This document shows positions 1 through 57,819 of a stretch of DNA of 57,819 bases, piece after piece. The position numbers and the translations under genes were made by a program. This DNA is from a bacterium. Its GTDB lineage: Bacteria > Auribacterota > Erginobacteria > Erginobacterales > DAOSXE01. A model generated the notes under the pieces. The model was given only the letters and a program-made list of their open reading frames with translations, had not been told where the DNA came from and made no database searches. The stretch is from positions 1 to 57,819 of the forward strand of contig DAOSXE010000020.1 in the NCBI GenBank assembly GCA_035380285.1. Direction: 5' to 3'. Positions within the stretch are counted from its first letter, which is position 1. Every line of letters starts with the position of its first letter.

Positions 1-1089
1 GTCGATGGTGCGCATGATGTCGTCCCGGGTTTCGGAGGGCGCTCCGATCATGAAATAGCCCAGGGTCTCGATCCCCAGTTTCTTGGTGGCGGCGAACGTT
101 TCCCGGACCTGGTCGAGGGTGATCCCTTTGTTGAGGACGGCCAGGATCTTTTCGGTCCCGGCCTCCACCCCGTAATGGATGCGTTCGCAGTGGGCCCGGC
201 GCAGGCGTTCCAGCATCGGGGCGTCGACGCAATCCACCCGGGCCCGGATGTCCCAACCGATATCGAGGCGCCGGCGGATGATTTCGTCGCAGACCTCCAT
301 TACCCGGGGCTTGCTCACGGTGAAGGTGTCGTCGTAGACCAGGAACTCGTGGATGCCCAACTCCAGGCAGGCCTCCATCTCGTCGACCACGTTGACGGCG
401 CTGCGGGCCCGGAACCGCTTTCCCAGATGGGGTCTGCCGCAGAACGAGCAGCGGAAAGGGCATCCCCGGCTGGTGATCATGGTCGTGATCGGCTGGCGCT
501 TGGCCATGACCGAGCTGTAGTTGCGCCAGGGGGTGAGGGTCCGGTCGGGGAAGGGAAGGGCGTCCAGGTCGGCGACCAGTTCCGCGGGGGGGTTGCGGTG
601 AAAACCGTATTCGTCCGTCCAGGCCAGGCCCGGCACGCTCTCCCGCGCGCCCTTCCCGTCCAGGCAGTCGGCCAGGGCGGCGAAGCCGGCTTCTCCCTCC
701 CCGGCCAGGACGTAATCGACGCCGTCCAGCCGTGCCGTCTCTTCCGGATAGATGAAGACATGCCCCCCGCCCACGACCACCGGGACCCCCGGGCACGCCT
801 CCTTGACGGTGCGGACGGTCTTGACCACGTCCAGGAGGGTGAAGGTCATGGCGGTGATGCCGACCAGGCCGGCCTTCGCTTCCCGGATCCTGGCCTCCAG
901 TTCCGGATAGGTCAGCTCCTCCACCTGGGCGTCGATCACCTCCACTTCATGCCCGGTTTTCTCCTTGAGGTAACCGCCGATATAGAGCAGCCCCAGCGGG
1001 GGGTTGAAGCCCCGCTCCTCGTCGATCAGGGCCGGGTTGTTCCCGGTGAGTTCGTTTTCCCGGGGCGGATTGATCAGAAGGACTTTCAC
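1..1089 (-). CDS. B12-binding radical SAM protein (3' end cut by the window edge)
   Basis: The reverse-strand translation has an N-terminal B12-binding-like domain (VKVLLINPP...GLLYIGGYL) followed by a CxxxCxxC radical SAM core (SRGCPFRCSFCG). The GTG start at 1089 overlaps the stop of the downstream GT2 by 4 nt (GTGA). The listed + ORF 175..1095 is its antisense shadow. Confidence 0.7.
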   Translation of the reverse strand, partial: MKVLLINPPRENELTGNNPALIDEERGFNPPLGLLYIGGYLKEKTGHEVEVIDAQVEELTYPELEARIREAKAGLVGITAMTFTLLDVVKTVRTVKEACPGVPVVVGGGHVFIYPEETARLDGVDYVLAGEGEAGFAALADCLDGKGARESVPGLAWTDEYGFHRNPPAELVADLDALPFPDRTLTPWRNYSSVMAKRQPITTMITSRGCPFRCSFCGRPHLGKRFRARSAVNVVDEMEACLELGIHEFLVYDDTFTVSKPRVMEVCDEIIRRRLDIGWDIRARVDCVDAPMLERLRRAHCERIHYGVEAGTEKILAVLNKGITLDQVRETFAATKKLGIETLGYFMIGAPSETRDDIMRTID

Positions 1090-1946
1090 CGCTGAATCCG
1101 CTTATCGATCAGGTCGGCGATCAGGGCCAGGCCCATCATCTGCAGCCCCGACATGATCACCACGATGACGGTTATATCCATGACCCGTCCCAACACGAAT
1201 TTGCTGTAGACGAGGATGCCCGCGGCCAAGAGGAAGAGGAGGACGCCGGCGGGGACGAAAATCTTGAGGGGGTGGAAGTACAGGCTGGTTCTGAGGATGA
1301 GGTTGACCAGATTTCCCGTGTCCTGGACAGGGCGGAACTTGGAGCGTCCTTCCCGGTGGTGGTAGTTGATGGGAAGATAGGCGACGCGGTATCCGTTGCT
1401 GAGAAAAGCCAGGGTGATGGTGGTGGTGAAGGAGAATCCGTCCGGGAAGATGTTGAAGAAGCGCAGGGCCGCTTCGCGGTTGAAGACCCGCAGGCCCGAG
1501 TTCAAGTCCGGAATCTTCATCCCCGCCAGATAATTGGCCATGGCCCGCAGCAGCGCTTTCGGTATCCGGCGGTGGCAGGGGATCGCCACCCGATCCCCGG
1601 TCCGCGACCCCACCACCATGTCGTGGTCGCGGGCGCTCTCGAGGAGAGCGGGGATGGCGTCGATGGGGTAGGTGCCGTCGGCGTCGGTGATGAGGACGGT
1701 GTCGAACTTCGCCGCCCGGATGCCGTCCTTGAGCGAGGCCCCGTAACCCCGGTTGACGGGGTGCCGGATGAGCAAAGCCGCTTCCGGCGCCACCGCGGCC
1801 GCGGTCCCGTCGGTGGAGGCGTCGTCGACGACGATGACCTCGAAGTCCACCCCGCTGTCGGCCATGACCGACCGCACCTGCCCGACCACCGGGGCGATGC
1901 CCGATTCCTCGTTGTAAGCCGGTATGACTATCGATACCCCGTTCAT
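1086..1946 (-). CDS. Family 2 glycosyltransferase, polyprenol-phosphate sugar synthase type (DPM1/GtrB/ArnC-like)
   Basis: It carries the GT2 motifs VSIVIPAYNEE, VVDDASTDGT and DADG, plus a C-terminal transmembrane helix as in GtrB/ArnC/Ppm1. Confidence 0.75.
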   Translation of the reverse strand: MNGVSIVIPAYNEESGIAPVVGQVRSVMADSGVDFEVIVVDDASTDGTAAAVAPEAALLIRHPVNRGYGASLKDGIRAAKFDTVLITDADGTYPIDAIPALLESARDHDMVVGSRTGDRVAIPCHRRIPKALLRAMANYLAGMKIPDLNSGLRVFNREAALRFFNIFPDGFSFTTTITLAFLSNGYRVAYLPINYHHREGRSKFRPVQDTGNLVNLILRTSLYFHPLKIFVPAGVLLFLLAAGILVYSKFVLGRVMDITVIVVIMSGLQMMGLALIADLIDKRIQR

Positions 1947-1967
1947 GTGCGTTCCTCGGATTAAAAA

Positions 1968-4196
1968 CTATATGCCCGGTTCGGGGGCAGTGTCAATCGC
2001 CCCCCCGGACTCCGGCAGGAAATAGTAGCCGACGATCTCGTCCCCCCACCGGTCCCTGATCTCTCCGAGCGCGCCGCGCGCCCCCGTGGATTCGACCGCC
2101 GCCTCCAGCGCCTTCCGGTTGGGGGGGTGGACCACCACCGCTCCCGGTTCGCTTCCCCGGGAGGCGCGCACCAGGGAGTCGGCGAGTCCGGCCGTCCCCG
2201 CGAAGTAGGCGCAGAGGGGATGGGCGGCGATTTCGTGGTAGTCGTAGTACCGGTGGATGTCGGTGTGATAACGGTAGAGCCTCCCCGTTTCCGGGTAGCA
2301 GAGAAAATCGATCGCCCGCGCCGGCCCCAGGGTGGTGTAGAAGCTTTCGAAGTGAACCTCGGTCCGCCGCCCCCGGCGGAAAAGGTCGGCAACGAAAAGC
2401 CCGACCGCGTTCGAATCCGGTTCCTTCATGGCGAAGTAGCGGGAGACGTTCAGGACCGTCAGGGGCAGGAGGTAGAGGACGACGGCCGCCGCCCCCAGGG
2501 AGATTCCGACCCGGCGCGTTTTTCCGGGGAAAAGTCCGAGGAACCTCGACCCCAGGGCGGTGATGAAGACCGCCGCCGCCAGGCAGATCAGGGGGATGCC
2601 GAGAATGAGGTGCCGCGGCGGCGAACCGATGGGTTTGACCAGGGCCATGAAAGGAACGGTTGCGGGCGCGATCCAGAGAACGAGAAACAGGTAGCGGGTG
2701 CGTTTCCAGTGGTACAGCGCCCAGGCCAGGCCCAGAACGGCGGGCAGGAAGACGGCCCGGTTGACCAGGCCGCCCTTGGGGGGATAGGTGAACGAGCCCG
2801 ACCAGCGGTCGACGCAGAGGTTGAGGTAGAGGTCCTCAAGGTTGGTCAGGAGCTGGCCCGGCACCAGTTCCCAGCGCATGGACATATCCGCCCGCGATTC
2901 GCTGCCGATGAAGGGGTAGATGCTTCCCCCCTTGGAGCTTTTGTAGGCGGTGTCGGCGATCATCCCCAGGCTCCCGGCCTGGATGGAGAAAAAAACCGCG
3001 AAGACGGCCAGAAAGACGAGGAAGCCGGGCAGGTTGCGGCGGAAAAAACCGCGCCGCAGCGCGGCCCGCGCCACCCACAGCGCCAGAAGCATGGGGAGCA
3101 CGATTTTGACCGGGAGGTAGCAGAAACCGTAGAAACTGAGGACGAACCCCAGGAAGAGATAGGGGAGGATCCGCTGGGAGCGGATGGCGGTGAAGAAGAG
3201 GTTGAAGACGAGCAGGGCGAAGGCGATGCTCATGCTCCCGAACATGCCGGCTCTGAAGATGGTCATATGCCAGGGGGAGATGGCGAAGAGCGCGGCGGCC
3301 AGGAGTCCGGCGCCGGGGGAGAAGAGCCGGGCACCCAACAGGTAGAGCAGGGCGATGGCGGCCATCCCCCAGAGGACGGAGATGCTTCGGAACGCGACCA
3401 GATGAACCCCGAAGAGGCGCATCATCTCGGCGGCGGGAACGGTAAAAAGCGCCGAACTGCAGGAATCCGCCCCGTAGGAGCGGGGAAAATAGGTCCAGAT
3501 GAAATCGGTGGTGTCGGGGTCTCCTTCCAGAAGCTGGACGCCGACCAGGGCGTTGGTGGCTTCGAATTCGTCGAAACGGGGCTGGCTGTCGATCCGGTAG
3601 AAGCCGGCGGCGGTGGCGGCCAGCAGCAGAGCGCCCAGTCCGGCGGCGTACATCCCCCCCCGTTTCCCGCGCCCCGGCTCCGCGGGGCCCGGGAACAGCC
3701 CGGCGACCAGGACCGCTCCCGCCGCCAGCAGGTAGCGGATGAACCCCTCCCGGCCCAGGCCGTCGCTCAGTCGGTTTTCCGCACTCAGGGCCAGCGCCAG
3801 GGCCAGGGCCAGGAAGAGGAAGCCCCCGGCGCGCCGCCGCCGCGCCGCCGCCGCCGCGACCGCGGCCAGAAACAGCGCCGCGCCGCCGATCCCGAACAGG
3901 ACTTCGCCGCGGTTTTTCATGAACAGGACGGCGGCGCCGGCGCCGCGGTCGATGGTTTCGAAAACGGGTCGCAGCGCCGGCAGCGAGCCTTCGGGACCGA
4001 AAGCCGTCTTCCGGGCGGCCGTCAGCACCCCGGCGAAAAACAGGGCGTACAGAACCGCCGCCGCCGTCCCCGCGGCCAGGGCCCGCCGGTTCGGCGGTAC
4101 CCGCTCCCGGCGCAGGAACAGACCTCCGGCGACCAGGACCAGAGCCAGGGCCGCCATCCGAAAGACGGGAGCGAGGATGAAGCTCCCGGAACTCAC
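1968..4196 (-). CDS. GT-C fold membrane glycosyltransferase, PMT_2/ArnT-like (GT39/GT83 family), with an extra N-terminal multi-TM extension
   Basis: A DEFE loop motif is followed by the PMT_2-like pattern (MRLFGVHLVAFRSISVLWG...AISPWH), with many TM helices and a long soluble C-terminus. The first ~190 codons of the listed ORF are low-complexity. The chosen start is the GTG at 4196, which overlaps the upstream stop (GTGA); the ATG at 4157 is an alternative. Confidence 0.6.
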   Translation of the reverse strand: MSSGSFILAPVFRMAALALVLVAGGLFLRRERVPPNRRALAAGTAAAVLYALFFAGVLTAARKTAFGPEGSLPALRPVFETIDRGAGAAVLFMKNRGEVLFGIGGAALFLAAVAAAAARRRRAGGFLFLALALALALSAENRLSDGLGREGFIRYLLAAGAVLVAGLFPGPAEPGRGKRGGMYAAGLGALLLAATAAGFYRIDSQPRFDEFEATNALVGVQLLEGDPDTTDFIWTYFPRSYGADSCSSALFTVPAAEMMRLFGVHLVAFRSISVLWGMAAIALLYLLGARLFSPGAGLLAAALFAISPWHMTIFRAGMFGSMSIAFALLVFNLFFTAIRSQRILPYLFLGFVLSFYGFCYLPVKIVLPMLLALWVARAALRRGFFRRNLPGFLVFLAVFAVFFSIQAGSLGMIADTAYKSSKGGSIYPFIGSESRADMSMRWELVPGQLLTNLEDLYLNLCVDRWSGSFTYPPKGGLVNRAVFLPAVLGLAWALYHWKRTRYLFLVLWIAPATVPFMALVKPIGSPPRHLILGIPLICLAAAVFITALGSRFLGLFPGKTRRVGISLGAAAVVLYLLPLTVLNVSRYFAMKEPDSNAVGLFVADLFRRGRRTEVHFESFYTTLGPARAIDFLCYPETGRLYRYHTDIHRYYDYHEIAAHPLCAYFAGTAGLADSLVRASRGSEPGAVVVHPPNRKALEAAVESTGARGALGEIRDRWGDEIVGYYFLPESGGAIDTAPEPGI

Positions 4197-6298
4197 GGCT
4201 CTTCCGGCACCGGCCGGTCGAAGATCGCCGTCCGGGCGATCCGTCTTCCGAACCGGTCCCTGGGTTCGTCGATCCGGGCTCCGGGCAGTTCCCGCGCCAG
4301 TTCCGGCACCCGGCGGGACGCCGGCTGCTGGTCGGCGACTACCAGCGCCGCCGGCCTCCCCCCGGCGGACAGCTCCCGGGCGGTCCGTTCGACCAGGTCG
4401 GGGCGGATGTAGCGGTATCCGTAGGCCGGTTTCCCGGAAGTATCGAGGAGGAGGAAGTTGATGGTCTTGCGGCTGAGATCGTTGATGGGGACCACGACCA
4501 GCTCGTATTCGCGCGGAAAGGAGAGAAGATAATCGTCGAACGAGCGTTCCTCGTCCCAGCGACCCGCCGGTTGGTTGCTGTCGAAAAAGACGTGACAGTT
4601 GAAGACTCCGATTCCGGCCAGTCCCGCCGCCGTCAGGACGGCCGCCGCCGCCCCGCCGGTTTTCCCCAGCGCCGCCCGGGCCAGGACGGAAAAGCGGGAA
4701 AGCGGGATCGCGGCCAGGCAGTAGATGAAGGGCCATGAAACCATCATTCGTCTGACCATCACCGGGGGCCGGGAGAGCAGGTTGGGGACGAGGAAGGCCG
4801 CCAGGAAGAAGAGCAGAAGCCGGTAGTTCAATTTTCGGATACGGGCCAGGGCGGTGCCGATTCCGAGGATGAAAAGGACCGAAACGCCCGGGTTGAAAAA
4901 GAGGTTTCCCCGCGGCCAGGGGTCGTAGTTGAAGTTGCGGGAAAAGAAGAAATCTTCTCCCAGCTTGAGCAGGTTTTCCCAGACCAGGGGAAGCCCCCGG
5001 AGGTAGTCGGCCTGGGGGGTGTAGAGATGGCCCTGGGTCCGGTGCCAGACCGATTCGTAGCCGGCGAAACTGGGGGCCATGACCCGGAAGACGGGGATGT
5101 TCAACACGGCCCCGATCGCGACGACGGCGAGGACCCCGGCGGCCAGGCCGGGCAGGTTTCCCCGCAGAAACCCCCGGTGGAAGAACAGGAAAAAGAGAAT
5201 GAGAACCGCCGCCAGCAGCACCGGGTATTTGGCCGGTGAATAAAAATAACCGGCGAAGGAGCAGGCGGCCCCCAGCAGGATCCAGGAGGTGACGTCGCGC
5301 CGCAGCAGGGCCCTCAGCAGCAGGAACACGATAAGAAGGCTGACCGTCTGGGTCGAACAGAGCAGGAGCCCGATCCGGCTGTAGTTGATGTGGAGGGGGG
5401 AAACGGCCATGAGCAAGGCGGAAATCAGGGCCAGCCGTTTTCCGAAGAGGATGCCGACGATGCCGTAGGTGAGGAGGACGGACAGGGTGCCGTAGACGAC
5501 CGGAACCAGCTTCAGGGAGGCCAGGGAAACCCCGAGGAGACGAAAGGAGAGGGCTACGCAGTAGGTGTAGACGGGGGAGAGGTTCAGATGCCCCAGCCCC
5601 CGCCAGATGGTGGAGGTCCAGAGGGAGGGAGCGTGTTGGCCGTTGAGGACGTTGAGCGCCTGCCAGGCATAGTCGGACTCGTAGTGGTCGAAGCGGACGG
5701 AAACCGCCCCCAGCAGGTGGACCCTGAGGGCGAAGGCGAGCAGGACCGTCAGGGCCGCCATCGCCGCAGCCGGCACGCCTTCAGCCCAGGGCCGTCCCCC
5801 GGATCGAAGCGGGGACGGGGAAGCCGCGGCCGAGGCGAAGGCGTAGACGCCTCCCGCCACCAGGAACAGGGGTCCCCAGAAGAAGTTCCAGGCGCTCAGG
5901 AAGACGCCGCCGGCCAGGGCGAAGGACAAGCCCAGAACCAGGAGGATGAAGCCGGCGCCCCCCTTCCTCCGGGCCACCCCCGCCCAGAGGATCAGTCCCG
6001 CCGCCAGGGCGGCCGCCGCGCGCCGGAGCAGGGGCAGGTGGGGAAAAAGCCAGTCGTCCAGCGCCCGCCCCGCCTTCACCGCGGGGTCCACGATTTTTCC
6101 GGTGAGGGCGGAGGTGCCTCCGGGGAGGACGGCCGCCGCCCAACACCCCCATCCGATCGCGGCCGCGGTCGCCAGGACCAGGAGGGTCTTCCACCGGGTC
6201 CGGCGGTAGGCCGGCGCCGTGAAGAACCCCTTGACCGCCAGCCCGGCCGCTATTCCGCCGGCGCCCAGAACGAGCAGGATGATCCGGGACGGTTGCAT
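4193..6298 (-). CDS. GT-C fold membrane glycosyltransferase, PMT_2/ArnT-like (GT39 family)
   Basis: The HYESDYAWQALNV loop is followed by FRLLGVSLASLKLVPVVYGTLSVLLTYGI..AVSPLH, typical of PMT_2/ArnT. It has at least 10 TM helices and a soluble C-terminal domain. Confidence 0.65.
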   Translation of the reverse strand: MQPSRIILLVLGAGGIAAGLAVKGFFTAPAYRRTRWKTLLVLATAAAIGWGCWAAAVLPGGTSALTGKIVDPAVKAGRALDDWLFPHLPLLRRAAAALAAGLILWAGVARRKGGAGFILLVLGLSFALAGGVFLSAWNFFWGPLFLVAGGVYAFASAAASPSPLRSGGRPWAEGVPAAAMAALTVLLAFALRVHLLGAVSVRFDHYESDYAWQALNVLNGQHAPSLWTSTIWRGLGHLNLSPVYTYCVALSFRLLGVSLASLKLVPVVYGTLSVLLTYGIVGILFGKRLALISALLMAVSPLHINYSRIGLLLCSTQTVSLLIVFLLLRALLRRDVTSWILLGAACSFAGYFYSPAKYPVLLAAVLILFFLFFHRGFLRGNLPGLAAGVLAVVAIGAVLNIPVFRVMAPSFAGYESVWHRTQGHLYTPQADYLRGLPLVWENLLKLGEDFFFSRNFNYDPWPRGNLFFNPGVSVLFILGIGTALARIRKLNYRLLLFFLAAFLVPNLLSRPPVMVRRMMVSWPFIYCLAAIPLSRFSVLARAALGKTGGAAAAVLTAAGLAGIGVFNCHVFFDSNQPAGRWDEERSFDDYLLSFPREYELVVVPINDLSRKTINFLLLDTSGKPAYGYRYIRPDLVERTARELSAGGRPAALVVADQQPASRRVPELARELPGARIDEPRDRFGRRIARTAIFDRPVPEEP

Positions 6299-6307
6299 GG
6301 GCCGGGG

Positions 6308-6991
6308 TCAGTCCGAGAAGGATATCTTCATGTTGGTGTAGGCCGGTCCCGCGTCCTTGGCTTCCATCCGGTTGATTTCATGGAAGAAGCGGTCGTCGAA
6401 GACCGGATCCTCCCCCGGCCATCCCCCCGAACCGCGGTAGACGTGGGTGTTGCGCCCTCCGGGCCAGGTGCAGCCTACGAAAATGACGGCGTCTTCGCTG
6501 CTGAACGAAAATTCGCTCCAATCCCCGGTTTCCTTCGCGGTCAGGAATTCGGAACGGGCGATCTCCCGGTCGGGTTTGTTGTCGCCGTTGCGGTCGGCGA
6601 AGGCCACGATGTGAAATCCGCCGTCTTCTCCCTCCAGGGCGTGGGCGATGCGGACGGTCACGGTGCTCCCGGTTTTCTTTTCGGGCTTGACCCGCCAGAC
6701 CCAGAGGACATAGTTGCCCTGGGTGTTATGGATGTTGCCGGTCATCAGGCCTTTTTCGGCCATCTCCCGGGGCATCGTCGGCGGTTTGCGGGGTCGGGGC
6801 GCGGCCCGGTCGGGGGCTTCCCGGGAGTCGCGGCCGGCGGAGGAGAAAAGGCTCTTGACCCAGGCCGCCGCTCCCCCGGCCGGTCCCCGGGGGAAGAAGG
6901 GCCGAACGGTATCGTAGGCTACCGCCAGAAAGAGCGCCACCCCGGCGACTATCAAGACGTTGCCCCACAATCTGCGGCTGAACAGTTTCAT
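6308..6991 (-). CDS. Membrane-anchored secreted protein consisting of the conserved domain of unknown function shared with three GT-C enzymes of this locus
   Basis: An N-terminal signal anchor is followed by a ~115-aa domain (GGFHIVAFADRNGDNKPD...GDWSEFSF...IFVGCTW...YTNMKISF). The same domain sits at the C-termini of the proteins at 7101..9158, 9155..11374 and 20867..23542. Confidence 0.6.
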   Translation of the reverse strand: MKLFSRRLWGNVLIVAGVALFLAVAYDTVRPFFPRGPAGGAAAWVKSLFSSAGRDSREAPDRAAPRPRKPPTMPREMAEKGLMTGNIHNTQGNYVLWVWRVKPEKKTGSTVTVRIAHALEGEDGGFHIVAFADRNGDNKPDREIARSEFLTAKETGDWSEFSFSSEDAVIFVGCTWPGGRNTHVYRGSGGWPGEDPVFDDRFFHEINRMEAKDAGPAYTNMKISFSD

Positions 6992-7046
6992 AGCGATCCC
7001 CGTTTGGTTGGTTCCCGGTCAAAAAGAATACCACCCCCGCTGGGGG

Positions 7047-7058
7047 AGCACTATAATA
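7047..7058 (+). promoter_or_regulatory. Candidate -10 element (cactataatacg) in the divergent intergenic region between the two glycosylation operons
   Basis: A perfect TATAAT lies about 45 nt upstream of the ATG at 7101. No good -35 was found. A small CCCCCGCTGGGGG palindrome sits immediately upstream. Confidence 0.25.
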
Positions 7059-7100
7059 CGGTGATTTACAGCCGAAACTCAAGCGCCGCCTGGGTGAATA

Positions 7101-9158
7101 ATGCCGCGTACCCTGATCGAGAAACGTCTGGAACTGGTCCTCTTCCTCGTTCTTCTGTTCAGTTTCGCTTATTTTTACCAGGGAGGGGGGGCCAATCAGA
7201 ACGCCCGCCTCGACCAGATCCGTTCCATCGTCGAGTACGGCCAGCTCAACCTCAAGGGGACGGCCGGGAGCCACGACATCGTCCAGGTGGGGCGCAGGAC
7301 TTATCCCAACAAGGCTCCGGGGATAGTGTTGGCGGGCACGCTCCCCTTCCTGGCGGCCGCGTGGCTCAAGGGGCCCGCCCTGCTCCTGGTGGAGGAGAGG
7401 TATCTCTACCTCTTCGTCAGCTACCTGGTCACCGTCCTGACGGTGGGAGCGGTCTGCGCCGCGGGGGGAGTGGTCTTCTTCCGGCTTCTGGGGCTGTTCG
7501 ACGGGCGCCCCGCCCCCCGGCTTCTGGCAGTCGCCGCCCTCTTCGTCGGCACTCCGGCTTTCGCTTATTCCACCATGCTCTACGGCCATATGGCGGGATC
7601 GGTCTGGGCGCTGCTTTCCTTCTACCTCCTCTATAAGTACTCCTGCGTTCTGCCTCACGCCCCCCGTGCCCGGTTTTTTATTTTCCTCTCGGGGCTCTCC
7701 GGCGGTTGGGCGGTGGTGACGGAATATCCCACCATCGTCATCGTCGCGGTTCTATCCCTGTACTGCCTGTTCCGCTCCGCCCGGCTGCGCACCGGGCGCT
7801 GGTGGGGGAACGCGGGAGCGTTCCTGCTCGGGGCCCTCTTCCCGGCTCTGGTGCTGCTCGGGTACAACCGGGCGGTCTTCGGCCGCTGGCTGTACGTGGC
7901 CTACTTCGACAAGCGCGCCGCCGCCCACTCCGCCTATAAGCGGGGCCCGGTGTTGGGGTTTTCCTTCCAACTGCGCACGTTCCTCAACGTGGTCTGGCAG
8001 ACCTCCTTCGGCGCCTATCGGGGTTTTTTCCACCTCTCCCCGTTCCTGGTTCTGATTTTCCCCGGCACCTGGTACCTGGCCCGCCGCCGGGGCGGGGGCG
8101 GCCTGGCCCTGGCGATCTGGTTCATGGCTCTGGCTTATTTCGCCCTCAATTCGGTCTACCCCTACTGGTACGGAGGCAAGGCTCTCGGCCCCCGGCACGC
8201 CATGGAGATGCTCCCCTGGCTGGTGCTGCTGGCGTTTTTCTGTATCCGGCGCCTTCCGCTTCTCTCGGGGGCACTGGTCGCGGTTTCCGCGGCCTTGATG
8301 CTGGTCGCGGTTTCGGTCCGGCCGGAGGAGTACGTGACCCGGCCTTTCCGGGACCTCTACTTCGAGTGTTTCCAGGACGGCGCCCTCGCCATCCGGGGGG
8401 AGCCCAGTTTCGTCAACGCCGGCGAGTTCAATTCGTTCAATGTGGGCCAGCTTCTGGGGCTGCCGGGCCGTTCCAGCCTCGTTCCCCTGCTGGCCGTCTG
8501 GTTCGCGGGAGGACTGTTCATGAGTATAGTTTCGCTGCGTCACCGCGCCGACGGCGCCGCTTCGGTCTCGTCGGCCGCGGTCAGGATCCTGGGAGCGGTG
8601 GTCGTGCTCCTCCTCGTTCTCGAGGGAGTCACGCTCTATCGGCTCATGCGGCTGGAGGAGGAGGTCGCCCTGCTCACCGACACCGGGGAATACCGGGTTC
8701 CCCCCGGTGAAATTCCGGCCGCCCAGGTCAGGGAGAAAGCTTCTCCCGGCCACCGTCTCCAGGTCTGGGAAGTGCTCAAGCCCTACGCCCCCGGCGACCT
8801 GGTCACGGTCAAGGCCGAACACGCCGCCGGCGGGGATAAAGGCGGGTTCTCCATCATCGCTTTCGCCGACCGCAACGGCGACGGCCGCCCCGACATCGAG
8901 ATCAGCCGTTCCCCCTTCCTCGCCGGCCGCCGGGCCGGAGACTGGAGCCAATGGAGCTTCCGGGCGCCGACGGGAAAGATATTCGTCGGCTACACCTGGC
9001 GCGAAGGCGCCCGGGTGTACTTCGAGCGCACCGGATGGAAGGATGCGAGTTTCTCCCCGGAGATGTATTACTCCTCGGGAGAACTCCCCACGCTCTCCAC
9101 CAGCCCCCGGGCCAGTAACCTGGCGGTGGAGATCGGCGCCGGCGGGGCGGCGCGGTGA
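7101..9158 (+). CDS. GT-C fold multi-TM glycosyltransferase with the locus-specific C-terminal domain
   Basis: It has about 12 TM helices. The C-terminal ~135 aa (GGFSIIAFADRNGDGRPD...GDWSQWSF...IFVGYTW...ASNLAVEIG) match the shared domain. The stop overlaps the next start (GTGA). Confidence 0.6.
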   Translation: MPRTLIEKRLELVLFLVLLFSFAYFYQGGGANQNARLDQIRSIVEYGQLNLKGTAGSHDIVQVGRRTYPNKAPGIVLAGTLPFLAAAWLKGPALLLVEERYLYLFVSYLVTVLTVGAVCAAGGVVFFRLLGLFDGRPAPRLLAVAALFVGTPAFAYSTMLYGHMAGSVWALLSFYLLYKYSCVLPHAPRARFFIFLSGLSGGWAVVTEYPTIVIVAVLSLYCLFRSARLRTGRWWGNAGAFLLGALFPALVLLGYNRAVFGRWLYVAYFDKRAAAHSAYKRGPVLGFSFQLRTFLNVVWQTSFGAYRGFFHLSPFLVLIFPGTWYLARRRGGGGLALAIWFMALAYFALNSVYPYWYGGKALGPRHAMEMLPWLVLLAFFCIRRLPLLSGALVAVSAALMLVAVSVRPEEYVTRPFRDLYFECFQDGALAIRGEPSFVNAGEFNSFNVGQLLGLPGRSSLVPLLAVWFAGGLFMSIVSLRHRADGAASVSSAAVRILGAVVVLLLVLEGVTLYRLMRLEEEVALLTDTGEYRVPPGEIPAAQVREKASPGHRLQVWEVLKPYAPGDLVTVKAEHAAGGDKGGFSIIAFADRNGDGRPDIEISRSPFLAGRRAGDWSQWSFRAPTGKIFVGYTWREGARVYFERTGWKDASFSPEMYYSSGELPTLSTSPRASNLAVEIGAGGAAR

Positions 9159-11374
9159 GTCTCGGTTCCCGGACCCGCTTCTGGGTCCTCCTGATTTTTC
9201 TCGGCAACCTGGGCCTGCGCCTGGCCCTGGTCTCCTGGAATTACGCCACCTACACCGACAGCATCGACTACATGACCGCCCTCGACCGGGTGAGGGGGAC
9301 CATCATCCTCCCCGGTTATCCCTTCGCCGTCGACCTGCTCGAGCTTCTCACCGGCGATCCCCAACTGGCCGGGCGCCTGGTTTCGATCGTCTTCGCTTCC
9401 CTGTGCGTTTTTCCGCTCTACGGTCTGGGCCGGATCGTCTGCGGCCGGCGCGCCGGGCTTTTGACCGTGCTCTTCTACAGCGTTTCTCCGCTGCTTCTGC
9501 GCTGGTCGCTGCGGGTGTTCCCCCACGGAATGTACGCTTTCCTGGTGCTCGCCTTCCTCTACGGGATCTTCCGTTCCCTGGAGAGCGGTTCGGTCTGGTG
9601 GCTGGCGGCCGGCGTATTCTGCGGCGGCCTGGGCGTCGTAACCTATCCCACCGGCCTCATCCTGGTCCCCGTCGCCCTGGCGGCCGTGGCCGGCCACCTG
9701 TTCCGGACCGCGGCCCGGGAACGTTCCGGGCCGTACTGGTGGGCGGTTTTCCTGGGGGGCTGGGCGGCGCTCGGGGCCGCGTTCGCCGCTTTTCCGGCCT
9801 GGCGTTCGGCGCCCGAGGCCGCGCTGGCGTTTCTGCTGGGGATCTTTCCGTTGGGGCTCCCCGGTCCCGCCGCGCTCTGGCCGATTCTGCTGCTGGGCGC
9901 CGGCTGGGGGACGGCGCTTGTGGTCGTCTCCTACCTGCTGCCCGCCCGCGGCGGGCGCCCCGGCCGTTCCCTGAGGCGCCCCCTGGAGCTGCTGGCCCTG
10001 GCCGCCGCCTTCTCCGGCTACGCTTTCCTCCATGTCTGGCAGCGCTATCTTTCCATGAGCACCTGGTACCAGGAAGGGATGAAGAACTCCATGCGTTCGC
10101 TGTCCGGGCGCTGGGAGCAATGGCTGACGTATTATCTTCAGTCCTATCCGTACGTTCTCGTCTACCCCGTCGCCGCCTTGGCGTTGGTGGGCCTGGTCCT
10201 CGTCGCCCGGCGCGCCCGGAGAAGCGCGGTCGTCGCCGCCTGGCTCGTCTTCTTCATCTATTTTCTGGCCGGGGTTTTCTACACCCTGGTGGCGAACAAA
10301 TGGTGGACTCCCCGCTACCAGTACACCCTGGTCGCCGTTACCCTTCCTTTGGCCGGGTGCGGCCTTTCGGTCTTTTTCGATTCCCCCCGGCGCCTCCTGC
10401 GCGGCCTGGGTTGGGGGCTTCTCCTCCTTTCCCTGGGCGCCTCCGCGGTTTTCACGGCTTTCGTTCTCTACTGGTCTCGCGACAGTTTCGCCGACATCCG
10501 GCGCAGCGCCGACTATATCCGCGAGCACCTTTCCGGCCGCCGCGTCTACTCCAGCGAACTCCGCAAGGTGGGATGGTGGGCCCGGACCCCCGTACGGGGC
10601 TATACTTCCGGATCCCGGAGCTCGGTCCGTCCCGGCGATTATGTCCTCCTGGTCGGCTGGCACACCAACCTTGCCACCGAACTGCGCTACCTTTCCTCCC
10701 GGTATCCCCTCCGGGAAGTCCACCGCGAGACCGTAACCATCAGGGGGCTGCTCGCGGACGATATCGTCGACTGGGCCGGCCGGCGCCTCTCGCGCCGGGC
10801 CAACTCCCCGGTCTGCTGGGAAGAGAGGTTCCGCCCGCAGACCCTGGAGAGCCTGATCGTGGAAGTGCTCGATCCGGAAACGGGCGCGGGGCCCGACCAG
10901 GGGCGCCTCCTGCTCCCTGCCCCCGGCGACCTCCCGGTGGGAGGGGTCGAGCACGCCGACTACTTCGATTCCGGTTTCTGGGAGGTGTCCCCTCCGCCGG
11001 CCGCCGGAAGCGCGGTCGTGGTGGAGATGGCCCATGCCCGCCCCGGGGCCGAGGGGTCCTTCCGGATGGCGGCTTACGCCGACGAAGACGGAGACGGACT
11101 TCCCGACCGTCTCCTGGCCGAGTCCCCGCTGCTGGAGTCGGAACGAGCGGGCGAATGGTCCCGCTGGGAATTCACCTCCCCCGGGGGAAGAATTTTCGTG
11201 GGAAGCCGCTGGAGCCTGGGCAATTGGATCTACTACGAACGCGGCCGCTGGATCGACCAGCCTCTCGGGGAAGTGATGTTCTATTCCCGGGGAGGGGAAC
11301 CCCGCAACAAGGCCAACCCCATCGTCACCAACCTCAAGGTCTCCTTCGCCGCCGCCACGGCGCCGGCCCCCTGA
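9155..11374 (+). CDS. GT-C fold membrane glycosyltransferase, PMT_2/ArnT-like, with the locus-specific C-terminal domain
   Basis: The N-terminal loop NYATYTDSIDYMTALDRV is followed by FPLYGLGRIVCG, as in PMT_2. It has multiple TM helices. The C-terminal domain reads FRMAAYADEDGDGLPD...GEWSRWEF...IFVGSRW...VTNLKVSF. Confidence 0.65.
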   Translation: MSLGSRTRFWVLLIFLGNLGLRLALVSWNYATYTDSIDYMTALDRVRGTIILPGYPFAVDLLELLTGDPQLAGRLVSIVFASLCVFPLYGLGRIVCGRRAGLLTVLFYSVSPLLLRWSLRVFPHGMYAFLVLAFLYGIFRSLESGSVWWLAAGVFCGGLGVVTYPTGLILVPVALAAVAGHLFRTAARERSGPYWWAVFLGGWAALGAAFAAFPAWRSAPEAALAFLLGIFPLGLPGPAALWPILLLGAGWGTALVVVSYLLPARGGRPGRSLRRPLELLALAAAFSGYAFLHVWQRYLSMSTWYQEGMKNSMRSLSGRWEQWLTYYLQSYPYVLVYPVAALALVGLVLVARRARRSAVVAAWLVFFIYFLAGVFYTLVANKWWTPRYQYTLVAVTLPLAGCGLSVFFDSPRRLLRGLGWGLLLLSLGASAVFTAFVLYWSRDSFADIRRSADYIREHLSGRRVYSSELRKVGWWARTPVRGYTSGSRSSVRPGDYVLLVGWHTNLATELRYLSSRYPLREVHRETVTIRGLLADDIVDWAGRRLSRRANSPVCWEERFRPQTLESLIVEVLDPETGAGPDQGRLLLPAPGDLPVGGVEHADYFDSGFWEVSPPPAAGSAVVVEMAHARPGAEGSFRMAAYADEDGDGLPDRLLAESPLLESERAGEWSRWEFTSPGGRIFVGSRWSLGNWIYYERGRWIDQPLGEVMFYSRGGEPRNKANPIVTNLKVSFAAATAPAP

Positions 11375-11440
11375 TCTTTCCGGATCGGTCTTGGCGGAGC
11401 CCGGGGGGATGGGGTATGCTCGGAGCCGGGGAGGAAGGAC

Positions 11441-12085
11441 ATGACGCAAAACCCGAAAACTCGCCGTCCCGGCCGGGAGGCCGGCTGCGATCCGGTCCTC
11501 ATCAGCCGCCTGCTGGAGCTGATGGAGAACGAGATCGTCCCCCTCACCCGGCGGGAGGTGGCCCGGGGGAACAAGATCTTCGGGGCCGCGGTTCTGAAGA
11601 AAGGCGATCTCTCCACCGTGGTCGTCGGTTCCAACAACGAGATCGAAAACCCGCTCTGGCACGGCGAGGTTCACACCATCAAGCTGCTCTACGAACTGCC
11701 CCGGGACCTGCGTCCCCACCCCCGCGATCTGATATTTTTCTCCACGCACGAGCCGTGCCCGCTCTGCCTCTCCGCCATCGCCTGGGCCGGTTTCGACGTT
11801 TTCTATTACTTTTTCAGCCACGAGGATTCCCGGGATTCCTTCGGGATCGGGCACGACCTCGCCATCCTCAAGGAAGTTTTCAAGCAGGAGCCGGGAGGGT
11901 ACGCCCGGAGCAACCGGTATTGGACGGGGTACGGTCTCAAGGATCTTATCGCCGCCTGCGCCCGGGAGGACCGGGAGGCGTTCGCCGACCGGGTCGGCAG
12001 GCTGGAGGCCGATTACGAGCGGTTATCCGGGCTCTACCAGGCGAATAAAGCCCGGATCGACAGCAAGGATATCCCTCTGCGGTGA
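11441..12085 (+). CDS. CMP/dCMP-type zinc deaminase family protein (nucleoside deaminase)
   Basis: HGEVH...HEPCPLC is the zinc-binding H-x-E / PCxxC signature. An SD (GGAGGAAGG) precedes the start. Confidence 0.55.
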   Translation: MTQNPKTRRPGREAGCDPVLISRLLELMENEIVPLTRREVARGNKIFGAAVLKKGDLSTVVVGSNNEIENPLWHGEVHTIKLLYELPRDLRPHPRDLIFFSTHEPCPLCLSAIAWAGFDVFYYFFSHEDSRDSFGIGHDLAILKEVFKQEPGGYARSNRYWTGYGLKDLIAACAREDREAFADRVGRLEADYERLSGLYQANKARIDSKDIPLR

Positions 12086-12146
12086 TCCGCCGCGGGCCGG
12101 TTTCCGGTCCGGCGCCCGCGGGCGGGGCCGGGGGGAGGGAAGGGAC

Positions 12147-12530
12147 ATGGCGTTGAAGAATCTCCTGATCGTGGGACTGGGCGGGTTCGTCGGTTCGGTT
12201 CTCCGCTACTCGGTTTCGGGCTGGGTTCAGCGTCTGGCCCCCGAGGGATCTTTCCCCCTGGGCACCCTGGCCGTCAATGTGACGGGATGCCTGGTCCTGG
12301 GTTTTCTGGGGGGGCTGGCGGAGAACCTGGAGGTGTTCGCTCCCGGGACCCGGGTCTTCGTCTTTCTCGGCGTTCTGGGAGGCTTCACGACCTTTTCGTC
12401 CTTCGGTTACGAAACCGCGGCCATGCTCCGAGACGGCCAGATGCTGGGGGGGCTGGCCAACATCGGCCTCCAGGTACTGCTCGGCCTGGGCGCGGTCATG
12501 GCCGGTTACGGCCTGTCTACCCTGGAGTGA
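12147..12530 (+). CDS. crcB: Fluoride ion channel CrcB/FluC
   Basis: It is 127 aa with 4 TM helices and the diagnostic GGFTTFSSF motif. Confidence 0.85.
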   Translation: MALKNLLIVGLGGFVGSVLRYSVSGWVQRLAPEGSFPLGTLAVNVTGCLVLGFLGGLAENLEVFAPGTRVFVFLGVLGGFTTFSSFGYETAAMLRDGQMLGGLANIGLQVLLGLGAVMAGYGLSTLE

Positions 12531-12531
12531 G

Positions 12532-12885
12532 GTGAACGACATGTTTCCGGTGAACGGACGGCTTTTGCGGATTTTCGTGGGGGAGAGCGACCGGTACGAA
12601 GGAATGCCCCTCTACCAGTGGATCGTACGACGGGCGCGGGAATCGGGGTTGGCCGGAGTTACGGTACTTCGGGGTATGGAGGGTTTCGGCCCCGACAGCA
12701 GGATGCACACCGCCAGGATACTGAGGCTGGCCCAGGACCTGCCCATCGTGATCGAAATCATCGATACCCCCGAGAAGATCGCCTCCTTCGTCCCCGACGT
12801 CGACCGGGTCATCGCCGAAGGCTTGATGACCCTGGAAGAAGTGCAGGTGCGCTTTTACCGTGCCGGCGCCGCGGAAGGTGAGTGA
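12532..12885 (+). CDS. DUF190 family protein (commonly linked to crcB and fluoride response)
   Basis: MFPVNGRLLRIFVGESDRY..PLYQWIV is typical of DUF190. It is immediately downstream of crcB. An ATG at 12541 with a GAGGTG SD is an alternative start. Confidence 0.65.
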   Translation: MNDMFPVNGRLLRIFVGESDRYEGMPLYQWIVRRARESGLAGVTVLRGMEGFGPDSRMHTARILRLAQDLPIVIEIIDTPEKIASFVPDVDRVIAEGLMTLEEVQVRFYRAGAAEGE

Positions 12886-13015
12886 ACGGCGCCGGCCGCC
12901 GTGCGGTTACGGTTGCGGTCGGAGCTTCCGAGGTGATATTTTCATGGCTTAACGGCGGGATCGGATTCCGTGCCCGCCCGCACCCGGCCGGTACGGCGGG
13001 AAAGAGAGCGGCAAG

Positions 13016-13975
13016 ATGATCGAAGGCAAACGGATACTGCTCACCGGCGGCGCCGGTTTTATCGGGACCAACCTCTGCCGGGCCCTGGCCGACGCCAACC
13101 GGCTGGTGGTCTTCGACAACCAGCACCGCGACGCCATCCATTTCACCGCGCTGACCAGTCATCCCAACGTCACCTTCATCAAGGGCGACGTCCTCGACCC
13201 GGCTTCGGTCCGGCGGGCCATGGCCGGTTGTTCCCAGGTGATACATCTGGCCGCCATCGCCGGGATCGACACCGTCAACCGCCGCCCGACCGTGACCATG
13301 AACGTGAATATGCAGGGAACCCGCAACGTCCTGGAGGCGGCGGTGGAGGAGGGGGTGGAACGGCTGATCGATTTTTCCACCAGCGAAGTCTACGGTTCCT
13401 TCGTTTACAACGCCGACGAGGGCGATTCCACCATCCACGGCCGGGTGGGGGTGCTGCGCTGGATCTACGCCGTGAGCAAACTCGCCGCCGAGCATATGAC
13501 CCACTGTTACCACGAGGAGTACGGGCTCCCCACCGTCACCATCCGTCCCTTCAACGTCTACGGCCCCTACCAGGTGGGGGAGGGGGCGATCCAGCGGTTT
13601 TGCCTGGCCGCGCTCGCGGGCGAGCCTCTCTGGATCAACGGCGACGGCTCCCAGATCCGGGCGTGGTGCTACATCGACGACTTCGTCCGCGGGGTCCTGC
13701 TCTGTCTGGAAAAACCCGCGGCGCTGGGCGAGGTCTTCAACATCGGCAACCACACCGCGGCCGTGACCATCCTCGATCTGGCCGAGCGTATCATCCGCCT
13801 GGCCGGGTCCTCCTCGACGGTGAACCACCGCGACGAACTGGGAGCGGACGTGGCCCTGCGCATTCCCAGCACCCGCAAGGCCCGGGAACTGCTGGGGTTC
13901 GTTCCCGAGATCAAGCTGGACGAGGGTCTTCGGCGCACCATCGACTGGTACCGAGAGTACGCCCCCAGGTTGTGA
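13016..13975 (+). CDS. NAD-dependent epimerase/dehydratase (extended SDR; GalE/WbpP-like)
   Basis: It has the GGAGFIG Rossmann motif and the YAVSK catalytic YxxxK. Confidence 0.7.
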   Translation: MIEGKRILLTGGAGFIGTNLCRALADANRLVVFDNQHRDAIHFTALTSHPNVTFIKGDVLDPASVRRAMAGCSQVIHLAAIAGIDTVNRRPTVTMNVNMQGTRNVLEAAVEEGVERLIDFSTSEVYGSFVYNADEGDSTIHGRVGVLRWIYAVSKLAAEHMTHCYHEEYGLPTVTIRPFNVYGPYQVGEGAIQRFCLAALAGEPLWINGDGSQIRAWCYIDDFVRGVLLCLEKPAALGEVFNIGNHTAAVTILDLAERIIRLAGSSSTVNHRDELGADVALRIPSTRKARELLGFVPEIKLDEGLRRTIDWYREYAPRL

Positions 13976-13991
13976 AGCCGGAGACGCAGGG

Positions 13992-14933
13992 ATGAGAGTT
14001 CTGATCGCGGGGGCCAACGGCTTTGTCGGGCGCAATCTCCTGCTCGGGCTCGGCGCCGGCCGGGACCTCTACGGCGTCGATCTCGGCCCCGGACTGGAGG
14101 AGTTCGTTCGGCGACGGGGTCTGGCCGGGGTCAGGTGCGCCGCCTGCGACCTGGCCGATCGGGAAGCGGTCGCCGCCCTGGCCCGGGACTGGGGTGACGA
14201 CTTCGACGCGGTCGTCTACCTGGCGGGGAACGGAGACCCCGCCCGCTCCGTGGCCGACCCCGCCTTCGATCTGCGCAGCGCCCCCCTGAGCCTGGTCACC
14301 TTCCTTTCGGCATTCCGGGCCCGGCGGTTCGTTTATTTCTCCTCGGGCGCGGTGTACGACCGGATCCGGGGCGCGGTTTCGCCCCGGACCCCGGTCGAGC
14401 CCGTGCTCCCCTATGCGGTGGGGAAATACGCCTGCGAACGCTATATCCGCTTTTTTCGGGAACGGGAACGGATCGGAAGCTACGTCGTTCTGCGGTTCTT
14501 CGGCGCGTACGGCCCCTGGGAACCCGCCCGCAAGATCTACACCCGGCTCGTCCGCCGGTTCGCCCTGGAGCGCCGTCCCGACTTCGAAATCCGAGGGGAC
14601 GGCAGCAACCTCATCGACGCCATGTACGTCGAGGACGCCGTCCGGGCCGTGGGCCTGGTCCTCGATTCCGGGGTTGCCGATCGGACCGTGGATTTCTGCG
14701 TCGGGAGTCCGCTGACCCTCAGGGCCCTGGTCGAAACGGCGGCCCGCGAGTTCGGGCTCGAACCCGACCTCCGCTGCCGGGGAACCGTTCCCGAGTACAT
14801 CGAGTTCCGTCCGTCGCCCGAGGAGATGCGCGAACTTTTCGGTTTCAGGCCGGAGATCCCCCTGAACGAGGGGCTGCGCCGGTTGGCGGAACACCTGCGC
14901 GCGGCAACGTTTGGAGAAGAAAGCCATGTCTGA
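13992..14933 (+). CDS. NAD-dependent epimerase/dehydratase family protein
   Basis: GANGFVG and YAVGK are present. It is 313 aa. Confidence 0.65.
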   Translation: MRVLIAGANGFVGRNLLLGLGAGRDLYGVDLGPGLEEFVRRRGLAGVRCAACDLADREAVAALARDWGDDFDAVVYLAGNGDPARSVADPAFDLRSAPLSLVTFLSAFRARRFVYFSSGAVYDRIRGAVSPRTPVEPVLPYAVGKYACERYIRFFRERERIGSYVVLRFFGAYGPWEPARKIYTRLVRRFALERRPDFEIRGDGSNLIDAMYVEDAVRAVGLVLDSGVADRTVDFCVGSPLTLRALVETAAREFGLEPDLRCRGTVPEYIEFRPSPEEMRELFGFRPEIPLNEGLRRLAEHLRAATFGEESHV

Positions 14934-15873
14934 GAGGAAACGAAACGTTCTCGTCACCGGCGGGGCCGGATATGTCGGATCGGTGATGGTCGGCGAGTTC
15001 CTGCGCCGGGGCTTCCGGGTGACCGTACTCGACGACTTCCGCTTCAGCCGCACTTCGCTCCTGCACCTGGTGGGGGAACCGGGGTTGGAGGTGGTTCGAG
15101 GCGACGTCCGGGACCGGTCCCTGCTCAAGCCCCTGGTGGCGGCGGCGGACGTCATCGTCCCCCTCGCCGCGGTGGTCGGCGCCCCCGCCTGCTCCCTGCA
15201 TCCGGGGGAGGCCCGGAGCGTCAACACCGGGGCCGTTCGGCTCCTCAACGATCTGCGCAGCCGTTCCCAGCCGGTGCTTTTCCCGGTGACCAACAGCGGC
15301 TACGGGATCGGGGAGAAGGGGGTCTACTGCGACGAGAACACGCCGCTGCGGCCCATCTCCCTGTACGGGAAAACCAAGGTCGAAGCCGAGAAGCTGCTGA
15401 TGGACAAGGGGGGGGTCGTCGCTTTCCGGCTGGCCACCGCCTTCGGGGTTTCGCCCCGGATGCGGGTGGATCTGCTCGTCAACGATTTCACCTACCGGGC
15501 GGTAAAGGACCGGTGCGTGGTCCTTTTCGAGGAGCACTTCAAGCGCAACTATATCCACGTTCGGGATATCGCCCGCGCGTTCCTCTTCGGGCTCGAACGT
15601 TTCGGAACCATGAAGGACCAGGCGTATAACGTCGGTCTCAGCAACGCCAATCTTTCCAAGCTCGAGCTCTGCCGGGTGATCAAAAAGCACGTCCCCGAAT
15701 TGGTGATCATCACGTCCGACATCGGCCGCGACCCCGACCGCCGCGATTACATCGTCAGCAACGCCAAGATCGAGGCCGCCGGATTCAAGCCCCGCTATTC
15801 CCTCGACTACGGGATCCGCACCCTGATCAAAGCCTATGGCTTCATCAAGAACTCGATCTACGACAACCAGTGA
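14926..15873 (+). CDS. NAD-dependent epimerase/dehydratase family protein
   Basis: VTGGAGYVGS and YGKTK are present. The ATG at 14926 is preceded by GGAGAA and overlaps the upstream stop by 8 nt. The listed ORF start at 14911 is an alternative. Confidence 0.65.
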   Translation: MSERKRNVLVTGGAGYVGSVMVGEFLRRGFRVTVLDDFRFSRTSLLHLVGEPGLEVVRGDVRDRSLLKPLVAAADVIVPLAAVVGAPACSLHPGEARSVNTGAVRLLNDLRSRSQPVLFPVTNSGYGIGEKGVYCDENTPLRPISLYGKTKVEAEKLLMDKGGVVAFRLATAFGVSPRMRVDLLVNDFTYRAVKDRCVVLFEEHFKRNYIHVRDIARAFLFGLERFGTMKDQAYNVGLSNANLSKLELCRVIKKHVPELVIITSDIGRDPDRRDYIVSNAKIEAAGFKPRYSLDYGIRTLIKAYGFIKNSIYDNQ

Positions 15874-16832
15874 AAACCGCCGCCGATAGTTCCGCTCCCA
15901 TCCTGGTAACCGGAGCTTCCGGCTTCCTCGGCCGGCACATCGTCCCCGTTCTCAGGGAGCGGTACGGCGCCGACCGGGTGGTGGGCGTTTCCTCCTCGGA
16001 TTACGATCTGACCGAGCAGGACCAGGTCCGGGCCATGTACCGCGACATCGCCCCGGGACGGGTCGTAGCTCTGGCCGGCTACGTGGGCGGCATCGGCGCC
16101 AACCGCGACTACCCCGCCGACTTCTTCTACCGCAATATCGTCATGAACACCCTGACCATCCATGAAGGTTGGAGGGCGGGCGCGGAGAAACTCCTGGCGG
16201 TGATGGGGGGGTGCAGCTATTCGGCGACCGCCCCGTCCCCCCTCCGCGAGGAACAGATCTGGGACGGGTTCCCGGCGGCGGAGAGCGCCCCGTATTCCAT
16301 GGCCAAGAAGATGGGCCTGCTCCAGGCGGCCGCCTACCGCGCCCAGTACGGGTTCAACGCCGTCGTCCTCGTTCCCGGGAACGTCTACGGCGAATACGAC
16401 AACTTCGAGCTGGCCAACTCCCACGTCGTCCCGGCCATGATCAGGAAATTTCACGAGGCCGCCCTCCGCCGGGAACCGCGGGTCGTCCTCTGGGGCAGCG
16501 GATCCCCCACCCGGGACTTCGTCTACGCCGCCGACGTCGCCGGGCTCTTTCCCTGGTTCCTCGACCGTTACGACAGCTCCGAACCGGTGAACCTCTCCAC
16601 CGGGGTCTCCACCTCGATCCGGGAACTGGCGGTCCTGACCGCCGAACTGACCGGGTACCGGGGGGAGATCGTCTGGGACACCTCCCAGCCGGACGGGAAA
16701 AAGTACAAGATCTTCGCGGCCGACCGGCTCCACGGCCTGGGCCTTTCCTGTCCCACTCCGCTGCGGGAAGGCCTGGAGAAGACGGTGCGTTGGTTCGCCG
16801 AACACTACGGACGGGGGGACGTCCGGCTGTGA
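15870..16832 (+). CDS. fcl: GDP-L-fucose synthase (GDP-4-keto-6-deoxy-D-mannose 3,5-epimerase/4-reductase)
   Basis: GASGFLG, YSMAKK and the Fcl-type NVYGEYDNF..SHVVPAMIRKFHEA signature are present. The GTG start overlaps the upstream stop. Confidence 0.65.
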   Translation: MKTAADSSAPILVTGASGFLGRHIVPVLRERYGADRVVGVSSSDYDLTEQDQVRAMYRDIAPGRVVALAGYVGGIGANRDYPADFFYRNIVMNTLTIHEGWRAGAEKLLAVMGGCSYSATAPSPLREEQIWDGFPAAESAPYSMAKKMGLLQAAAYRAQYGFNAVVLVPGNVYGEYDNFELANSHVVPAMIRKFHEAALRREPRVVLWGSGSPTRDFVYAADVAGLFPWFLDRYDSSEPVNLSTGVSTSIRELAVLTAELTGYRGEIVWDTSQPDGKKYKIFAADRLHGLGLSCPTPLREGLEKTVRWFAEHYGRGDVRL

Positions 16833-17611
16833 AGGCCGTGGTCCTGGGGGGTAAGGGGTTCGTGGGCTCGGCCCTGGTCCGGGAAGCCGAGCGCCGGGAA
16901 ATCGAGTGCCTGGCCGTCGACCTCGACAATTACCGGGAGTGCCGGGGGACGGAGTGCGACCTCTTCATCAACGCCGCCGGCAACTCCCGCAAGTACCTGG
17001 CCGCCCGCGAGCCCGCCGAGGATTTCCGTATTTCCCTGGGAGGGCTGATCTCGTCTTTCGGGGATTTCCGGTTTTCCCATTACGTCTACATCTCCAGCGT
17101 CGACGTCTACCCCGACCCTTCCTCCCCCGCCCGAACCCGCGAGGAAGCCGTCATCGACGTCGCCTCCGTCTCCAACTACGGGCTCCATAAATACCTGGGA
17201 GAGCAGATGGTCAGGCACTACGCTTCCTCCTGGCTGATCCTGCGGCTGGGGGGGATCCTGGGGCCCGGCCTGAAGAAGAACCCGGTCTACGACCTCCTCC
17301 ATGGGATCCCGCTCCGGGTCTCCGAAGAGTCCCGCTACCAGTACCTCGACGCCGGTTTTTTCTCCGGTGCCGTCTTCGCCCTGGCGGCGGCCGGCCGATG
17401 GGGGGAGGTCTACAACGCCTGCGGACGGGGGACGGTGGCCCTGCGCGAAGTGCGCCGGATGCTGGATGCCCCCCCGGAGCCGGCACCGGCCTCCGTCCCC
17501 GTGGAGCACTACCGGATCAACAACGACAAACTGGGCGAGTTCACGGAAATACCGGCCACTGCCGACACCGTCCGGGATTTCATCGCCGCCAGGGAAGCGA
17601 GGCAGCCATGA
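16829..17611 (+). CDS. Short NAD(P)-dependent sugar epimerase/reductase (RmlD-like SDR)
   Basis: GGKGFVGSAL and YGLHK are present. The GTG at 16829 overlaps the fcl stop (GTGA). The N-terminal part of listed ORF 16169..17611 is out-of-frame readthrough of fcl. Confidence 0.5.
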   Translation: MKAVVLGGKGFVGSALVREAERREIECLAVDLDNYRECRGTECDLFINAAGNSRKYLAAREPAEDFRISLGGLISSFGDFRFSHYVYISSVDVYPDPSSPARTREEAVIDVASVSNYGLHKYLGEQMVRHYASSWLILRLGGILGPGLKKNPVYDLLHGIPLRVSEESRYQYLDAGFFSGAVFALAAAGRWGEVYNACGRGTVALREVRRMLDAPPEPAPASVPVEHYRINNDKLGEFTEIPATADTVRDFIAAREARQP

Positions 17612-18624
17612 TCATTTCCCAGACCCCGGTCAGGGTGAGTTTTTTCGGGGGAGGCACCGACTTCCCCGAGTATTTCGAGGAGCACCCCGCCGCGGTGCTC
17701 TCCACCACCATCGACAAATACGGCTACCTGACGGTCAGCTACCTCAGCGGTTTTTTCGACTATCGGATCAAGGCCTCGTATTCGCGGGCGGAGACCGTGG
17801 CCACGGTCGACGAACTCAAGCATCCGGCGATCAAGGCCTGCCTGCGGTTTCTGGGGATCGAGGAGAACATCGAGATCAACTACTTTTCCGACCTCCCGGC
17901 CCGGACCGGCCTGGGAACGTCATCGTCCTTCGTGGTCGGCCTCCTCAACGCGCTCTACGCCTACCAGGGCCGGCGGGTTTCGGCCGATCAACTGGCCCGG
18001 GAAGCCGTCTACGTCGAACGGGAACTGGTGGGGGAAAACGTGGGGCTCCAGGATCAGTACGCCGCCGCCTACGGAGGGCTCAACTACATCGGGTTCCACC
18101 CGGGACGGGTCGTCAAGATCGAGCCCATCATCTGCCCCCCGGAGACGATCGAGCTTCTCGACCGCAATCTCATGCTTTTCTACACCGGTATCCAGCGCTA
18201 TTCCGAAACCATCCAGCAGGAACACGTGGCCAGGATCGGATCCAACCTCGGCCACCTGGCCGACCTGGCGGCGCTGGCGCCGGCCGGAAGGGACCTGCTC
18301 GAGAGCCGCCGGCCCGACCTCAGGGAGTTCGGGCGCCTGCTCCACGAAAGCTGGCTTCTGAAAAAGTCCATGGGAAGCGGCGTCTCCATCCCCGAGATCG
18401 ACCGGATGTACGAGGCGGCCCGGAGCGCCGGCGCCTTGGGGGGAAAACTGCTGGGCGCCGGCGGCGGCGGCTTCCTCCTCCTCTACGTCGAGGAGCCCTG
18501 CCGCCCGGCGGTGAGAAAGGCCCTGGCCTCCAAGCTCGAAGTGACTTTCAATTTCGAGAGCAACGGGACCCACATCGTTTTTTACGACCCCCAGCGCCTG
18601 GCGCCTCCGCCGGACCCGGTCTGA
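17608..18624 (+). CDS. GHMP family sugar kinase (HddA/fucokinase-like)
   Basis: GLGTSSSFVVGLLNAL is the GHMP ATP-binding motif. The ATG overlaps the upstream stop (ATGA). Confidence 0.6.
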   Translation: MIISQTPVRVSFFGGGTDFPEYFEEHPAAVLSTTIDKYGYLTVSYLSGFFDYRIKASYSRAETVATVDELKHPAIKACLRFLGIEENIEINYFSDLPARTGLGTSSSFVVGLLNALYAYQGRRVSADQLAREAVYVERELVGENVGLQDQYAAAYGGLNYIGFHPGRVVKIEPIICPPETIELLDRNLMLFYTGIQRYSETIQQEHVARIGSNLGHLADLAALAPAGRDLLESRRPDLREFGRLLHESWLLKKSMGSGVSIPEIDRMYEAARSAGALGGKLLGAGGGGFLLLYVEEPCRPAVRKALASKLEVTFNFESNGTHIVFYDPQRLAPPPDPV

Positions 18625-18692
18625 CCCCGTCGCCTCCGCGGCGCAGATTAAAGGTGCAAAACGCCGCGGGCTTGTGTGATAATTCCCGACCC

Positions 18693-19421
18693 ATGGAACC
18701 GATCAGCATAATCGTATCCACCTTCAACGAGGAGGACACCATCGTCGGGGTCCTCGAGGGGCTGGCCGCCCACGCTCCGGGGTCCGAGATCCTCGTCGTT
18801 CACGGCGGCCGCGACGGAACCGCCGAAGCCGCCCGGAGATGGGGCAAGGAGCGCCCCGAGATCGATCTCAAGGTCATCCGCAATTTCGGGGACGTGGGGA
18901 AGGGCCACGCCATCAAACTGGGGATCAGCGTCGCTTCCCACCCGGTCATGCTCCAGTTCGACGCCGACCTCCAGTTTTCCCCGGCGGACATCCCCGCGAT
19001 GGTCGAACCGCTGTCCGCCGGCGAAGCGGACCTGGTGGTGGGGTCCCGGTTCATGAAAGGGGTCGACAAATCCGCTTACCGTTCCAGTTTCTTCCGCGAC
19101 CTGGGCAACACCCTGCTCAACCGCTGGATCTCCGTTCTGGCCGGGAGTGCCTTTACCGACGTCACCACCGGGATGAAGGCCTGGACGGCGGAAGCCGTCT
19201 GGAAGATCCCCTTTCGGGACAACCGCTACGTTTACGAGATGGAGATCGTGGTCCGGGGAGCCCTGGCCGGTCTCAGGATCGTTCAGATCCCGGTCGTGTA
19301 CGCCAGCCGCCAGGGGGGCGCTTCCGGCCACGGTTCCGGGCTCCGGGAGTTCTGGAGCATCGCCCGGACCGGGTTCATGATCGGTTGCCGGGCCCTGGAG
19401 ATCCGCTTGGGGATCTGGTAG
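18693..19421 (+). CDS. Family 2 glycosyltransferase (DPM1-like polyprenol-phosphate sugar synthase, catalytic domain only)
   Basis: IIVSTFNEEDTI and DADLQ (DxD) are present. The product is 242 aa. Confidence 0.65.
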   Translation: MEPISIIVSTFNEEDTIVGVLEGLAAHAPGSEILVVHGGRDGTAEAARRWGKERPEIDLKVIRNFGDVGKGHAIKLGISVASHPVMLQFDADLQFSPADIPAMVEPLSAGEADLVVGSRFMKGVDKSAYRSSFFRDLGNTLLNRWISVLAGSAFTDVTTGMKAWTAEAVWKIPFRDNRYVYEMEIVVRGALAGLRIVQIPVVYASRQGGASGHGSGLREFWSIARTGFMIGCRALEIRLGIW

Positions 19422-19427
19422 GTTTTT

Positions 19428-20870
19428 ATGCCGTCCGCCCGCACACCCGAGGGAGCGCCTCTCCTGATCCTGGGAGGGGGACCGGCCGGTCTGGCCGCGG
19501 GCCTGGAAGCGGCCCGGCGGGGGCTCCGCCCCCTGGTCGTCGAGGCCGGAGAAGTCGTGGGCGGGGTATCTTCCTCCCTGTACTGGAACCGCTTCATCCT
19601 CGAATACGGCCCCCACACCTACCACGTCAAGCACGACCGGATCGACGACCTGGTCCGCGAGGTATACGGCGGGGATCTGCCCTACAAGCAACGGATCACG
19701 CGGATGCTCCTGCGGGGGAAGATGTTCGACTACCCCCTCAAGTTCTGGCAGCTCCTGCGCGGCCTCAACCCGTTTTTTTCGGCCCGCATGCTCCTGGATT
19801 TCGTCTTCACCTCGATCCGCTACCGGATCTTTCCGCGTCCCGACGACTCTTTCCGGACCTGGGGGGTGAAACGTTTCGGCACCACCCTCTATAACCTCTG
19901 CTTCGGCCGCTACACCGAGCGGATCTGGGGGGTGCCGGCCGACCGGCTCTCGGTCCGGCTCGCCTCTTCCAAGCTGCACAAGCTCAATCTCAAGGACGTG
20001 ATCGTCAAGCTCCTGGGGGGGAAGGGGCAGGAGCAGGCGACCTACTGGGAGGACTTCCTCTATCCCGAGGAAGGGATGGGGATCGTCTTCGAGAAAATGG
20101 CCGCCGAGATCGTCCGGCTGGGGGGGGAAGTCTGGCTCGACAGCCGCCCCTCCGCTTTCGTTTTCGATGGGAGCCGGATCGCCTCGGTCAAAATCGACCG
20201 TGCGGGCGGGCCGGCCGAGGTGCCGGTGTCGGCGGTGGTTTCGACCATCCCCCTTCCCGCCCTGGGGCTGCTGGTGCGGGGAAAGGTCCCGGAAGACGCC
20301 TACCGGGCTTCCCAGGCCCTGGCGAGCCGTTCGCTCGTCCTGGTCAACCTGATCGTGAGGATGCCCATGGTTTCGGAAGCGCATTGGGTCTACCTGCTCG
20401 ACCCCCGGTTCCGCTTCAACCGGTTCTGCGAGCAGAAGAACCTGCTCCTGGAGAAGAAACCGCCCCTGGAAACCATGCTCACCTTCGAAGCCTGCTGCGG
20501 GTATCGCGACGAGTTCTGGAACCTGCCCGATTCCGCGCTGGTCAAGCTGGCCCTGGAAGATATCGGCCGCATCGAACGCATCGACGGGAGCCGGGTCACC
20601 GAAACCCTGGTGCGGAGGGTAAAGGACGCCTACCCCGTTTACGGGGTCGGGTTCGAGGGGGAACTGGAACGCTTCTTCATCGGCGCCGCCGGGATCGACA
20701 ACCTCTATCCCACCGGCCGCCAGGGGCTGTTTCTCAACACCGATATGCACGACACCATGGAACTGGGCCTGCTCGCGGTCGAGGCCATCGCGGACGGAGT
20801 CCCCGGGCGGGACTGGTACGGTCGGATCGTTTCCTGGCTCCCCTACGCTCCCCCGGAGGAAGAGCGATGA
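19428..20870 (+). CDS. FAD/NAD(P)-binding oxidoreductase (amine-oxidase fold; UDP-galactopyranose mutase-like)
   Basis: LILGGGPAGLAAGLEAARRG is a dinucleotide-binding motif. It lies within a sugar-modification operon. Confidence 0.5.
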   Translation: MPSARTPEGAPLLILGGGPAGLAAGLEAARRGLRPLVVEAGEVVGGVSSSLYWNRFILEYGPHTYHVKHDRIDDLVREVYGGDLPYKQRITRMLLRGKMFDYPLKFWQLLRGLNPFFSARMLLDFVFTSIRYRIFPRPDDSFRTWGVKRFGTTLYNLCFGRYTERIWGVPADRLSVRLASSKLHKLNLKDVIVKLLGGKGQEQATYWEDFLYPEEGMGIVFEKMAAEIVRLGGEVWLDSRPSAFVFDGSRIASVKIDRAGGPAEVPVSAVVSTIPLPALGLLVRGKVPEDAYRASQALASRSLVLVNLIVRMPMVSEAHWVYLLDPRFRFNRFCEQKNLLLEKKPPLETMLTFEACCGYRDEFWNLPDSALVKLALEDIGRIERIDGSRVTETLVRRVKDAYPVYGVGFEGELERFFIGAAGIDNLYPTGRQGLFLNTDMHDTMELGLLAVEAIADGVPGRDWYGRIVSWLPYAPPEEER

Positions 20871-23542
20871 CCCCGGCCGCGGCGGCAGGCGGCGGACGCG
20901 GGAAGCTCTGGTTCCTCGCGGCGGCCGCGGTCCTGACGGCCGGGGCGCTCTGGCTCCGCCTCGATTTCATCGGCAACCGCCCCCAGCTCCCGGTGGTCTG
21001 GGACGCCGCCGGTTACAACCTTCAGGCCCGGGAGTTCGCCGCCGCCTGGAGCTCCTGGGGCACTCCCGACTTCGACGCTCACTACCGCAAGGCCTGGGAG
21101 ATGGCGTTGCCCAAATGCGAACTCTATCCCCTGGCCATGAGCCTGGTCTACTGGCTGCACCGCTGCGATTTCCAGGCGGTGCGGGTGGCGCAGGGCGTGG
21201 TGGGAACGGTCAACTGTCTCCTGACCCTGCTGATCGCCCTGGCGGTGTTCCGCCGCCGGAGCGTGGCCCTGGGCGCCCTGCTGATCTCGGCGCTCTACCT
21301 CCCCGCCGTCTTTTCCGAAGGCAGGCTTCTGACCGAGACCGTGGCCGTCTTCGCCCTCCTGCTCGCGACCGTCCTGCTCCTGGCCGCCGTCTCCCGGGGC
21401 GGCTGGTGGTGGATGGTCCTGGCCGGCCTCGCCACCGCCCTGCTCATGATCTCCCGGACGTTTTTCCAGTACGTCTTCATCGTCGACATCCCCTTGTTGG
21501 CCGCCGGCCTCCGGTTCCGCCGCCACCGGGGGTGGTGGTGGAAAACGGGTCTCTACGCCGCGGCCGTCGCCGCCGTCATCGTTCCCCGCTACTTCTGGAC
21601 CGGGGAGGTCGACTCCAAGGGCCGGCACTGGATCAGCGGGTCCTGGCGCAACGGCCTGGCCATCTATACCGGGATCTACCCCCCCAACCAGGGCCTGCAG
21701 ACCGACGCCGACCCCGGAGGAGAGATTCACCGGGAGATCTTCGGTTCCCGGGGCCGGGAGACGCCGATCGACGATCTCTATTTCAAGGCCTACCTGCAGG
21801 TCCTGCTCCGTCGCCCGGCCGCGGCGGTGCCGGTGCTGCTGTCCAAGGGCGGCCTGTTCTGGCACCGGGCCTACAACGATTTCCGCCAGTCCTACCTGCT
21901 GGACGCGGACGGGATCGATCGCCTCAACCGGGTTTTGCTCTTGGCCGGGGTCTTCGGGTTGGGGCTGGCGGTCGGGTTGGGCCCGAGGGGCTGGATCTTC
22001 CTGGCCACCGCCCTCTATATCTGGGCCCTCTGCTTCGCCGCCGACGCCGAAAGCCGCTACACCCTGCCGGCGATGCCGTTCATGATCGGCGCCGCCTGCT
22101 GGTTCGTCTTCAACCTGGTTTCGGGGGCGGCGGCGACCTGGCGGTCCCGGGTCCGCCTGCGGCTGCTGGCGTCGCTGGGGCTGATCGTGGCGACCGGGGC
22201 GCTGACCTGGCTTACCCGCCCCCCCCGGCTGCTCCCCGGTTTGGAACCCCAGACCGCCTTCCGGGTCTGGCGGCTCTGCGCCGGCCTTTTCGCCCTTTCC
22301 CCGATCCCCCTCCTGGCCCTGGTCTACCGCTTCCGCCCGGGCGGCGGTCGCCGGCGCTGGTGGAGCGCCGCGGCTCCGGCGGTCGCCGTTCTACTCGTCT
22401 TCCTCGCGGCCATCGGGATCCCGCCCCGGTGGCATGAATGGAAAGTGAGACTCCAGCGCCCGGGGCAGACCGTCCGCCAGACGATCTCGCTTCCGGAGGA
22501 CCTGGAGCGCTACCGGGGGGCCGAATTGAAGCTCGACCTCCTCTCCGGCCCCGGAAGGCTCTACGATCTCGTGGTCAAGGTGGACGGCGCTCCCGTCCGG
22601 ATCTTCCAGCGGGGTCTGAGCCCGGATCCGGGTTCGTACATCGCCTCCCGGCGGGCTTTCCCCGTCTATCTGCGGGAGGAACGCCGGCATCTGAACCAGG
22701 TCCGACAGTGGTATTCGGTTCCCCTGGATATCCAGAAGCTGCGGGGGCGCCGGGAGCTGGAAGTCGAACTCGAGTTCCGCCCGGCGGCGGCGGGGGCGGA
22801 CAACTACGTCGAGCTGTACGGGGATTATCTTATCGAGGGCCCCGGCGTTTTCGAGGGGCCCACGTTCTCTCAATCCCCCCGGGACCTGTCCCTCTACCGG
22901 TACCTCTTCTTCGACGACTGGCGTCTCTGGCGGAAATGGGACCTGGCCGCGCCCGCCCGGGCCGTCTCCGGGCCCGGGGGAGGGGATCTCGCCGCCGATC
23001 CGGGTCTCCAGACCGGACGCTACCGGATTCTCCTCGACCTCTCGCGGTTGAGCCCGGGGAGGGGAGAGTTCCCGGTCGCCGTCCGCAACCAGGAGTATCT
23101 GACCGACAAGACCGTGCTGGCCGACTATTACAACCTCCAGGTCTGGGAACTCAACCCCTGGAAACGGACGGGCAGCGAACTGCTGGTGGAAGCGGCCCAC
23201 GCCGCACCGGGGGAGGAAGGCGGGTTCACCCTCGTGGTCTACGAGGACGCGGACGGCGACCATCAGCCCGACCGGCTCTGGGCGCGTTCGTCGTACCTGA
23301 CCGGGGAAAAAACCGGCGCCTGGAGTTCCTGGACGGTGGCGCTTCCCGACGCGTCCCGCCCGGTTTTCGTGGGGATGAGCTGGCCTCCCGGAAGCAAGAC
23401 CCGAGTCTACTACGAACGCAAGCTCTGGCCGGACGAAATCTTTCCCGAGGTCATGTACTATCGCCCCGGCCCCAACGCACCCAAAGCCTACCCGGTTTTG
23501 ACCAACCTCCGCGTCTCCTTCCTCGATGCCGGCAAAAAATAA
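20867..23542 (+). CDS. Large GT-C-type multi-TM glycosyltransferase with a long periplasmic C-terminal region ending in the locus-specific domain
   Basis: The ATG at 20867 overlaps the upstream stop (ATGA); earlier codons of the listed ORF overlap the oxidoreductase in another frame. It has about 11 TM helices and its last 138 aa match the shared domain. Confidence 0.6.
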   Translation: MTPAAAAGGGRGKLWFLAAAAVLTAGALWLRLDFIGNRPQLPVVWDAAGYNLQAREFAAAWSSWGTPDFDAHYRKAWEMALPKCELYPLAMSLVYWLHRCDFQAVRVAQGVVGTVNCLLTLLIALAVFRRRSVALGALLISALYLPAVFSEGRLLTETVAVFALLLATVLLLAAVSRGGWWWMVLAGLATALLMISRTFFQYVFIVDIPLLAAGLRFRRHRGWWWKTGLYAAAVAAVIVPRYFWTGEVDSKGRHWISGSWRNGLAIYTGIYPPNQGLQTDADPGGEIHREIFGSRGRETPIDDLYFKAYLQVLLRRPAAAVPVLLSKGGLFWHRAYNDFRQSYLLDADGIDRLNRVLLLAGVFGLGLAVGLGPRGWIFLATALYIWALCFAADAESRYTLPAMPFMIGAACWFVFNLVSGAAATWRSRVRLRLLASLGLIVATGALTWLTRPPRLLPGLEPQTAFRVWRLCAGLFALSPIPLLALVYRFRPGGGRRRWWSAAAPAVAVLLVFLAAIGIPPRWHEWKVRLQRPGQTVRQTISLPEDLERYRGAELKLDLLSGPGRLYDLVVKVDGAPVRIFQRGLSPDPGSYIASRRAFPVYLREERRHLNQVRQWYSVPLDIQKLRGRRELEVELEFRPAAAGADNYVELYGDYLIEGPGVFEGPTFSQSPRDLSLYRYLFFDDWRLWRKWDLAAPARAVSGPGGGDLAADPGLQTGRYRILLDLSRLSPGRGEFPVAVRNQEYLTDKTVLADYYNLQVWELNPWKRTGSELLVEAAHAAPGEEGGFTLVVYEDADGDHQPDRLWARSSYLTGEKTGAWSSWTVALPDASRPVFVGMSWPPGSKTRVYYERKLWPDEIFPEVMYYRPGPNAPKAYPVLTNLRVSFLDAGKK

Positions 23543-23576
23543 CCGGTTTTACTTGCCCGCGGTCGGCCTCTCTGCC

Positions 23577-23591
23577 AATATCAGTAATATT
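23577..23591 (+). promoter_or_regulatory. Candidate Fur/PerR-family operator (AT-rich imperfect palindrome AATATcagtaATATT)
   Basis: It is an AT-rich dyad in a GC-rich genome, located 25-40 nt upstream of the Fur-family gene. Confidence 0.3.
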
Positions 23592-23615
23592 TCCCAATAG
23601 CATATAGGTGCTCGG

Positions 23616-24011
23616 ATGAGAAAGACCCGGCAGCGCAGCGCGATTCTCGAGGAACTGAGGAAAGTGAAAACCCATCCTACCGCCGAAGAGGTGCACGAGA
23701 TGGTGCGCCGCCGGCTGCCCCGGATCAGCCTGGGCACGGTTTACCGGAACCTCGAAGCCCTCTCCGCCGCCGGGACCATCCGCAAGCTGGCCACCGCCGG
23801 GTCCCGGAAACGGTTCGACGCCGACTCCCGCAACCACTACCATCTGCGCTGCGTCGGCTGCGGGCGCGTGGTCGATCTGGAGCTGTCCGTGGAAGAACGT
23901 TTGAACGAGGAAGCCGCCCGGTCGACCGGCTACCGGGTGCTCGGGCACGAGCTGGAGTTTCAGGGCTGGTGTCCCGATTGTCTGGACGCTGCCGGCGAGG
24001 AACACGAGTGA
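23616..24011 (+). CDS. Fur family transcriptional regulator (PerR-like, given the downstream peroxide-stress genes)
   Basis: It has the Fur fold signature HHHL.C..C...DL and CxxC pairs ([12 protein letters not shown]...CPDC). Confidence 0.75.
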
Positions 24012-24067
24012 ACAACCCGCAACCGCGCGGCCCCGGAAAGCGGCGCGCCGCCGAAGGAGAACGAACG

Positions 24068-24640
24068 ATGGATCTGAAGGGGAGCAAAACCGCCCGCAAT
24101 CTCATGGCCGCCTTTGCCGGGGAGTCGCAGGCGCGCAACCGTTACACCTATTTTTCCGCGCAGGCCCGGAAAGAGGGCTTCCGCCAGATTTCGGAGATAT
24201 TCGAAGAGACCGCCGACCAGGAACGCGAGCACGCCAAGCGCCTCTTCAAGTTCATGACCGGCGCCGAGCAGGAGATCGCCGGATCCTTCCCCTTCGGCGT
24301 TATCGGCGATACCCTGGCCAACCTCAAGGAGGGAGCCGCCGGCGAAAACTACGAATGGACCGAGATGTACCCCGGCTTCGCCAAGGTGGCCCGGGAAGAG
24401 GGATTCAATGAAATCGCGGACGCCTTCTCGGCGATCGCGGTGGCGGAACAGCAGCATGAAAAACGCTATCTGGCCCTGGCGTCCAATATCGAGAACTGCC
24501 GGGTCTTCAAGCGCGAAGAGCCCGTGGTCTGGAGATGCATGAACTGCGGGTACCTTCATGCGGGAACGGACGCCCCCCAGCTCTGCCCCGCCTGCGCGCA
24601 CCCGCGCGCCCATTTCGAGATCCTGGCCGAAAACTGGTAA
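24068..24640 (+). CDS. rbr: Rubrerythrin
   Basis: Diiron ferritin-like ExxH motifs are followed by a C-terminal rubredoxin-like CMNCGY...CPAC. The SD is AAGGAGAA. Confidence 0.85.
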
Positions 24641-24657
24641 GCAACGAGGAGGAGACG

Positions 24658-25038
24658 ATGACGGCACGGATGCAGGTCTACAAATGCGAAATCTGCGGGA
24701 ATATCGTGGAAGTGATTCACGCCGGCGGCGGCCAGCTGGTCTGCTGCGGTGAACCCATGTCCCTGCAGCGGGAGAACACCACCGACGGGGCCCGGGAGAA
24801 GCACGTCCCCGTGATCGAACGGACGGACGACGGGGTGGTGGTGACGGTCGGCTCGGTTCCCCACCCGATGGAAGACAAACATTACATCGAGTGGATCGAA
24901 ATCTCCTGCGATTCCGGCTGCTGCCACACCCGCTGTTTCCTCAAACCGGGGGAGGAGCCCAAGGCTTCTCTCCGGACCGATTGCGAAGGGATCAGCGCCC
25001 GGGAATACTGCAATCTTCACGGACTCTGGAAGTCGTAA
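24658..25038 (+). CDS. dfx: Desulfoferrodoxin (2Fe superoxide reductase)
   Basis: An N-terminal desulforedoxin CEICGN...CCG is followed by the SOR centre II residues (EKHVPV, H, CDSGCCH). Confidence 0.8.
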
Positions 25039-25046
25039 CCGCCGCC

Positions 25047-25071
25047 GGGGCCGGGAGCGTCTCCCGGCCCC
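25047..25071 (+). other. Perfect 11-bp stem / 3-nt loop hairpin in the dfx-ferritin intergenic region
   Basis: The sequence is GGGGCCGGGAG-cgt-CTCCCGGCCCC. No U-tract follows it. Confidence 0.4.
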
Positions 25072-25092
25072 GCGCGTGGGAGGAGGATAACC

Positions 25093-25599
25093 ATGCTCAG
25101 CCCCGCCATCGAGGAAGCTCTCAACACCCAGGTCAACAAGGAACTGTACAGCGCCTATCTGTATTTCTCCATGAGCGCGTATTTCGAATCCGTCAACCTC
25201 AAGGGGTTCGCCAACTGGATGAGGGTTCAGGCTCAGGAAGAGCAGTTCCACGCCGTCAAGCTTTTCGACTATATCAACGAACGGGGGGGACGAGTCGTTC
25301 TGCGCCCGATCGAGGGGCCCGAGACCGAATGGGAAAACCCCACCGCGGTCTTCAGGCAGACCCAGGAGCACGAACGGTACGTGACCTCCCTGATCAACGG
25401 CCTGGTCCGGATGGCCCGGGACGAAAACGATTTCGCCACCGAAACCTTCCTCCAATGGTACGTGACCGAGCAGGTCGAGGAAGAGGCCGGCGCCGCCGAT
25501 CTGCTGGAGCGCTTGAAACTGGCCGGCGATCGGGGCGGGGGGTTGTTCATGCTCGACCGGGAGTTGGCGGCGCGGGTCTTTACTCCGCCGGTCCAGTAA
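25093..25599 (+). CDS. ftn: Ferritin (non-haem, Ftn-like)
   Basis: It shows the ferritin-like four-helix pattern ([16 protein letters not shown]...[14 protein letters not shown]). Confidence 0.75.
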
Positions 25600-25619
25600 T
25601 ACGCGGAAGGAGTGTTGCG

Positions 25620-25841
25620 ATGAAAGAGAAAGTGCAAGCGGCTCTCGACGAGGTGCGGCCCATGCTTCAGGCCGACGGCGGGGACGTGGAATTGGTGGAC
25701 GTGGGCGCTGACGGGGTGGTCAAGGTCAAACTCACCGGCGCCTGCGGCGGCTGCCCCATGAGCCAGTTCACCCTGAAGTTGGGGATAGAACGGGCTCTCA
25801 AGGAGAAGGTCCCGGAAGTGGTCGAGGTCGTCTCCGTCTGA
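25620..25841 (+). CDS. NifU-like (Nfu) Fe-S cluster assembly domain protein
   Basis: The C-terminal NifU motif GACGGCPMS is present. The product is 73 aa. Confidence 0.7.
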
Positions 25842-25856
25842 TCCCGCCCGGCGCCC

Positions 25857-26732
25857 TCAGCGGTTCGCCGGCGTCTCTTTCGCGGGAAGAGGGAGCACCC
25901 CCGCCATTTCCCCGATGACGTTGACCAGTTCCGACCCGGTGGGGATGACGATTTTGGCGTTTCGGCTCAGCGACCGTTCCAGGGTCTCGAGTTTGCGCAG
26001 GAGCTGGGCGTTGCCGACGAAATAACTGTTGGCCGCCTCGTTGACCAGGCGGATGGCTTCCGCCTCCCCCTCGGCGGCCAGGATCTTGGCCTGCTTGACC
26101 CCCTCGGCCTTTTTGATCTCCGCCCGTTTTTCCCCGTCGGCTTGCCGTTCCAGGGCGTTGGCGAAGTCGAGGGCGGCGATTTTCTCGTTTTCGGCCTTGA
26201 CCACCTTGTTCATGGTCTCCTGGACGTCCTTGGGGGGATCGATCTCCTTCAGTTCGGTCCGGACGATCGCCATCCCCCAGTTGTGGGTTTCCTTGCTCAA
26301 GGTGGTGAGCAGTTCGTTGTTGATCTTGTCCCGCTCGCTGTTCGCCGATTTCAGGGTCAGGGTCCCGATGATGTTGCGTAAGGTGGTCCGGGCCAGGTTG
26401 ACGATCTGGATGCGGTAGTTGTTGACGTTGTACTGCGAATTCTTGACGCTCTGCTCGTCTTCCTTGACCTTGAAATAGACCTGGGCGTCGACCCGGGCGT
26501 TGAGGTTGTCGTTGGTGATGATCTCCTGGGGCTGGGCGTCCACCATCTGCTCGGTGATGTTGACCGGTATCATCCGGTCGATGACGGGGATGATCCAGTT
26601 GAATCCGGGCTGGGCAAAGCGCTTGTACCGGCCCAGCCTCTCCACCAGGCCCCGGTGGGTGGGGCGGATGATCCTGATGCCGGAGAAGAAAATGAAGAGC
26701 GCCACGATAACGAGAATCAGGATGGGACCCAT
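25857..26732 (-). CDS. SPFH/Band 7 (stomatin-like) membrane protein
   Basis: An N-terminal TM helix is followed by an SPFH domain and a coiled-coil tail. GC is lower than in neighbouring genes. Confidence 0.75.
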   Translation of the reverse strand: MGPILILVIVALFIFFSGIRIIRPTHRGLVERLGRYKRFAQPGFNWIIPVIDRMIPVNITEQMVDAQPQEIITNDNLNARVDAQVYFKVKEDEQSVKNSQYNVNNYRIQIVNLARTTLRNIIGTLTLKSANSERDKINNELLTTLSKETHNWGMAIVRTELKEIDPPKDVQETMNKVVKAENEKIAALDFANALERQADGEKRAEIKKAEGVKQAKILAAEGEAEAIRLVNEAANSYFVGNAQLLRKLETLERSLSRNAKIVIPTGSELVNVIGEMAGVLPLPAKETPANR

Positions 26733-26833
26733 GACTGCCTCCTTTCCCCGTCCGTTCGCCGGCGGGGTCGCTTGAACGTTGCGCTTTTCAATCTACCCGA
26801 AATCCTGCCCCCCGACAAGCCCGGCCGCGGACG

Positions 26834-28237
26834 TCAGGCAATTCCCGGCGGCTCGCGGGGAACCCGGTCTCCGAAGAGGCTCCGGATCCGTTCGACGTAC
26901 GCGCCCGGATCGGCCTTGCGTTCCAGCCCCCCCGCCGTCATCGAACGAACGGAGCCGAAGACCGGCCGCTCCGGCCAGGGGTGGTCGTGGAGCCCGTAGA
27001 TCCAGCCGACATTGGCGTAGGAGTTGGGATCGCGGCCGTCCAGGAACCAGCGGTTGTTCAGCTCCAGGGTGGTCCGGTAGGCCCGGGCCGGATCCGGGAT
27101 CCATTCCAGGATCCGTTTTCCCCAGTACATCCGCAGGCGGTTGTGCAGGGTCCCGGTCCGGCGCAGCTCGATCATGGCCGCGTTCCAGTAGGGGTCGGCG
27201 GTCCGGGCCGCTTCCAGTTCGTCCGGGGAATACGTTTCCGGCCGCGGGTCCCGGCGGTGGCTGGCCAGGGTTGTGCGGGCCCAGGCGGGGAGAGAGCCGT
27301 ACTCGTCGTAGTCGTCGGTTCGGCGCACGAAGTTGAAGGCCAGTTCCCGTCTCACCAGGAGTTCTTCCAGGAACGCTTCCCGGGCCGCCGCGGGCGCTCC
27401 CGTCGCGGCCGCGACTTTCAGGGCCAGGGTCAGGGGCGAAACCTGACCGAAGTGGAGGTAGGGGCTCATTCCCGAGGTCAGCCCTCCGTCCAGGAACCGA
27501 CCGCTTTCGAGGTATCGGGGCAGACCCCGGGCCAGAAAGGCGTCGAACCGTTTCCGGGCCGCGCTTTCTCCTCCCCGGGGACGGTCGGTCAGGTCGGCTT
27601 GCCGCCGCAGCCGTTCGGGGAGGGAAGGGAGGGGGGAATCGGGGGCGTCTCCCCAGGCGAGACCCGAACGCCGCAGCGGGGTGGGGCGCAGCGCGACCAG
27701 GTAGCGCTCCCGGAGCCGTTTCAACTTGGGCCGGAGAGTCCGCGCTCCGATCTCGGCGCGGTCCGAGGCCTCGTCCACCGGGACCAGGGCGTCGGTTTCG
27801 ACTTCCACCACCTCCCGCCCGGCCCGCCGGGCCACGGTCTTCCGCCAGGCGACCTGGTGGCGCAGGTAGCCCCGGTCGCAGACGATGAGAGCGGCTTCGG
27901 CTCCGGCGCGCAGGGCCGCCGCCGGAGGGGACTCCCTCAGAAAGCGGAAACCGATCTTCCTGCGCTCCAGGCGCTTCCGGGTTTCCGCCAGGCCTTCCAG
28001 CATGAAACGGTAATGGGCCCCGGTCGCTTCCGGATACCCGTTGGCGAGTCCGAAGACCGTCACAAGCGGCAGGTCGAGCAGGTTGGCCCGTTGAACGGCG
28101 TATTCGAGGGCGTGGTTGTCCCGGGTCCGCTGGCTGGCCTGCATCCAGTAGAGCACGAACTTCCCCGAGACCGGAGGTTCCCGGTTGAGCCGGCGCAGCC
28201 GGGATTCGGCGATGACCCGGGTGGAAGATCCGGTCAT
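26834..28237 (-). CDS. Deoxyribodipyrimidine photolyase, class II
   Basis: FVLYWMQASQRTRDNHALEYAV is the class II photolyase N-terminus. The product is 467 aa from the ATG at 28237. Confidence 0.75.
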   Translation of the reverse strand: MTGSSTRVIAESRLRRLNREPPVSGKFVLYWMQASQRTRDNHALEYAVQRANLLDLPLVTVFGLANGYPEATGAHYRFMLEGLAETRKRLERRKIGFRFLRESPPAAALRAGAEAALIVCDRGYLRHQVAWRKTVARRAGREVVEVETDALVPVDEASDRAEIGARTLRPKLKRLRERYLVALRPTPLRRSGLAWGDAPDSPLPSLPERLRRQADLTDRPRGGESAARKRFDAFLARGLPRYLESGRFLDGGLTSGMSPYLHFGQVSPLTLALKVAAATGAPAAAREAFLEELLVRRELAFNFVRRTDDYDEYGSLPAWARTTLASHRRDPRPETYSPDELEAARTADPYWNAAMIELRRTGTLHNRLRMYWGKRILEWIPDPARAYRTTLELNNRWFLDGRDPNSYANVGWIYGLHDHPWPERPVFGSVRSMTAGGLERKADPGAYVERIRSLFGDRVPREPPGIA

Positions 28238-28383
28238 CGTTCCGTCTCCCTCCCGCGCCGGGAAAAAGGGGGGGCCGCCGGGCCGTTCGGATTCGCCATC
28301 GTTTGGTTTCCTCCGGGGTTGTACCGCTATCCTATTCCGGAGGGCACCCGCGCACAACGGATTTGATGGCGCGGGGCGGGGCC

Positions 28384-28412
28384 TTGATCCGGCCCCCGCT
28401 TGCTGTTAAAAT
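28384..28412 (+). promoter_or_regulatory. Candidate sigma70-type promoter (TTGATC-N17-TAAAAT) upstream of the phosphomannomutase gene
   Basis: It is an AT-rich island in the divergent intergenic region. The spacing is 17 nt. Confidence 0.35.
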
Positions 28413-28469
28413 CCGGCAATTCGAATATCCGGGCCCCGGCCCGGCAACGTTATCTTCAAGGAGGTAGAT

Positions 28470-29810
28470 ATGGCTGCTCCGTTCAAAGCATACGACGTCA
28501 GGGGCGTCTACGGGGAGGACGTCACCGAGGAACTCGCTTACGACCTGGGACGGGCTTTCGCCGATTTCATCGAGGGAGAAACCCTGGTGGTCGCCCACGA
28601 TATGCGCCCTTCCAGCTACCCCCTGCGGGACGCTTTCATCCGGGGGGCGACCGGGCAGGGGAAAAACGTGGTCAACATCGGATTGGCCAGCACCGACATG
28701 CTCTACTTCGCCGTTATCCACCTCGACGCTCCCGGAGGGGTGATGATCACCGCCTCCCACAACCCGGCCAAGTACAACGGGTTCAAGTTCGTACGCGAGA
28801 AGGCGATCCCCATGGGGATCGAAAGCGGGTTGGACCGCCTCGAGGCGGCGGTCCGGTCCCGCGAGTTCAAGCCCGCGGCCGGCTCTCCCGGGACCGTGAC
28901 CGAGCGCGAGCTTCTAAACGATTTCATCGCCTTCATGCATTCCTTCGTCAAACCCGAGGAACTGGCGCCTCTCAAGGTCGTGATCGACTGCGGCAACGGC
29001 ATGGGGGGGATGGTCATTCCCCCGCTTTTCGCCGGAAGCAAGGTGACGGTCGTCCCCCTCTTCTTCGAGCTGGACGGATCGTTTCCCAACCATGAGGCCA
29101 ACCCCCTTCTTCCCGAGAACCGGGAGGACATGGTCAAGAAGGTTCTGGAGACGGGCGCCGACCTGGGCATCGGTCTGGACGGCGACACCGACCGGGCGTT
29201 TTTCGTCGACGACAAGGGGAAGTACTGCTCCGCCGATTTCATCCTCGGGCTCCTGGCCAAGCAGATTCTCAAAAACCATCCCGGGGCCAAGATCTGCTAC
29301 GACGTGCGTTGTTCCAATTACGTGCGCGACACCGTGGAAAAATACGGGGGAACCGCGCACATGGGCAAGGTGGGCCATGCCTACGCCAAGAATTTCATGC
29401 GCGAGATCGGGGCCGAGTTCGCCGGCGAAGTCAGCGGGCATTATTACTTTCACTACAAGGACGCCTACTTCGACAGCGGCAACCTCACCGCCCTGCTTCT
29501 GCTGAAAGTGCTTTCGGAGAAGGGCGAGAGCCTGTCCCGGGCCCTGGCCGAGACCGCGAACTACCACATCAGCGGAGAGATCAACTCCACGGTCGCCGAC
29601 CCCGACGCCATCATGGCCGGGATCAAGGAACGATACCGGGGGCGGGGGAAATTGGTGGAGATCGACGGGGTCTCGGTGATCGGGGACACCTGGTGGTTCA
29701 ACATCCGCAAATCCAACACCGAGCCGCTTCTGCGGCTCAACTGCGAGGCCGACACCGAGGAGCACATGCGGAAGCTGCGCGACGAGCTCCTGGCCCAGAT
29801 CCGGGCCTGA
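28470..29810 (+). CDS. Phosphomannomutase/phosphoglucomutase (alpha-D-phosphohexomutase)
   Basis: The TASHNP active-site serine loop and the GDTDR Mg-binding loop are present. The SD is AAGGAGG. Confidence 0.85.
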   Translation: MAAPFKAYDVRGVYGEDVTEELAYDLGRAFADFIEGETLVVAHDMRPSSYPLRDAFIRGATGQGKNVVNIGLASTDMLYFAVIHLDAPGGVMITASHNPAKYNGFKFVREKAIPMGIESGLDRLEAAVRSREFKPAAGSPGTVTERELLNDFIAFMHSFVKPEELAPLKVVIDCGNGMGGMVIPPLFAGSKVTVVPLFFELDGSFPNHEANPLLPENREDMVKKVLETGADLGIGLDGDTDRAFFVDDKGKYCSADFILGLLAKQILKNHPGAKICYDVRCSNYVRDTVEKYGGTAHMGKVGHAYAKNFMREIGAEFAGEVSGHYYFHYKDAYFDSGNLTALLLLKVLSEKGESLSRALAETANYHISGEINSTVADPDAIMAGIKERYRGRGKLVEIDGVSVIGDTWWFNIRKSNTEPLLRLNCEADTEEHMRKLRDELLAQIRA

Positions 29811-29838
29811 TCGGCGTCGGCGGAGCCGGGGAGGAGAC

Positions 29839-30447
29839 ATGGAGTACCGGGAAACCGTCGAGCGCCGCCGGGCGATCAACTTTTTCGACCCCCAAGCCCG
29901 GATAACCGCCGGGGACCTGCGGGAGATCGTGGAACGCGGGGTTCTGGCCCCCTCTTCCTTCAACCTCCAGCCCTGGAAGGTGGTGGCGGCCGTCTCCCCC
30001 GAGGTCAAGGAGGCCCTCTGCCGGGCTGCGTTCGATCAGCCCAAGGTGCGGGAAGCCTCGGCGGTCCTGGTCCTGCTCGGGAACCTCGAAGCCGTGGACG
30101 AGAGCGACGACGTCTTCGCCGCCGCCGTCGAACAGGGGTACCTGGCCCCCGATCAGGCGCACGGGAAGCGGGAGCAGGCCCGGGCTCTCTACGCCGGCCG
30201 GGAAAAGGAATTCGTCTCCCGCAACGTCGCGTTGCTGGGGATGAACCTGATGTTGGCCGCTACCGACCTGGGCTGGTCCACCCACCCCATGGACGGGTTC
30301 GACGCCGCCGCCGTCGCCGAGGCGCTGGCGCTGGAGGAGAAATACTTACCGGTCATGCTCGTGGCCGTGGGGCGGCCTTCCCCCCGCCTTCGGCTTCTTC
30401 CGCGCCCGACCCGGCGCGGATTCGACCGGGTCTGCGAGGTGCGCTGA
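29839..30447 (+). CDS. Nitroreductase family protein
   Basis: It shows nitroreductase fold motifs (RRAINFFD..., SSFNLQPW). Confidence 0.65.
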   Translation: MEYRETVERRRAINFFDPQARITAGDLREIVERGVLAPSSFNLQPWKVVAAVSPEVKEALCRAAFDQPKVREASAVLVLLGNLEAVDESDDVFAAAVEQGYLAPDQAHGKREQARALYAGREKEFVSRNVALLGMNLMLAATDLGWSTHPMDGFDAAAVAEALALEEKYLPVMLVAVGRPSPRLRLLPRPTRRGFDRVCEVR

Positions 30448-30451
30448 GACC

Positions 30452-31207
30452 ATGGGGTGGATGGGGAAACTTGCCGGGGGCGTGATCGGTTTCGCCCTGG
30501 GGGGGCCTTTGGGGGCCCTGCTGGGAGTGGGGGTGGGGGCGCTGGTCGACGCCGGGAGGGAAGCAAACCGCCCGGTTTCCCGAACCGCCCCCCGCCTCGA
30601 CCCCGCCGAACAGGCGCAGGCCGCCTACTTCACCGCGGTTTTTTCCATGCTCGGGAAAATGGCCGCCGCCGACGGCAGGATCTCCCGTTCCGAAGTCAAC
30701 CGGGTCGAGGAATTCATCTCTTCCCAGGGGATGGATCCGACCCAGCGGGCTTTTGCCGTCGCCGTCTTCAACCGGGCCCGTCTCAGCCCCTACACCTTCG
30801 CCGACCTGGCCCGGCAGTTCGCCCGGATCTTCGCCGGCGCGCCCCAGATCAGGTCGAGCATGTTCGATCTTCTCGCCCAGGTGGCGGCCGCCGACGGCGT
30901 CATCCACCCCGCCGAGGAAGAGCACCTGCGCGAGGCCGCCGCGATTTTCGGCCTGGGGCGGGGCGCCTTCGAACGGGCGATGCGCGAGTACGGCAGCGCC
31001 GCCGGGGACGACTACGCCGTGCTCGAGTGCTCCCCGGGGGCGTCCGACGACGAGATCAGAAGCAACTACCGTCGGCTGGTCAAGGACTTCCACCCCGACC
31101 GCCTCCGGTCCAAGGGCCTTCCCGACGAGCTCATGGCCCATGCCTCGGAGAAGTTCCGGCGCATCCAGGAGGCCTGGGAAAAGATCAGGAAGGAACGGGG
31201 GATCTAG
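30452..31207 (+). CDS. djlA: Co-chaperone DjlA (TM + TerB-like + C-terminal J domain)
   Basis: An N-terminal TM helix is followed by a TerB-like middle domain and a C-terminal J domain with HPD (KDFHPDRL). Confidence 0.75.
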   Translation: MGWMGKLAGGVIGFALGGPLGALLGVGVGALVDAGREANRPVSRTAPRLDPAEQAQAAYFTAVFSMLGKMAAADGRISRSEVNRVEEFISSQGMDPTQRAFAVAVFNRARLSPYTFADLARQFARIFAGAPQIRSSMFDLLAQVAAADGVIHPAEEEHLREAAAIFGLGRGAFERAMREYGSAAGDDYAVLECSPGASDDEIRSNYRRLVKDFHPDRLRSKGLPDELMAHASEKFRRIQEAWEKIRKERGI

Positions 31208-31887
31208 GCTCGGGCCCCGGCGGCGACCCGGCGGCGCAGCCCCTCCAGTCCCTCGATCACCGCAAAGAAGTCGTCGAAGGGAAGGTGGGGGATGCCTTCG
31301 CGCCGGCAGAAGCCGGCCAGGGTGCGCCGGGCGAAGACGAGGTCGGCGGCGGCGGCGGCGCCGCTGTCGCTGAGGCCGTCGCCGGCGAAAACCACCAGAT
31401 TTCCCCGGGCCTGAAGTTCGCGCACGATTTCGGCTTTTCCCACCAGGCAGCGCCCGTCGGCCAGGCGCGGGTGGCGGTTGAAGGCGACCTCGAACCTGCC
31501 TCCGCGGATCTCGGCGTGGTGGGAGAGGACCGGGATCGGCGTTCCCCAGGCTTCGAGCAGCGGAAAAATATAGAGGTCGAACCCGTTGGAGACGATCCGG
31601 GCCCGGATCCCGGACCGGTCGGCGTACGCCAGGAGCTCCTTCCAGCCCGCGCGCGGCCGCATCCGCTCCAGGACGAATTCGACGACCGCGCCGGATTCGC
31701 CCCGGAACGTCGCGGCCATCTTCAGGTAGGCTTCTTCCAGGGGCAGTTCCCCCCGCAGGTAGGCTTGGTCGATCTCCAGCCACTCGGGCCCGGCGAAGCG
31801 GGCGAACATGGAATCGAAGACGTCGTCGACGGTTACGGTGCCGTCGAAGTCAAGGACCAGGGATATGGATCGAGGTGCTGTTTTCAT
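31204..31887 (-). CDS. HAD-superfamily hydrolase
   Basis: The DxD motif LVLDFDGTVT and downstream HAD motifs are present. The start is the ATG at 31887. Confidence 0.6.
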   Translation of the reverse strand: MKTAPRSISLVLDFDGTVTVDDVFDSMFARFAGPEWLEIDQAYLRGELPLEEAYLKMAATFRGESGAVVEFVLERMRPRAGWKELLAYADRSGIRARIVSNGFDLYIFPLLEAWGTPIPVLSHHAEIRGGRFEVAFNRHPRLADGRCLVGKAEIVRELQARGNLVVFAGDGLSDSGAAAAADLVFARRTLAGFCRREGIPHLPFDDFFAVIEGLEGLRRRVAAGARA

Positions 31888-31931
31888 CCGCCTGTATCGG
31901 TGCGTCCGAAGGTGGTACACTATCCTAAACC

Positions 31932-32681
31932 ATGGAGCGGACAAGCAAAAAGACTCGGGCGGGGCGTGCGCTTCCCCGTACTTTTTCGGAAAGGCGGGTG
32001 AGGGCGCTGGTCAAGGCCGTCGCTTCCGCCCCCGCCCGGCGGGGGGTTTTCAACCCCTGGGTGGAAGTGGATCGCGAGCACGATCTCGGCCCCGCCTCCC
32101 CCGGAATCCGCCGCCGCCACCTGGCCGGGTACCTCCGTCCCCGCGCCCACCGCTCCCGGCTGGTCCTGATCGGGGAGGCCCTCGGCTACCAGGGAGGGCA
32201 TTTCAGCGGCATCGCCATGACCTCCGAGCGGATTCTTCTCGGGCACAAGTCCCGGGAGGGGATTCCGGCGGCGGCGGTTTTGCCCGCGCCCGCGCCCCGG
32301 CGCAGCAGCAGTCCCCGGTTCAAGCCCCTGGGCTTCTCCGAGCCGACCGGAACCATCGTCTGGAAACAGCTGCTGGGCCTGGGCCTGGACCCGTTCGCCT
32401 TCGTCCTCTGGAACGCTTTTCCCTGGCACCCGTTCTCGCCCGGCCGGGGGATGCTCAGCAACCGGCGCCCCACCGCCGTGGAACTGGCGTCGGGGGAACC
32501 CGTTCTCCGCCGGTTCCTGGAGATCTTCCCCGGCGCCGTCGTCCTGGCGGTGGGGAGGGTGGCGGAGGCGGTGCTGCGGGACCTGGGTGTGGCCGCCGTG
32601 TCGGTTCGGCATCCGGCCAACGGGGGCGCCGTCACGTTCCGTCGGCAGATAGGGCGCCTGCTCTCCGCGGAGGGGACGTGA
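31932..32681 (+). CDS. Uracil-DNA glycosylase superfamily protein
   Basis: The UDG-fold motif GEALGYQGG..FSG and a C-terminal HPANGG are present. Confidence 0.5.
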   Translation: MERTSKKTRAGRALPRTFSERRVRALVKAVASAPARRGVFNPWVEVDREHDLGPASPGIRRRHLAGYLRPRAHRSRLVLIGEALGYQGGHFSGIAMTSERILLGHKSREGIPAAAVLPAPAPRRSSSPRFKPLGFSEPTGTIVWKQLLGLGLDPFAFVLWNAFPWHPFSPGRGMLSNRRPTAVELASGEPVLRRFLEIFPGAVVLAVGRVAEAVLRDLGVAAVSVRHPANGGAVTFRRQIGRLLSAEGT

Positions 32682-33298
32682 AAACCAGGGTTCTGTGGGC
32701 CCGGCACGGCCGGATCGCCAACAACCTCACGGGAATCTACAGCGGCCGCAGCGCCGACCGTCTCGATCCGACCGGGCGCCGTCAGGCCGAACTCCTGGCC
32801 CGGCGCCTGGCTCTGCGGCCACCGGACCTGATCGTGACCTCGCCGGTGGCCCGGGCGGTGGAGACCGCGGCGGCGGTCGCCGCCCGCTGCGGGCTGACGG
32901 CTGCGGCCGAGGATTACTGGGCCGAGATCGATTTCGGACTCTGGAGCGGCCTCGACGGCGGCGCCATCGGCCGGGGATGGCCCCGGGAGTGGGAGGCCTG
33001 GCGGGCGGCTCCCCACGAGACCGCCGTGCCCGGCGGCGAGGGCCTGGAGGACGTCCGCGTCCGGCTCCGCCGCGGCCTGGCCCGGCTCCGGGACGAGTGG
33101 CGGGGGAAAACGGTCCTGATCGTGGCCCACGACGTCACCGTCCGGCTGGCGGTTCTGGAGGCGTTGGATCTGCCCACCCGGAGCTACCGCCGGTTCCGGG
33201 CTGACAACGCTTCCCTTACGGGCATCGTCTGCGACCCGGATCCGGTCCGGGTCGAGATGGTCAACGACACCGGTCACCTGGAGGAACTGGAACGATGA
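32678..33298 (+). CDS. Histidine phosphatase family protein (phosphoglycerate mutase-like)
   Basis: The RHGR catalytic motif is at the N-terminus. The GTG start overlaps the upstream stop (GTGA). Confidence 0.65.
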   Translation: MKTRVLWARHGRIANNLTGIYSGRSADRLDPTGRRQAELLARRLALRPPDLIVTSPVARAVETAAAVAARCGLTAAAEDYWAEIDFGLWSGLDGGAIGRGWPREWEAWRAAPHETAVPGGEGLEDVRVRLRRGLARLRDEWRGKTVLIVAHDVTVRLAVLEALDLPTRSYRRFRADNASLTGIVCDPDPVRVEMVNDTGHLEELER

Positions 33299-33534
33299 AG
33301 ACAAGGTCGGGACTGTGCGCGCTCTTCCTGCTCCTGGGCGCCTGCGCCGCGCCCCAGTACCGGAGCCCCGCTTTCAAGGACGTGGACGTGGACGGCGACG
33401 GCATCGTCACCTGGCCCGAGTACCAGAAGGCCTTCCCGGGAAAGCCGCGGAACCTCTACCTGGCGTCGGACGAGGACCAGGACGAACAGCTCGACCAGTC
33501 CGAATTCGAACTCGGCCTGGGCGGCTCTTTCTGA
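33295..33534 (+). CDS. Small lipoprotein with a single EF-hand calcium-binding loop
   Basis: A signal peptide with lipobox LLGAC is followed by DVDGDGIVTWPEY. The ATG overlaps the upstream stop (ATGA). Confidence 0.45.
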   Translation: MKTRSGLCALFLLLGACAAPQYRSPAFKDVDVDGDGIVTWPEYQKAFPGKPRNLYLASDEDQDEQLDQSEFELGLGGSF

Positions 33535-33544
33535 TCGTCCGCGC

Positions 33545-34087
33545 TCAGGCTTCCGGTTCGGGATAGCGGTTGAAGAACGCCCGTTCCTCGAACGGCAGCT
33601 TCTCCGGCCGCCGCCCCTCGACGGTGGGAAAGCCGATCGGGAGTATGACCCGGACGGTCTTGCCGGTCGGCAGGCCGACCAAACGGCCGATCCGTTCCGC
33701 CCGCCCGTCCGTCCGCAGCCAACCGTCCACCCAGACCGAAACGTAGCCGAGGGCGGCGGCGGCCAGGAGCATGTTCTCCACGGCGGCGGCGCAGTCCTCC
33801 ACCTGAAAAGCCAGCCCTTCGTAGACGGCTTCCGGTTTGCGGTCGACGGCGCAGAGGATATAGGCCGGCGCGGTGCGCATGGCCTGGTTGGTGGCGTGCA
33901 TCTCCTTGATCTCCCGGACCAGGTCGTCGTCGTCGACGATGACGAAGCGCGTGGTTTGGGCGTTGCGCCCGGACGGGGCGTCGAGCCCGGCTTGGACGAT
34001 CTTTTTCAGGTGGTTCCGGGGGACCGCTCTCGCGCTCAACGGTTCCCGGTAGCTGTGTCGCCTGGCGACGGTCTCGAAGAAATCCAT
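33545..34087 (-). CDS. Nitroreductase family protein
   Basis: RHSYREP, APSGRNAQ and a C-terminal GYVSVW pattern indicate the nitroreductase fold. Confidence 0.7.
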   Translation of the reverse strand: MDFFETVARRHSYREPLSARAVPRNHLKKIVQAGLDAPSGRNAQTTRFVIVDDDDLVREIKEMHATNQAMRTAPAYILCAVDRKPEAVYEGLAFQVEDCAAAVENMLLAAAALGYVSVWVDGWLRTDGRAERIGRLVGLPTGKTVRVILPIGFPTVEGRRPEKLPFEERAFFNRYPEPEA

Positions 34088-34220
34088 GGTCGTTACCTCC
34101 CGAATCCCAGTATAGCAAGACCGGTCGCCGCGGCCAACGCCGCCGTTTTCGGGTCTTCCTGTTCGCCGCCGCCGCCGCCGTGGTACACTGGCGTGGTTTT
34201 GTCCAACGGGAGCGATCCGG

Positions 34221-36416
34221 ATGTCTTCTTCCCGCGCACATCGATGGTGGCTGAGGTTCCGGGAACGGGACCCGGGGGCGATCCGGCTGCGCCGCGCCTT
34301 CCGTCTCCTGGTCGCGGTCGGCCTGACCGTGCTGGCCGTCGCCCTCCTGACCGCCTGCGTCTCCGGCCGGCCCTCCGTCCGCTATCTCTTCATCGGTCTC
34401 CTCGCCGCCATGCTCCTGACCGCGACCGTTCCCGGGAACTCCCGCCGGGAGAGAATGCAGGGAATGGTCCGTTCCCTGATCGGTTCGCTGGCGGGGGCGC
34501 TTCTGGCCGCTTTTCTCCCCGGCAGGGGGGGGGCCTACCTGGCGGCGGTGCCCGCGGTCGTTTTCGTCAGTTACTTCGTCCGCCGTTTCGGCCCGGCCTA
34601 CCGCCAGGCCGGATTCATGTTCATGGCGGTTTTCCTCTTCTCGCAGCTGGGGGGTATCGTCCCGGGAAATTTCCCCGCTTTCGCCGTCACCTTGCTGTTC
34701 GCCTTCATCTGCTCCTTCTTCGCCGGTTTTCATCTGGTCCAGGTCAAGCTGGAGACGGTCCTGATCGATTCCCTGCGCCGGTTTTTCAAGGAGAACAGCC
34801 GTTTTTTTTCCGCCCTGGAACGGTCGGCCGTCGCCCCCACGCCGGCCGTTCTCGGCGAGCTTGAGGCTTCCGTCGCCGGTCTCAAGGACACCCTTCTGGC
34901 CTGGGGAACCGTGGCTTCCCAGGTCTTCAACCGGAACGACCCCGCCTGGGGCATCCTGGCCCGGGCCGGGGACATGCAGTACCGTCTCGGACGCATTTCC
35001 CGGATCGCCCGGCGGGCGCTCCTGAAGCTCTCCGCCGGGCTCGACGGGTCCGCTTCTCCGGAACTGGGCCGCACCGTGGCCCGGGCGCTGGGGGAGGTGG
35101 GGCGGTCCCTGGAGGGGATCGCCGCGGTTCTCGACGGCGAACACGACCTCCACCTGGAGATGACCTCGAGCCCGGCGGCGGTCGACGCCTTGTCGGCCGC
35201 CGTGCTCAACGCGCCCGGCCCGGTGCGCGCGGTCGATTTCTACGCCTGGCAGGTCCTGGTTTCCCTCCGGCGTTTTCTGGAGAGCGTTTCCCTGCTCGAC
35301 CGGGCCCTCCAGGATCCGGCCGAGGCCGCGTTCCCGGCCTCGGAGCCGGACCCGGCGACCGAGGTCCCCGAGCCTCCGCGGGGCTGGCGTCGCCGGGTCG
35401 CCGCCCGGCTGGGAGAGAGTTCGACCCGGCTGGCGGTCCAGGGAGCGCTGGCTTCGTTCTGTTCGCTGGCCGTCAGCGGGATATTCGGCCTGCAGCGCCC
35501 GGTCTGGGGAGTGGTTATGGCGGTGGTGGTGGTTTCGGGCACCTTGGGGGACAACGTCCGCAAGGCCCTGGAACTCTTCGGGGGAACGCTCGCCGGAGCC
35601 CTGCTGGCCCTGGCCCTGATCTGGATTCTTCCCGAAGGGCTGGTCCCGACGGCCGCGGTGCTGATGATTTTGCTCTTTCTCTGGAGCTACACCAACAACG
35701 TTTCCTACGCCCTGGCCACGGTCTGGATGGCTGCTTTCGCCATTGTGGTCCTGGCCCGGATCAAGGGGGGAGGCACGTCGATGGCCGCGGTCAGGCTGTA
35801 TCAGGTCGGCCTCGGCGGCGGTTTCGGGCTTTTGGTTTCGAGCTTCGTTCTTCCCGTCAAAATCAGGCGCCGGAGCCGGGAGTTCGCGTCCGCCCTCCTG
35901 GCCGACGTCGCCGCCGTCGCCCGCGCCGCTTTCGCGATGGCCGAGGGCAGGGACGTTCCCGCCGCCGGCGCGGCCCGCGACGCCCTCTACCGGCACCTCG
36001 ACGATTTTCACGAGTCGCTGCGAAAAATGGCCTACGAATCCTTCCTCCTTCCCTCCACCCGCCGCCGGCTCCTCTCCCTCTCCATGGTTCTGCACCGGCT
36101 CTGCGACTACGCCGTGTCCCTGCTCGAGCTGATCGAAGTGCTCAAGGTCAAGGGGCTGTCGCCCGCGGTCCATGAAGCCGCCCAGGCCATGTCGGGGCTG
36201 GTGGAAGGCGCCCTGGCGGCCATGGGGCGGGGGGAGGAAGACGGGTCTCTGGAGCGGGAAGTCGAGGCGGTGCGGTCCCGCCTGATCGACCGGGTGGGGG
36301 AGGGGACCCCCGCCGGTTCCCGTGGAGAGACGCTGAGGGCTTTGGGTATATTCTTCTACAGCCGGGCCATGGTCGACGCGGCCCGGGAAGGGACGCCGCT
36401 GTTTCGGGACCGGTAA
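34221..36416 (+). CDS. FUSC family membrane protein (YccS/aromatic acid exporter-like)
   Basis: It has two blocks of TM helices separated by a large cytoplasmic region. The product is 731 aa. Confidence 0.5.
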   Translation: MSSSRAHRWWLRFRERDPGAIRLRRAFRLLVAVGLTVLAVALLTACVSGRPSVRYLFIGLLAAMLLTATVPGNSRRERMQGMVRSLIGSLAGALLAAFLPGRGGAYLAAVPAVVFVSYFVRRFGPAYRQAGFMFMAVFLFSQLGGIVPGNFPAFAVTLLFAFICSFFAGFHLVQVKLETVLIDSLRRFFKENSRFFSALERSAVAPTPAVLGELEASVAGLKDTLLAWGTVASQVFNRNDPAWGILARAGDMQYRLGRISRIARRALLKLSAGLDGSASPELGRTVARALGEVGRSLEGIAAVLDGEHDLHLEMTSSPAAVDALSAAVLNAPGPVRAVDFYAWQVLVSLRRFLESVSLLDRALQDPAEAAFPASEPDPATEVPEPPRGWRRRVAARLGESSTRLAVQGALASFCSLAVSGIFGLQRPVWGVVMAVVVVSGTLGDNVRKALELFGGTLAGALLALALIWILPEGLVPTAAVLMILLFLWSYTNNVSYALATVWMAAFAIVVLARIKGGGTSMAAVRLYQVGLGGGFGLLVSSFVLPVKIRRRSREFASALLADVAAVARAAFAMAEGRDVPAAGAARDALYRHLDDFHESLRKMAYESFLLPSTRRRLLSLSMVLHRLCDYAVSLLELIEVLKVKGLSPAVHEAAQAMSGLVEGALAAMGRGEEDGSLEREVEAVRSRLIDRVGEGTPAGSRGETLRALGIFFYSRAMVDAAREGTPLFRDR

Positions 36417-36437
36417 GCCAAGGGAGGTCGGAAGACG

Positions 36438-37808
36438 ATGCAGGAATACGATGTGATGGTGATAGGCGCCGGGGGCGGGATGAAGGTGGCTCTGCCGGTG
36501 GCGGATATGGGGAAGAGCGTGGTCTTGATCGAAAAAGACCGCCTGGGGGGAACCTGCCTTAACCGGGGGTGCATCCCCTCCAAGATGCTGATCTACCCGG
36601 CCGATTTCGCCCGGGAATGCCGGGAAGCCGCGCGTCTCGACCTGGACGTCGGCTTCCGGGACGTCCGTTTCCGGGAGCTGATCGACCGCATCGCCTCGAC
36701 CGTGGACGGCATCGCCGCCGGACTGCGGCGCCAGATCGACGAACATCCCCGCCTCGACCTCGTCCGCGGCCGGGCGGTTTTCACCGGCCCGCGCGAAGTC
36801 GAGGTCGGGGGCGAACGGATCCGGGCCGAGCGGGTGTTCATCGTCGCCGGTTCGCGCCCCCGGATCCCCCCCGTTCCCGGCCTGGAGGAGACGCCGTATT
36901 GGACCAGTCCGGAGGCGCTGCGCGCGCCCGGCCTGCCCCGGCGCCTGGTGGTGGTGGGGGGAGGGTTCATCGCCTGCGAATTGGGGAACGCCTACAGTTC
37001 CTTCGGCTCCCGGGTGGATTTCATCGCCCCCGACGGGCTCATCGACCGGCAGGACGATGATGTCCGCGCCGAGTTCAAGCGGATATTCACCCGGTTCAAC
37101 ACCGTGCGCGAGGGCGCGCGGCTCGAACGGGTCGAGTACCGGGCCGGGACCTTCGTTTCCCGGGTGCGCGCGCCGGGCGCCGGCGAGGAGATACTGGAAA
37201 GCGACTCGCTGCTGGTGGCGGCGGGAGTGGTGCCCGACATCGCCGACCTGCACCTGGAGAGGACCGGGGTCGAACTCGACGAGCGCGGCTTCATCGCCGT
37301 CGACGGTTTTCTGCGGACCCGTGCCCCCGGCGTTTACGCCTTCGGCGACTGTATCGGCCATTACCTCTTCCGCCATTCGGTCAACTTCGAGGGAGAGTAC
37401 CTGGTTCGGACCGTCTTCGGGGGCGACGACCGCCCCATCCGCTACTATCCGGTCCCGTCCGCGCTTTTTTCCTGGCCCGAAGTCGCCGGGGTGGGGAAAT
37501 CGGAAAAAGAACTGCGGGCGGAAGGCGTCGAGTACGTCGCGGGAAAGGCCATGTACGCGGAGAGCAACGCCGGTCTGGCGCGCCAGGTCGACCACGGATT
37601 CGTCAAAATCCTGGTCGCCCGCTCCGACCGCCGGATTCTGGGAGCGCAGATCGTCGGCCCCGAAGCCAGCGACATGATCCATATCCTCATCGGGATGATG
37701 TACATGCAGGCCGGCCTCGACGATCTCAACCGGATGATCTACATCCACCCCGCCCTGCCCGAGCTGGTCCGCGACGCCGCCCGCGCCGCCGAAGCCGCCC
37801 TGGCCTGA
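36438..37808 (+). CDS. Pyridine nucleotide-disulfide oxidoreductase, dihydrolipoyl dehydrogenase family
   Basis: GGTCLNRGCIPSK is the redox-active disulfide motif. The FAD and NAD Rossmann folds and a C-terminal HPALPE dimerisation motif are present. Confidence 0.7.
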   Translation: MQEYDVMVIGAGGGMKVALPVADMGKSVVLIEKDRLGGTCLNRGCIPSKMLIYPADFARECREAARLDLDVGFRDVRFRELIDRIASTVDGIAAGLRRQIDEHPRLDLVRGRAVFTGPREVEVGGERIRAERVFIVAGSRPRIPPVPGLEETPYWTSPEALRAPGLPRRLVVVGGGFIACELGNAYSSFGSRVDFIAPDGLIDRQDDDVRAEFKRIFTRFNTVREGARLERVEYRAGTFVSRVRAPGAGEEILESDSLLVAAGVVPDIADLHLERTGVELDERGFIAVDGFLRTRAPGVYAFGDCIGHYLFRHSVNFEGEYLVRTVFGGDDRPIRYYPVPSALFSWPEVAGVGKSEKELRAEGVEYVAGKAMYAESNAGLARQVDHGFVKILVARSDRRILGAQIVGPEASDMIHILIGMMYMQAGLDDLNRMIYIHPALPELVRDAARAAEAALA

Positions 37809-37826
37809 CGGCCGCCCCCCGGATCT

Positions 37827-38594
37827 TCAGCGCCGGGGGCGCAGGAGCAGCGCCAGGTGGGAGCGCCGCAGGGGAGGGAAGAGCCGCCAGGCCAGGCGCG
37901 TCCCCCGGGGAACGCGGCGGAGAACGTTCGCGGGCAGGTCGGTGAAATCGGCCGCCCGCGCCGTCTGCCAGGCCGGGGCCAGGGCTTCGACCGCCGCCGG
38001 CGATTCCGGGAACCAGCGCCCCCCCGGAAGAATCTTTCCCGCCGCCGGGGAGACGGCGTCGAATAAAAGCAGCGATCCCGGGAAATCCGCGGCGGCGTCG
38101 GCCATGACCGCCCGCACCGTCTCCGGGGCCAGGAACTGGAAAACGCCTTCGGCGATGAAGAGGAAGGGCCCCCCCCCCGCCCGCCGCCGGACCGCTTCCG
38201 TCCAGGCGCGGTCTTCCAGGTCGGCGACGACGACGGCCCCCTCTTCCTGCAGCCGCCGCTCCCGCCATCGTCCCGCTTCGGCGCGGTCGAGACAGAACCA
38301 GGGGACCCGGGCGCCGATCCGCGACCGGCGCGTGCTCGAACCGGCTCCCAGCTCCACCGCCGCCGCCGGTCCGTCGGCCAGAGCCTCCCGCGCCAGGTCG
38401 TCGATCAGGCGCGCGCGCAGACAGATCCCCAGCTCGGGGACGCGTCCGTCCCCGACCGCCCCCCCGGGGGGGGCGTCGTCGGCCAGCCTCCGGGCGGCGG
38501 GGTCGATCAGGACGGCGTCGGGCCGGGCGCTCTCCCGGGCCCGGGCCGCGATCGGCGTCCACCAGGCCCGCTGGTATTCGGGGAATCCGCGCAC
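37827..38594 (-). CDS. Class I SAM-dependent methyltransferase, LCM/TcmP-like family
   Basis: VELGAGSSTR is the VxLGAGxDTR motif characteristic of PF04072. Confidence 0.55.
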   Translation of the reverse strand: MRGFPEYQRAWWTPIAARARESARPDAVLIDPAARRLADDAPPGGAVGDGRVPELGICLRARLIDDLAREALADGPAAAVELGAGSSTRRSRIGARVPWFCLDRAEAGRWRERRLQEEGAVVVADLEDRAWTEAVRRRAGGGPFLFIAEGVFQFLAPETVRAVMADAAADFPGSLLLFDAVSPAAGKILPGGRWFPESPAAVEALAPAWQTARAADFTDLPANVLRRVPRGTRLAWRLFPPLRRSHLALLLRPRR

Positions 38595-38623
38595 AAGTGC
38601 CTCCGGGCAGGTATCGGCATCTG

Positions 38624-38652
38624 CTGACAGGGCCGGTTCCGCTTGCTATACT
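38624..38652 (+). promoter_or_regulatory. Candidate sigma70-type promoter (CTGACA-N17-TATACT) for the FprA operon
   Basis: The spacing is 17 nt. It lies about 50 nt upstream of the SD and ATG at 38703. Confidence 0.4.
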
Positions 38653-38702
38653 ACAACAACAGCGGGATGTCTTCATTGCCCGAATCCGTGGAGGCGGAAC
38701 CG

Positions 38703-39917
38703 ATGCCCGATGCCGTCAAGGTCAGCGAGGGGATTTACTGGCTGGGAGTGAACGACCGCCAGACCCGGCTTTTCGAGGAGCTCTGGCCGCTCCCCAACGG
38801 GGTCTCCTACAACGCCTACCTGGTGGAGGGAACGGAGCGCTGCGCCCTGATCGACACCGTCAAGGGGTCTTTCTCCGCCGATTACCGGGAGCGGGTGGCC
38901 CAGTGGGTCTCCGCCGGCCGGCGGATCGAATACCTGGTCATCAACCACATGGAGCCGGACCACTCCGGTTCGATCAAGACCCTGGTCGAGCTCTGTCCCG
39001 GGATCCGGCTCGTCGGGAACGAGCACACGGTGCGGATGATCGAGGACTTCTACCGCCTCGGCGCCGATACCGTCGAGGTCGGCGACGGCGACGAAATCGA
39101 TCTGGGAGGGAGGAAGCTGGTCTTCAGGCTCACTCCCATGGTCCATTGGCCGGAAACGATGATGACCTTCGATTCACGGACCGGAACGCTTTTCTCCGGC
39201 GACGCCTTCGGGGGGTTCGGGACCCTCGACGGAGGCATTTTCGACGACGAGGTCAACATCGAGTTCTACCAGGACGAGATCCGCCGCTACTTCACCAACA
39301 TCGTCGGACGTTTCAGCGCCATGGTGGTCAAGGCCATCGACAAGGTCCGGGATCTTCCCATCGCCGTGGTCGCTCCCACGCACGGGCCCATCTGGCGCCG
39401 GGACCCGTCGCGGATCATCGAGGCGTACGCTTCCTGGAGCCGGCACGAGACCGAACCGGGAGTGGTGATCGTCTACGGGTCCATGTACGGGAACACCGAG
39501 CGCATGGCCGATGCCGCCGCCCGGGTTCTGAGCGAACGGGGGTTGAAGAACATCAAGATCTTCAACGCTTCCCATACCCACGTTTCCTACATGATCAACG
39601 AGATCTGGAGGTTCCGGGGCCTGCTCCTGGGAAGCTGCACCTACAACCTCGGTCTCTTCCCCCCCATGATCGAACTGCTGGATAAGCTCAGGAACAGCAA
39701 CCTCCGGGGCTGGCTGGTCGGCATCTTCGGCACCTATGCCTGGAGCGGCGGCGGCGTCAAGCGCCTGCGGGAATGCGCGCAGGAGTGCGGCTGGAAACTG
39801 GTGGAGCCGGTGGTCGAAGCCCGCTGCGCCCCCAAGCCCGAAGACCTGCGGGGGTGCCGGGAGCTGGCGGTCAACCTGGCCGCCGCCCTGGATGCTCCCG
39901 GGGACGGCGGGGGATGA
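38703..39917 (+). CDS. FprA-family flavodiiron protein (metallo-beta-lactamase + flavodoxin; O2/NO reductase)
   Basis: The VKVSEGIYWLGV start is typical of FprA. The HxExDH-like motif HMEPDHSG and a C-terminal flavodoxin-like domain are present. The ATG at 38703 has a GGAGG SD; earlier in-frame codons in the listed ORF are unlikely. Confidence 0.75.
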   Translation: MPDAVKVSEGIYWLGVNDRQTRLFEELWPLPNGVSYNAYLVEGTERCALIDTVKGSFSADYRERVAQWVSAGRRIEYLVINHMEPDHSGSIKTLVELCPGIRLVGNEHTVRMIEDFYRLGADTVEVGDGDEIDLGGRKLVFRLTPMVHWPETMMTFDSRTGTLFSGDAFGGFGTLDGGIFDDEVNIEFYQDEIRRYFTNIVGRFSAMVVKAIDKVRDLPIAVVAPTHGPIWRRDPSRIIEAYASWSRHETEPGVVIVYGSMYGNTERMADAAARVLSERGLKNIKIFNASHTHVSYMINEIWRFRGLLLGSCTYNLGLFPPMIELLDKLRNSNLRGWLVGIFGTYAWSGGGVKRLRECAQECGWKLVEPVVEARCAPKPEDLRGCRELAVNLAAALDAPGDGGG

Positions 39918-40672
39918 CCGGCGGGGTCGAAGAGGGGAGGTACTTTCTCAAGGATTCGGTGAGGAAAGTCACCGACTTCGCCGCCACCCCCCAGAGCCGC
40001 GGTGTTCCCCCTCCTCCCGTCCAGAAGCCGTTTCCGTCCGAAGCCCTCCGGTTCCCCCTTCCCGCTCCGGGAGAGTTCGGCGCCCTCGGGAAGATGGGGG
40101 TCTACGACGCCGTCCGCCGGCGCCGCAGCCGTCGGAATTTTTCGCCGGAGCCCCTGGGCCTGGCCGAGCTCTCCTTCCTGCTCTGGGCCGTCCAGGGGGT
40201 GAGACGCACCCTCTCCCCGGCCGCGGTACTGCGGACCGTCCCCTCGGCCGGCTGCCGCCACCCCCTGGAGACCTATCTCCTGGCGTTTCGGGTCGGCTCC
40301 CTGGAGCCGGGGGTTTACCGCTACCTCCCCCTGGGCCACGAACTTCTTTTCGAATTCGCGGTCCCCGACCTGGCCGCCCGCCTGGTCCGGGGAGTGCTGG
40401 GGCAGGAGTTCGCGGCGCGGGCCGCCGCCGTCTTCGTCTGGAGCGCGGTGCCGTCCCGGACCGAGTGGCGGTACGGGGGCGCTTCCCACAAGGTGATCGC
40501 CCTCGATGCCGGCCACGCCTGCCAGAACCTGTACCTGGCCTGCGAAAGCATCGGGGCCGGAACCTGCGCCGTGGCCGCCTACGACCAGGAGGAGATGGAC
40601 CGGCTGCTGCGGCTCGACGGCGCCGAGGAGTTCGTGGTCTACCTCGCCCCCGTGGGGAGGGTCGGGCCTTAA
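39914..40672 (+). CDS. SagB/ThcOx-type nitroreductase-fold dehydrogenase
   Basis: RRSRRNF...LWAVQG... and HKVIALDAGHACQNLYLA are present. The ATG overlaps the FprA stop (ATGA). The first 47 codons of the listed ORF lie in the FprA region and are excluded. Confidence 0.55.
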   Translation: MTGGVEEGRYFLKDSVRKVTDFAATPQSRGVPPPPVQKPFPSEALRFPLPAPGEFGALGKMGVYDAVRRRRSRRNFSPEPLGLAELSFLLWAVQGVRRTLSPAAVLRTVPSAGCRHPLETYLLAFRVGSLEPGVYRYLPLGHELLFEFAVPDLAARLVRGVLGQEFAARAAAVFVWSAVPSRTEWRYGGASHKVIALDAGHACQNLYLACESIGAGTCAVAAYDQEEMDRLLRLDGAEEFVVYLAPVGRVGP

Positions 40673-40771
40673 CGCCGGGGCGCCGCCGCTTGTCTTCGGC
40701 GGTTTTCCGGCTATAATTTCGGCGGACGGAAACGCCGCGACGGCGCCGCGGGCGCCGGGAGAGGAGGAACG

Positions 40772-41560
40772 ATGGGCAAGATCTATCATATTCAGCTGGA
40801 TCGGAAAATGATCGGGGGCGCCAAGCTGGCGGTGGTCCCGGGCGACCCCGGCCGGGTTCCCAAGATCGCGGGGCAGCTCTCGCCCCGGTTCCGGGAACTG
40901 GCTTTCAACCGGGAGTACCGGTCCTGCCTGGTCCCGGTCGGCTCCCGGGAGAAGGTTCTGGTCACCTCGACCGGGATCGGCGGCCCCTCGGCCACGATCG
41001 CCGTCGAGGAGCTGGCCATGCTCGGGATCACCACCTTCGTCCGGCTGGGGACCACGGGCTCGATCCGGAAGGACCTCAAGGTCGGGGACGTCGTCGTCAC
41101 CGCCGCCGCGGTCCGTCTGGACGGCTCCTCGACCCACTACGCCCCCATCGAGTACCCGGCGGCCGCGGATTTCTTCGTCACCAGGATCCTGGTCGAAGCC
41201 GCGGAAAAGGCCGGCATTCCTTTTCGAGTCGGCGTCACGGCGTCTTCCGACACCTTCTACCCGGGGCAGGAACGCTACGACTCCCACGGCAAGTACGTGA
41301 TCCGGAAATTCCAGGGCACGCTCGGGGAGTGGCAGCGGCTGGGGGTGCTCAACTACGAGATGGAATCGTCGGCCCTCTTCACCACCGCCCGGGCCCTGGG
41401 GCTGCGGGCCGGATGCGTGGCGGGGGTCATCGTCAACCGGGCTTCCACCGAGGCCATCCGCAAGACCGACGTGGCCCGGGCCGAAGACAACACCATCTCC
41501 GTTCTCAAAGACAGCCTGGGCCCGCTGCTGGCCCTGGCCCGGAGCCGCGTCCGCGGGTGA
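40772..41560 (+). CDS. udp: Uridine phosphorylase
   Basis: It is near-collinear with E. coli Udp (VTSTGIGGPSATIAVEEL, GVTASSDTFYPGQERYD, MGVLNYEMESSAL). Confidence 0.85.
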   Translation: MGKIYHIQLDRKMIGGAKLAVVPGDPGRVPKIAGQLSPRFRELAFNREYRSCLVPVGSREKVLVTSTGIGGPSATIAVEELAMLGITTFVRLGTTGSIRKDLKVGDVVVTAAAVRLDGSSTHYAPIEYPAAADFFVTRILVEAAEKAGIPFRVGVTASSDTFYPGQERYDSHGKYVIRKFQGTLGEWQRLGVLNYEMESSALFTTARALGLRAGCVAGVIVNRASTEAIRKTDVARAEDNTISVLKDSLGPLLALARSRVRG

Positions 41561-41880
41561 TGCCGCCGACCCGGCGTCAGTACGACCTCGCCCGCCACCA
41601 CGCCTGGGGAGGGCTGGGGATGCTGGCCCTGGCGGCGGTGTTGCGGGGGGTCGTCCCCGGAATCTCCCCCCGGGTGGCGGCGCCGGTCCTGGGCGCTCTG
41701 TGCGCCTACGCCGGGTTCTGGCTGTTTCTGACCTACCGCTACCGCGCCGCCCTCGGCCGGCGGCGCGAGGAGGCGGCAGGCGGCGCCGCCGCCCGGGCGA
41801 AGGCCGAGGCCAAGGCCGCCAAGAAACAAGCCAAGGCCGCGGCCAAGGCGGCGAAAAAGGGAGGGGGGGGCGGGCGTTAA
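41560..41880 (+). CDS. Small 2-TM membrane protein with an Ala/Lys-rich tail (hypothetical)
   Basis: The ATG overlaps the udp stop (TGATG). Two predicted TM helices are present. It ends at a TTAA that also serves as the stop for the convergent gene. Confidence 0.35.
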   Translation: MPPTRRQYDLARHHAWGGLGMLALAAVLRGVVPGISPRVAAPVLGALCAYAGFWLFLTYRYRAALGRRREEAAGGAAARAKAEAKAAKKQAKAAAKAAKKGGGGGR

Positions 41881-42938
41881 CGCCCCCGGCGCGAGCCCAG
41901 CCAGAAGAAGACCCCGGCCACGGCCAGCATCCCCGCCAGCTTGAGGGCCAGGGATCCGGCGCCGCTACCGGAATCCGCGCTTTCTTCCGCCTCGGTCAGC
42001 TCGTCGACTTCTTCGTCGCCCGCCGCCGTGCCCGCCGGGGTCGGAGGGGGAGAGGGCCGGAAGCGGGGGGTAACCGCCGGGAGGACGGTCGAGGAAAAGG
42101 CCTTGGTCAGGAGCTCCCGGGCCTTGGCGTCCCGGGTCGTCCGGTCCTTGGAGCCGAGGACGACGGCGACGAACCTGACCCCGCGCCGGGAGGCGGTGGC
42201 GACGATGGAGTAGCCCGCGGCCTTGAAGTACCCGGTCTTGAACCCGTCGCAGCCGGGAACCGATCCGAGCAGGTGGTTGTGGGTGCGCATGTCGAAGGTG
42301 CCGTCGCGGAAGGGGCGGTACGTGGTCTCCGTGTAGGCGAAGACGGCGGGGTGCTTGATCAGCTCCAGCGCCAGCCGGGCCAGGTCGCGGGCCGTGCTTG
42401 TATCCGGTTCGTCTCCCGCCGCCGGAGGGAGACCGTGCACGGAATGGAAGACGGTGTCGGCCATTCCCAGGTCGGCGGCTTTCCGGTTCATCAGCTCGAC
42501 GAAGGCCTCGGCCGACCCCGCCGTGTGGATGGCCAGGGCGACCGCGGAATCGTTGGCCGACTGGACGATCAGGGAATAGAGCAGCTCTTCCACGGGAAAG
42601 ACCTCGCCCTCCTTGAGGTAGACTTGCGAGCCGCCCGTCCGGGCTGCGGCCGCGGTCACGGTCACCGGGTCGTCGAGCCGCAGGGTTCCCTCCTCGACTT
42701 TCTCCTGGAGGATGAGGAGCATCATCAGCTTGATCACGCTGGCGGGATAGGCGCGGGCGGAAGAGTTGTCCTCGAAAAAGACTTCGCCGGTCCCGGCGTT
42801 GAGGACCAGGGCCGAAAGGTAGGGGTTCTTGGCCACGGTCGGGATTTTGGCCCGGGCCCCGGGTGCGGCGGCGGGGAGGAAGATGAGCCCGGCCGCGGCC
42901 GCGGCCGCGAAACGGCGGTGCCCGAGAAGGCGTTTCAT
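41877..42938 (-). CDS. D-alanyl-D-alanine carboxypeptidase (S11 family, PBP5/6-like)
   Basis: A signal peptide is followed by the SVIK (SxxK), SAN (SxN) and KTG motifs, with a C-terminal membrane anchor. Confidence 0.75.
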   Translation of the reverse strand: MKRLLGHRRFAAAAAAGLIFLPAAAPGARAKIPTVAKNPYLSALVLNAGTGEVFFEDNSSARAYPASVIKLMMLLILQEKVEEGTLRLDDPVTVTAAAARTGGSQVYLKEGEVFPVEELLYSLIVQSANDSAVALAIHTAGSAEAFVELMNRKAADLGMADTVFHSVHGLPPAAGDEPDTSTARDLARLALELIKHPAVFAYTETTYRPFRDGTFDMRTHNHLLGSVPGCDGFKTGYFKAAGYSIVATASRRGVRFVAVVLGSKDRTTRDAKARELLTKAFSSTVLPAVTPRFRPSPPPTPAGTAAGDEEVDELTEAEESADSGSGAGSLALKLAGMLAVAGVFFWLGSRRGR

Positions 42939-43009
42939 GCTACTCTGCCGGCAAGGATCCATAACCCCGGAATTTTCTCCCGGCCGCAGGGAAAACTCCA
43001 GGAAAAATC

Positions 43010-44095
43010 GTGAACCTCGAAGCCTTGGAAAAAATTCTCGCCGCCCTCCCCGGATACCGTCGGGTCCAGGCCCGGCGCGCGCTGTATCGGGACCTGGTTC
43101 CTTCCTGGCTGGAAGCCACCGCCCTTCCCCTGGAGCTGCGCCGGGAACTGGAGGAGGCCGTCCCCCTGCCGGCGTCGGCGGAGTTTTTCCCCGAAGCGGA
43201 CGGATCGGCCGAACGCGCCCTGGTCGTTCTCGGCGACGGGGAGGCGGTCGAGACCGTGCTGATGCGCCACGGCTCCGGGCGCCGGACGGTCTGCGTCTCC
43301 TCCCAGGCCGGTTGCGCCCTCGGCTGCTCTTTCTGCGCCACCGCCGAGCGCGGCTGGTCCCGGAACCTGTCCGCCGGCGAGATCGTGGGCCAGGTTCGTC
43401 TCGTCGCGCGCCGTCTCGCCCCCGCGGGGGAAAAGGTCGGCAACGTCGTTTTCATGGGGATGGGTGAGCCCCTGCTCAATTATGAAGCGGTGGCGGAGGC
43501 GGTGCGCGAACTCAACGCCGCCGACGGGTTCAACATCGCCGCCCGCCGGATTTCCATCTCCACCGCCGGGATCGTTCCCGGGATACAGCGTCTGGCCGCC
43601 TTCCCCCTGCAGGTCAACCTGGCGGTCTCGCTCCACGCGCCCGACGACCGGCGGCGGAAGGAGCTGATGCCGTTGGCCGGCAAGGTCCCGCTCCGGCGCC
43701 TGCTGGCGGCGGTGCGGGACTATCAGGCCCGCACCAACCGCCGGGTCATGTTCGAGTATATCCTGATCGACGGGTTCAACGACAACACCGCCGACGCCCG
43801 CGCTCTGGGGGGCCTGCTGCGGAAGGACGGGCCGCGGCTTTTTCTCGTCAACCTCATCCCCTGCAACCCCGCCCGGGGTTTCCGGGCCCCCCCCGAAGCC
43901 CGGATCGAGGGTTTCCGGCGGGCACTGGAGGGGGAGGGCGTCTCCGTCACCCGCCGCTACCGTTTCGGCCGGGGGGTCCGGGGTGCCTGCGGTCAGCTGG
44001 CGGGACGCGACGAAATCGAGGAGGTCGAAGATGGGAATGTTCACGACCGGGAAAGTATGCCTGGAGCGGCTCCCCCGGGGGGGAGATCTGGCTGA
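43010..44095 (+). CDS. rlmN: 23S rRNA/tRNA m2A methyltransferase RlmN (radical SAM)
   Basis: CALGCSFCAT is the radical SAM motif in an RlmN/Cfr-type context. MGMGEPLLNY and a C-terminal CGQLAG are present. Confidence 0.8.
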   Translation: MNLEALEKILAALPGYRRVQARRALYRDLVPSWLEATALPLELRRELEEAVPLPASAEFFPEADGSAERALVVLGDGEAVETVLMRHGSGRRTVCVSSQAGCALGCSFCATAERGWSRNLSAGEIVGQVRLVARRLAPAGEKVGNVVFMGMGEPLLNYEAVAEAVRELNAADGFNIAARRISISTAGIVPGIQRLAAFPLQVNLAVSLHAPDDRRRKELMPLAGKVPLRRLLAAVRDYQARTNRRVMFEYILIDGFNDNTADARALGGLLRKDGPRLFLVNLIPCNPARGFRAPPEARIEGFRRALEGEGVSVTRRYRFGRGVRGACGQLAGRDEIEEVEDGNVHDRESMPGAAPPGGRSG

Positions 44096-44465
44096 AGCCG
44101 TGGCCGCCCGCGCCGCCGCCCGGGGGATCGCCTGCGCCGAAATCTGCGCCGTCGGGGCCGTGTCCCGGGCCCGGATCGGGTATTACCTCCAGGACCGGCG
44201 CCGCTATCGGGAACTGGACTTTCCGGAGGCCATGGAGATCGTGTCCTGCCTGGGGACGATCACCGAAAAGGACGGGGCGCCTTTTCTTCATGCCCACCTG
44301 GCCCTGGCCCGGGAAGACGGTTCCACGGTCGCCGGCCACCTCCTGCCCGGGACCGTTATCTTCGCCTGCGAATGCCTGATCCGCGAGCTGGTGGGGGATG
44401 TCCCGCGCCGCGCGCACGACCCCGATACCGGGCTGTCGCTCTGGGAGAGTTCATTCCATGATTGA
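44031..44465 (+). CDS. PPC (DUF296) domain protein, putative DNA-binding
   Basis: The ATG has a GAGGAGG SD. The PCC/DUF296 fold pattern (EIVSCLGTI...HAHL) is present. It overlaps the rlmN 3' end by 65 nt. Confidence 0.55.
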   Translation: MGMFTTGKVCLERLPRGGDLAEAVAARAAARGIACAEICAVGAVSRARIGYYLQDRRRYRELDFPEAMEIVSCLGTITEKDGAPFLHAHLALAREDGSTVAGHLLPGTVIFACECLIRELVGDVPRRAHDPDTGLSLWESSFHD

Positions 44466-44550
44466 TGTCCGGTTCGGACCGGGGTAAACTGCAATAGGGA
44501 TATGTGCAGGACCGGGCGCCGCGGCGCCTGCGAGCGGGTCCCCCGGGAGG

Positions 44551-45810
44551 ATGCGAGTGCGCCGACCAGGCCGGGTAATCGTGATCGGCGGCGGACCGGC
44601 GGGGCTGATGGCGGCCGGGAAGGCCGCGGCCGCCGGCGCCTCGGTGCTGTTGCTGGAGAGGATGGACCGGGTCGGCCTCAAGTTGGGCTTGACCGGGAAA
44701 GGCCGGTGCAACCTCACCAACGTCGCCCCGGTTCCGGAGATGCTCCAGCACTTCGGGGCCGGGGGCAATTTTCTGCGCGCCGCCCTCTGCAATTTCGGCA
44801 ACCGCCGCCTGATCGGGTTTTTCGCCGACCTGGGAGTGGCCACGGCGGTGGAGCGGGGCGGCCGGGTCTTTCCCGAAGCGGGGAGCGCGGTGGAGCTGGC
44901 CCGGGCCTTGAAAAAATGGGCGGCGGGAACCGGAGTCGAGATTCTCACCTCCCGCCGCGTCGATCGGCTCCTGGTCGACGAGGGCCGTATCCGGGGGGTC
45001 TGGGTGGGGGACGATTTTTATCGGGCCCGGGCGGCGGTGATCGCCACCGGAGGGCTCTCCTACCCGCGGACCGGTTCCAGCGGCGACGGCTACCGGTTGG
45101 CGGCCTCCGTCGGGCATACCGTCGTCGCCCCCCGTCCCGCCCTCGTCCCCCTGGACACGCCCACCGGGCACTGGTCGCGGACCCTCCCCGGCTTGGCCCT
45201 GAAGAACGTCCGGTGCCGGCTGACGGCCGGGGGGCGCCGGATCGCCGACGAGTTCGGGGAGATGATCTTCACCCATACCGGGGTGTCGGGACCGATCGTT
45301 CTTTCCCTTTCCCTCCGGGCCGGGGACGCGCTGGCCGCCGGGGCCGAAGTCGCGCTTTCCCTCGATTTCAAGCCGGCCCTCGACGAGAAGAAACTCGATC
45401 TGCGCCTCCTGCGCGATTTGAAGGAGGCGGGAAAACGGCGGATAGCCGGGGTGGTCAAGGGCCTGCTCCCCCGCGCGCTGGTCCCGGTCTGCCTGGCCGC
45501 CTCCGGGATCGACCCTCTCAAGCGGGCGGACCAGGTTACCCGGGAGGAGCGTCTTCGTCTCCGCCTCTGGCTCAAGGGGGCCGACATCCCCGTCCTCGAA
45601 CTCCGTCCGGCGGCGGAAGCGGTCGTCACCGCCGGGGGCGTGTCCCGCCCCGAGATCAACCCCCGCAGCATGGAGTCGCGGCTGGTCCGCGGCCTCTTCT
45701 TCGCCGGCGAGGTCATCGATATCGACGCCGATACCGGCGGCTACAACCTGCAGGCCGCGTTCTCCACCGGGTACCTGGCCGGGGCCGGCGCCGCCGCCGC
45801 CTGTCTTTAG
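44551..45810 (+). CDS. BaiN/HI0933-family flavoprotein (NAD(P)/FAD-dependent oxidoreductase)
   Basis: VIVIGGGPAGLMAA is at the N-terminus. The product is 419 aa. Confidence 0.7.
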   Translation: MRVRRPGRVIVIGGGPAGLMAAGKAAAAGASVLLLERMDRVGLKLGLTGKGRCNLTNVAPVPEMLQHFGAGGNFLRAALCNFGNRRLIGFFADLGVATAVERGGRVFPEAGSAVELARALKKWAAGTGVEILTSRRVDRLLVDEGRIRGVWVGDDFYRARAAVIATGGLSYPRTGSSGDGYRLAASVGHTVVAPRPALVPLDTPTGHWSRTLPGLALKNVRCRLTAGGRRIADEFGEMIFTHTGVSGPIVLSLSLRAGDALAAGAEVALSLDFKPALDEKKLDLRLLRDLKEAGKRRIAGVVKGLLPRALVPVCLAASGIDPLKRADQVTREERLRLRLWLKGADIPVLELRPAAEAVVTAGGVSRPEINPRSMESRLVRGLFFAGEVIDIDADTGGYNLQAAFSTGYLAGAGAAAACL

Positions 45811-46868
45811 GCGCGACGGCCGCTGAACTCGGCCAGCGCCCCCCAGAACGGGTCCACCCGGGGGTGCTCCAGGGGCCGTTCCTGGCCGTCCTCGCGCAGG
45901 ATCAGGCGCCCGGGGTCGTCGGTGACTTCCCCGACCCGGCTGGCGGGGATCCCCCCGGCGCCCAGGCGCTTCAGAACCTCGTCCGCCCGGTGCGGGCGGC
46001 AGGTGACGATCAGGGACCCCTCGCTGATCGAGGTATAGGGGTCGATCCCGAACAAACCGCAGATCCGGCGCACCGGATCCTGGACGATGATCGCTTCCTT
46101 TTCGACCGTCATCCCCACCCCCGCGGCCCGGGCCACTTCGTAGAGGCCGCCCAGGACGCCGCATTCGGTGGCGTCGTGCATCGAGGTCACTCCCTCCTCG
46201 CGGACGCCGGCTTCGACCGCGATCCGGGCGTCCTCCACCACCGACATCTGCCAGAACAGTTCTCGGGCTTCCTCGGCGAACTCGGAGCCGAAACGTTCTT
46301 CGATCCGGTCCGGAAAGGTGGCCGCGAACAGGCCGGCGGCCTCCACCGCCGCTCCCTTGGTGACGAGGACGGCATCGCCGGGCCGGGCCATGGCGGGGGT
46401 AAGATAGCGGTCCTTCGGGCCCACGCAGATCACGGTCGCCCCCCCGATCATGGGGAATTCGCAGCCTTGGTAGCGGCCGGTGTGTCCCGAGATCACGGCC
46501 AGGCCGATGGCGTCGCATTCCCGGTGGACCGTGTTCCAGAAAGCCTCGAAAGCTTCCCGGTCCATGGAAAGGGGGAGGTTCAGGTCCAGGGTGATATAGG
46601 CCGGGGGGAGTCCCGAGGTGGCCGCGTCCGAGGCCAGGATGTGCACGGCGAACCAGGCCGCTCGTTCCCAGCCGTAGGCGGGGATGACGAAGACCGGGTC
46701 GGTGGTGGTGACCATGACCCGGCCGTTCCCCAGGTCCACGACCCCGACGTCGACCCCGTTGCGGGGGCCGACCAGCACTTGAGGCCGCCGTCGCCCCAGG
46801 CGGGGGAGGATGATCTCGTCGAAGATATCCGGCGAGACCTTGCCGGTCGCGGGCAGTTCCCGTTTCAT
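45807..46868 (-). CDS. AIR synthase-related (PurM-like superfamily) protein
   Basis: The PurM-like N- and C-domains are present (GVDVGVVDL...; VISGHTG). Confidence 0.6.
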   Translation of the reverse strand: MKRELPATGKVSPDIFDEIILPRLGRRRPQVLVGPRNGVDVGVVDLGNGRVMVTTTDPVFVIPAYGWERAAWFAVHILASDAATSGLPPAYITLDLNLPLSMDREAFEAFWNTVHRECDAIGLAVISGHTGRYQGCEFPMIGGATVICVGPKDRYLTPAMARPGDAVLVTKGAAVEAAGLFAATFPDRIEERFGSEFAEEARELFWQMSVVEDARIAVEAGVREEGVTSMHDATECGVLGGLYEVARAAGVGMTVEKEAIIVQDPVRRICGLFGIDPYTSISEGSLIVTCRPHRADEVLKRLGAGGIPASRVGEVTDDPGRLILREDGQERPLEHPRVDPFWGALAEFSGRRA

Positions 46869-46903
46869 GCCGTTTTTCCCCGGCCGCTGCCCCCGCTCCC
46901 GGC

Positions 46904-47803
46904 TCAGTCGGCCTGGACCAGGTCGCCGCGCTCCAGTCCGGTCCCGGAGAGAACCTCGGCGATGGAGTACTTCTCCTTGACGCTGGTGACCTTGACCCGG
47001 CCCACCTTCTCCGTCTCCGATCCCAGGGTCATCCCGGTATCGGGGTCGACCAGGGCTTCTCCCTGGCGGATGACGTCGAATTCCATGCCTTCGCTCATCC
47101 CCCCTTCGCTGCCGGCGTTGATGTAGACCTTGGAGGCGTCGGCCTTGATCACTTTGCCCTGCCAGGGAACGCTCCTGAGGCGGGAGGCGATTTTCGCCAC
47201 CGCTTCGTCGATGGCTTCCTGGGTCGCTTCCCCCAGCGGGGTCTTGCGGAAACCGCCCAGGTCTCCGGAAAAATCGGAGTGGCTGTAGCCGAGGGAGAGG
47301 CCGCCGGCGTCGGCGCTCCCCTCCACCCGGATCGAGTCCAGCACCTCGCCGCTGCTGGTGTCGTAGATCCGGACGTTGATGGCCACGTGGGCCTGCTCGT
47401 GGCTGCCGCCGATGCGGAAACCGGCGATCCCGATCCCGCCGCCTTCTCCGCCTTTCTTCTCCTCGAACTCGGTGACCGCGCCCGAGATCAGGATCTGGGC
47501 CTTACCCAGCTTGCCGATGGCGGCGGCCGAACCTTCGCCGGTGCGTCCGCTGGCTCCCAGATCCTGCTCGGCCAGGACCGAGGAGAGGTCCTGCCGCTCG
47601 AGAACGGTGAATTTGCCGGTGTTGATCAGGGAGGTGGCCATCATCTCCTGCATGCCCCAGCCGATATCCCAGGCACCGTACCAGCCGGATTTGTTGTCGA
47701 ACTCGGAGACCGCGATCGTCATCTTGGGCGCGGCGGCGGCCGTTCCGGCCGCGACCGCGGCCGCCAGCGCGACCGCCCAGGTGGTCAGTGAAGTTTTTTT
47801 CAT
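46904..47803 (-). CDS. csgG: CsgG-family (curli assembly/transport-like) periplasmic lipoprotein-type protein
   Basis: A signal peptide is followed by the CsgG pattern IAVSEFDNKSG...MATSLINTGKFTVLERQDLSSVLAEQDL. Confidence 0.6.
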   Translation of the reverse strand: MKKTSLTTWAVALAAAVAAGTAAAAPKMTIAVSEFDNKSGWYGAWDIGWGMQEMMATSLINTGKFTVLERQDLSSVLAEQDLGASGRTGEGSAAAIGKLGKAQILISGAVTEFEEKKGGEGGGIGIAGFRIGGSHEQAHVAINVRIYDTSSGEVLDSIRVEGSADAGGLSLGYSHSDFSGDLGGFRKTPLGEATQEAIDEAVAKIASRLRSVPWQGKVIKADASKVYINAGSEGGMSEGMEFDVIRQGEALVDPDTGMTLGSETEKVGRVKVTSVKEKYSIAEVLSGTGLERGDLVQAD

Positions 47804-47913
47804 CCCGGTTCCTCCTCGGCGCCTCCGCCGTTTCGGGTTGCGTTTCCGTAAAAAAATACCATAAACGGCTCCGGGTGTAGGGGAAAAACCTCCCGAAATC
47901 CCGAGGGAAGGGG

Positions 47914-47942
47914 TTGACTTGCAAAAGGGGGGGGTATAGTTT
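47914..47942 (+). promoter_or_regulatory. Candidate promoter for the tRNA gene (TTGACT-N15-TATAGT, or TTGACT-N17-TAGTTT)
   Basis: A consensus-like -35 and an AT-rich -10 lie about 18 nt upstream of the mature tRNA 5' end. Confidence 0.4.
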
Positions 47943-47958
47943 TCCCGGTGGCCGTTCG

Positions 47959-48032
<74 letters not shown>

Positions 48033-48108
48033 TTTCCTTTTTCCCCCTCCATCCCGCGGTTGAGCTCCGGCGGCGCCCCGGTTACAATGACCCCGAGGTG
48101 ACCGTCCC

Positions 48109-50130
48109 ATGAAGATCGTCCCGATAGTGGCGGCGGTGGCGCTGGGAGCCGTTGGAACCCCGGGCGGGGGGGCTCCCACGCCTCCGCTGGAAACCTACCT
48201 GAGCTACGAGGGCAACCTCCCCCGCTGGTGGTCGGCAGCGCAGGCCGGCTGGCGCTGTTGGGAAGAGGGGAAGGAGGCCGAGGCCGTGGCTCGCTGGGAA
48301 GCGGCCCAGGAAGACGGGTTCCAGGAGAGCCGGGCGTTTTTCCGGATGGGGATCCATTACTACGAGGCGGGGGAATGGGAACGGGCCGCCGTGTACCTGG
48401 CCCGGTCGCGCCCCTGGGTGGAGGCGGAGAGCGGCGATCCCGTCCTCAAGCTCCGCCTCTACCGGTCCCTGGGCCGAGCCCTCGCCGAACTGGGCCGGAT
48501 CGACGAAGCCATGATCAATTACCGCCGGGCACTGGCCCTCGACCCGGCGGACACCGCGGCCCGGGTGGGCCTGGCCGGGCTCTGCCTGCGGCGGGGGATG
48601 ATCGGCGCCGCCGAGAGCGAGGCCGACAAGGTTCTGGAAAACGATCCCGGCAACGCCCGGGCGCTGCTGATCATGGCCCGGGCCGCCGAGCAGGACGGGG
48701 GGTACTCCCGGGCCGCGGGCATCTACCGCCGGATTCTTGCCGCCGACCCCGCGGCGGACGACGCCCGTCTCGCCCTGGGGCGCATTCTCTACTACCGGCT
48801 GGCCGACCCCGCTTCCGCCCGGAAGGAGCTGAAGGAGTACCTCCTCCGCCGTCCGGACGATCCCTCCGCCCTGGCGGTTCTGGCCGAGGCCGACCTCGTC
48901 CTGGGCGACCGGGAGGCGGCCGGCGAGGCCGCCGCCCGCGCGGTGGCCCTCGATCCCCGTTCCTACCGGGGGCTGGTCATCCTCGGGCAGCTGGCCTTCG
49001 GGAAGGGGGAGTACTCAACCGCCCGGGAGTTCTACCGCCGGGCCTGGGAGTCGGACCGGTCCCTGGCCCCGGCCGAGTACGGGCTGGGGATGGTGGCCCT
49101 GCAGGAAGGGAAACTGGTCGAGGCGGAACAGTTCCTCCGCCGCGCCTGCGCCCACGCCCCCGGTTTCGCCGACGCCGAGTACAACCTGGGGGTGGTCTTC
49201 GAACGCGGCGGCCGGACGGAAGAAGCCGAGGGGGTCTTCCGCAAACTGGTCTCCGAGCAGCCCGGGTATTTTCCCGGGCACCTGGCCATGGGCGGCTTGC
49301 TCTACAACCAGCGGCGGATCAAGGACGCGCTGCCCTTTTTCCTCAACGCCGCCGCCCTCGACCGCAACCGCTGGGAACCCTACTACTACGTGGGCAAATG
49401 CCTGATCGACCAGGGCCGCTACCGGCCCGCCCTGGAAGCCCTGGAATCGGCGGCTCGGATCGCTCCCGGTAACGCCTCCGTGCTCACCGATATCGGCGTC
49501 GCCCGGCAGCGCCTCGGAGACCTGGACGCGGCCCGGGAAGCCTTCGCCTCGGCCCTGGAGATCGAACCCGACTCCATCAGGGCCCGGATCGACCTGGCCC
49601 TTCTCGAACAGGAGGCTTCCCGTCCGGGCCGGGCCCGGGAGGAATACCGCCGCGCCCTCATCGTCCGTCCCGGCGACGTGCGCTGGGGGTACGAATACGA
49701 GCCCGGCGACATGCTCCGGGAGCTTTCCGAGGGGCTCAGCCGCCACCTGGCCACCGGCGTCGACTATATCAGCCTCTTCGGCCTGATCGAGAACGTTTCC
49801 CGGGACGATCCGGCTTTTCCGGAGATGGTACCCCTTCTGGAGAAGCTCCTGGTCGAGCACCCGCGCGAGCCCGGATACCCCTATCTGATCGGGCTCTGTT
49901 TCCAGCGTATGAACGACGCTTCCCGGGCCGAGCACTACTTCAGCCGCGCCCTCCAGATCGACCTCGATTTCGCCCCCGCCCACCTCTCCCTGGGGAGGAT
50001 GTACCTACTCCAGGAGCGTTTCCCCGAGGCCCGGGCCCACCTGGAGGCGTTCGTGGCCCTGGTCCCGAGGGGCGAAGCTTCGGACGCGGCCCGCGTCCTC
50101 CTGGAGAGTCTTCCCGACGGCGGGTCCTGA
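48109..50130 (+). CDS. Tetratricopeptide repeat protein (secreted)
   Basis: A signal peptide is followed by multiple TPR-like W-LG-Y-A-F-P repeats along the 673-aa product. Confidence 0.65.
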   Translation: MKIVPIVAAVALGAVGTPGGGAPTPPLETYLSYEGNLPRWWSAAQAGWRCWEEGKEAEAVARWEAAQEDGFQESRAFFRMGIHYYEAGEWERAAVYLARSRPWVEAESGDPVLKLRLYRSLGRALAELGRIDEAMINYRRALALDPADTAARVGLAGLCLRRGMIGAAESEADKVLENDPGNARALLIMARAAEQDGGYSRAAGIYRRILAADPAADDARLALGRILYYRLADPASARKELKEYLLRRPDDPSALAVLAEADLVLGDREAAGEAAARAVALDPRSYRGLVILGQLAFGKGEYSTAREFYRRAWESDRSLAPAEYGLGMVALQEGKLVEAEQFLRRACAHAPGFADAEYNLGVVFERGGRTEEAEGVFRKLVSEQPGYFPGHLAMGGLLYNQRRIKDALPFFLNAAALDRNRWEPYYYVGKCLIDQGRYRPALEALESAARIAPGNASVLTDIGVARQRLGDLDAAREAFASALEIEPDSIRARIDLALLEQEASRPGRAREEYRRALIVRPGDVRWGYEYEPGDMLRELSEGLSRHLATGVDYISLFGLIENVSRDDPAFPEMVPLLEKLLVEHPREPGYPYLIGLCFQRMNDASRAEHYFSRALQIDLDFAPAHLSLGRMYLLQERFPEARAHLEAFVALVPRGEASDAARVLLESLPDGGS

Positions 50131-50228
50131 GCCCGGGGAAAAGGGTTGGAAGCCGCCGGGAGGAGAAGGTAATATCGCCGGAAAAGCCGGGCCCCCCGGC
50201 CGCGGCGGAAAAAAGCAAGGAGCGGAAG

Positions 50229-51572
50229 ATGGCGAAGGAAATTACGATCGGCAACGGCATTCTGGTCACCCTGGGCAAGGAGAACCTGGTGATTCCCCGC
50301 GGCGCGGTCCTGATCCGGGACGGCGTCATCGCCGCGGTGGGGACCGACGCGGAGGTCAGGAAACAGGCGCCGGAGGCCGAGTACGTCGATGCCGCCGGCA
50401 AGGTGATCATGCCCGGCCTGATCAACGCCCACCACCACCTCTACAGCACCTTCGCCCGGGGGATGGCTCCCAAGGACCCGCCGCCCTATACCTTCGTCGA
50501 GGTGTTGGAACGGCTTTGGTGGCCCCTGGACGCCGCCCTGGTCGAAGGCGACCTCTACTACGCGGCCATGCTCCCCCTGATCGACTGCATCAAGCAGGGA
50601 ACGACCTCGATCATCGACCACCACGAGAGCCAGGGCTACCAGATCGGGAGCCTCTCCGAGCTGGCCAAGGCGGTGGACGACTCCGGGATCCGGGGGTGTC
50701 TCTGCCTGGGGATCTCCGACCGTTACGGGAGGGGAGCCGAGGGGATCGAGGAGAACGTCCGTTTCGTCAAGGAGGCCAACTCCGTCCCGGCCACGGCCGC
50801 CCGCCGGGTCTGCGGCATGTTCGGGCTCCACGCCGCCTTTACCGTCGAGGACGAGACCCTGGCCGCGGCGGTCTCCGCCGCCGACCGGCTCGGCGTCGGG
50901 TTCCACACCCACGTGGCCGAAGCCGCCTCCGACGAGGAAGCCAGCCTCGTCCGATACGGTCAGAGGGTCCTGCGGCGGTTGCGGGACAAGGGGGCGCTGG
51001 GGGAGAAGAGCCTGGCCATCCACTGCGTCCACATCGACGGCGAAGAGACGGACATCCTCCTCGAAACCGGGACCGCCGCGGTTCACAACCCCGAGTCGAA
51101 CATGAACAACGCCGTGGGGGTGGCTCCGGTCCTGGAAATGTTCGGCCGCGGGATCGCCGTCGGCCTGGGAACCGACGGCATGACTTCGGATATGCGCTCC
51201 GGCGTCAAGACCGCGTTTTTCCTCCAGCACCTGGCCCAGGAAGATCCGCGGGTGGGGTTCTGCGAATCCTGCAGCCTGCTCCTCGACAACAACCCCGAGA
51301 TCGTCTCCCGCCAGTTCGGCTACCGGGTCGGGGTTCTGGCTCCGGGCGCCGCCGGGGACGTCATCGTGGTCGACTACACCGCGCCCACCCCCCTCGACGG
51401 GAACACCTGGCTGGGGCACTTCCTCTTCGGGATCTGTTGCGGCGCCGCGGTCGATACCACCGTGGTCGGCGGCAAGGTCCTGATGCGGGGGAAGAAGCTC
51501 ACCCTGCTGGACGAGGAAGCCCTGGCGGCCCGGTGCCGGGAACGGGCCCGGGCCTTCTACGGCCGCTTCTGA
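50229..51572 (+). CDS. Amidohydrolase family protein (SsnA/MtaD-like chlorohydrolase/aminohydrolase)
   Basis: The metal-binding HHH motif INAHHHL and the HxH...H...D pattern are present. The product is 447 aa. Confidence 0.6.
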   Translation: MAKEITIGNGILVTLGKENLVIPRGAVLIRDGVIAAVGTDAEVRKQAPEAEYVDAAGKVIMPGLINAHHHLYSTFARGMAPKDPPPYTFVEVLERLWWPLDAALVEGDLYYAAMLPLIDCIKQGTTSIIDHHESQGYQIGSLSELAKAVDDSGIRGCLCLGISDRYGRGAEGIEENVRFVKEANSVPATAARRVCGMFGLHAAFTVEDETLAAAVSAADRLGVGFHTHVAEAASDEEASLVRYGQRVLRRLRDKGALGEKSLAIHCVHIDGEETDILLETGTAAVHNPESNMNNAVGVAPVLEMFGRGIAVGLGTDGMTSDMRSGVKTAFFLQHLAQEDPRVGFCESCSLLLDNNPEIVSRQFGYRVGVLAPGAAGDVIVVDYTAPTPLDGNTWLGHFLFGICCGAAVDTTVVGGKVLMRGKKLTLLDEEALAARCRERARAFYGRF

Positions 51573-51579
51573 GCGGAGG

Positions 51580-52380
51580 TCACTCCTCCTCGGCCTTGCG
51601 CCACTCCGCCTTGAATTCGGGGATGGGCGGGGTCCGGCGCTTATGCCGGGTGGCGCGGACCATCGACCTGACGGTGTCGATGTCGTCGGGGAAGAACCCT
51701 TCCTGGAGCAGGCTCTGCCTTCCCAGGTGCAGGTCGATCATGCAGTAGAGGATGCTGTCCAGGAACTGGTAGGTGAACCCCAGTTCGCCCTCGTCGGTCT
51801 GGCCCTGCCAGAGCCCGGCGGTCGGGGTCCGGTTGGCCAGGTGGCGGGGAATCCCGATCGAGACCGCCAGCTGCCTGACCTCGGTTTTATAGAGGCACCC
51901 GATCGGTTCCACGTCCACGCCCCCGTCGCCGTACTTGGTGAAGTAGCCCATGTAGTACTCGGTCCGGTTGCCGGTGCCCAGGACGAGGGCGTTGTGGTAG
52001 GAAGCCCAGTCGTAGAGGATGCTCATCCGTTCCCGGGCCATCTTGTTCCCCTTGCGCATGACGCTGGCGCGGGAAAAGTGTTCGAAATAGGCGTCGATCA
52101 TGGGGGCGATGTCGATGGTGCGGGTGTGGATTCCGAAAAGGTCCGCCAGTTCCTGGGCGTCGCGGATATCCTCGGGGCGCCCCGCCCGGTAGGGGAGGAG
52201 GAGCCCGATGACGTTGGAACTGCCCATGGCTCTGACCGCCAGGGCGCCGATCGTGGCCGAATCGATCCCGCCGGAAAGGCCGACGACGGCTTTTTCCTTG
52301 CCCGAGCGCTCCACGGCGCGGCGGATGAAGGAGACCAGGTGTTCCTCGACTTTCCAGGTGTCGATGACGGGCGTTTTCAT
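51580..52380 (-). CDS. nadE: NH3-dependent NAD+ synthetase
   Basis: The PP-loop is SGGIDS. The product is 266 aa. Confidence 0.8.
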   Translation of the reverse strand: MKTPVIDTWKVEEHLVSFIRRAVERSGKEKAVVGLSGGIDSATIGALAVRAMGSSNVIGLLLPYRAGRPEDIRDAQELADLFGIHTRTIDIAPMIDAYFEHFSRASVMRKGNKMARERMSILYDWASYHNALVLGTGNRTEYYMGYFTKYGDGGVDVEPIGCLYKTEVRQLAVSIGIPRHLANRTPTAGLWQGQTDEGELGFTYQFLDSILYCMIDLHLGRQSLLQEGFFPDDIDTVRSMVRATRHKRRTPPIPEFKAEWRKAEEE

Positions 52381-52454
52381 GCTCTAACAATAACGGGCGC
52401 GCCGCCGGGGACAAGCAAAATATTGCCTTTACACGTAGGCCCCCGTCCGCCGGA

Positions 52455-52940
52455 TCAGGGGCTTCCCGGGGCGTCGGGTTTCTCTCCATAGGGAGTTTTC
52501 GGTTCCGCGGCCCGGGGAAGTTCCGCGGGGCCCGGTTCCGGAAAGGGGACGACTTTTTTCCCCGCCCGCTCCAGGAGCCGTCGCGCTTCTTCCCTCAAGC
52601 CGGGGGGAGCGGCGGCGGCGGATTCCGCCTCCTTCGCTTCCGCGGCGGCGCGCCGGGCGCCCGCCGCCAGGAGCCGGCAGCGGCCGCAGCCGCGCAGGTG
52701 CGCTTCCACCTCCCGGACCCGCGCCGTACCGGCCGTGCCGTCGGCCGCTCCCAGGATGACCTCGAGGGCGGGGCAGTCGGGGCCGGGCGGCTCTTCCGGC
52801 GCGCGGGCGGCCTCCAGGGTCAGCGCCCGGCTCCGGCAGGCGGGGCAGTCCCGCAGGTGCGCCGCGACCTCGCGGGCGGCTGCGGGGCCGCTCTCCCCGT
52901 CCAGGAAAGCCGAAAGCACTCGATCGGGGGGGCAATTCAT
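52455..52940 (-). CDS. Putative zinc-finger anti-sigma factor
   Basis: The N-terminal zf-HC2-like motif (H..DCPAC) is present. It is immediately downstream of the ECF sigma factor. Confidence 0.45.
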   Translation of the reverse strand: MNCPPDRVLSAFLDGESGPAAAREVAAHLRDCPACRSRALTLEAARAPEEPPGPDCPALEVILGAADGTAGTARVREVEAHLRGCGRCRLLAAGARRAAAEAKEAESAAAAPPGLREEARRLLERAGKKVVPFPEPGPAELPRAAEPKTPYGEKPDAPGSP

Positions 52941-52980
52941 GAGCTTGGTCCTCGCTTAAACAGTCGCTCTGGCGTCGTAT

Positions 52981-53529
52981 TTATTCCCATACATCCTCCA
53001 CGGAGTCGATCCCGCGCCGGCGCAGGGACGCCCCCATCCGGCGTTTTCCTTCCAGCAGGAGCTTCCCCACCTGGCCCGCGTTCAGCCGGATCCCTTCCCG
53101 TCCCAGCTCTTCCGCTATTTCCCGGTAGCGGTAACCGGCCATCCACAGCCGCAGCGCCTTCTCCTGGCGCGGGGGCAGGGAGGAGAGGGCGTCTTCGATC
53201 ATCTCCCGCGCCTGCCGCCTCGCCGGGGCGCGCCCGGCGGCGGGATCGGCGGGTTCGAAGGCGGGGCCGTCCTCGTCCCCGCCCGCCCCCATCTCCTCCA
53301 GCGAGGCCTCCCGCCGGCGGCGGAAGAAATCGGCGCAGCGCCGCCGGGCGACGGCGGCGATCCAGGTCGCCGGCCGGCAGTTCCCCTGGAAGGAAGGCCA
53401 GCCCCGGATGACGGCTTCCCAGATCTCCATGAAAAGGTCCCGGGCGTCTTCTTCGAGGAGCCGGTTCCCCCTGACCACGTACCAGATCACCCTGGAATAG
53501 GTTTCGACATTGGCTTCCAGTTCGCTCAT
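52981..53529 (-). CDS. RNA polymerase ECF-type sigma-70 factor
   Basis: Sigma regions 2 and 4 are present (…REIAEELGREGIRLNAGQVGKLLLEGKRRM is the region 4 HTH). The start is the ATG at 53529; upstream codons of the listed ORF are low-complexity. Confidence 0.65.
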   Translation of the reverse strand: MSELEANVETYSRVIWYVVRGNRLLEEDARDLFMEIWEAVIRGWPSFQGNCRPATWIAAVARRRCADFFRRRREASLEEMGAGGDEDGPAFEPADPAAGRAPARRQAREMIEDALSSLPPRQEKALRLWMAGYRYREIAEELGREGIRLNAGQVGKLLLEGKRRMGASLRRRGIDSVEDVWE

Positions 53530-53583
53530 CGTCCCGGTACCATAATCATAACCGGTCGGTTCGAAAACGCCAGGGAGGATCGC

Positions 53584-54099
53584 ATGGAAACCGTACGCCG
53601 CGCCTTGCTCCGCGCCGAGGCTCGGAGCACCTGCCGCAACATCCGTCTGGCCGCCGTGATCGAGACCCCCTCCGGGCGCCTGGTCGAGGGCTGGAACGGG
53701 CCTCCCGAGCGCTGCGGCCCGCACCCGGCCTGCCGGTTGGGCGGTCCGATCACTCCCGCCAACCTCCGGCTCTGTCCCGGGGTCCACGCCGAGGTCCGCG
53801 CGCTCTGCCGGGCGGCGGCGCGGGGCGTGGCCGTCGAGGGGGGAACGCTCTATCTCAGCCGCTGGTTCCCCTGCGCCCCCTGCGCCCGGGCCCTGATCGA
53901 AGCCGGAATCGTCCGTCTGGTGGTGACGGAGAAACTCTCCCTGGCCAAGGACGATTGCTACAACTTCGTACTGGCCGAGGAACTGCTGGGGGCCGCCGGG
54001 GTGGAGACGGTGATCGATCCCGGTTTACTCGAATTCGGCCAGGAGGAAGGTGTGGTCCGAGGGCCGCTCTCCCAGCCGGGGTTCCAGGTCGATCCATGA
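53584..54099 (+). CDS. dCMP deaminase family protein (ComEB-like)
   Basis: HAEVRAL...PCAPCARAL is the zinc-binding deaminase signature. The 3' end overlaps xth by 75 nt. Confidence 0.55.
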   Translation: METVRRALLRAEARSTCRNIRLAAVIETPSGRLVEGWNGPPERCGPHPACRLGGPITPANLRLCPGVHAEVRALCRAAARGVAVEGGTLYLSRWFPCAPCARALIEAGIVRLVVTEKLSLAKDDCYNFVLAEELLGAAGVETVIDPGLLEFGQEEGVVRGPLSQPGFQVDP

Positions 54100-54795
54100 G
54101 CCCCGGCAGCGCCGGGCCAGGGCCGGAGCGGCCATGATGTAGTCGATCCGCCAGCCCATCCGCCGCTTGAGCAGCCAGGGGGTCCGGTAGTCGAAAAAGG
54201 TGTAGAGCCGCTCCTCGGGGTGGTTGCTGCGGAAGCAGTCCTCGAAACCCCAGGCGATGACGTTTTCCAGGGCGTCCCGGGCCCGGGGGTGGTAACAGAC
54301 GTTGTCGGCTTCGCCCTCGGGGTCGAAGACGTCCAGGGGGAGGCGGGCGACGTTGAAGTCCCCCGCCCAGGCCAGTGGCCGGTCCGGGGAAAAGGTGCGG
54401 TCGAACCACCGCCGCAGCCGCGCCAGCCACTCCAGCTTGAAGCGGAACATCTCGTGTTCCGGAGCCCGGCCCTGGGGGACGTAGGTGTTGACCACGCTCA
54501 CCCCCCCGAAGTCGGCCCGGATCAGCCGGCTCCCCTCGTCCTTCCCCTCCCCGTCGAACCCGTAGGAGACCAGCTCCGGCGTTTCCCGGGAGACGATCGC
54601 CACCCCGTTGTAGGTCTTCTCCCCTCGGAAGGCGACCTGCCAGCCGGCTTTCTCGAACTCCGCCCGGGGGAAGTCCTCGTCCCGGACCTTGGTCTCCTGG
54701 AGGGCGAGGACGTCGGGGCGATGCTCCTCCAGCCAGGCCAGGACCGTCGGCAGCCGGGCCCGGATGGAGTTGACGTTGAAGGTGGCGACGAGCAT
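54025..54795 (-). CDS. xth: Exodeoxyribonuclease III
   Basis: It is collinear with the Xth/APE1 fold (MLVATFNVNSIRARL, LALQETK, C-terminal SDH). The start is the ATG at 54795. Confidence 0.85.
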   Translation of the reverse strand: MLVATFNVNSIRARLPTVLAWLEEHRPDVLALQETKVRDEDFPRAEFEKAGWQVAFRGEKTYNGVAIVSRETPELVSYGFDGEGKDEGSRLIRADFGGVSVVNTYVPQGRAPEHEMFRFKLEWLARLRRWFDRTFSPDRPLAWAGDFNVARLPLDVFDPEGEADNVCYHPRARDALENVIAWGFEDCFRSNHPEERLYTFFDYRTPWLLKRRMGWRIDYIMAAPALARRCRGSWIDLEPRLGERPSDHTFLLAEFE

Positions 54796-54857
54796 GAGGG
54801 CATTGTCGGCCGCCCCCGGGCCCCTGTCAAGGAGACCCCGGGGTAGACATGGAAGGA

Positions 54858-54969
54858 AGCATGGAGCATGGGGCATAGAGCATAGAGCATAGAGAATAGA
54901 GAAAAACTGCCACGGACCCCTTTGGGTTCAGGGCGGAGGGGTTCCCCTCTATGCCCCATGCTCCATGCT
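54858..54969. repeat. Perfect 23-bp inverted repeat (arms 54858..54880 and 54947..54969) with a 66-nt loop that carries tandem CATAGAG heptamers
   Basis: The left arm AGCATGGAGCATGGGGCATAGAG is the exact reverse complement of the right arm. The right arm encodes the last six codons and stop of the alcohol dehydrogenase gene. The loop begins CATAGAGCATAGAGAATAGAG. Confidence 0.8.
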
Positions 54970-56136
54970 CTCTGCTCCCCCCGCGCAGCGTTCCAGGACC
55001 CGGCGGGCCACGTCGGGGGTGACGCCGCCCCGTTCCCCCAGCTTGACCATGCCGTGGGCTTCCAGTTGGGCCAGGAGGGCGGGGACGGCGTCGGGCCCGA
55101 TCCCGTAGTCGCCCAGCCGGGTCTGCACCCCCATCCGCTCGAAGAACTCCCGGGTGGCGGCGATGGCGGCGGAGACGGCCTCCTCCTCGTCCGCTCCCTC
55201 GATCCCCCAGACCCGGCGGGCGTACTGGAGGAGTTTTTCGCGTTTCTGCTCCCGGCGCACTTCGAGCATGGCCGGGAGCACCACGGCCAGGGTCTGGCCG
55301 TGGTCGAGGCCGTGGAGCGCCGTGATCTCGTGGCCGACCATGTGAGTGGCCCAGTCCTGCGGCACCCCGGCCCCGATCAGGCCGTTCAGGCCCAGGGTGG
55401 CGCACCACATCAGGTTGGCGCGGACCTCGTAGTTCTCGGGATCGGCCAGGGCCTTGGGCCCTTCCTCGATCAGGGTGAGCAGCAGGCCCTCGGAGAAGCG
55501 GTCCTGGACCTTGCCCCCCACCGGGTAGGTCAGGTACTGCTCGGCGATATGGACGAAGGTGTCGATCACCCCGTTGGCGGTCTGCCGGGGCGGGAGGGTG
55601 TAGGTCACGGTCGGGTCGAGGACGGAAAAGCGGGGATAGACCGCCGGGTTCATGAAGGGGAGCTTGCTTTTGGTGGATTCGCGGGTGACGACCGAGCCGC
55701 AGTTCATCTCCGACCCGGTGGCCGGCAGCGTCAGGACCGTCCCCAGGGGGAGGGCGGAGCGCACGGCCGCCCCTCGGGTCTCCATGATCTTCCAGGGATC
55801 GCCCTCGAAGGGCGCGGCGGCGGCGACGAACTTGGTCCCGTCCACGACCGAGCCCCCGCCCACCGCCAGCAGGAAATCGATCCCGTCGGAGCGGACCAGT
55901 TCCACCGCTTTCACCAGGGTCTCGAAACGGGGGTTGGGCTCGATCCCGCCGAACTCGGCCGGGGCGCAACCGTCCAGGGCCTCCCTGACCCGGTCGAGGA
56001 CGCCGTTTTTCTTGACGCTCCCGCCGCCGTAGAGGATCAGCACCCGGGCGTTTTCGGGGATCTCCCCGGCCAGGTCGGCGATCCGGCCCTTCCCGAACAG
56101 GATCTTGGTGGGGTTGTAAAACGTGAAGTTCAGCAT
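54949..56136 (-). CDS. Iron-containing (group III) alcohol dehydrogenase
   Basis: The Fe-ADH motifs GGGSVVDGTK and the His-rich metal site HMVGHEITALHGLDHG are present. Confidence 0.8.
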   Translation of the reverse strand: MLNFTFYNPTKILFGKGRIADLAGEIPENARVLILYGGGSVKKNGVLDRVREALDGCAPAEFGGIEPNPRFETLVKAVELVRSDGIDFLLAVGGGSVVDGTKFVAAAAPFEGDPWKIMETRGAAVRSALPLGTVLTLPATGSEMNCGSVVTRESTKSKLPFMNPAVYPRFSVLDPTVTYTLPPRQTANGVIDTFVHIAEQYLTYPVGGKVQDRFSEGLLLTLIEEGPKALADPENYEVRANLMWCATLGLNGLIGAGVPQDWATHMVGHEITALHGLDHGQTLAVVLPAMLEVRREQKREKLLQYARRVWGIEGADEEEAVSAAIAATREFFERMGVQTRLGDYGIGPDAVPALLAQLEAHGMVKLGERGGVTPDVARRVLERCAGGAESMEHGA

Positions 56137-56141
56137 GGTTT

Positions 56142-56768
56142 TTATCCTCCGGGGTTTCCGGTTTCAGCTGTGGGCGGCGCGCGGAAGATTTGCAGGTAGA
56201 AATACTTTCCCAGTTCGACGACGGGCTCGGGGGCGAGGGCCAGCCGCGCTTGGAGTTCCTCCGGCGAAAGTCGCCGGGCCAGGGGAGGGCCGAAAGGGCT
56301 TTCGCGCTTGACGATCTCGACCACGGCCAGGAAGCCGCCCGGGGCCAGGAGCCGGTCGATCTCGGCCGCGAAACCAGCGAACTGCTCCGGCGAGAACCCG
56401 TGGACCACGGTGCAGAGGTAGACGAGATCGAAGGCCCCGCCGGGCAGGCCGGTCGGGGCCGTGATGTCCGCCGCCAGCGCGATCAGGCCGTCGCTCTCGG
56501 TTTCCCGCCGGAGCCGGTCGATCGCGGCCTCGTCCGGGTCGAGAGCGTAGACTCTGCCGGCCGGGCCGACCCGGCGCAGGAACTCCTTGGCCATGTAGCC
56601 GTTCCCGCAGCCGGCGTCGAGTACCGTCTGCCCCGGCCCCAGGGGCAGGGCGTCCAGGATCTTCTCCTTGTCCAGGACGCTCTCCGAGGACTTCCCCCGG
56701 TGGTGGTGGCGTCCCTCGCCGCCCTGTTCGTACGCGATGATGTCCCGGTAATCCCTTGGTTCGTCCAT
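56142..56768 (-). CDS. Class I SAM-dependent methyltransferase
   Basis: VLDAGCGNGYMA is methyltransferase motif I. Confidence 0.65.
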   Translation of the reverse strand: MDEPRDYRDIIAYEQGGEGRHHHRGKSSESVLDKEKILDALPLGPGQTVLDAGCGNGYMAKEFLRRVGPAGRVYALDPDEAAIDRLRRETESDGLIALAADITAPTGLPGGAFDLVYLCTVVHGFSPEQFAGFAAEIDRLLAPGGFLAVVEIVKRESPFGPPLARRLSPEELQARLALAPEPVVELGKYFYLQIFRAPPTAETGNPGG

Positions 56769-56942
56769 CGTCGTTCCCTTCAGTTTTTCCGGCGGGTTCC
56801 CCCGTTCGCCCGTCCGGCCCCGGGCGACAACTATACCACCGGGAACGACCTCGGCCCAGGCCCGAGAGCAGCGTTTGCTTACCCGGTAACGGCAGCGGAG
56901 GGTATACTGACGGTGAAATGCCGGAGAACGCGGGAGGGCGGT

Positions 56943-57545
56943 ATGCGGCGTACGGTCCGGTCATACGAGTGGGAACGGGTAACTGCGGCGGCCGTGGCCG
57001 CGGCCCTGGTCCTGGGGTGTGCCGCCCATCGGGTCAGGTTCACTTCCGAGCCGGACGGCGTGGCGGTCAGGGTAGCCGGGGAGGAATATCGGACGCCGTG
57101 TCTGGTGACCGTTCCCGACGGTGTCGAGGAAGTGGGGATCGTGAGCCCGGCGGGCGAGCTGGTAACGGTCGAAATCCCCGCGCCCGGCACGGTCTGGGAC
57201 CGGACCGGATCGATGGTGGGGAAAGGCTGCGCCTACGTTTTATACGGGATATCCGTGCCCTGCATGGTGGTCGGCGCCGTCGGCGTCGCCTGGTTGAATT
57301 CGATGCAGGACGGGACCGGCTGGGAGTACGCTCTCGAGGGGGGGAATGTATATCAGGTGATTATCCTGGGCGGTTCGGCCGTGGCCTACGTGGTGGGGTT
57401 GCCGATGTATTCCGCCGCCGAGTACCTGGATGAAGCGTCGGACCTGGAAGACCCGACGGTCCACGTGATCTTCCCGGCGGCGCTTCGGATCCAAGGTAAG
57501 ACTCCCGCGCCGGGGGAGGATGCCCCTTCGGTCCCGCCTCCCTGA
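56943..57545 (+). CDS. Lipoprotein with a PEGA-like domain (hypothetical)
   Basis: The ATG has a GGGAGGG SD. A signal peptide with lipobox LVLGC is followed by VRFTSEPDGVAVRVAGEEYRTPCLVTVPDG, which resembles a PEGA domain. Confidence 0.35.
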   Translation: MRRTVRSYEWERVTAAAVAAALVLGCAAHRVRFTSEPDGVAVRVAGEEYRTPCLVTVPDGVEEVGIVSPAGELVTVEIPAPGTVWDRTGSMVGKGCAYVLYGISVPCMVVGAVGVAWLNSMQDGTGWEYALEGGNVYQVIILGGSAVAYVVGLPMYSAAEYLDEASDLEDPTVHVIFPAALRIQGKTPAPGEDAPSVPPP

Positions 57546-57736
57546 CATGGGGCGCGACAGTGCTTGAATCTGGGAAGATCCGAGAAGGTGAAACCAGGGG
57601 AAAAAGCGACGAGAAAGTGAGTGCCCCGACCCTGGGCCCGGAGAAATCTCCTCTTCAGGCTGGTCCGCACCCGCAAAGCGGGAGTAAAATATATAGAGCG
57701 AGGTTTGTCGGTTCAGTTACCCAAGGAGGTTCGGCA

Positions 57737-57814
57737 ATGAACGGCTCGGCCCGAGGCACGTGGCCGGATATGGTCGGGGCCTGTCGTTGCCGGATCGACC
57801 AGGCGGCTTCTTAG
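57737..57814 (+). CDS. Possible 25-codon small ORF with a strong SD, at the window edge
   Basis: AAGGAGG lies 7 nt upstream of the ATG. It is preceded by about 190 nt of lower-GC non-coding sequence. Confidence 0.2.
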   Translation: MNGSARGTWPDMVGACRCRIDQAAS

Positions 57815-57819
57815 GTGAG

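Follow-up and report, generated by a model that had tools for sequence, protein, structure and literature searches.

A conserved locus in a Candidatus Auribacterota-like bacterium combines GT2 synthase-like and GT-C-fold glycosyltransferases with a B12 radical SAM enzyme

Remodelling of sugars on their lipid carriers can precede their use in envelope biosynthesis. In the hopanoid side-chain pathway, the GT2 enzyme HpnI puts a sugar on a lipid, after which the B12 radical SAM enzyme HpnJ rearranges the lipid-linked sugar. The mycobacterial arabinan and lipoarabinomannan system (Ppm1 or DPPR synthase, DprE1/DprE2, Emb, Aft and PimE) uses polyprenyl-phosphate monosaccharides with many GT-C enzymes for a complex outer glycan, and redox enzymes remodel its donor while this is attached to the lipid. 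The GtrA/GtrB/GtrC systems known from Salmonella and Shigella, like the pentofuranose system with GT136 in Citrobacter (Kelly et al. 2024, PMC11127046), make a lipid-linked monosaccharide on the cytoplasmic side of the membrane, and a GT-C enzyme then uses it outside. Among these systems, there are published examples both of sugars tailored while lipid-linked and of GT-C enzymes whose CBMs bind the acceptor (DprE1/E2, ORF13, Emb, AftD and GT136; PMC11127046). In Haloarcula, a DolP-hexose synthase is paired with a PMT_2-like protein (Agl22/Agl23), which is required for use or flipping of the lipid-linked hexose (PMC11182771), and the GDP-heptose pathway of the Campylobacter jejuni capsule comprises HddA, Cj1427, epimerases and C4 reductases and also contains pyranose/furanose mutases (PMC10680097). 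Here, we compare these systems with a locus at the left end of a 57,819-nucleotide stretch of DNA (the window) from a Candidatus Auribacterota-like bacterium, an uncultured anaerobe of the PVC group. On balance, we favour its interpretation as a conserved cell-envelope glycan locus that uses split GT2/GT-C logic.

Gene calls and family matches confirmed two divergent operons, starting at 6991 and 7101, that together encode two Dpm1/GtrB-like GT2 enzymes, five GT-C-fold membrane proteins, five SDR enzymes, an HddA-like GHMP kinase, a UDP-galactopyranose mutase (UGM)-like flavoprotein and a B12 radical SAM enzyme. All genes named in an earlier note on this DNA were present at coordinates that were exact or off by a few codons, their frames have a high third-position GC content, and the coordinates match public gene calls on identical contigs. 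The 109-bp intergenic region between the operons (6992..7100) contains a single sigma-70-like sequence (minus strand, 7082..7053; consensus match only). While the earlier note had placed the locus at 1-23542, it extends ∼4 kb further to the left, where the rest of the radical SAM gene, a sixth GT-C gene and a third GT2 gene are located. Moreover, the locus is interrupted at 11441..12885 (plus strand) by a lineage-specific insert with Pfam matches for a cytidine-deaminase-like gene (11441..12085), crcB (12147..12530) and DUF190 (12541..12885). This block, which was absent from the corresponding interval in nine related genomes (including L012, L013, L017, L018 and L021), is probably not part of the glycosylation system. 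Overlapping stop and start codons were found at 8 of the 17 gene junctions (4 bp long in seven cases and 8 bp in one), and not at almost every gene as had been noted before.

At the left edge, GT2a (1086..1946, minus strand; 286 aa; PF00535, 88 bits) has the GtrB-like layout of a GT2 domain with a short C-terminal membrane anchor, its hydrophobic segments falling within residues 229-279. Its NCBIfam scores (AglJ 114 bits; PpgS and DolP-hexose transferase 90 bits each) are all below the equivalog cut-offs. Its gene overlaps the start of the class B (B12-binding) radical SAM gene at a GTGA junction. The latter gene (1..1089, minus strand) crosses the edge of the window, which holds the N-terminal 363 of 473 amino acids (PF02310 and PF04055, 88 bits each); the complete sequence was available from a related locus (L008). 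The CxxxCxxC cysteines of this enzyme are invariant across 24 homologues, and its top NCBIfam models are HpnJ and BchE, with 196 bits each and far under the cut-offs. As in the HpnI/HpnK/HpnJ pathway, a GT2 enzyme is thus combined with a B12 radical SAM enzyme for which HpnJ is the best full-length NCBIfam match. However, since the HpnJ score of 196 bits compares with a cut-off of 578, the radical SAM enzyme is not an HpnJ orthologue. Furthermore, GT2a matches Dpm1/AglJ-type models rather than HpnI, the locus has no other hopanoid genes, and the partner here is a GT-C enzyme. That partner, encoded outside the window, carries a PA14 domain and belongs to the Agl23 family (TIGR03663, 230 bits against a cut-off of 126). 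It differs from the haloarchaeal Agl22/Agl23 case in its bacterial origin, in its additional PA14 domain and in that its gene follows a GT2-radical SAM pair, and flippase activity has been reported for the archaeal protein only.

The second synthase in the window, GT2b (18693..19421, plus strand; 242 aa; PF00535, 77 bits), is Dpm1/AglJ-like and soluble; a search for hydrophobic segments found none. It scored 105 bits for AglJ and 79 bits for DolP-hexose transferase, both under the cut-off. The flavoprotein gene (19428..20870, plus strand) starts 6 bp after GT2b and overlaps the start of the next GT-C gene, GTC5, at an ATGA. The order GT2, modifier, GT-C is thereby seen twice with tight junctions, namely as GT2a-radical SAM-PA14 GT-C and as GT2b-FAD enzyme-GTC5. 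What had been called an FAD oxidoreductase indeed belongs to that family, and can be specified as a UGM-like member of the PRK07208 group (NF005548, 286 bits against a cut-off of 389; Amino_oxidase and NAD_binding_8). Its nearest PDB sequences are UGMs (E 4e-10), over the N-terminal 200 residues only.

The five GT-C proteins of the window had all been credited with PMT_2/ArnT motifs. The fold assignment stands, while PMT_2 (PF13231) exceeds the gathering score in three of them only: GTC1 (1968..4196, minus strand; 742 aa; residues 258-402, E 2e-8, 34.9 bits against a cut-off of 26.1), GTC2 (4193..6298, minus strand; 701 aa; residues 241-397, E 2e-13) and GTC4 (9155..11374, plus strand; 739 aa; residues 53-197, E 7e-14). 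GTC1 has ∼14 hydrophobic segments and shares 27% identity with GTC2, which is likewise polytopic, over 630 aa; GTGA overlaps connect GTC2 with GTC1 and GTC3 with GTC4. GTC3 (7101..9158, plus strand; 685 aa) and GTC5 (20867..23542, plus strand; 891 aa) have no Pfam match of their own, and their assignment as GT-C is supported by the predicted fold. For GTC5, an AF2 model (pLDDT 78) matched STT3, ArnT, Emb, PglB and Pmt4 in Foldseek with probability 1.0 and E-values from 3e-5, and homologues at 50-62% identity carry PF13231. These GT-C proteins fall into at least three distant groups rather than being five PMT paralogues. Emb, AftA, AftB, AftD and PimE were also among the structural matches.

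The C-termini of GTC3, GTC4 and GTC5 (in GTC5 the last of two periplasmic beta domains) share a rare CBM-like domain, for which Pfam has no entry, with a protein encoded by the first gene of the leftward operon (6308..6991, minus strand). This membrane-anchored 227-aa protein consists of one N-terminal helix and the CBM-like domain, has no Pfam or NCBIfam match, is 37-42% identical to these C-termini (E 1e-21 to 1e-29) and is kept at the same position in L021. Counting the PA14 protein, four of the six GT-Cs have periplasmic domains of carbohydrate-binding type, which argues for a glycan rather than a protein as acceptor. The CBM-type domains are a feature in common with the GT-C enzymes of the GT136 system (PMC11127046) and with Emb and AftD, whose CBM domains bind the growing glycan.

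Protein O-glycosylation of the actinobacterial Ppm1/PMT type, with Ser/Thr residues in secreted or S-layer proteins receiving the lipid-linked sugars from the GT-Cs, seems rather unlikely to us. Such a system would fit the presence of PMT_2 on three GT-Cs and on homologues of a fourth, the structural matches to Pmt1, Pmt2 and Pmt4, the Dpm1-like GT2 partners, and the O-glycosylation, with methylated sugars, of an S-layer protein in the related phylum Planctomycetota (PMC5088730). However, no window protein matches the PMT family PF02366, and ArnT, ALG and AglB enzymes match equally well as the PMTs or better. Neither the window nor the left flank encodes a Ser/Thr/Pro-rich candidate target, and the CBM/PA14-like periplasmic domains also speak against it. 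The phosphomannomutase at 28470, suggested before as a feeder of a mannosyl donor, lies 5 kb downstream of the locus behind seven unrelated genes, and nothing links it to the locus. The analogy with protein O-mannosylation drawn in the earlier note is therefore weak.

The rightward operon also encodes the sugar-tailoring enzymes, none of which, like the GT2s, reaches an NCBIfam equivalog cut-off. SDR1 (13016..13975) is an extended SDR and either 4,6-dehydratase-like or decarboxylase-like (TIGR01181, 187 bits against a cut-off of 365), with PDB matches to 8vr2 (340 bits) and then to dTDP-glucose 4,6-dehydratases and UDP-glucuronate decarboxylases (∼145 bits). SDR2 (13992..14933) is an extended SDR of the Epimerase family (107 bits) with a best PDB match of just 81 bits. 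SDR3 (14926..15873) is a close relative of PDB 6VO6 (369 bits, E 1.5e-109, ∼58% identity over 305 residues), which, going by its PDB name, we take to be Cj1427. SDR4 (15870..16832) resembles the GDP-L-fucose synthase-type 3,5-epimerase/4-reductases (NF047922, 263 bits against a cut-off of 500; ∼199 bits over the full length of the human and Escherichia coli enzymes), and SDR5s (16829..17611; gene call) is a short, 260-aa RmlD-like SDR with Epimerase and RmlD_sub_bind matches. The HddA-like GHMP kinase (17608..18624; 338 aa; NF049969, 137 bits against a cut-off of 600), whose gene starts at 17608 and not earlier, matches the heptose kinases 3k85 (E 7.5e-40) and 4n3o (E 2.8e-34); all six genes are on the plus strand. 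Because of the HddA-like kinase, the 6VO6 relative (58% identity) and the GDP-fucose-synthase-like enzyme, this block looks, by sequence, like GDP-heptose tailoring rather than the generic deoxyhexose tailoring assumed before. The presence of these enzymes and a UGM-like flavoprotein in one operon recalls the C. jejuni pathway. In contrast to that pathway, the window has no GmhA, HddC, GmhB or cupin C3/C5 epimerase, no enzyme reaches an equivalog cut-off, and the products would feed Dpm1-like GT2 and GT-C enzymes instead of cytoplasmic capsule glycosyltransferases. Since no nucleotidyltransferase, GmhA-type isomerase or cupin epimerase was found in the whole 57.8-kb window, a heptose pathway would be incomplete locally.

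Comparison across genomes revealed that the order from GTC4 through SDR1 to SDR5s, the kinase, GT2b and the FAD enzyme to GTC5 is kept in six Candidatus Auribacterota-like loci and partly visible in four more, with identities of 50-82%, while L021 has retained the entire divergent locus. Conservation of the right-hand operon in at least eight species-level genomes, and of the whole locus in one further, means that the arrangement is not due to chance. For the leftward genes, radical SAM orthologues (at least 45% identity) were collected from 19 metagenome loci of other phyla, and in 13 of these a GT2a orthologue is located directly upstream. This adjacency was also seen in L022, L023, L024, L105 and L106, and PMT_2 GT-Cs adjoin in L022, L023, L025, L036, L039 and L105. 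The GT2-radical SAM pair, usually next to a GT-C gene, occurs in Brocadia, Anaerolineae, KSB1 and other lineages at 45-62% identity, and the three-gene unit recurs in distant bacterial phyla. We found no published description of this pair with its GT-C and, in agreement with the earlier note, no described locus that matches the whole.

We consider it unlikely that the locus represents independent units side by side, with a cytoplasmic Leloir nucleotide-sugar operon next to unrelated PMT_2-type genes and a radical SAM enzyme with a role of its own, for instance in lipid or cofactor modification. Consistent with such independence, the locus tolerates the deaminase-crcB-DUF190 insertion, its left part is rearranged in L019, the KSB1-type GT2-radical SAM pair lies beside a methyltransferase and an LPG_synthase_TM protein instead of a Pfam-recognisable GT-C, and the closest radical SAM models (HpnJ, HpnR and ladderane-type) act on lipids. 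Against it, the GTC4-to-GTC5 order, in which GT-C genes flank the sugar operon on either side, is kept in many species at 50-80% identity, and GT2-radical SAM adjacency is kept across phyla. In addition, the Dpm1-like GT2s were the only Leloir-type glycosyltransferases that family searches of the locus found, and these searches gave no Wzx, Wzy or ABC exporter either. An ArnT-like modification of lipid A or LPS core, by which one sugar on lipid A alters surface charge, is very improbable: ArnT (5f15) is the top Foldseek match for GTC3 and the fourth for GTC5, and GT2a weakly matches the ArnC model, but this equivalog score is 59 bits against a cut-off of 529, homologues of ArnA formyltransferase, ArnB aminotransferase, ArnD deformylase and ArnE/F are all absent, and six GT-Cs, some bearing CBM-like domains, and three GT2s are far more than the decoration of lipid A would require.

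The split GT2/GT-C interpretation, as put forward in the earlier note, fits the family matches, predicted folds, gene order and cross-species synteny, and family and fold assignments back each of its components. According to the model that we infer, cytoplasmic enzymes (the HddA-like kinase, the 6VO6-like C4 dehydrogenase, the GDP-fucose-synthase-like epimerase/reductase and three more SDRs) would tailor a nucleotide sugar, most likely of GDP-heptose type, and three Dpm1/GtrB-like GT2 enzymes would transfer single sugars to polyprenyl phosphate. Before use, two of these lipid-linked sugars would be remodelled by the enzyme whose gene immediately follows that of the respective GT2, with the B12 radical SAM enzyme acting on the GT2a product and the UGM-like flavoprotein on that of GT2b. 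After flipping, for which the Agl23-family GT-C may itself be responsible, six GT-C proteins would place the sugars on an extracytoplasmic acceptor, for which a polysaccharide or the glycan part of a glycoconjugate is the most likely candidate. As nucleotide sugars are the usual substrates of UGM-type enzymes, the flavoprotein step may precede rather than follow that of GT2b. The radical SAM enzyme could alternatively act on the lipid carrier, the acceptor or an unrelated substrate, and the two operons could serve different glycans.

Compared with GtrABC and GT136, where auxiliary enzymes may likewise change the sugar once it is on the lipid, the locus has six GT-Cs and three synthases in place of one of each, and it contains no GtrA, SMR or MATE-type flippase gene. 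Instead of an SDR epimerase or DprE1/E2, the candidates for tailoring are the B12 radical SAM enzyme and the UGM-like flavoprotein, and the locus has its own nucleotide-sugar operon with no O-antigen backbone genes nearby. Compared with mycobacteria, no relationship to Emb or Aft is seen at the level of sequence, GT2 enzymes instead of a UbiA-type PRPP transferase would supply the donors, the flavoprotein fold is amine-oxidase/UGM and not the vanillyl-alcohol-oxidase fold of DprE1, and both phylum and envelope type differ. We regard the locus as a variation on the known polyprenyl-phosphate-sugar/GT-C logic.

Reading frames were chosen by third-position GC (65-70% GC over the window), and the chosen frames match the publicly available gene predictions for identical metagenome contigs. 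The leftward operon (- strand) comprises an anchored protein of 227 aa (6308..6991), the GT-C-fold membrane proteins GTC2 (4193..6298) and GTC1 (1968..4196), both with a PMT_2 domain, the Dpm1/GtrB-like glycosyltransferase GT2a (1086..1946) and a B12-binding radical SAM enzyme, rSAM (1..1089). The rightward operon (+ strand) encodes GTC3 (7101..9158), GTC4 (9155..11374; PMT_2), five SDRs (13016..17611), a GHMP kinase (17608..18624), a second Dpm1/GtrB-like enzyme, GT2b (18693..19421), an FAD enzyme (19428..20870) and GTC5 (20867..23542). Between GTC4 and SDR1 lies an insert on the + strand (11441..12885) that comprises a gene for a cytidine-deaminase-like protein, the fluoride-channel gene crcB and DUF190. 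The gene content reported in the earlier note was confirmed, with corrections as to translational coupling, locus extent and the insert. Near-universal coupling had been overstated: 4-bp GTGA/ATGA overlaps were found at seven junctions and an 8-bp overlap at one, the other nine being gapped by 6-130 bp. In the 109-bp divergent promoter region, a hairpin rich in GC precedes a T-rich stretch (7032..7050, -); it lies shortly downstream of the sole sigma-70-like match and may be a leader or regulatory structure of the leftward operon.

The locus extends beyond the left edge of the window. On identical contigs the full rSAM has 473 aa and is followed by a sixth GT-C-like protein, of 688 aa (L008:12298-14364, where L008 is one such contig), and, convergently, by a third Dpm1-like GT2 of 241 aa on the opposite strand (L008:14390-15115); both lie just left of window base 1. 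The 688-aa protein scored above the cut-off of TIGR03663, the Agl23 family (230 versus 126 bits), and has a PA14/fibro-slime domain at its C-terminus. When species-representative genomes were scanned for the GTC5 family, ten loci were obtained; these were compared by tblastn with all proteins of the locus. The order GTC4-SDR1-SDR2-SDR3-SDR4-SDR5s-GHMP-GT2b-FAD-GTC5 was kept in every contig that was long enough, at 50-82% identity. Moreover, the entire divergent arrangement is present in a second species, in which a 375-kb contig carries the PA14 GT-C, rSAM, GT2a, GTC1 and GTC2 homologues, the anchored protein, GTC3 and GTC4. Since SDR1 directly follows GTC4 in related genomes, the deaminase-crcB-DUF190 genes, seen only in this organism, are a lineage-specific insert. 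Identical DNA is found on a 159-kb JGI contig, in ENA assemblies and in NCBI MAGs. Homologues of the window proteins bear the names Candidatus Erginobacter occultus, Aureabacteria or PVC group bacterium, by which the organism belongs to Candidatus Auribacterota or close to it.

Directly downstream of the locus (23616..26100) is an oxidative-stress and iron cluster of Fur, rubrerythrin, desulfoferrodoxin, ferritin and NifU genes, which is typical of a strict anaerobe and indicates that the organism is anaerobic. In comparison locus L020, GTC5 is likewise followed by Fur. The phosphomannomutase at 28470, once proposed to feed the donor pathway, lies downstream of the locus, separated from it by 5 kb and seven unrelated genes, with Fur, rubrerythrin, ferritin and photolyase genes intervening, and nothing ties it to the locus.

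All five GT-Cs of the window are polytopic, with 10-14 hydrophobic segments each in a Kyte-Doolittle scan (about 7 to 13 or more helices are expected for this fold). The predicted models are helical over residues 1 to ~520, with structural similarity to solved GT-C enzymes. PF13231 (PMT_2) scored above its gathering threshold in GTC1, GTC2 and GTC4, and PF02366 in none of the five. GTC3 has no PF13231 match; GTC5 has no Pfam match of its own, while its homologues at 50-62% identity have PF13231, and its AlphaFold model (pLDDT 78) resembles STT3, ArnT, Emb, PglB and Pmt4. Since PF13231 is common to ArnT-like and many uncharacterised GT-Cs, it is not specific for PMT enzymes. Sequence-level candidates for the acidic residues expected in the first extracytoplasmic loop of a GT-C are D46, almost without variation in the GTC5 family, D59, invariant among GTC3 relatives, and, in GTC1, GTC2 and GTC4, groups of acidic residues behind the helix just before the PMT_2 region. 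From the fold and the adjacent Dpm1-like GT2 genes, we infer that the GT-C donor is a polyprenyl-phosphate-linked sugar. GTC1 and GTC2 are paralogous (27% identity over 630 residues), and the membrane parts of GTC3, GTC4 and GTC5 have no detectable mutual similarity. Comparing a profile of the GTC3 family with one of the GTC5 family gave no significant match (probability 4%), and a fold comparison was required instead; PDB sequence searches with GTC2, GTC3 and the GTC3-family profile returned nothing useful.

The stand-alone protein at 6308..6991 has a C-terminal domain of ~130 residues in common with GTC3, GTC4 and GTC5 (37-42% identity between them, E 1e-21 to 1e-30). Its four copies, CBM-like beta-sandwich domains, are located at 6311..6709 (-), 8757..9155 (+), 10979..11371 (+) and 23129..23539 (+). 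This domain is covered by no Pfam family, and its profile matched only 611 of 1.84 billion representative proteins at E <= 0.001, among them stand-alone anchored proteins, GT-C fusions, and fusions in which it follows Ser/Thr kinase or transglutaminase-like domains. With the PA14 domain of the off-window GT-C included, four of the six GT-Cs carry periplasmic domains of a sugar-binding type. EmbC, AftD and the Citrobacter GT136 enzyme hold their glycan acceptor with such domains (PMC11127046). Neither the window nor its left flank encodes a Ser/Thr/Pro-rich candidate acceptor, the S+T+P content over 40 residues peaking at 0.38; more distant targets are possible. Because of these domains and the lack of such a candidate nearby, sequence and analogy favour a glycan rather than a protein as the acceptor. 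The earlier interpretation was correct in outline but leaned too far towards protein O-mannosylation.

As to the sugars transferred, the tailoring block looks like one of the GDP-heptose type when compared with characterised relatives. SDR3 is ~58% identical to PDB 6VO6 (369 bits), an entry whose name string is the annotation of C. jejuni Cj1427c and which we take to be Cj1427. The GHMP kinase is nearest to heptose kinases (3k85, E 7.5e-40; 4n3o, E 2.8e-34; NCBIfam HddA model, 137 bits), and SDR4 aligns over its full length with genuine GDP-L-fucose synthases (~199 bits). SDR1 is nearest to the uncharacterised SDR structure 8vr2, followed by 4,6-dehydratases and decarboxylases. For SDR2 and SDR5s the matches supported no assignment. 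The FAD enzyme belongs to the uncharacterised PRK07208 group, and its nearest solved relatives, UDP-galactopyranose mutases (UGM), align with its N-terminal ~200 residues only (E 4e-10). A UGM proper was rejected: the enzyme scored 34.5 bits against TIGR00031, far under the cut-off of 304, and PF03275 (GLF) was not among its Pfam scan matches. None of the enzymes in the block reached an equivalog cut-off. The GDP-heptose comparison stems from the capsule loci of C. jejuni, which bring together the enzyme types seen here, pyranose/furanose mutases among them, for the synthesis of numerous GDP-heptoses (PMC10680097). Within the window, kinase-, 6VO6- and reductase-like enzymes of a C. jejuni-type pathway are present, while GmhA, HddC and the cupin epimerase were not found; a nucleotidyltransferase and a sedoheptulose isomerase occur nowhere in the window.

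GT2a and GT2b group with Dpm1/GtrB-type polyprenyl-phosphate glycosyltransferases by sequence, given PF00535, a DXD motif (DAD at residues 88-90 of GT2a and 90-92 of GT2b) and their best matches. The best NCBIfam matches of the GT2 enzymes were AglJ, PpgS, DolP-hexose transferase, ArnC and PgfS, all under the equivalog cut-offs. GT2a has a C-terminal tail (residues 229-279). The rSAM is a class B enzyme with PF02310, PF04055 and a CxxxCxxC motif, whose cysteines C210, C214 and C217 are kept in all of 24 homologues. It is no known equivalog. Its NCBIfam scores were 196 bits for HpnJ (cut-off 578), 196 for BchE (481), 123 for AprD4 (500) and 59 for KedN5 (700). An identity as HpnJ or BchE was rejected, as both scores are far under the cut-off.

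Lipid-linked monosaccharide donors and GT-Cs underlie major envelope structures and modifications, such as the arabinan of mycobacteria, modified lipid A, side chains of O-antigen and mannosylated proteins. In its logic the locus resembles three-component systems of the Gtr and GT136 types as well as the assembly of mycobacterial arabinan, but it belongs to neither; their synthase, flippase or GT-C families are absent from it at the sequence level. It likewise falls outside the ArnT system, UGM, HpnJ and BchE. An ArnT/ArnC system for lipid A aminoarabinose was rejected because its partner genes are absent (genes for a formyltransferase, an aminotransferase, a deformylase or an SMR protein were not found); against the ArnC model NF007986, GT2a scored 59 bits and GT2b 37 bits (cut-off 529). 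The locus is best filed as a novel form of the known polyprenyl-phosphate-sugar/GT-C logic, in an uncultured phylum.

The most interesting element of the locus is the cross-phylum GT2-B12 radical SAM-GT-C module. Its first two genes, for a Dpm1-like GT2 (~290 aa) and, immediately after it, a B12 radical SAM enzyme (~472 aa), were found in the window (1..1946) and in comparison loci L022, L023, L024, L105, L106 and L025-L051. The rSAM family is remarkably conserved, with members at 57-62% identity in Candidatus Brocadia, Anaerolineae, KSB1 and Patescibacteria. Five annotated contexts show a GT2 of 288-299 aa whose end lies <=10 bp from the rSAM start or overlaps it. The pair is kept across distant phyla (Brocadia, Anaerolineae, KSB1 and an Auribacterota-like lineage) at 45-62% rSAM identity, and PMT_2 GT-C genes often adjoin it: the pair lies beside PMT_2+PA14 proteins in Brocadia (L022) and after three PMT_2 genes in Anaerolineae (L023), and in L105 it is followed by a gene for a 1153-aa PMT_2 protein and more PMT_2 genes. 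In the KSB1-type loci L024 and L106, a ~520-aa polytopic protein without a Pfam match (L024:7531-9090, L106:4528-6093) precedes the pair, and a methyltransferase and an LPG_synthase_TM protein follow it. Rnf/Nqr genes also lie upstream here, the methyltransferase is SAM-dependent, and L106 alone has a sulfotransferase gene downstream as well; as a whole, this context is unlike the PMT_2 one.

We examined 80 metagenome loci, 19 of which had an rSAM of at least 45% identity and enough upstream sequence. A GT2a orthologue (41-52% identity) was situated directly upstream on the same strand in 13 of these 19 and within 2 kb in three more, while paralogous rSAMs at 30-40% identity did not show this pattern. 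Because GT-C proteins diverge fast, tblastn with the window GT-Cs detected few of them beside distant rSAM orthologues. Pfam searches with adjacent polytopic ORFs revealed PMT_2 in three further loci (six of the ten ORFs had no match). Separately, the metagenome contigs L029, L034, L043, L049, L065, L088 and L092 carry between three and seven paralogous genes for B12 radical SAM enzymes in series, with SDR and GT2 genes in between; they may represent glycan loci in which radical-SAM tailoring is extensive.

Lipid-linked donors are altered before use by a GT-C in ArnC/ArnD/ArnT, PpgS/Rv3779 and DprE1/E2 with Emb/Aft, and HpnI/HpnK/HpnJ is a further precedent. To our knowledge, the ways to alter a sugar on its lipid are few, namely deformylation/deacetylation and DprE1/E2-type epimerisation. 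The Citrobacter ORF13 epimerase is a documented case of alteration at the lipid-linked stage (PMC11127046). In the locus, the order GT2-modifier-GT-C occurs twice with coupled junctions, as GT2a-rSAM-PA14 GT-C and as GT2b-flavoprotein-GTC5. In the mechanism that we propose, the GT2 enzymes would make polyprenyl-phosphate sugars, of which rSAM would methylate or rearrange one. The flavoprotein would either isomerise the nucleotide sugar before GT2b or act on the lipid-linked product of GT2b, and the GT-Cs would then use an envelope glycan as acceptor for the sugars. The member from the Agl23 family might be a flippase, as reported for an archaeal protein of this family (PMC11182771).

We put forward, tentatively and as a possibility on which we would not rely, that the tightly coupled GT2a and rSAM, usually beside a GT-C, form a widespread module in which rSAM C-methylates a polyprenyl-phosphate-linked sugar, or rearranges it in an HpnJ-like manner, before the GT-C transfers it outside the membrane. 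GT2b, the UGM-like flavoprotein and GTC5 may be a second case of the same design. In the literature searched, no paper combines a cobalamin radical SAM enzyme with polyprenyl or undecaprenyl phosphate or a GT-C, and none describes the GT2-rSAM module.

The locus gives an initial picture of how envelope glycans are made in Candidatus Auribacterota. Such glycans are not discussed in the Auribacterota genome paper. If true, the proposed module would be a novel way to tailor lipid-linked donors, which would bring radical chemistry to the alteration of lipid-linked sugars, and its three genes are a defined unit that can be tested in vitro. It would also imply that many uncultured anaerobes, including anammox bacteria, carry unusual surface sugars that are C-methylated or rearranged.

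Follow-up and report, generated by a model that had tools for sequence, protein, structure and literature searches.

A predicted beta-sandwich domain of an unnamed family, shared by three GT-C glycosyltransferases and a membrane-tethered protein in an Auribacterota surface-glycan locus

The stretch of DNA analyzed here, which we call the window, spans 57,819 nt with a GC content of about 67% and contains a surface-glycan locus with five GT-C enzymes. Gene boundaries were fixed with third-position GC frame plots; long shadow open reading frames are numerous in this GC-rich DNA. The minus strand carries an operon in the order P1, GA, GB, GT2, and B12-binding radical SAM. P1 (6308..6991), for which the sequence-only reading gave no strand, translates into a protein of 227 aa. 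Nine nucleotides separate its stop codon from the start of GA (4193..6298), a 701-aa PMT_2 GT-C (Pfam E value of 2e-13) with no match to the domain that is the subject of this report. The next gene, GB (1968..4196), encodes a PMT_2 GT-C of about 742 aa (E value of 2e-8) that also lacks the domain and is linked to GA with an hhalign probability of 100%. It is followed by a GT2 glycosyltransferase with a hydrophobic C terminus (1086..1946; Pfam Glycos_transf_2, E value of 6e-25) and, as the last visible gene of the operon, by that of a B12-binding radical SAM enzyme, which runs off the edge of the window (1..1089; Pfam B12-binding and Radical_SAM). The GT2 protein is likely a polyprenyl-phosphate-sugar synthase that makes the lipid-linked donor, a role assigned because of a known three-component scheme (PMC11127046). 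A B12-binding radical SAM gene beside a GT2 gene, a PMT_2 GT-C gene, or both is a recurrent arrangement: all three are present in the window (1-4196, minus strand), and the association is found twice in the related locus L001 (282-3953 and 13088-17633) and again in locus L006 (17082-20699). In L001 and L006, the GT-C following the radical SAM gene carries a PA14 domain.

A block of genes on the plus strand diverges from P1. It starts with G1 (7101..9158) and G2 (9155..11374), continues with a deaminase, CrcB, and DUF190, and ends with G3 (20867..23542). The CrcB fluoride channel and the DUF190 gene thus sit inside the glycan locus (12147-12885, plus strand); Rfam recognizes no riboswitch in the locus, and none of the fluoride type attains the gathering score. 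The interval between G2 and G3 is occupied by sugar-precursor genes identified with Pfam and the frame plot (13016..20870, plus strand), namely, five NAD epimerase/dehydratases, a GHMP kinase, a second GT2, and an FAD oxidoreductase. The five epimerase/dehydratase paralogues stand in a row (13016-17611, plus strand), an equal run is present in L006 (54-4872), and such a run hints at a sugar donor that is unusual and carries many modifications. We identified no gene for a flippase in the window. Genes for Fur, rubrerythrin, and ferritin come after G3 (23616-25599); farther on, three nitroreductase-family paralogues lie within 11 kb (29839-30447, 33545-34087 on the minus strand, and 39773-40672), with a flavodiiron-like protein nearby (38643-39917). 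Together, these genes look like the oxidative-stress toolkit of an anaerobe. The remaining window holds ordinary housekeeping genes and one tRNA-Met.

Four copies of a domain of about 135 aa are encoded in this locus, one making up most of P1 and the others ending G1, G2, and G3. When the last 135 to 140 aa of the four proteins were compared by blastp, pairwise identities were 37 to 46% across 114 to 138 residues, with E values between 5.6e-28 and 2.7e-36 (in summary, 1e-26 to 1e-36). This similarity is far above chance. A hidden Markov model (HMM) of the four copies, applied to all six-frame open reading frames of the window, retrieved just these four, with E values of 3e-67 to 6e-69, and no fifth copy at an E value of ≤10. 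The HMM envelopes place the free-standing copy, the P1-type one, at 6311-6739 on the minus strand (223.5 bits) and the C-terminal copies of G1, G2, and G3 at 8724-9140 (158.7 bits), 10940-11353 (162.4 bits), and 23105-23527 (171.3 bits) on the plus strand. The sequence-only reading, which had proposed a domain occurring four times in one locus, is therefore borne out by both the pairwise and the profile comparisons, and the alignment of the four copies is significant when properly scored. The open reading frames it reported exist as given, and every one of the conserved blocks it quoted (GGF..A.AD..GD..PD, GxWS, FVG..W, and TN..V) was found; its domain starts, however, were set some 20 to 30 nt too far downstream.

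At the DNA level, the copies are much more diverged than recent repeats would be. Their mean column identity is 68%, and the sole identical stretch between the P1 and G1 copies is 21 nt long, on opposite strands. These two values, together with the old orthologous clades described below, rule out recent duplication or repeat-mediated rearrangement as the source of the copies, and judging from the sequences, they are old paralogues.

Searches of family databases left the domain without a name, as the sequence-only reading had anticipated. Neither Pfam-A 2025 nor NCBIfam 20.0 gave a match at the curated threshold over the domain in the four window proteins; none of 113 relatives that were scanned has a Pfam or NCBIfam family over it; and a profile search of PDB sequences with the four-copy profile returned no family, the best E value being 0.11. 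We built an AlphaFold model of the P1 copy from an alignment of 23 sequences. The model (pLDDT, 93.5; pTM, 0.89) is all-beta, with about 11 strands, and residues 545 to 679 in the model of G1 are likewise all-beta strands. Foldseek found no match for the domain at an E value of ≤0.001 among all PDB chains. Its weak matches are largely to sugar-binding modules; PHR domains and phage capsid and baseplate proteins are also among the neighbors. The predicted fold class is a beta-sandwich, that is, a lectin- or CBM-like jelly roll, to which no known family is close. Two features that characterize CBMs are present, a discrete beta-sandwich or jelly-roll fold (in the predicted model) and attachment to a carbohydrate-active enzyme (at the C terminus of three GT-Cs), whereas no characterized CBM family claims the domain by sequence or close structural similarity. 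Similarity to the C-terminal domains of Emb or AftD was not detected at the level of sequence or close structure either. By analogy with known systems considered below, the domain would most likely represent a new family in an already known role, the family being novel and the role not.

Among 143 near-full-length instances of the domain, the residues that are invariant or nearly so are W98, H116, G120, G123, F125, D132, D136, G137, P139, D140, S146, W157, F162, G172, and N219 (P1 numbering). Several of them belong to an acidic block with the consensus A-D-t-D-g-D-G-x-P-D, which in the model forms a loop linking strands 41-47 and 57-61. Across the same 143 instances, D132 is conserved in 99%, [DN]134 in 80%, [DN]136 in 98%, G137 in 83%, P139 in 99%, and D140 in 99%. 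The strict pattern Dx[DN]xDGxxD is found in 80 of the 143 (56%), and a relaxed form is found in 112. This calcium-type motif is strict in G1 and G2, while position 6 is Asn in P1 and His in G3. The loop thus holds the linear Dx[DN]xDG motif as well as a further acidic ligand, and it probably binds calcium, as its sequence pattern suggests.

The proposal that the block resembles a calcium- or FG-GAP-like loop agrees with the conservation of Dx[DN]xDG across the family. This motif is used by many unrelated folds (PMC3123361). FG-GAP_3 is the only Pfam family to match over the domain (G1 residues 574 to 599; E value of 0.094, below the threshold), and this weak match arises because the acidic block fits the calcium motif. 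Membership in FG-GAP/VCBS (PF13517) was rejected, given a score of 13.8 bits against a cutoff of 26.9, a match confined to a single 26-residue stretch, and the predicted sandwich fold. Integrin/FG-GAP/VCBS repeats and EF-hand-like loops place D-x-[DN]-x-D-G-x-P-D between two strands, as the window domain does; yet its scaffold is a predicted beta-sandwich, unlike a beta-propeller blade or an EF-hand.

P1 consists of a transmembrane (TM) anchor (aa 8 to 30; about 6902-6970), a variable Pro-rich tether (aa ~37 to 92), and the domain (aa 94 to 227). K2, R6, and R7 precede its single hydrophobic segment, which places the N terminus inside and the domain outside. In 23 P1 orthologues, consensus conservation is 0.64 in the TM region, 0.39 in the linker, and 0.69 in the domain; the TM helix and a YDxVRPFFP motif are about as conserved as the domain, while the tether differs in both length and sequence. 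Conservation of the helix and motif fits a specific intramembrane contact. The AxA-like site of P1 is not conserved, most orthologues having no AxA cleavage site, which indicates that the helix stays in place to hold the protein in the membrane and is not removed as a signal would be. The protein had been described as secreted; its domain is indeed extracytoplasmic, but given the conserved N-terminal helix and the lack of AxA, membrane tethering fits better. The periplasmic location suggested for the domain holds in the sense that it is extracytoplasmic, since P1 has an N-in signal anchor and, in the relatives that were fully read, the domain comes after a signal peptide or after a TM segment that follows a cytoplasmic kinase. 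Upstream of the P1 ATG is a Shine-Dalgarno-like GGGGA. The leader (7023-7082, minus strand) contains a promoter-like TTGAGT-18-TATTAT; next, some 30 nt ahead of the start codon, comes a GC-rich hairpin and T-run (7050-7023), which could be an attenuator or a chance occurrence.

The three enzymes that carry the domain are polytopic membrane proteins with the GT-C fold, although they differ in how readily this can be recognized. G2 (739 aa) is a PMT_2-family member (Pfam E value of 7e-14; 52.7 bits against a cutoff of 26.1). G3 (891 aa) has no Pfam match in its own sequence; its family is linked to those of G2, GA, and GB with hhalign probabilities of 86 to 98%, and its orthologues P0050 (51% identity) and P0055 (38% identity) exceed the PMT_2 threshold. 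An open reading frame list would stretch G3 upstream to a TTG at 20384 (20384-20866, plus strand), overlapping the FAD oxidoreductase gene; the frame plot favors the ATG at 20867 as the true start. G1 (685 aa) is the outlier: its NCBIfam match to LA_3751/LA_3752 is below the threshold, and its hhalign scores, weak with few sequences, reach 80 to 86% with an alignment of 92 sequences. A sequence search of the PDB with G1, G2, and G3 gave no match, and fold comparison was therefore used for G1. Pfam, hhalign, the PMT_2 scores of orthologues, and fold comparison all support the earlier assignment of the carriers to GT-C. In G1, the acidic residue D59 is invariant in 92 homologues and located after the first helix.

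By blastp, the terminal domain is all that G1, G2, and G3 have in common, and no similarity is detected among their membrane parts. Of the G1 homologues, the shorter ones (about 90 proteins of ~500 aa) are without the domain and some 30 of ~690 aa have it, which identifies the domain as an add-on.

Comparison with related loci shows that the domain exists in both split and fused versions. Of 13 free-standing copies, 12 are encoded directly upstream of a polytopic membrane protein that is on the same strand and lacks the domain, the gap between the two genes being mostly from -4 to about 20 nt. These 12 neighbors have 9 to 15 predicted helices; 10 are GA-type, 1 is GB-type, and 1 belongs to a family that we call X. 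The X neighbor (10786-12192 in locus L003) has homologues with 47 to 57% identity that carry a C-terminal P1-type domain (P0037, P0046, and P0049), and a P1-type domain is also present in P0051, a PMT_2 enzyme. Members of the X family are polytopic proteins of ~470 aa that either neighbor a free-standing domain protein or have the domain as part of the same chain; neither the L003 protein nor the N-terminal part of P0037 gave a Pfam match or an hhalign link to GT-C. The sequence-only reading regarded the free-standing protein as a partner of the enzymes that could be a substrate, carrier, or regulator. On the pattern of fused and adjacent genes, a trans-acting accessory module for the adjacent domain-less GT-C is more likely than a substrate or regulator.

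To what extent is the domain restricted to such loci? We searched 1.84 billion cluster representatives exhaustively with the HMM and found it in 462 at an E value of ≤1e-3, 181 at ≤1e-10, and 32 at ≤1e-30. The best 147 of the 462 comprise 46 short free-standing-type proteins or fragments, 11 polytopic fusions, 4 tandem arrangements, and 86 proteins with other N-terminal regions; the domain is C-terminal almost throughout. Most of the 86 are secreted proteins of ~400 aa with no assigned function, a class in which about two-thirds have an N-terminal hydrophobic segment. Among the 113 relatives scanned for families, single members carry a Ser/Thr kinase, PASTA, transglutaminase, FGE-sulfatase, C-type lectin, FecR, or STN domain. 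Named sources of P1-type copies are metagenome-assembled genomes (MAGs) of the PVC group or Candidatus Auribacterota, and the wider relatives extend, besides Auribacterota, to Bacteroidota and Planctomycetota (Phycisphaerae). A word-indexed search with a diverse profile returned 18 proteins, and the named source proteins are all annotated as hypothetical; a paper on Auribacterota genomes (PMC9324843) makes no mention of glycosyltransferases or the envelope. The domain is therefore not the locus-specific recognition module that had been proposed, since it has 462 representatives, relatives are known from several phyla, and just 11 of the best 147 are polytopic, GT-C-like fusions. Nor does it always occur together with PMT_2, which is present in 5 of the 113 relatives.

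Within genomes of Candidatus Auribacterota and the PVC group, the gene arrangement is conserved. In a layout shared by seven genomes (the window, L005, L006, L008, L013, L014, and L015), G2 and G1 lie on one strand, and P1 followed by GA runs away from them on the other; L005 has five domain copies, two free-standing and three fused. In a neighbor-joining tree, the copies separate into four orthologous clades (P1-, G1-, G2-, and G3-type), each spanning genomes; each paralogue has thus stayed with its enzyme since before the lineages split. Two sequences that resemble natural fusions, P0001 and P0031 (PK636_05385 and PK636_05235, deposited from another MAG), were discarded as assembly chimeras from a fragmentary MAG. 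One of the chimeras joins the P1 N terminus to the C-terminal domain of G1 at a junction that is exactly FADRNGD, and the other joins a radical SAM fragment to the P1 C terminus. The 21-nt identity between P1 and G1 (within 6538-6643 on the minus strand and 8820-8925 on the plus strand) probably caused the misassembly.

What might the domain do on these enzymes? We favor, with moderate confidence, an accessory module that binds the acceptor glycan, acting in cis on G1, G2, and G3 and in trans via P1. The domain would hold the growing glycan, or a glycan-bearing acceptor, near the active site of a periplasm-facing GT-C and keep it close while lipid-linked sugars are added. G1, G2, and G3 would each bring the module at their own C terminus, whereas P1 would supply it by means of its TM helix and flexible Pro-rich tether to GA, encoded directly downstream, and perhaps to GB too. 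Glycan binding by the domain, calcium binding, and a physical complex between P1 and GA are what we infer.

Several characterized systems offer precedents. The C-terminal CBM of EmbC binds the arabinan acceptor and is required for chain extension (PMC3044687), and AftD also carries CBMs (PMC11127046); EmbA, EmbB, EmbC, and AftD all have, as G1 to G3 are predicted to have, a beta-sandwich lectin-like module on the extracytoplasmic C terminus of a polytopic GT-C. The GT136 enzyme ORF12 of Citrobacter youngae likewise ends in a beta-rich domain, a CBM that binds the acceptor O-polysaccharide and yet is dispensable (PMC11127046). This domain is described as immunoglobulin-like. The ORF12 locus follows a three-component scheme of a GT2-type polyprenyl-phosphate-sugar synthase, a GT-C, and epimerases, as in the window (PMC11127046). 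PA14 and the CBM4/6/22/35 jelly rolls belong to the same general fold class and are used as substrate-binding appendages. In related Auribacterota loci, a GT-C belonging to this gene cluster has PA14 in the place corresponding to that of the window domain, which we count as a sign of interchangeability.

Other observations weigh against acceptor binding. P1 and G3 depart from the strict calcium motif, and the GT136 precedent shows that such a module can be dispensable. Most family members are not glycosyltransferases, and across the family, the ligand need not be a glycan.

An alternative that we consider unlikely is that the domain serves assembly, the copies contacting each other or a common partner and so gathering at least five GT-Cs on the periplasmic side, with P1 as an adaptor. 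Each copy of the locus either is part of a GT-C or has a GT-C gene beside its own; tandem double copies exist in the relatives P0032, P0033, and P0045; the PHR domains and phage capsid and baseplate proteins found as structural neighbors work by protein contacts; the conservation of the P1 TM helix hints at a complex; and Emb enzymes are reported to act as dimers. Yet paralogues that are just 37 to 46% identical and fall into separate clades fit diverged specificities better than self-interaction, and in the wider family, many secreted proteins that are unrelated have a single copy. An anchoring or sensing function, in which the domain would bind peptidoglycan, an outer-layer component, or Ca2+ and thereby position or regulate the enzymes, appears very improbable to us. 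The conserved calcium-type loop is compatible with it, as are the single relatives in which it is combined with domains usual in envelope sensing (Ser/Thr kinase, PASTA, FecR, and STN) and a very weak PDB profile match to the SH3b cell-wall-targeting domains of lysostaphin and ALE-1 (E values of 0.1 to 0.75). This SH3b match is not significant, however, and the jelly roll predicted for the domain is larger; no gene of the locus points to signaling, and structural calcium is common in CBMs.

The remaining alternative makes P1 the acceptor substrate or carrier, glycosylated on its tether or domain by its PMT_2-type neighbors, while the fused copies would be self-glycosylated or would act as regulators that mimic the product. 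PMT_2 is a family of protein O-mannosyltransferases, P1 is extracytoplasmic with a Pro-rich, partly Ser/Thr-containing linker beside the membrane, and S146 and N219 are invariant in the domain. The linker is nonetheless the least conserved part of P1 in both sequence and length (0.39), Ser and Thr are few in it, and N219 lies outside any N-x-S/T sequon. Fusion of a substrate to three different enzymes would be unusual, the fused and split pairs point to a subunit, and the many sugar-nucleotide enzymes of the locus are typical of polysaccharide synthesis; we hold little belief in a substrate role on these grounds. Bolder versions of these ideas can be put forward, in which the domain is a docking element uniting at least five GT-Cs and P1 into a periplasmic machine for an Auribacterota surface polymer or P1 is a tethered protein primer. 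We regard both as improbable, but either, if true, would be a new organizing principle for GT-C pathways.

GT-C enzymes build many envelope glycans, and acceptor recognition is known for few of them, chiefly Emb, AftD, and GT136. The unnamed family described here, with its 462 cluster representatives, has been reused on three unrelated GT-Cs and on a separately encoded, tethered copy. If the domain binds the acceptor glycan, it would constitute a new CBM-like family and provide a natural split/fused pair for acceptor presentation in trans, as well as a marker, at the sequence level, by which to recognize a conserved surface-glycan locus rich in GT-Cs in an uncultivated phylum of the PVC group. 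If it binds no glycan, it would still deserve an entry in the databases, being a widespread module of the envelope whose acidic loop probably binds calcium.

What the first reader, a model, noticed from the sequence alone, without database searches (positions are those of the whole stretch)
54858..54969. A perfect 23-bp inverted repeat spans the adh stop codon, with (CATAGAG)n heptamer repeats in a 66-nt loop
Positions 54858..54880 (AGCATGGAGCATGGGGCATAGAG) are the exact reverse complement of 54947..54969. The right arm is the final six codons (S-M-E-H-G-A) plus the TAG stop of the iron alcohol dehydrogenase.
The left arm is therefore an inverted duplicate of the gene's 3' end. It is followed by three further heptamers (CATAGAG, CATAGAG, AATAGAG) in an unusually AT-rich 66-nt loop.
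On the minus-strand transcript this would form a very long perfect hairpin between adh and xth. It is followed by UUCCUUCC rather than a clean U-tract.
A stem this long is atypical for an intrinsic terminator. The alternatives are an RNase III processing or attenuation site, a cruciform-forming or recombination site, or a degenerate miniature inverted-repeat element or insertion scar.
The local heptamer repeat looks like slipped-strand or target-site duplication debris.
Basis: seen in the sequence. Interest (0 to 1): 0.55.

Follow-up and report, generated by a model that had tools for sequence, protein, structure and literature searches.

The report
Inverted heptamer-repeat hairpin after adh
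The 23-bp inverted repeat is real, but it is two head-to-head copies of a small seven-base-repeat module found elsewhere in this genome and in many other bacteria; it sits on the stop codon of an alcohol dehydrogenase gene, the protein is ten residues longer than its relatives, and the hairpin probably marks the end of the transcript.

Summary
A perfect 23-bp inverted repeat (54858-54880 / 54947-54969) spans the adh stop codon. It is absent from shuffled sequence and identical in six independent assemblies, so it is not an artefact.

The interpretation needs reversing. The arms are not a copy of the gene's end. Both are heptamer arrays (unit GCATRGR) belonging to a ~70-nt module, GGGAGGGR-(4 heptamers)-AAAAAC-CCTCCGCCRCGGACCC. 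The same module recurs 7.5 kb away in the same genome (32/34 identical, copy number differs between assemblies) and in two other metagenomic organisms.

ADH homologues end ten residues earlier. The extra tail GGAESMEHGA and the TAG stop are encoded entirely by the array.

In 240 loci from many phyla, neighbouring arrays of this unit almost always lie G-rich array, then spacer, then C-rich array (66 against 2). They usually sit tightly between co-directional genes.

Most likely this is a dispersed foldback repeat of the heptanucleotide (STRR/LSSR, REPIN-like) kind. Here it gives adh a long 3' stem-loop, with a nested hairpin plus U5, upstream of a separate, probably leaderless, xth promoter. 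The terminator or stabiliser role is inferred, not shown. It is a new member of a known kind, of moderate interest.

The parts
54851..54857 (+). Outer boundary motif of the left module (GGAAGGA, family consensus GGGAGGGR).
   Evidence: Module alignment A4; sequence.
54858..54901 (+). Left heptamer array, 6.3 copies of AGCATRG (G-rich on the + strand). On the adh transcript it is the pyrimidine-rich 3' arm (CUCUAUG)n.
   Evidence: TRF; pattern search.
54858..54880 (.). Left arm of the perfect 23-bp inverted repeat.
   Evidence: I4.
54902..54906 (-). T5 run on the adh strand (A5 on +), directly 3' of the nested hairpin. It corresponds to the AAAAAC / AAATAC element of the module.
54907..54936 (-). 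Nested imperfect hairpin: CUGCC-AC-GGACCC-CUUU-GGGUUC-AG-GGCGG on the + strand, GCC.CU.GA.ACCC-AAAG-GGGU.CC.GU.GGC on the adh strand. It is formed by the two module cores (CCRCGGACCC type) lying head to head, and contains GGGTTCAGGG, a remnant of a second heptamer family.
   Evidence: Folds; homology to L244, L149 and L001.
54947..54978 (-). Right heptamer array, 4.6 copies, G-rich on the adh strand (AGCAGAG AGCATGG AGCATGG GGCATAG AG). It is the 5' arm on the adh transcript and is 32/34 identical to L001 3455-3488 and 3646-3679.
54947..54969 (.). Right arm of the perfect 23-bp inverted repeat.
   Evidence: I4.
54979..54981 (-). Rest of the outer boundary motif of the right module (GGGGGG AGCAGAG). 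The module starts at the codon after Ala385, which aligns with the last residue of nine of the ten homologues compared.
54949..54981 (-). Ten-codon C-terminal extension of ADH (GGAESMEHGA, 54981-54952) plus the TAG stop (54951-54949), all encoded by repeat sequence.
54949..56136 (-). Iron-containing alcohol dehydrogenase gene, 395 aa.
   Evidence: (Pfam Fe-ADH).
54802..54830 (-). Sigma-70-like promoter TTGACA-17-GACAAT. The -10 hexamer ends 6 nt before the xth ATG, which suggests a leaderless xth mRNA.
   Evidence: 10 of 12 matches; the only site in 2.4 kb, 0.1 expected.
54025..54795 (-). Exodeoxyribonuclease III gene, 256 aa, starting at MLVATFNVN. The longer ORF from an ATG inside the left array (54876) is not supported by homologues.

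Best explanation
The feature is a foldback repeat element. It consists of two copies, head to head, of a ~70-nt module built around four or more tandem heptamers (unit GCATRGR). The module reads GGGAGGGR - heptamers - AAAAAC - CCTCCGCCRCGGACCC.

The module belongs to a family of heptanucleotide-repeat elements. That family occurs at least twice within 66 kb of this genome, in related uncultured bacteria, and, as plain arrays and hairpin pairs, in many phyla.

The element abuts the last conserved codon of adh. The native stop is gone. Translation runs ten codons into the G-rich array and ends at the first TAG that the CATAG variant of the unit supplies.

On the adh transcript the two arrays pair into a 23-33 bp stem. 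The stem encloses a smaller G+C-rich hairpin followed by UUUUUCUCUAUU.

I infer that this structure ends and/or protects the adh transcript. I also infer that it separates adh from xth, which has its own promoter 27 nt further on and probably a leaderless mRNA.

I infer that the arrays arose by polymerase slippage on 7-nt units, and that the module spreads or is homogenised as an oriented unit, in the way REPINs or MITEs do. The perfect identity of the two arms would then reflect recent copying between them.

Shown: anatomy, family membership, protein extension, reality in nature. Inferred: terminator or stabiliser role, leaderless xth, mode of spread.
For: - The repeat is real and non-random and identical in six assemblies.
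- Both arms are period-7 arrays.
- A second locus in the same genome, 7.5 kb beyond adh (L001 3374-3830, L002, L003), holds the same array at 32/34 identity (E = 2.6e-9), followed by the same ACCCCTCCGCC..ACCC. It has 252 nt more in one assembly than in another.
- The module alignment of both window arms, three L001 units, two L244 copies and one L149 copy gives 71% mean column identity.
- Window minus strand 54845-54948 aligns with L244 3355-3470 at 76%, including AAAGGGGnCCGTGG, TTTTT and the array.
- All 120 best ADH homologues listed are shorter than the query (119 of them 384-386 aa, one 391 aa, against 395 aa). In the ten aligned, nine stop ten residues before the query's end, and the extension begins exactly where the module begins.
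- The closest ADH (82% identity, L127) has a plain stop and no array at that place, although its contig carries related heptamer arrays elsewhere.
- The hairpin is -60.8 kcal/mol, z = -6.4. The nested hairpin plus T5 is comparable to other hairpin-plus-T-run sites at gene ends in the window.
- A promoter-like site lies just downstream of the element.
- Family behaviour, first part. In 240 loci, short-range pairs are oriented G-array then C-array 66:2, while pairs 300-5000 nt apart show no bias (38:27).
- Family behaviour, second part. In a cruder ORF-based survey, 16 of 24 classifiable hairpin units lie between co-directional genes, and 9 of 25 ORFs running toward a unit end inside its first array.
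- In-frame units exist inside a conserved gene.
Against: - No RNA data exist, so termination, processing or stabilisation is not shown.
- The nested hairpin alone is no more stable than shuffled sequence (z = 0.14), and the consensus terminator scan did not call it.
- The outer stem is not followed by a U-tract.
- The adh stop lies inside the 5' arm, so a terminating ribosome must melt the long stem.
- Only two loci of the family were seen in about 66 kb of this genome, and none elsewhere in the 57.8-kb window. High copy number is therefore not shown.
- No transposase was found: ORFs between long-range array pairs are housekeeping genes. No target-site duplication was seen.
- No close relative exists for an empty-site comparison. 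The next ADH is 82% identical and the next Xth 61%.
Confidence: 0.7

Rival explanations
1. Neutral or selfish repeat with no function at this site. The foldback is tolerated because it lies at a gene boundary. Its only effects are the ten-residue tail and an incidental hairpin.
For: - The function of bacterial heptamer repeats is unresolved in the literature (PMC4679880, PMC4692102, bioRxiv 10.1101/2022.06.06.494920).
- The nested hairpin is not statistically distinct.
- Units also occur inside ORFs.
- The nearby second locus varies in copy number between assemblies.
Against: - The element is invariant in six assemblies.
- The two arms are perfectly matched over 23 bp, although units vary in the family; the mean arm match at variable positions is 0.64.
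- Strict orientation (66:2) and tight packing at gene ends across phyla suggest constraint.
- A -60 kcal/mol stem on an mRNA 3' end will have some effect on decay.
Confidence: 0.3
2. RNase III processing or attenuation site. The 23-33 bp double-stranded RNA is cut, or is used to couple adh translation to downstream transcription. This is compatible with the main explanation as a mechanism.
For: - The stem has 23 perfect base pairs, extendable to 33. From general knowledge, that is long enough for RNase III.
- The stop codon lies inside the 5' arm, so translation and stem formation compete.
Against: - There are no RNA data.
- xth appears to have its own promoter and no Shine-Dalgarno sequence, so read-through would serve little purpose.
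- Other family members have much less perfect stems.
Confidence: 0.12
3. Protein-binding array. The heptamers would be iteron-like sites for a regulator acting on the xth promoter, which starts 27 nt away, or on adh. Geobacter tandem repeats and Nostoc heptamers have been proposed to act this way.
For: - Six direct repeats end 27 nt upstream of the -35 hexamer.
- Geobacter metallireducens paired tandem hepta- and octanucleotide repeats were annotated as putative global regulator sites (PMC2700814).
- Heptamer repeats affected recO promoter assays.
Against: - The same unit occurs in many phyla and in contexts with no common gene function, including inside ORFs.
- No binding protein is known.
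- A 7-bp period does not keep sites on one face of the helix (general knowledge).
Confidence: 0.08
4. One reading: a local inverted duplication of the adh 3' end, followed by slippage, producing a one-off terminator-like hairpin.
For: The arms are 100% identical over exactly the last six codons plus the stop.
Against: - The coding arm and the ten residues it encodes are absent from the 120 best homologues listed (all 384-391 aa).
- The same 34 nt occur in non-coding tandem units 7.5 kb away and in other organisms.
- Both arms carry the module's boundary and core motifs.
Confidence: 0.03
5. Assembly artefact, such as a chimeric join or a collapsed repeat.
For: Repeats can break assemblies; the NCBI MAG contig L003 starts inside the second repeat locus.
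Against: 221 nt across the junction are identical in six assemblies from different samples and assemblers.
Confidence: 0.01

Closest known systems
Heptanucleotide tandem repeats of bacteria: STRR of cyanobacteria (own knowledge, Mazel et al. 1990); long simple sequence repeats of Mrazek et al. 2007 (as summarised in PMC4679880); TAACTGA repeats (PMC4679880); GGGNATC repeats (PMC4692102).
   Same: - Tandem 7-nt units of a few copies, often about four.
- Dispersed and mostly intergenic, close to gene starts or stops.
- Patchy distribution across phyla.
- Variable copy number.
- The same GCATRGR unit forms arrays in Nostoc, Microcoleus, Calothrix and others.
   Different: - The unit sequence GCATRGR did not turn up as a described repeat in a whole-word search of the held library for six 7-mer forms of it.
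- Here the arrays are parts of a larger conserved module and are paired in inverted orientation with strict polarity.
- The host is a 67% G+C unclassified bacterium, labelled only 'bacterium' at NCBI, not a cyanobacterium.
Geobacter metallireducens multicopy elements: 49 elements with four GGACCGG heptanucleotides, and paired tandem hepta- or octanucleotide repeats on opposite strands (PMC2700814).
   Same: - About four tandem heptamers inside a longer conserved element.
- Found between and within genes.
- Some classes occur as pairs on opposite strands that can be drawn as a hairpin.
   Different: The sequences differ. The Geobacter elements were interpreted as regulatory RNA or regulator-binding sites without tests. 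I did not compare the sequences directly.
REPINs / REP-BIME elements (PMC3116915).
   Same: - Two inverted copies of a short repeat separated by a spacer.
- Predicted to form a hairpin in ssDNA or mRNA.
- Extragenic, with a fixed orientation of the doublet.
- Clusters and tandem forms also occur.
   Different: - REP units are themselves short palindromes, not tandem heptamers.
- REPINs are tied to a RAYT transposase gene, which I could not look for in this genome.
- High copy number is not shown here.
MITEs, Rickettsia palindromic elements and eukaryotic Foldback elements (own knowledge).
   Same: - Terminal inverted repeats with a fixed orientation.
- Foldback elements have inverted terminal repeats that are themselves made of short tandem repeats.
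- Rickettsia palindromic elements insert in frame into genes and are translated, as seen here at the ADH tail and in L163/L240.
   Different: - No target-site duplication was seen.
- No cognate transposase was found.
- The resemblance is recalled from memory, not tested.
Rho-independent terminators and 3' stabilising stem-loops.
   Same: A stable stem-loop lies just after (here overlapping) a stop codon and before the next promoter. A nested G+C-rich hairpin is followed by U5.
   Different: The outer stem is much longer than usual and lacks a U-tract. The nested hairpin is imperfect and not distinguishable from shuffles.

Membership tests
Bacterial heptanucleotide tandem repeats (LSSR / STRR-like) | Head-to-tail copies of a 7-nt unit, more copies than chance gives. 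| tested here: met
   TRF: 6.3 and 4.6 copies. The pattern gave 8 matches against 0.13 expected in shuffles.
Bacterial heptanucleotide tandem repeats (LSSR / STRR-like) | Several dispersed loci of the same unit in one genome. | tested here: met
   A second locus lies 7.5 kb away (L001 3374-3830), 32/34 identical over the array. Only about 66 kb of the genome could be read, so the total number is unknown.
Bacterial heptanucleotide tandem repeats (LSSR / STRR-like) | Copy number varies between strains. | tested here: inconclusive
   The adh locus is invariant in six assemblies. The second locus differs by 252 nt between L001 and L002.
STRR sensu stricto (cyanobacteria) | Units STRR1-3 (CCCCAGT, TTGGTCA, CAACAGT) in heterocystous cyanobacteria. 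| tested here: not met
   The unit here is GCATRGR. The host is a 67% G+C unclassified bacterium. Arrays of the same unit do occur in cyanobacteria.
REPIN | Inverted doublet of a repeat with a spacer, forming a hairpin. | tested here: met
   Orientation across the family is 66:2.
REPIN | Each repeat unit is itself a short imperfect palindrome (REP). | tested here: not met
   The arms are tandem heptamers without internal dyad symmetry. Only the module core forms a small hairpin.
REPIN | A RAYT (REP-associated tyrosine transposase) gene in the genome, flanked by the repeats. | not tested
The window's ORFs were not scanned for Y1 transposases beyond ten large ORFs (none).
MITE | Terminal inverted repeats. 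| tested here: met
   23 bp perfect, 33 bp at 82% complementarity.
MITE | Target-site duplication flanking the inverted repeats. | tested here: not met
   The flanks GGAAGGA and CTCTGCT/CCCCCC are not direct repeats, and they belong to the module itself.
MITE | A related autonomous element with a transposase between the same ends. | tested here: not met
   In 65 array pairs 300-5000 nt apart, I read by eye the translations of the longest ORFs between the G-then-C pairs; they look like housekeeping proteins. This sample covers other genomes, not the source genome.
Rho-independent terminator | G+C-rich stem-loop immediately followed by a U-tract, downstream of a gene. | tested here: inconclusive
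   The nested hairpin 54907-54936 plus U5 fits by eye. Its energy equals that of shuffles (z = 0.14), and the consensus scan did not report it. The outer stem is followed by UCCUUCC.
Rho-independent terminator | Transcript 3' ends at the U-tract. | not testable with these tools
   No RNA data.
RNase III substrate | About two turns of uninterrupted double-stranded RNA. | tested here: met
   23 perfect base pairs. Cleavage itself is not testable here.
Known RNA families (Rfam 15) | Match at the gathering score. | tested here: not met
   Only a tRNA elsewhere in the window reached threshold. At the site there are only sub-threshold microRNA-precursor hairpin matches.

The most novel reading that the evidence does not exclude
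The inverted heptamer-array hairpin (G-rich array, AT-rich or structured spacer, C-rich array) may be an unrecognised, cross-phylum class of oriented foldback element.

Its almost invariant polarity (66:2 at short range, no bias at long range) would reflect a dedicated mechanism. One possibility is a mobilising enzyme that reads the arrays as oriented ends, as RAYTs read REPINs. Another is a selected 'gene-boundary cassette'.

The cassette idea rests on the unit's sequence. On either strand the first array carries TAG and the second carries ATG. With 7-nt spacing these codons fall in all three frames. That would let insertions at or inside genes survive, as seen at the ADH tail and in the in-frame copies in L163/L240.
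Probability: 0.2. Interest if true: 0.65.

Novelty: new member of a known kind. Interest (0 to 1): 0.4.

Why it matters
For this locus, the result corrects the annotation logic. The last ten residues and the stop codon of the ADH are repeat-derived, and adh and xth are probably separate transcription units.

More broadly, bacterial heptamer repeats have been known since 1990 without an agreed origin or function. This element ties a plain array to a conserved ~70-nt module. It shows that the same unit is shared by very distant phyla. It also exposes a strong orientation rule for paired arrays that simple replication slippage does not explain.

That rule gives a concrete handle for asking whether these repeats are mobile, like REPINs, or selected as RNA structures.

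Tried and rejected
- Searched the window for other copies of the 23-mer (up to 3 mismatches) and of the heptamer pattern. None lie outside the site.
- Rfam at gathering and at permissive thresholds gave nothing meaningful.
- The consensus terminator scan did not call the site.
- Looked for an orthologous adh-xth junction. The closest ADH (82%) has a different downstream gene. The closest Xth is 61% identical. No empty-site comparison is possible.
- Looked for a transposase between long-range array pairs and found only housekeeping genes.
- Tried to walk further along the source genome.
- blastn-short with the spacer alone missed the L244 homologue because of gaps. A MAFFT alignment showed it.
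- Tested whether arms of one locus match each other better than arms of different loci: 0.637 against 0.564 +/- 0.019. This could reflect genome-specific unit preference rather than selection for pairing, so I give it little weight.
- G-quadruplex formation, as proposed for GGGNATC repeats, was considered and set aside, because only one unit here has a G4 run.
- Phase variation was considered and set aside. A unit gain or loss would only alter the short tail, and six assemblies are identical.
- The taxonomy of the host was not resolved. NCBI calls it 'bacterium', and the ten large ORFs scanned with Pfam are not useful markers.

Full report
**1. Observation**

The region 54600-55200 was read directly. 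Positions 54858-54880 (AGCATGGAGCATGGGGCATAGAG) and 54947-54969 are exact reverse complements separated by 66 nt (pair I4). The 23-mer, allowing up to 3 mismatches, occurs only here in the 57.8-kb window and never in 100 shuffles.

Tandem Repeats Finder shows that both arms are period-7 arrays: 54858-54901 (6.3 copies) and 54947-54978 (4.6 copies). These are the only sizeable heptamer arrays in the window; the only other period-7 row is a trivial 2.1-copy one at 38700-38714. With mismatches the complementarity extends to 33 nt (I1).

The right arm covers the last six codons and the TAG stop (54951-54949) of a 395-aa iron alcohol dehydrogenase gene on the minus strand. Downstream on the same strand lies exodeoxyribonuclease III.

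As RNA, the 112-nt unit folds at -60.8 kcal/mol on the adh strand (z = -6.4) and at -65.6 kcal/mol on the other strand (z = -7.5).

The 'AT-rich loop' is AT-rich only in its first 27 nt (heptamers plus A5). The other 39 nt are 69% G+C.

**2. Not an artefact**

The exact ADH protein is encoded on 11 contigs. Six of them, from JGI, ENA, two NCBI MAGs and two Logan assemblies, were fetched. The 221 nt across the junction are identical in all six and in the window.

**3. The gene end is made of repeat, not the reverse**

All of the 120 best ADH homologues listed are shorter than the 395-aa query. 119 are 384-386 aa and one is 391 aa; in the alignment the 391-aa protein owes its extra length to its N-terminus. 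In that alignment of ten homologues, nine stop at ...VLELCL, opposite the query's ...VLERCA, and one adds an unrelated two-residue tail. The query then continues with GGAESMEHGA. These ten codons (54981-54952) and the stop lie entirely in the array and its boundary motif.

The closest homologue (82% identity, L127) has a plain stop and an ordinary intergenic region there.

**4. A second locus in the same genome**

The fetched flanks reach 8 kb beyond the window. There, between a transporter gene and two tRNA genes, lies a cluster of heptamer arrays (AGGGTTC, AGAATTC, GAGCATA, AGCAGAG). It also holds a ~61-nt tandem unit, GGGAGGG[GA]AGCAGAGAGCA[TG][GA]GAGCATAGTGCATAGAGAAATAC[TC]CCTCCGCCGCGGACCC (L001 3374-3830).

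The 34 nt of the window's right arm plus its extension (54980-54947, minus strand) are 32/34 identical to these units (E = 2.6e-9). The similarity continues into ACCCCTCCGCC....ACCC.

This locus has 252 nt more in the JGI assembly than in the ENA assembly, made up of one extra composite block and one extra unit. The family is therefore dynamic in natural populations, although the adh copy is fixed.

**5. The module, and copies in other organisms**

A metagenome scan with GCAGAGAGCAKRGAGCATRG returned three contigs of 60-64% G+C (L149, L199, L244). They carry the same composite arrangement, including GGAGATTTCTGCACC and GCCACGGACCC motifs shared with the source genome.

L244 3355-3470 aligns with the window's minus strand 54845-54948 at 76% column identity. 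The shared order is CCTGAACCC, AAAGGGGnCCGTGG, TTTTT, (CTATGCT)n, TTCCyTCC.

An alignment of both window arms, three L001 units, two L244 copies and one L149 copy gives this consensus: GGGGAGGGGAGCAGAGAGCATGGAGCATAGAGCATAGAGAAAAAC-CCTCCGCCACGGACCC, with 71% mean identity.

The window element is thus two such modules head to head. Their cores (CTGCCACGGACCCC on the plus strand, CCTCCGCCCTGAACCC on the minus strand) pair with each other to form the nested hairpin 54907-54936.

The right module begins at the codon after Ala385. That is exactly where the stop codon of most homologues would be.

The contig of the closest ADH relative also carries AGAATTC- and GGGTTCA-type arrays, but elsewhere.

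**6. The wider family**

The hits include many cyanobacteria (Nostoc, Microcoleus, Calothrix, Oscillatoria). They also include Syntrophobacteria and Desulfobacterales MAGs, Bacteroidales, Saprospiraceae, Vicinamibacterales, Planctomycetota, Calditrichia, Omnitrophota, Aminicenantes, Nitrospirota and others. These loci hold a median of three period-7 arrays per 8 kb, of many unit types. The source window has 0.035 per kb.

Across the 240 loci from both scans, neighbouring arrays of GCAnnGn units 3-150 nt apart are ordered as follows:
- G-rich array then C-rich array: 66 times
- the reverse order: 2 times, both doubtful
- direct orientation: 53 times
- binomial p for 66 against 2: 1.6e-17

At 300-5000 nt the two orders are about equal (38:27), so the bias belongs to the hairpin unit itself. 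TRF-based counts agree (17:3 and 18:3).

Spacers are mostly AT-rich, with a median of 44 nt. 28 of 67 have a run of four or more A next to the G-rich array or four or more T next to the C-rich array.

A crude ORF analysis of 32 hairpin units gave these placements:
- 16 between co-directional genes
- 3 between convergent genes
- 3 'divergent', one of which is the window itself, misclassified because of a spurious antisense ORF
- 2 inside long ORFs
- 8 unclassifiable

In 9 of 25 cases, the ORF that runs toward a unit ends inside its first array, as adh does.

In L163 and L240 a unit sits in frame inside a conserved gene and would add 24-30 residues.

One Calditrichia MAG has two copies of a foldback with (GCATGGG)n arms and a homologous 48-nt spacer (L025, L123).

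The ORFs enclosed by long-range array pairs, judged by eye from their translations, look like ordinary housekeeping genes and not transposases.

**7. How it probably works here**

On the adh transcript the order is as follows.
- The G-rich arm, which contains the stop codon.
- GGGGAACCCC.
- The nested hairpin GCC.CU.GA.ACCC-AAAG-GGGU.CC.GU.GGC.
- AGUUUUUCUCUAUUCUCUAUG.
- The rest of the pyrimidine-rich arm.
- UCCUUCCAUGUCU.

The nested hairpin followed by U5 and a U-rich array looks like an intrinsic terminator. It resembles other hairpin-plus-T-run sites at gene ends in this window. On its own, however, it is no more stable than shuffled sequence, and the consensus scan did not call it.

The outer 23-33 bp stem would form once the last ribosome has left. 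It is long enough to block 3' exonucleases or to be cut by RNase III (general knowledge).

Twenty-seven nucleotides further on lies TTGACA-17-GACAAT. It is the only promoter-like site in 2.4 kb (0.1 expected). Its -10 hexamer ends 6 nt before the xth ATG at 54795, and there is no Shine-Dalgarno sequence. This suggests a leaderless xth mRNA.

Xth homologues are 255-260 aa and cover the whole 256-aa protein. The longer ORF starting at an ATG inside the left array is therefore not the gene.

I conclude that the element most likely ends and/or stabilises the adh transcript and separates two transcription units. This step is inferred.

**8. Origin**

Heptamers are the commonest long simple repeats in prokaryotes, and polymerase slippage on 7-nt units has been proposed (Mrazek et al. 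2007, as summarised in PMC4679880). Slippage explains arrays. It does not explain a conserved 70-nt module, its recurrence in other organisms, or the 66:2 orientation rule.

A fixed order 'X ... reverse complement of X' is what inverted ends of a mobile unit give, as in MITEs and REPINs (PMC3116915). I therefore favour spread or homogenisation as an oriented unit. No transposase, target-site duplication or RAYT has been seen, so I do not file it as a MITE or a REPIN.

The perfect identity of the two arms is notable. The nearest other copy differs at 2 of 34 positions, and family arms match at only 0.64 of variable positions. This points to recent copying between the arms.

**9. Comparison with what is known, and novelty**

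The closest described things are listed here.
- Bacterial heptanucleotide repeats: STRR, TAACTGA repeats (PMC4679880) and GGGNATC repeats (PMC4692102).
- Geobacter metallireducens elements with four tandem heptanucleotides, and its paired tandem repeats on opposite strands (PMC2700814).
- REPINs.

Their functions are still debated. A whole-word search of the held library for six 7-mer forms of the GCATRGR unit found no paper that describes it as a bacterial repeat.

The finding is a new member of a known kind. It is of modest interest for this locus, and somewhat greater interest for the orientation rule and the cross-phylum sharing of the unit.

**10. Limits**

- There are no RNA data and no complete genome.
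- There is no close relative for an empty-site test.
- The host is unclassified.
- Gene contexts in other loci rest on crude ORF calls.

Noticed in passing
L001 3374-3830 (= L002 3626-3830, L003 85-200), about 7.5 kb beyond the window's right end: A composite repeat locus lies between a Na/sulfate-symporter-family gene and two tRNA genes. It holds arrays of AGGGTTC, AGAATTC, GAGCATA and AGCAGAG plus a 61-nt tandem unit. The JGI assembly has 252 nt more than the ENA assembly, and an NCBI MAG contig breaks inside it.
   Followed up: yes
window 54793-54830, minus strand: TTGACA-17-GACAAT sits with only 6 nt between the -10 hexamer and the xth ATG, and there is no Shine-Dalgarno sequence. xth is probably expressed as a leaderless mRNA.
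   Followed up: partly
240 loci L007-L126 and L130-L249: Neighbouring arrays of GCAnnGn heptamers within 150 nt are ordered G-rich then C-rich 66 times and the other way twice. At 300-5000 nt there is no bias (38:27). Slippage alone does not explain this.
   Followed up: partly
L240 (minus strand, array about 2174 in reverse coordinates) and L163 (about 4123): A heptamer hairpin unit lies in frame at the same position of a conserved gene in two organisms (...GSAVLPGAMFLVAYL[insert]VPILGIPACGMY...). It would add 24-30 residues such as SREHGAWGMEQKPSALSALPSAE, reminiscent of Rickettsia palindromic elements.
   Followed up: partly
L025 2793-2885 and L123 2992-3093 (same Calditrichia MAG, JACKAP01): Two copies of a foldback with (GCATGGG)n arms and a homologous ~48-nt spacer, in opposite orientations. 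This is a dispersed element with the same architecture as the window's.
   Followed up: partly
L020, L023, L027, L050, L052, L085, L087, L091, L094, L105, L122 (Microcoleus and relatives): (GGGCATA)n arrays sit inside a larger element bounded by ATATAGCCTTTCTCAGTAACATGAGGT ... CCTCAC...GAGAACCGCTATAT. It looks like a MITE that carries a heptamer array in its centre.
   Followed up: no
L185, L191, L196, L198, L203, L221, L232, L236 (metagenome contigs): A subfamily of hairpin units shares a 15-16-nt AT-rich loop of the form GTAAAAAGATTTAAC / GATATTAAGAAAAAC between the two arrays, on contigs from different metagenome samples.
   Followed up: no
L244 3280-3345 and 10090-10140, 10330-10360: Another repeat, the palindrome CCTGCCTGCCGGCAGGCAGG with flanking CACAGA motifs, recurs. 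One copy lies inside the spacer of a heptamer foldback, giving nested repeats.
   Followed up: no
window 54025-54099: The convergent dCMP deaminase ORF (53584-54099, +) and xth (54025-54795, -) overlap by 75 nt at their 3' ends. Gene callers in the source assemblies give the same overlap.
   Followed up: no
window 54876 and the left array, minus strand: The C-rich array supplies ATG codons, so the longest xth ORF starts inside the repeat (283 aa). The G-rich array supplies TAG. With 7-nt spacing both codons occur in all three frames over three units.
   Followed up: partly
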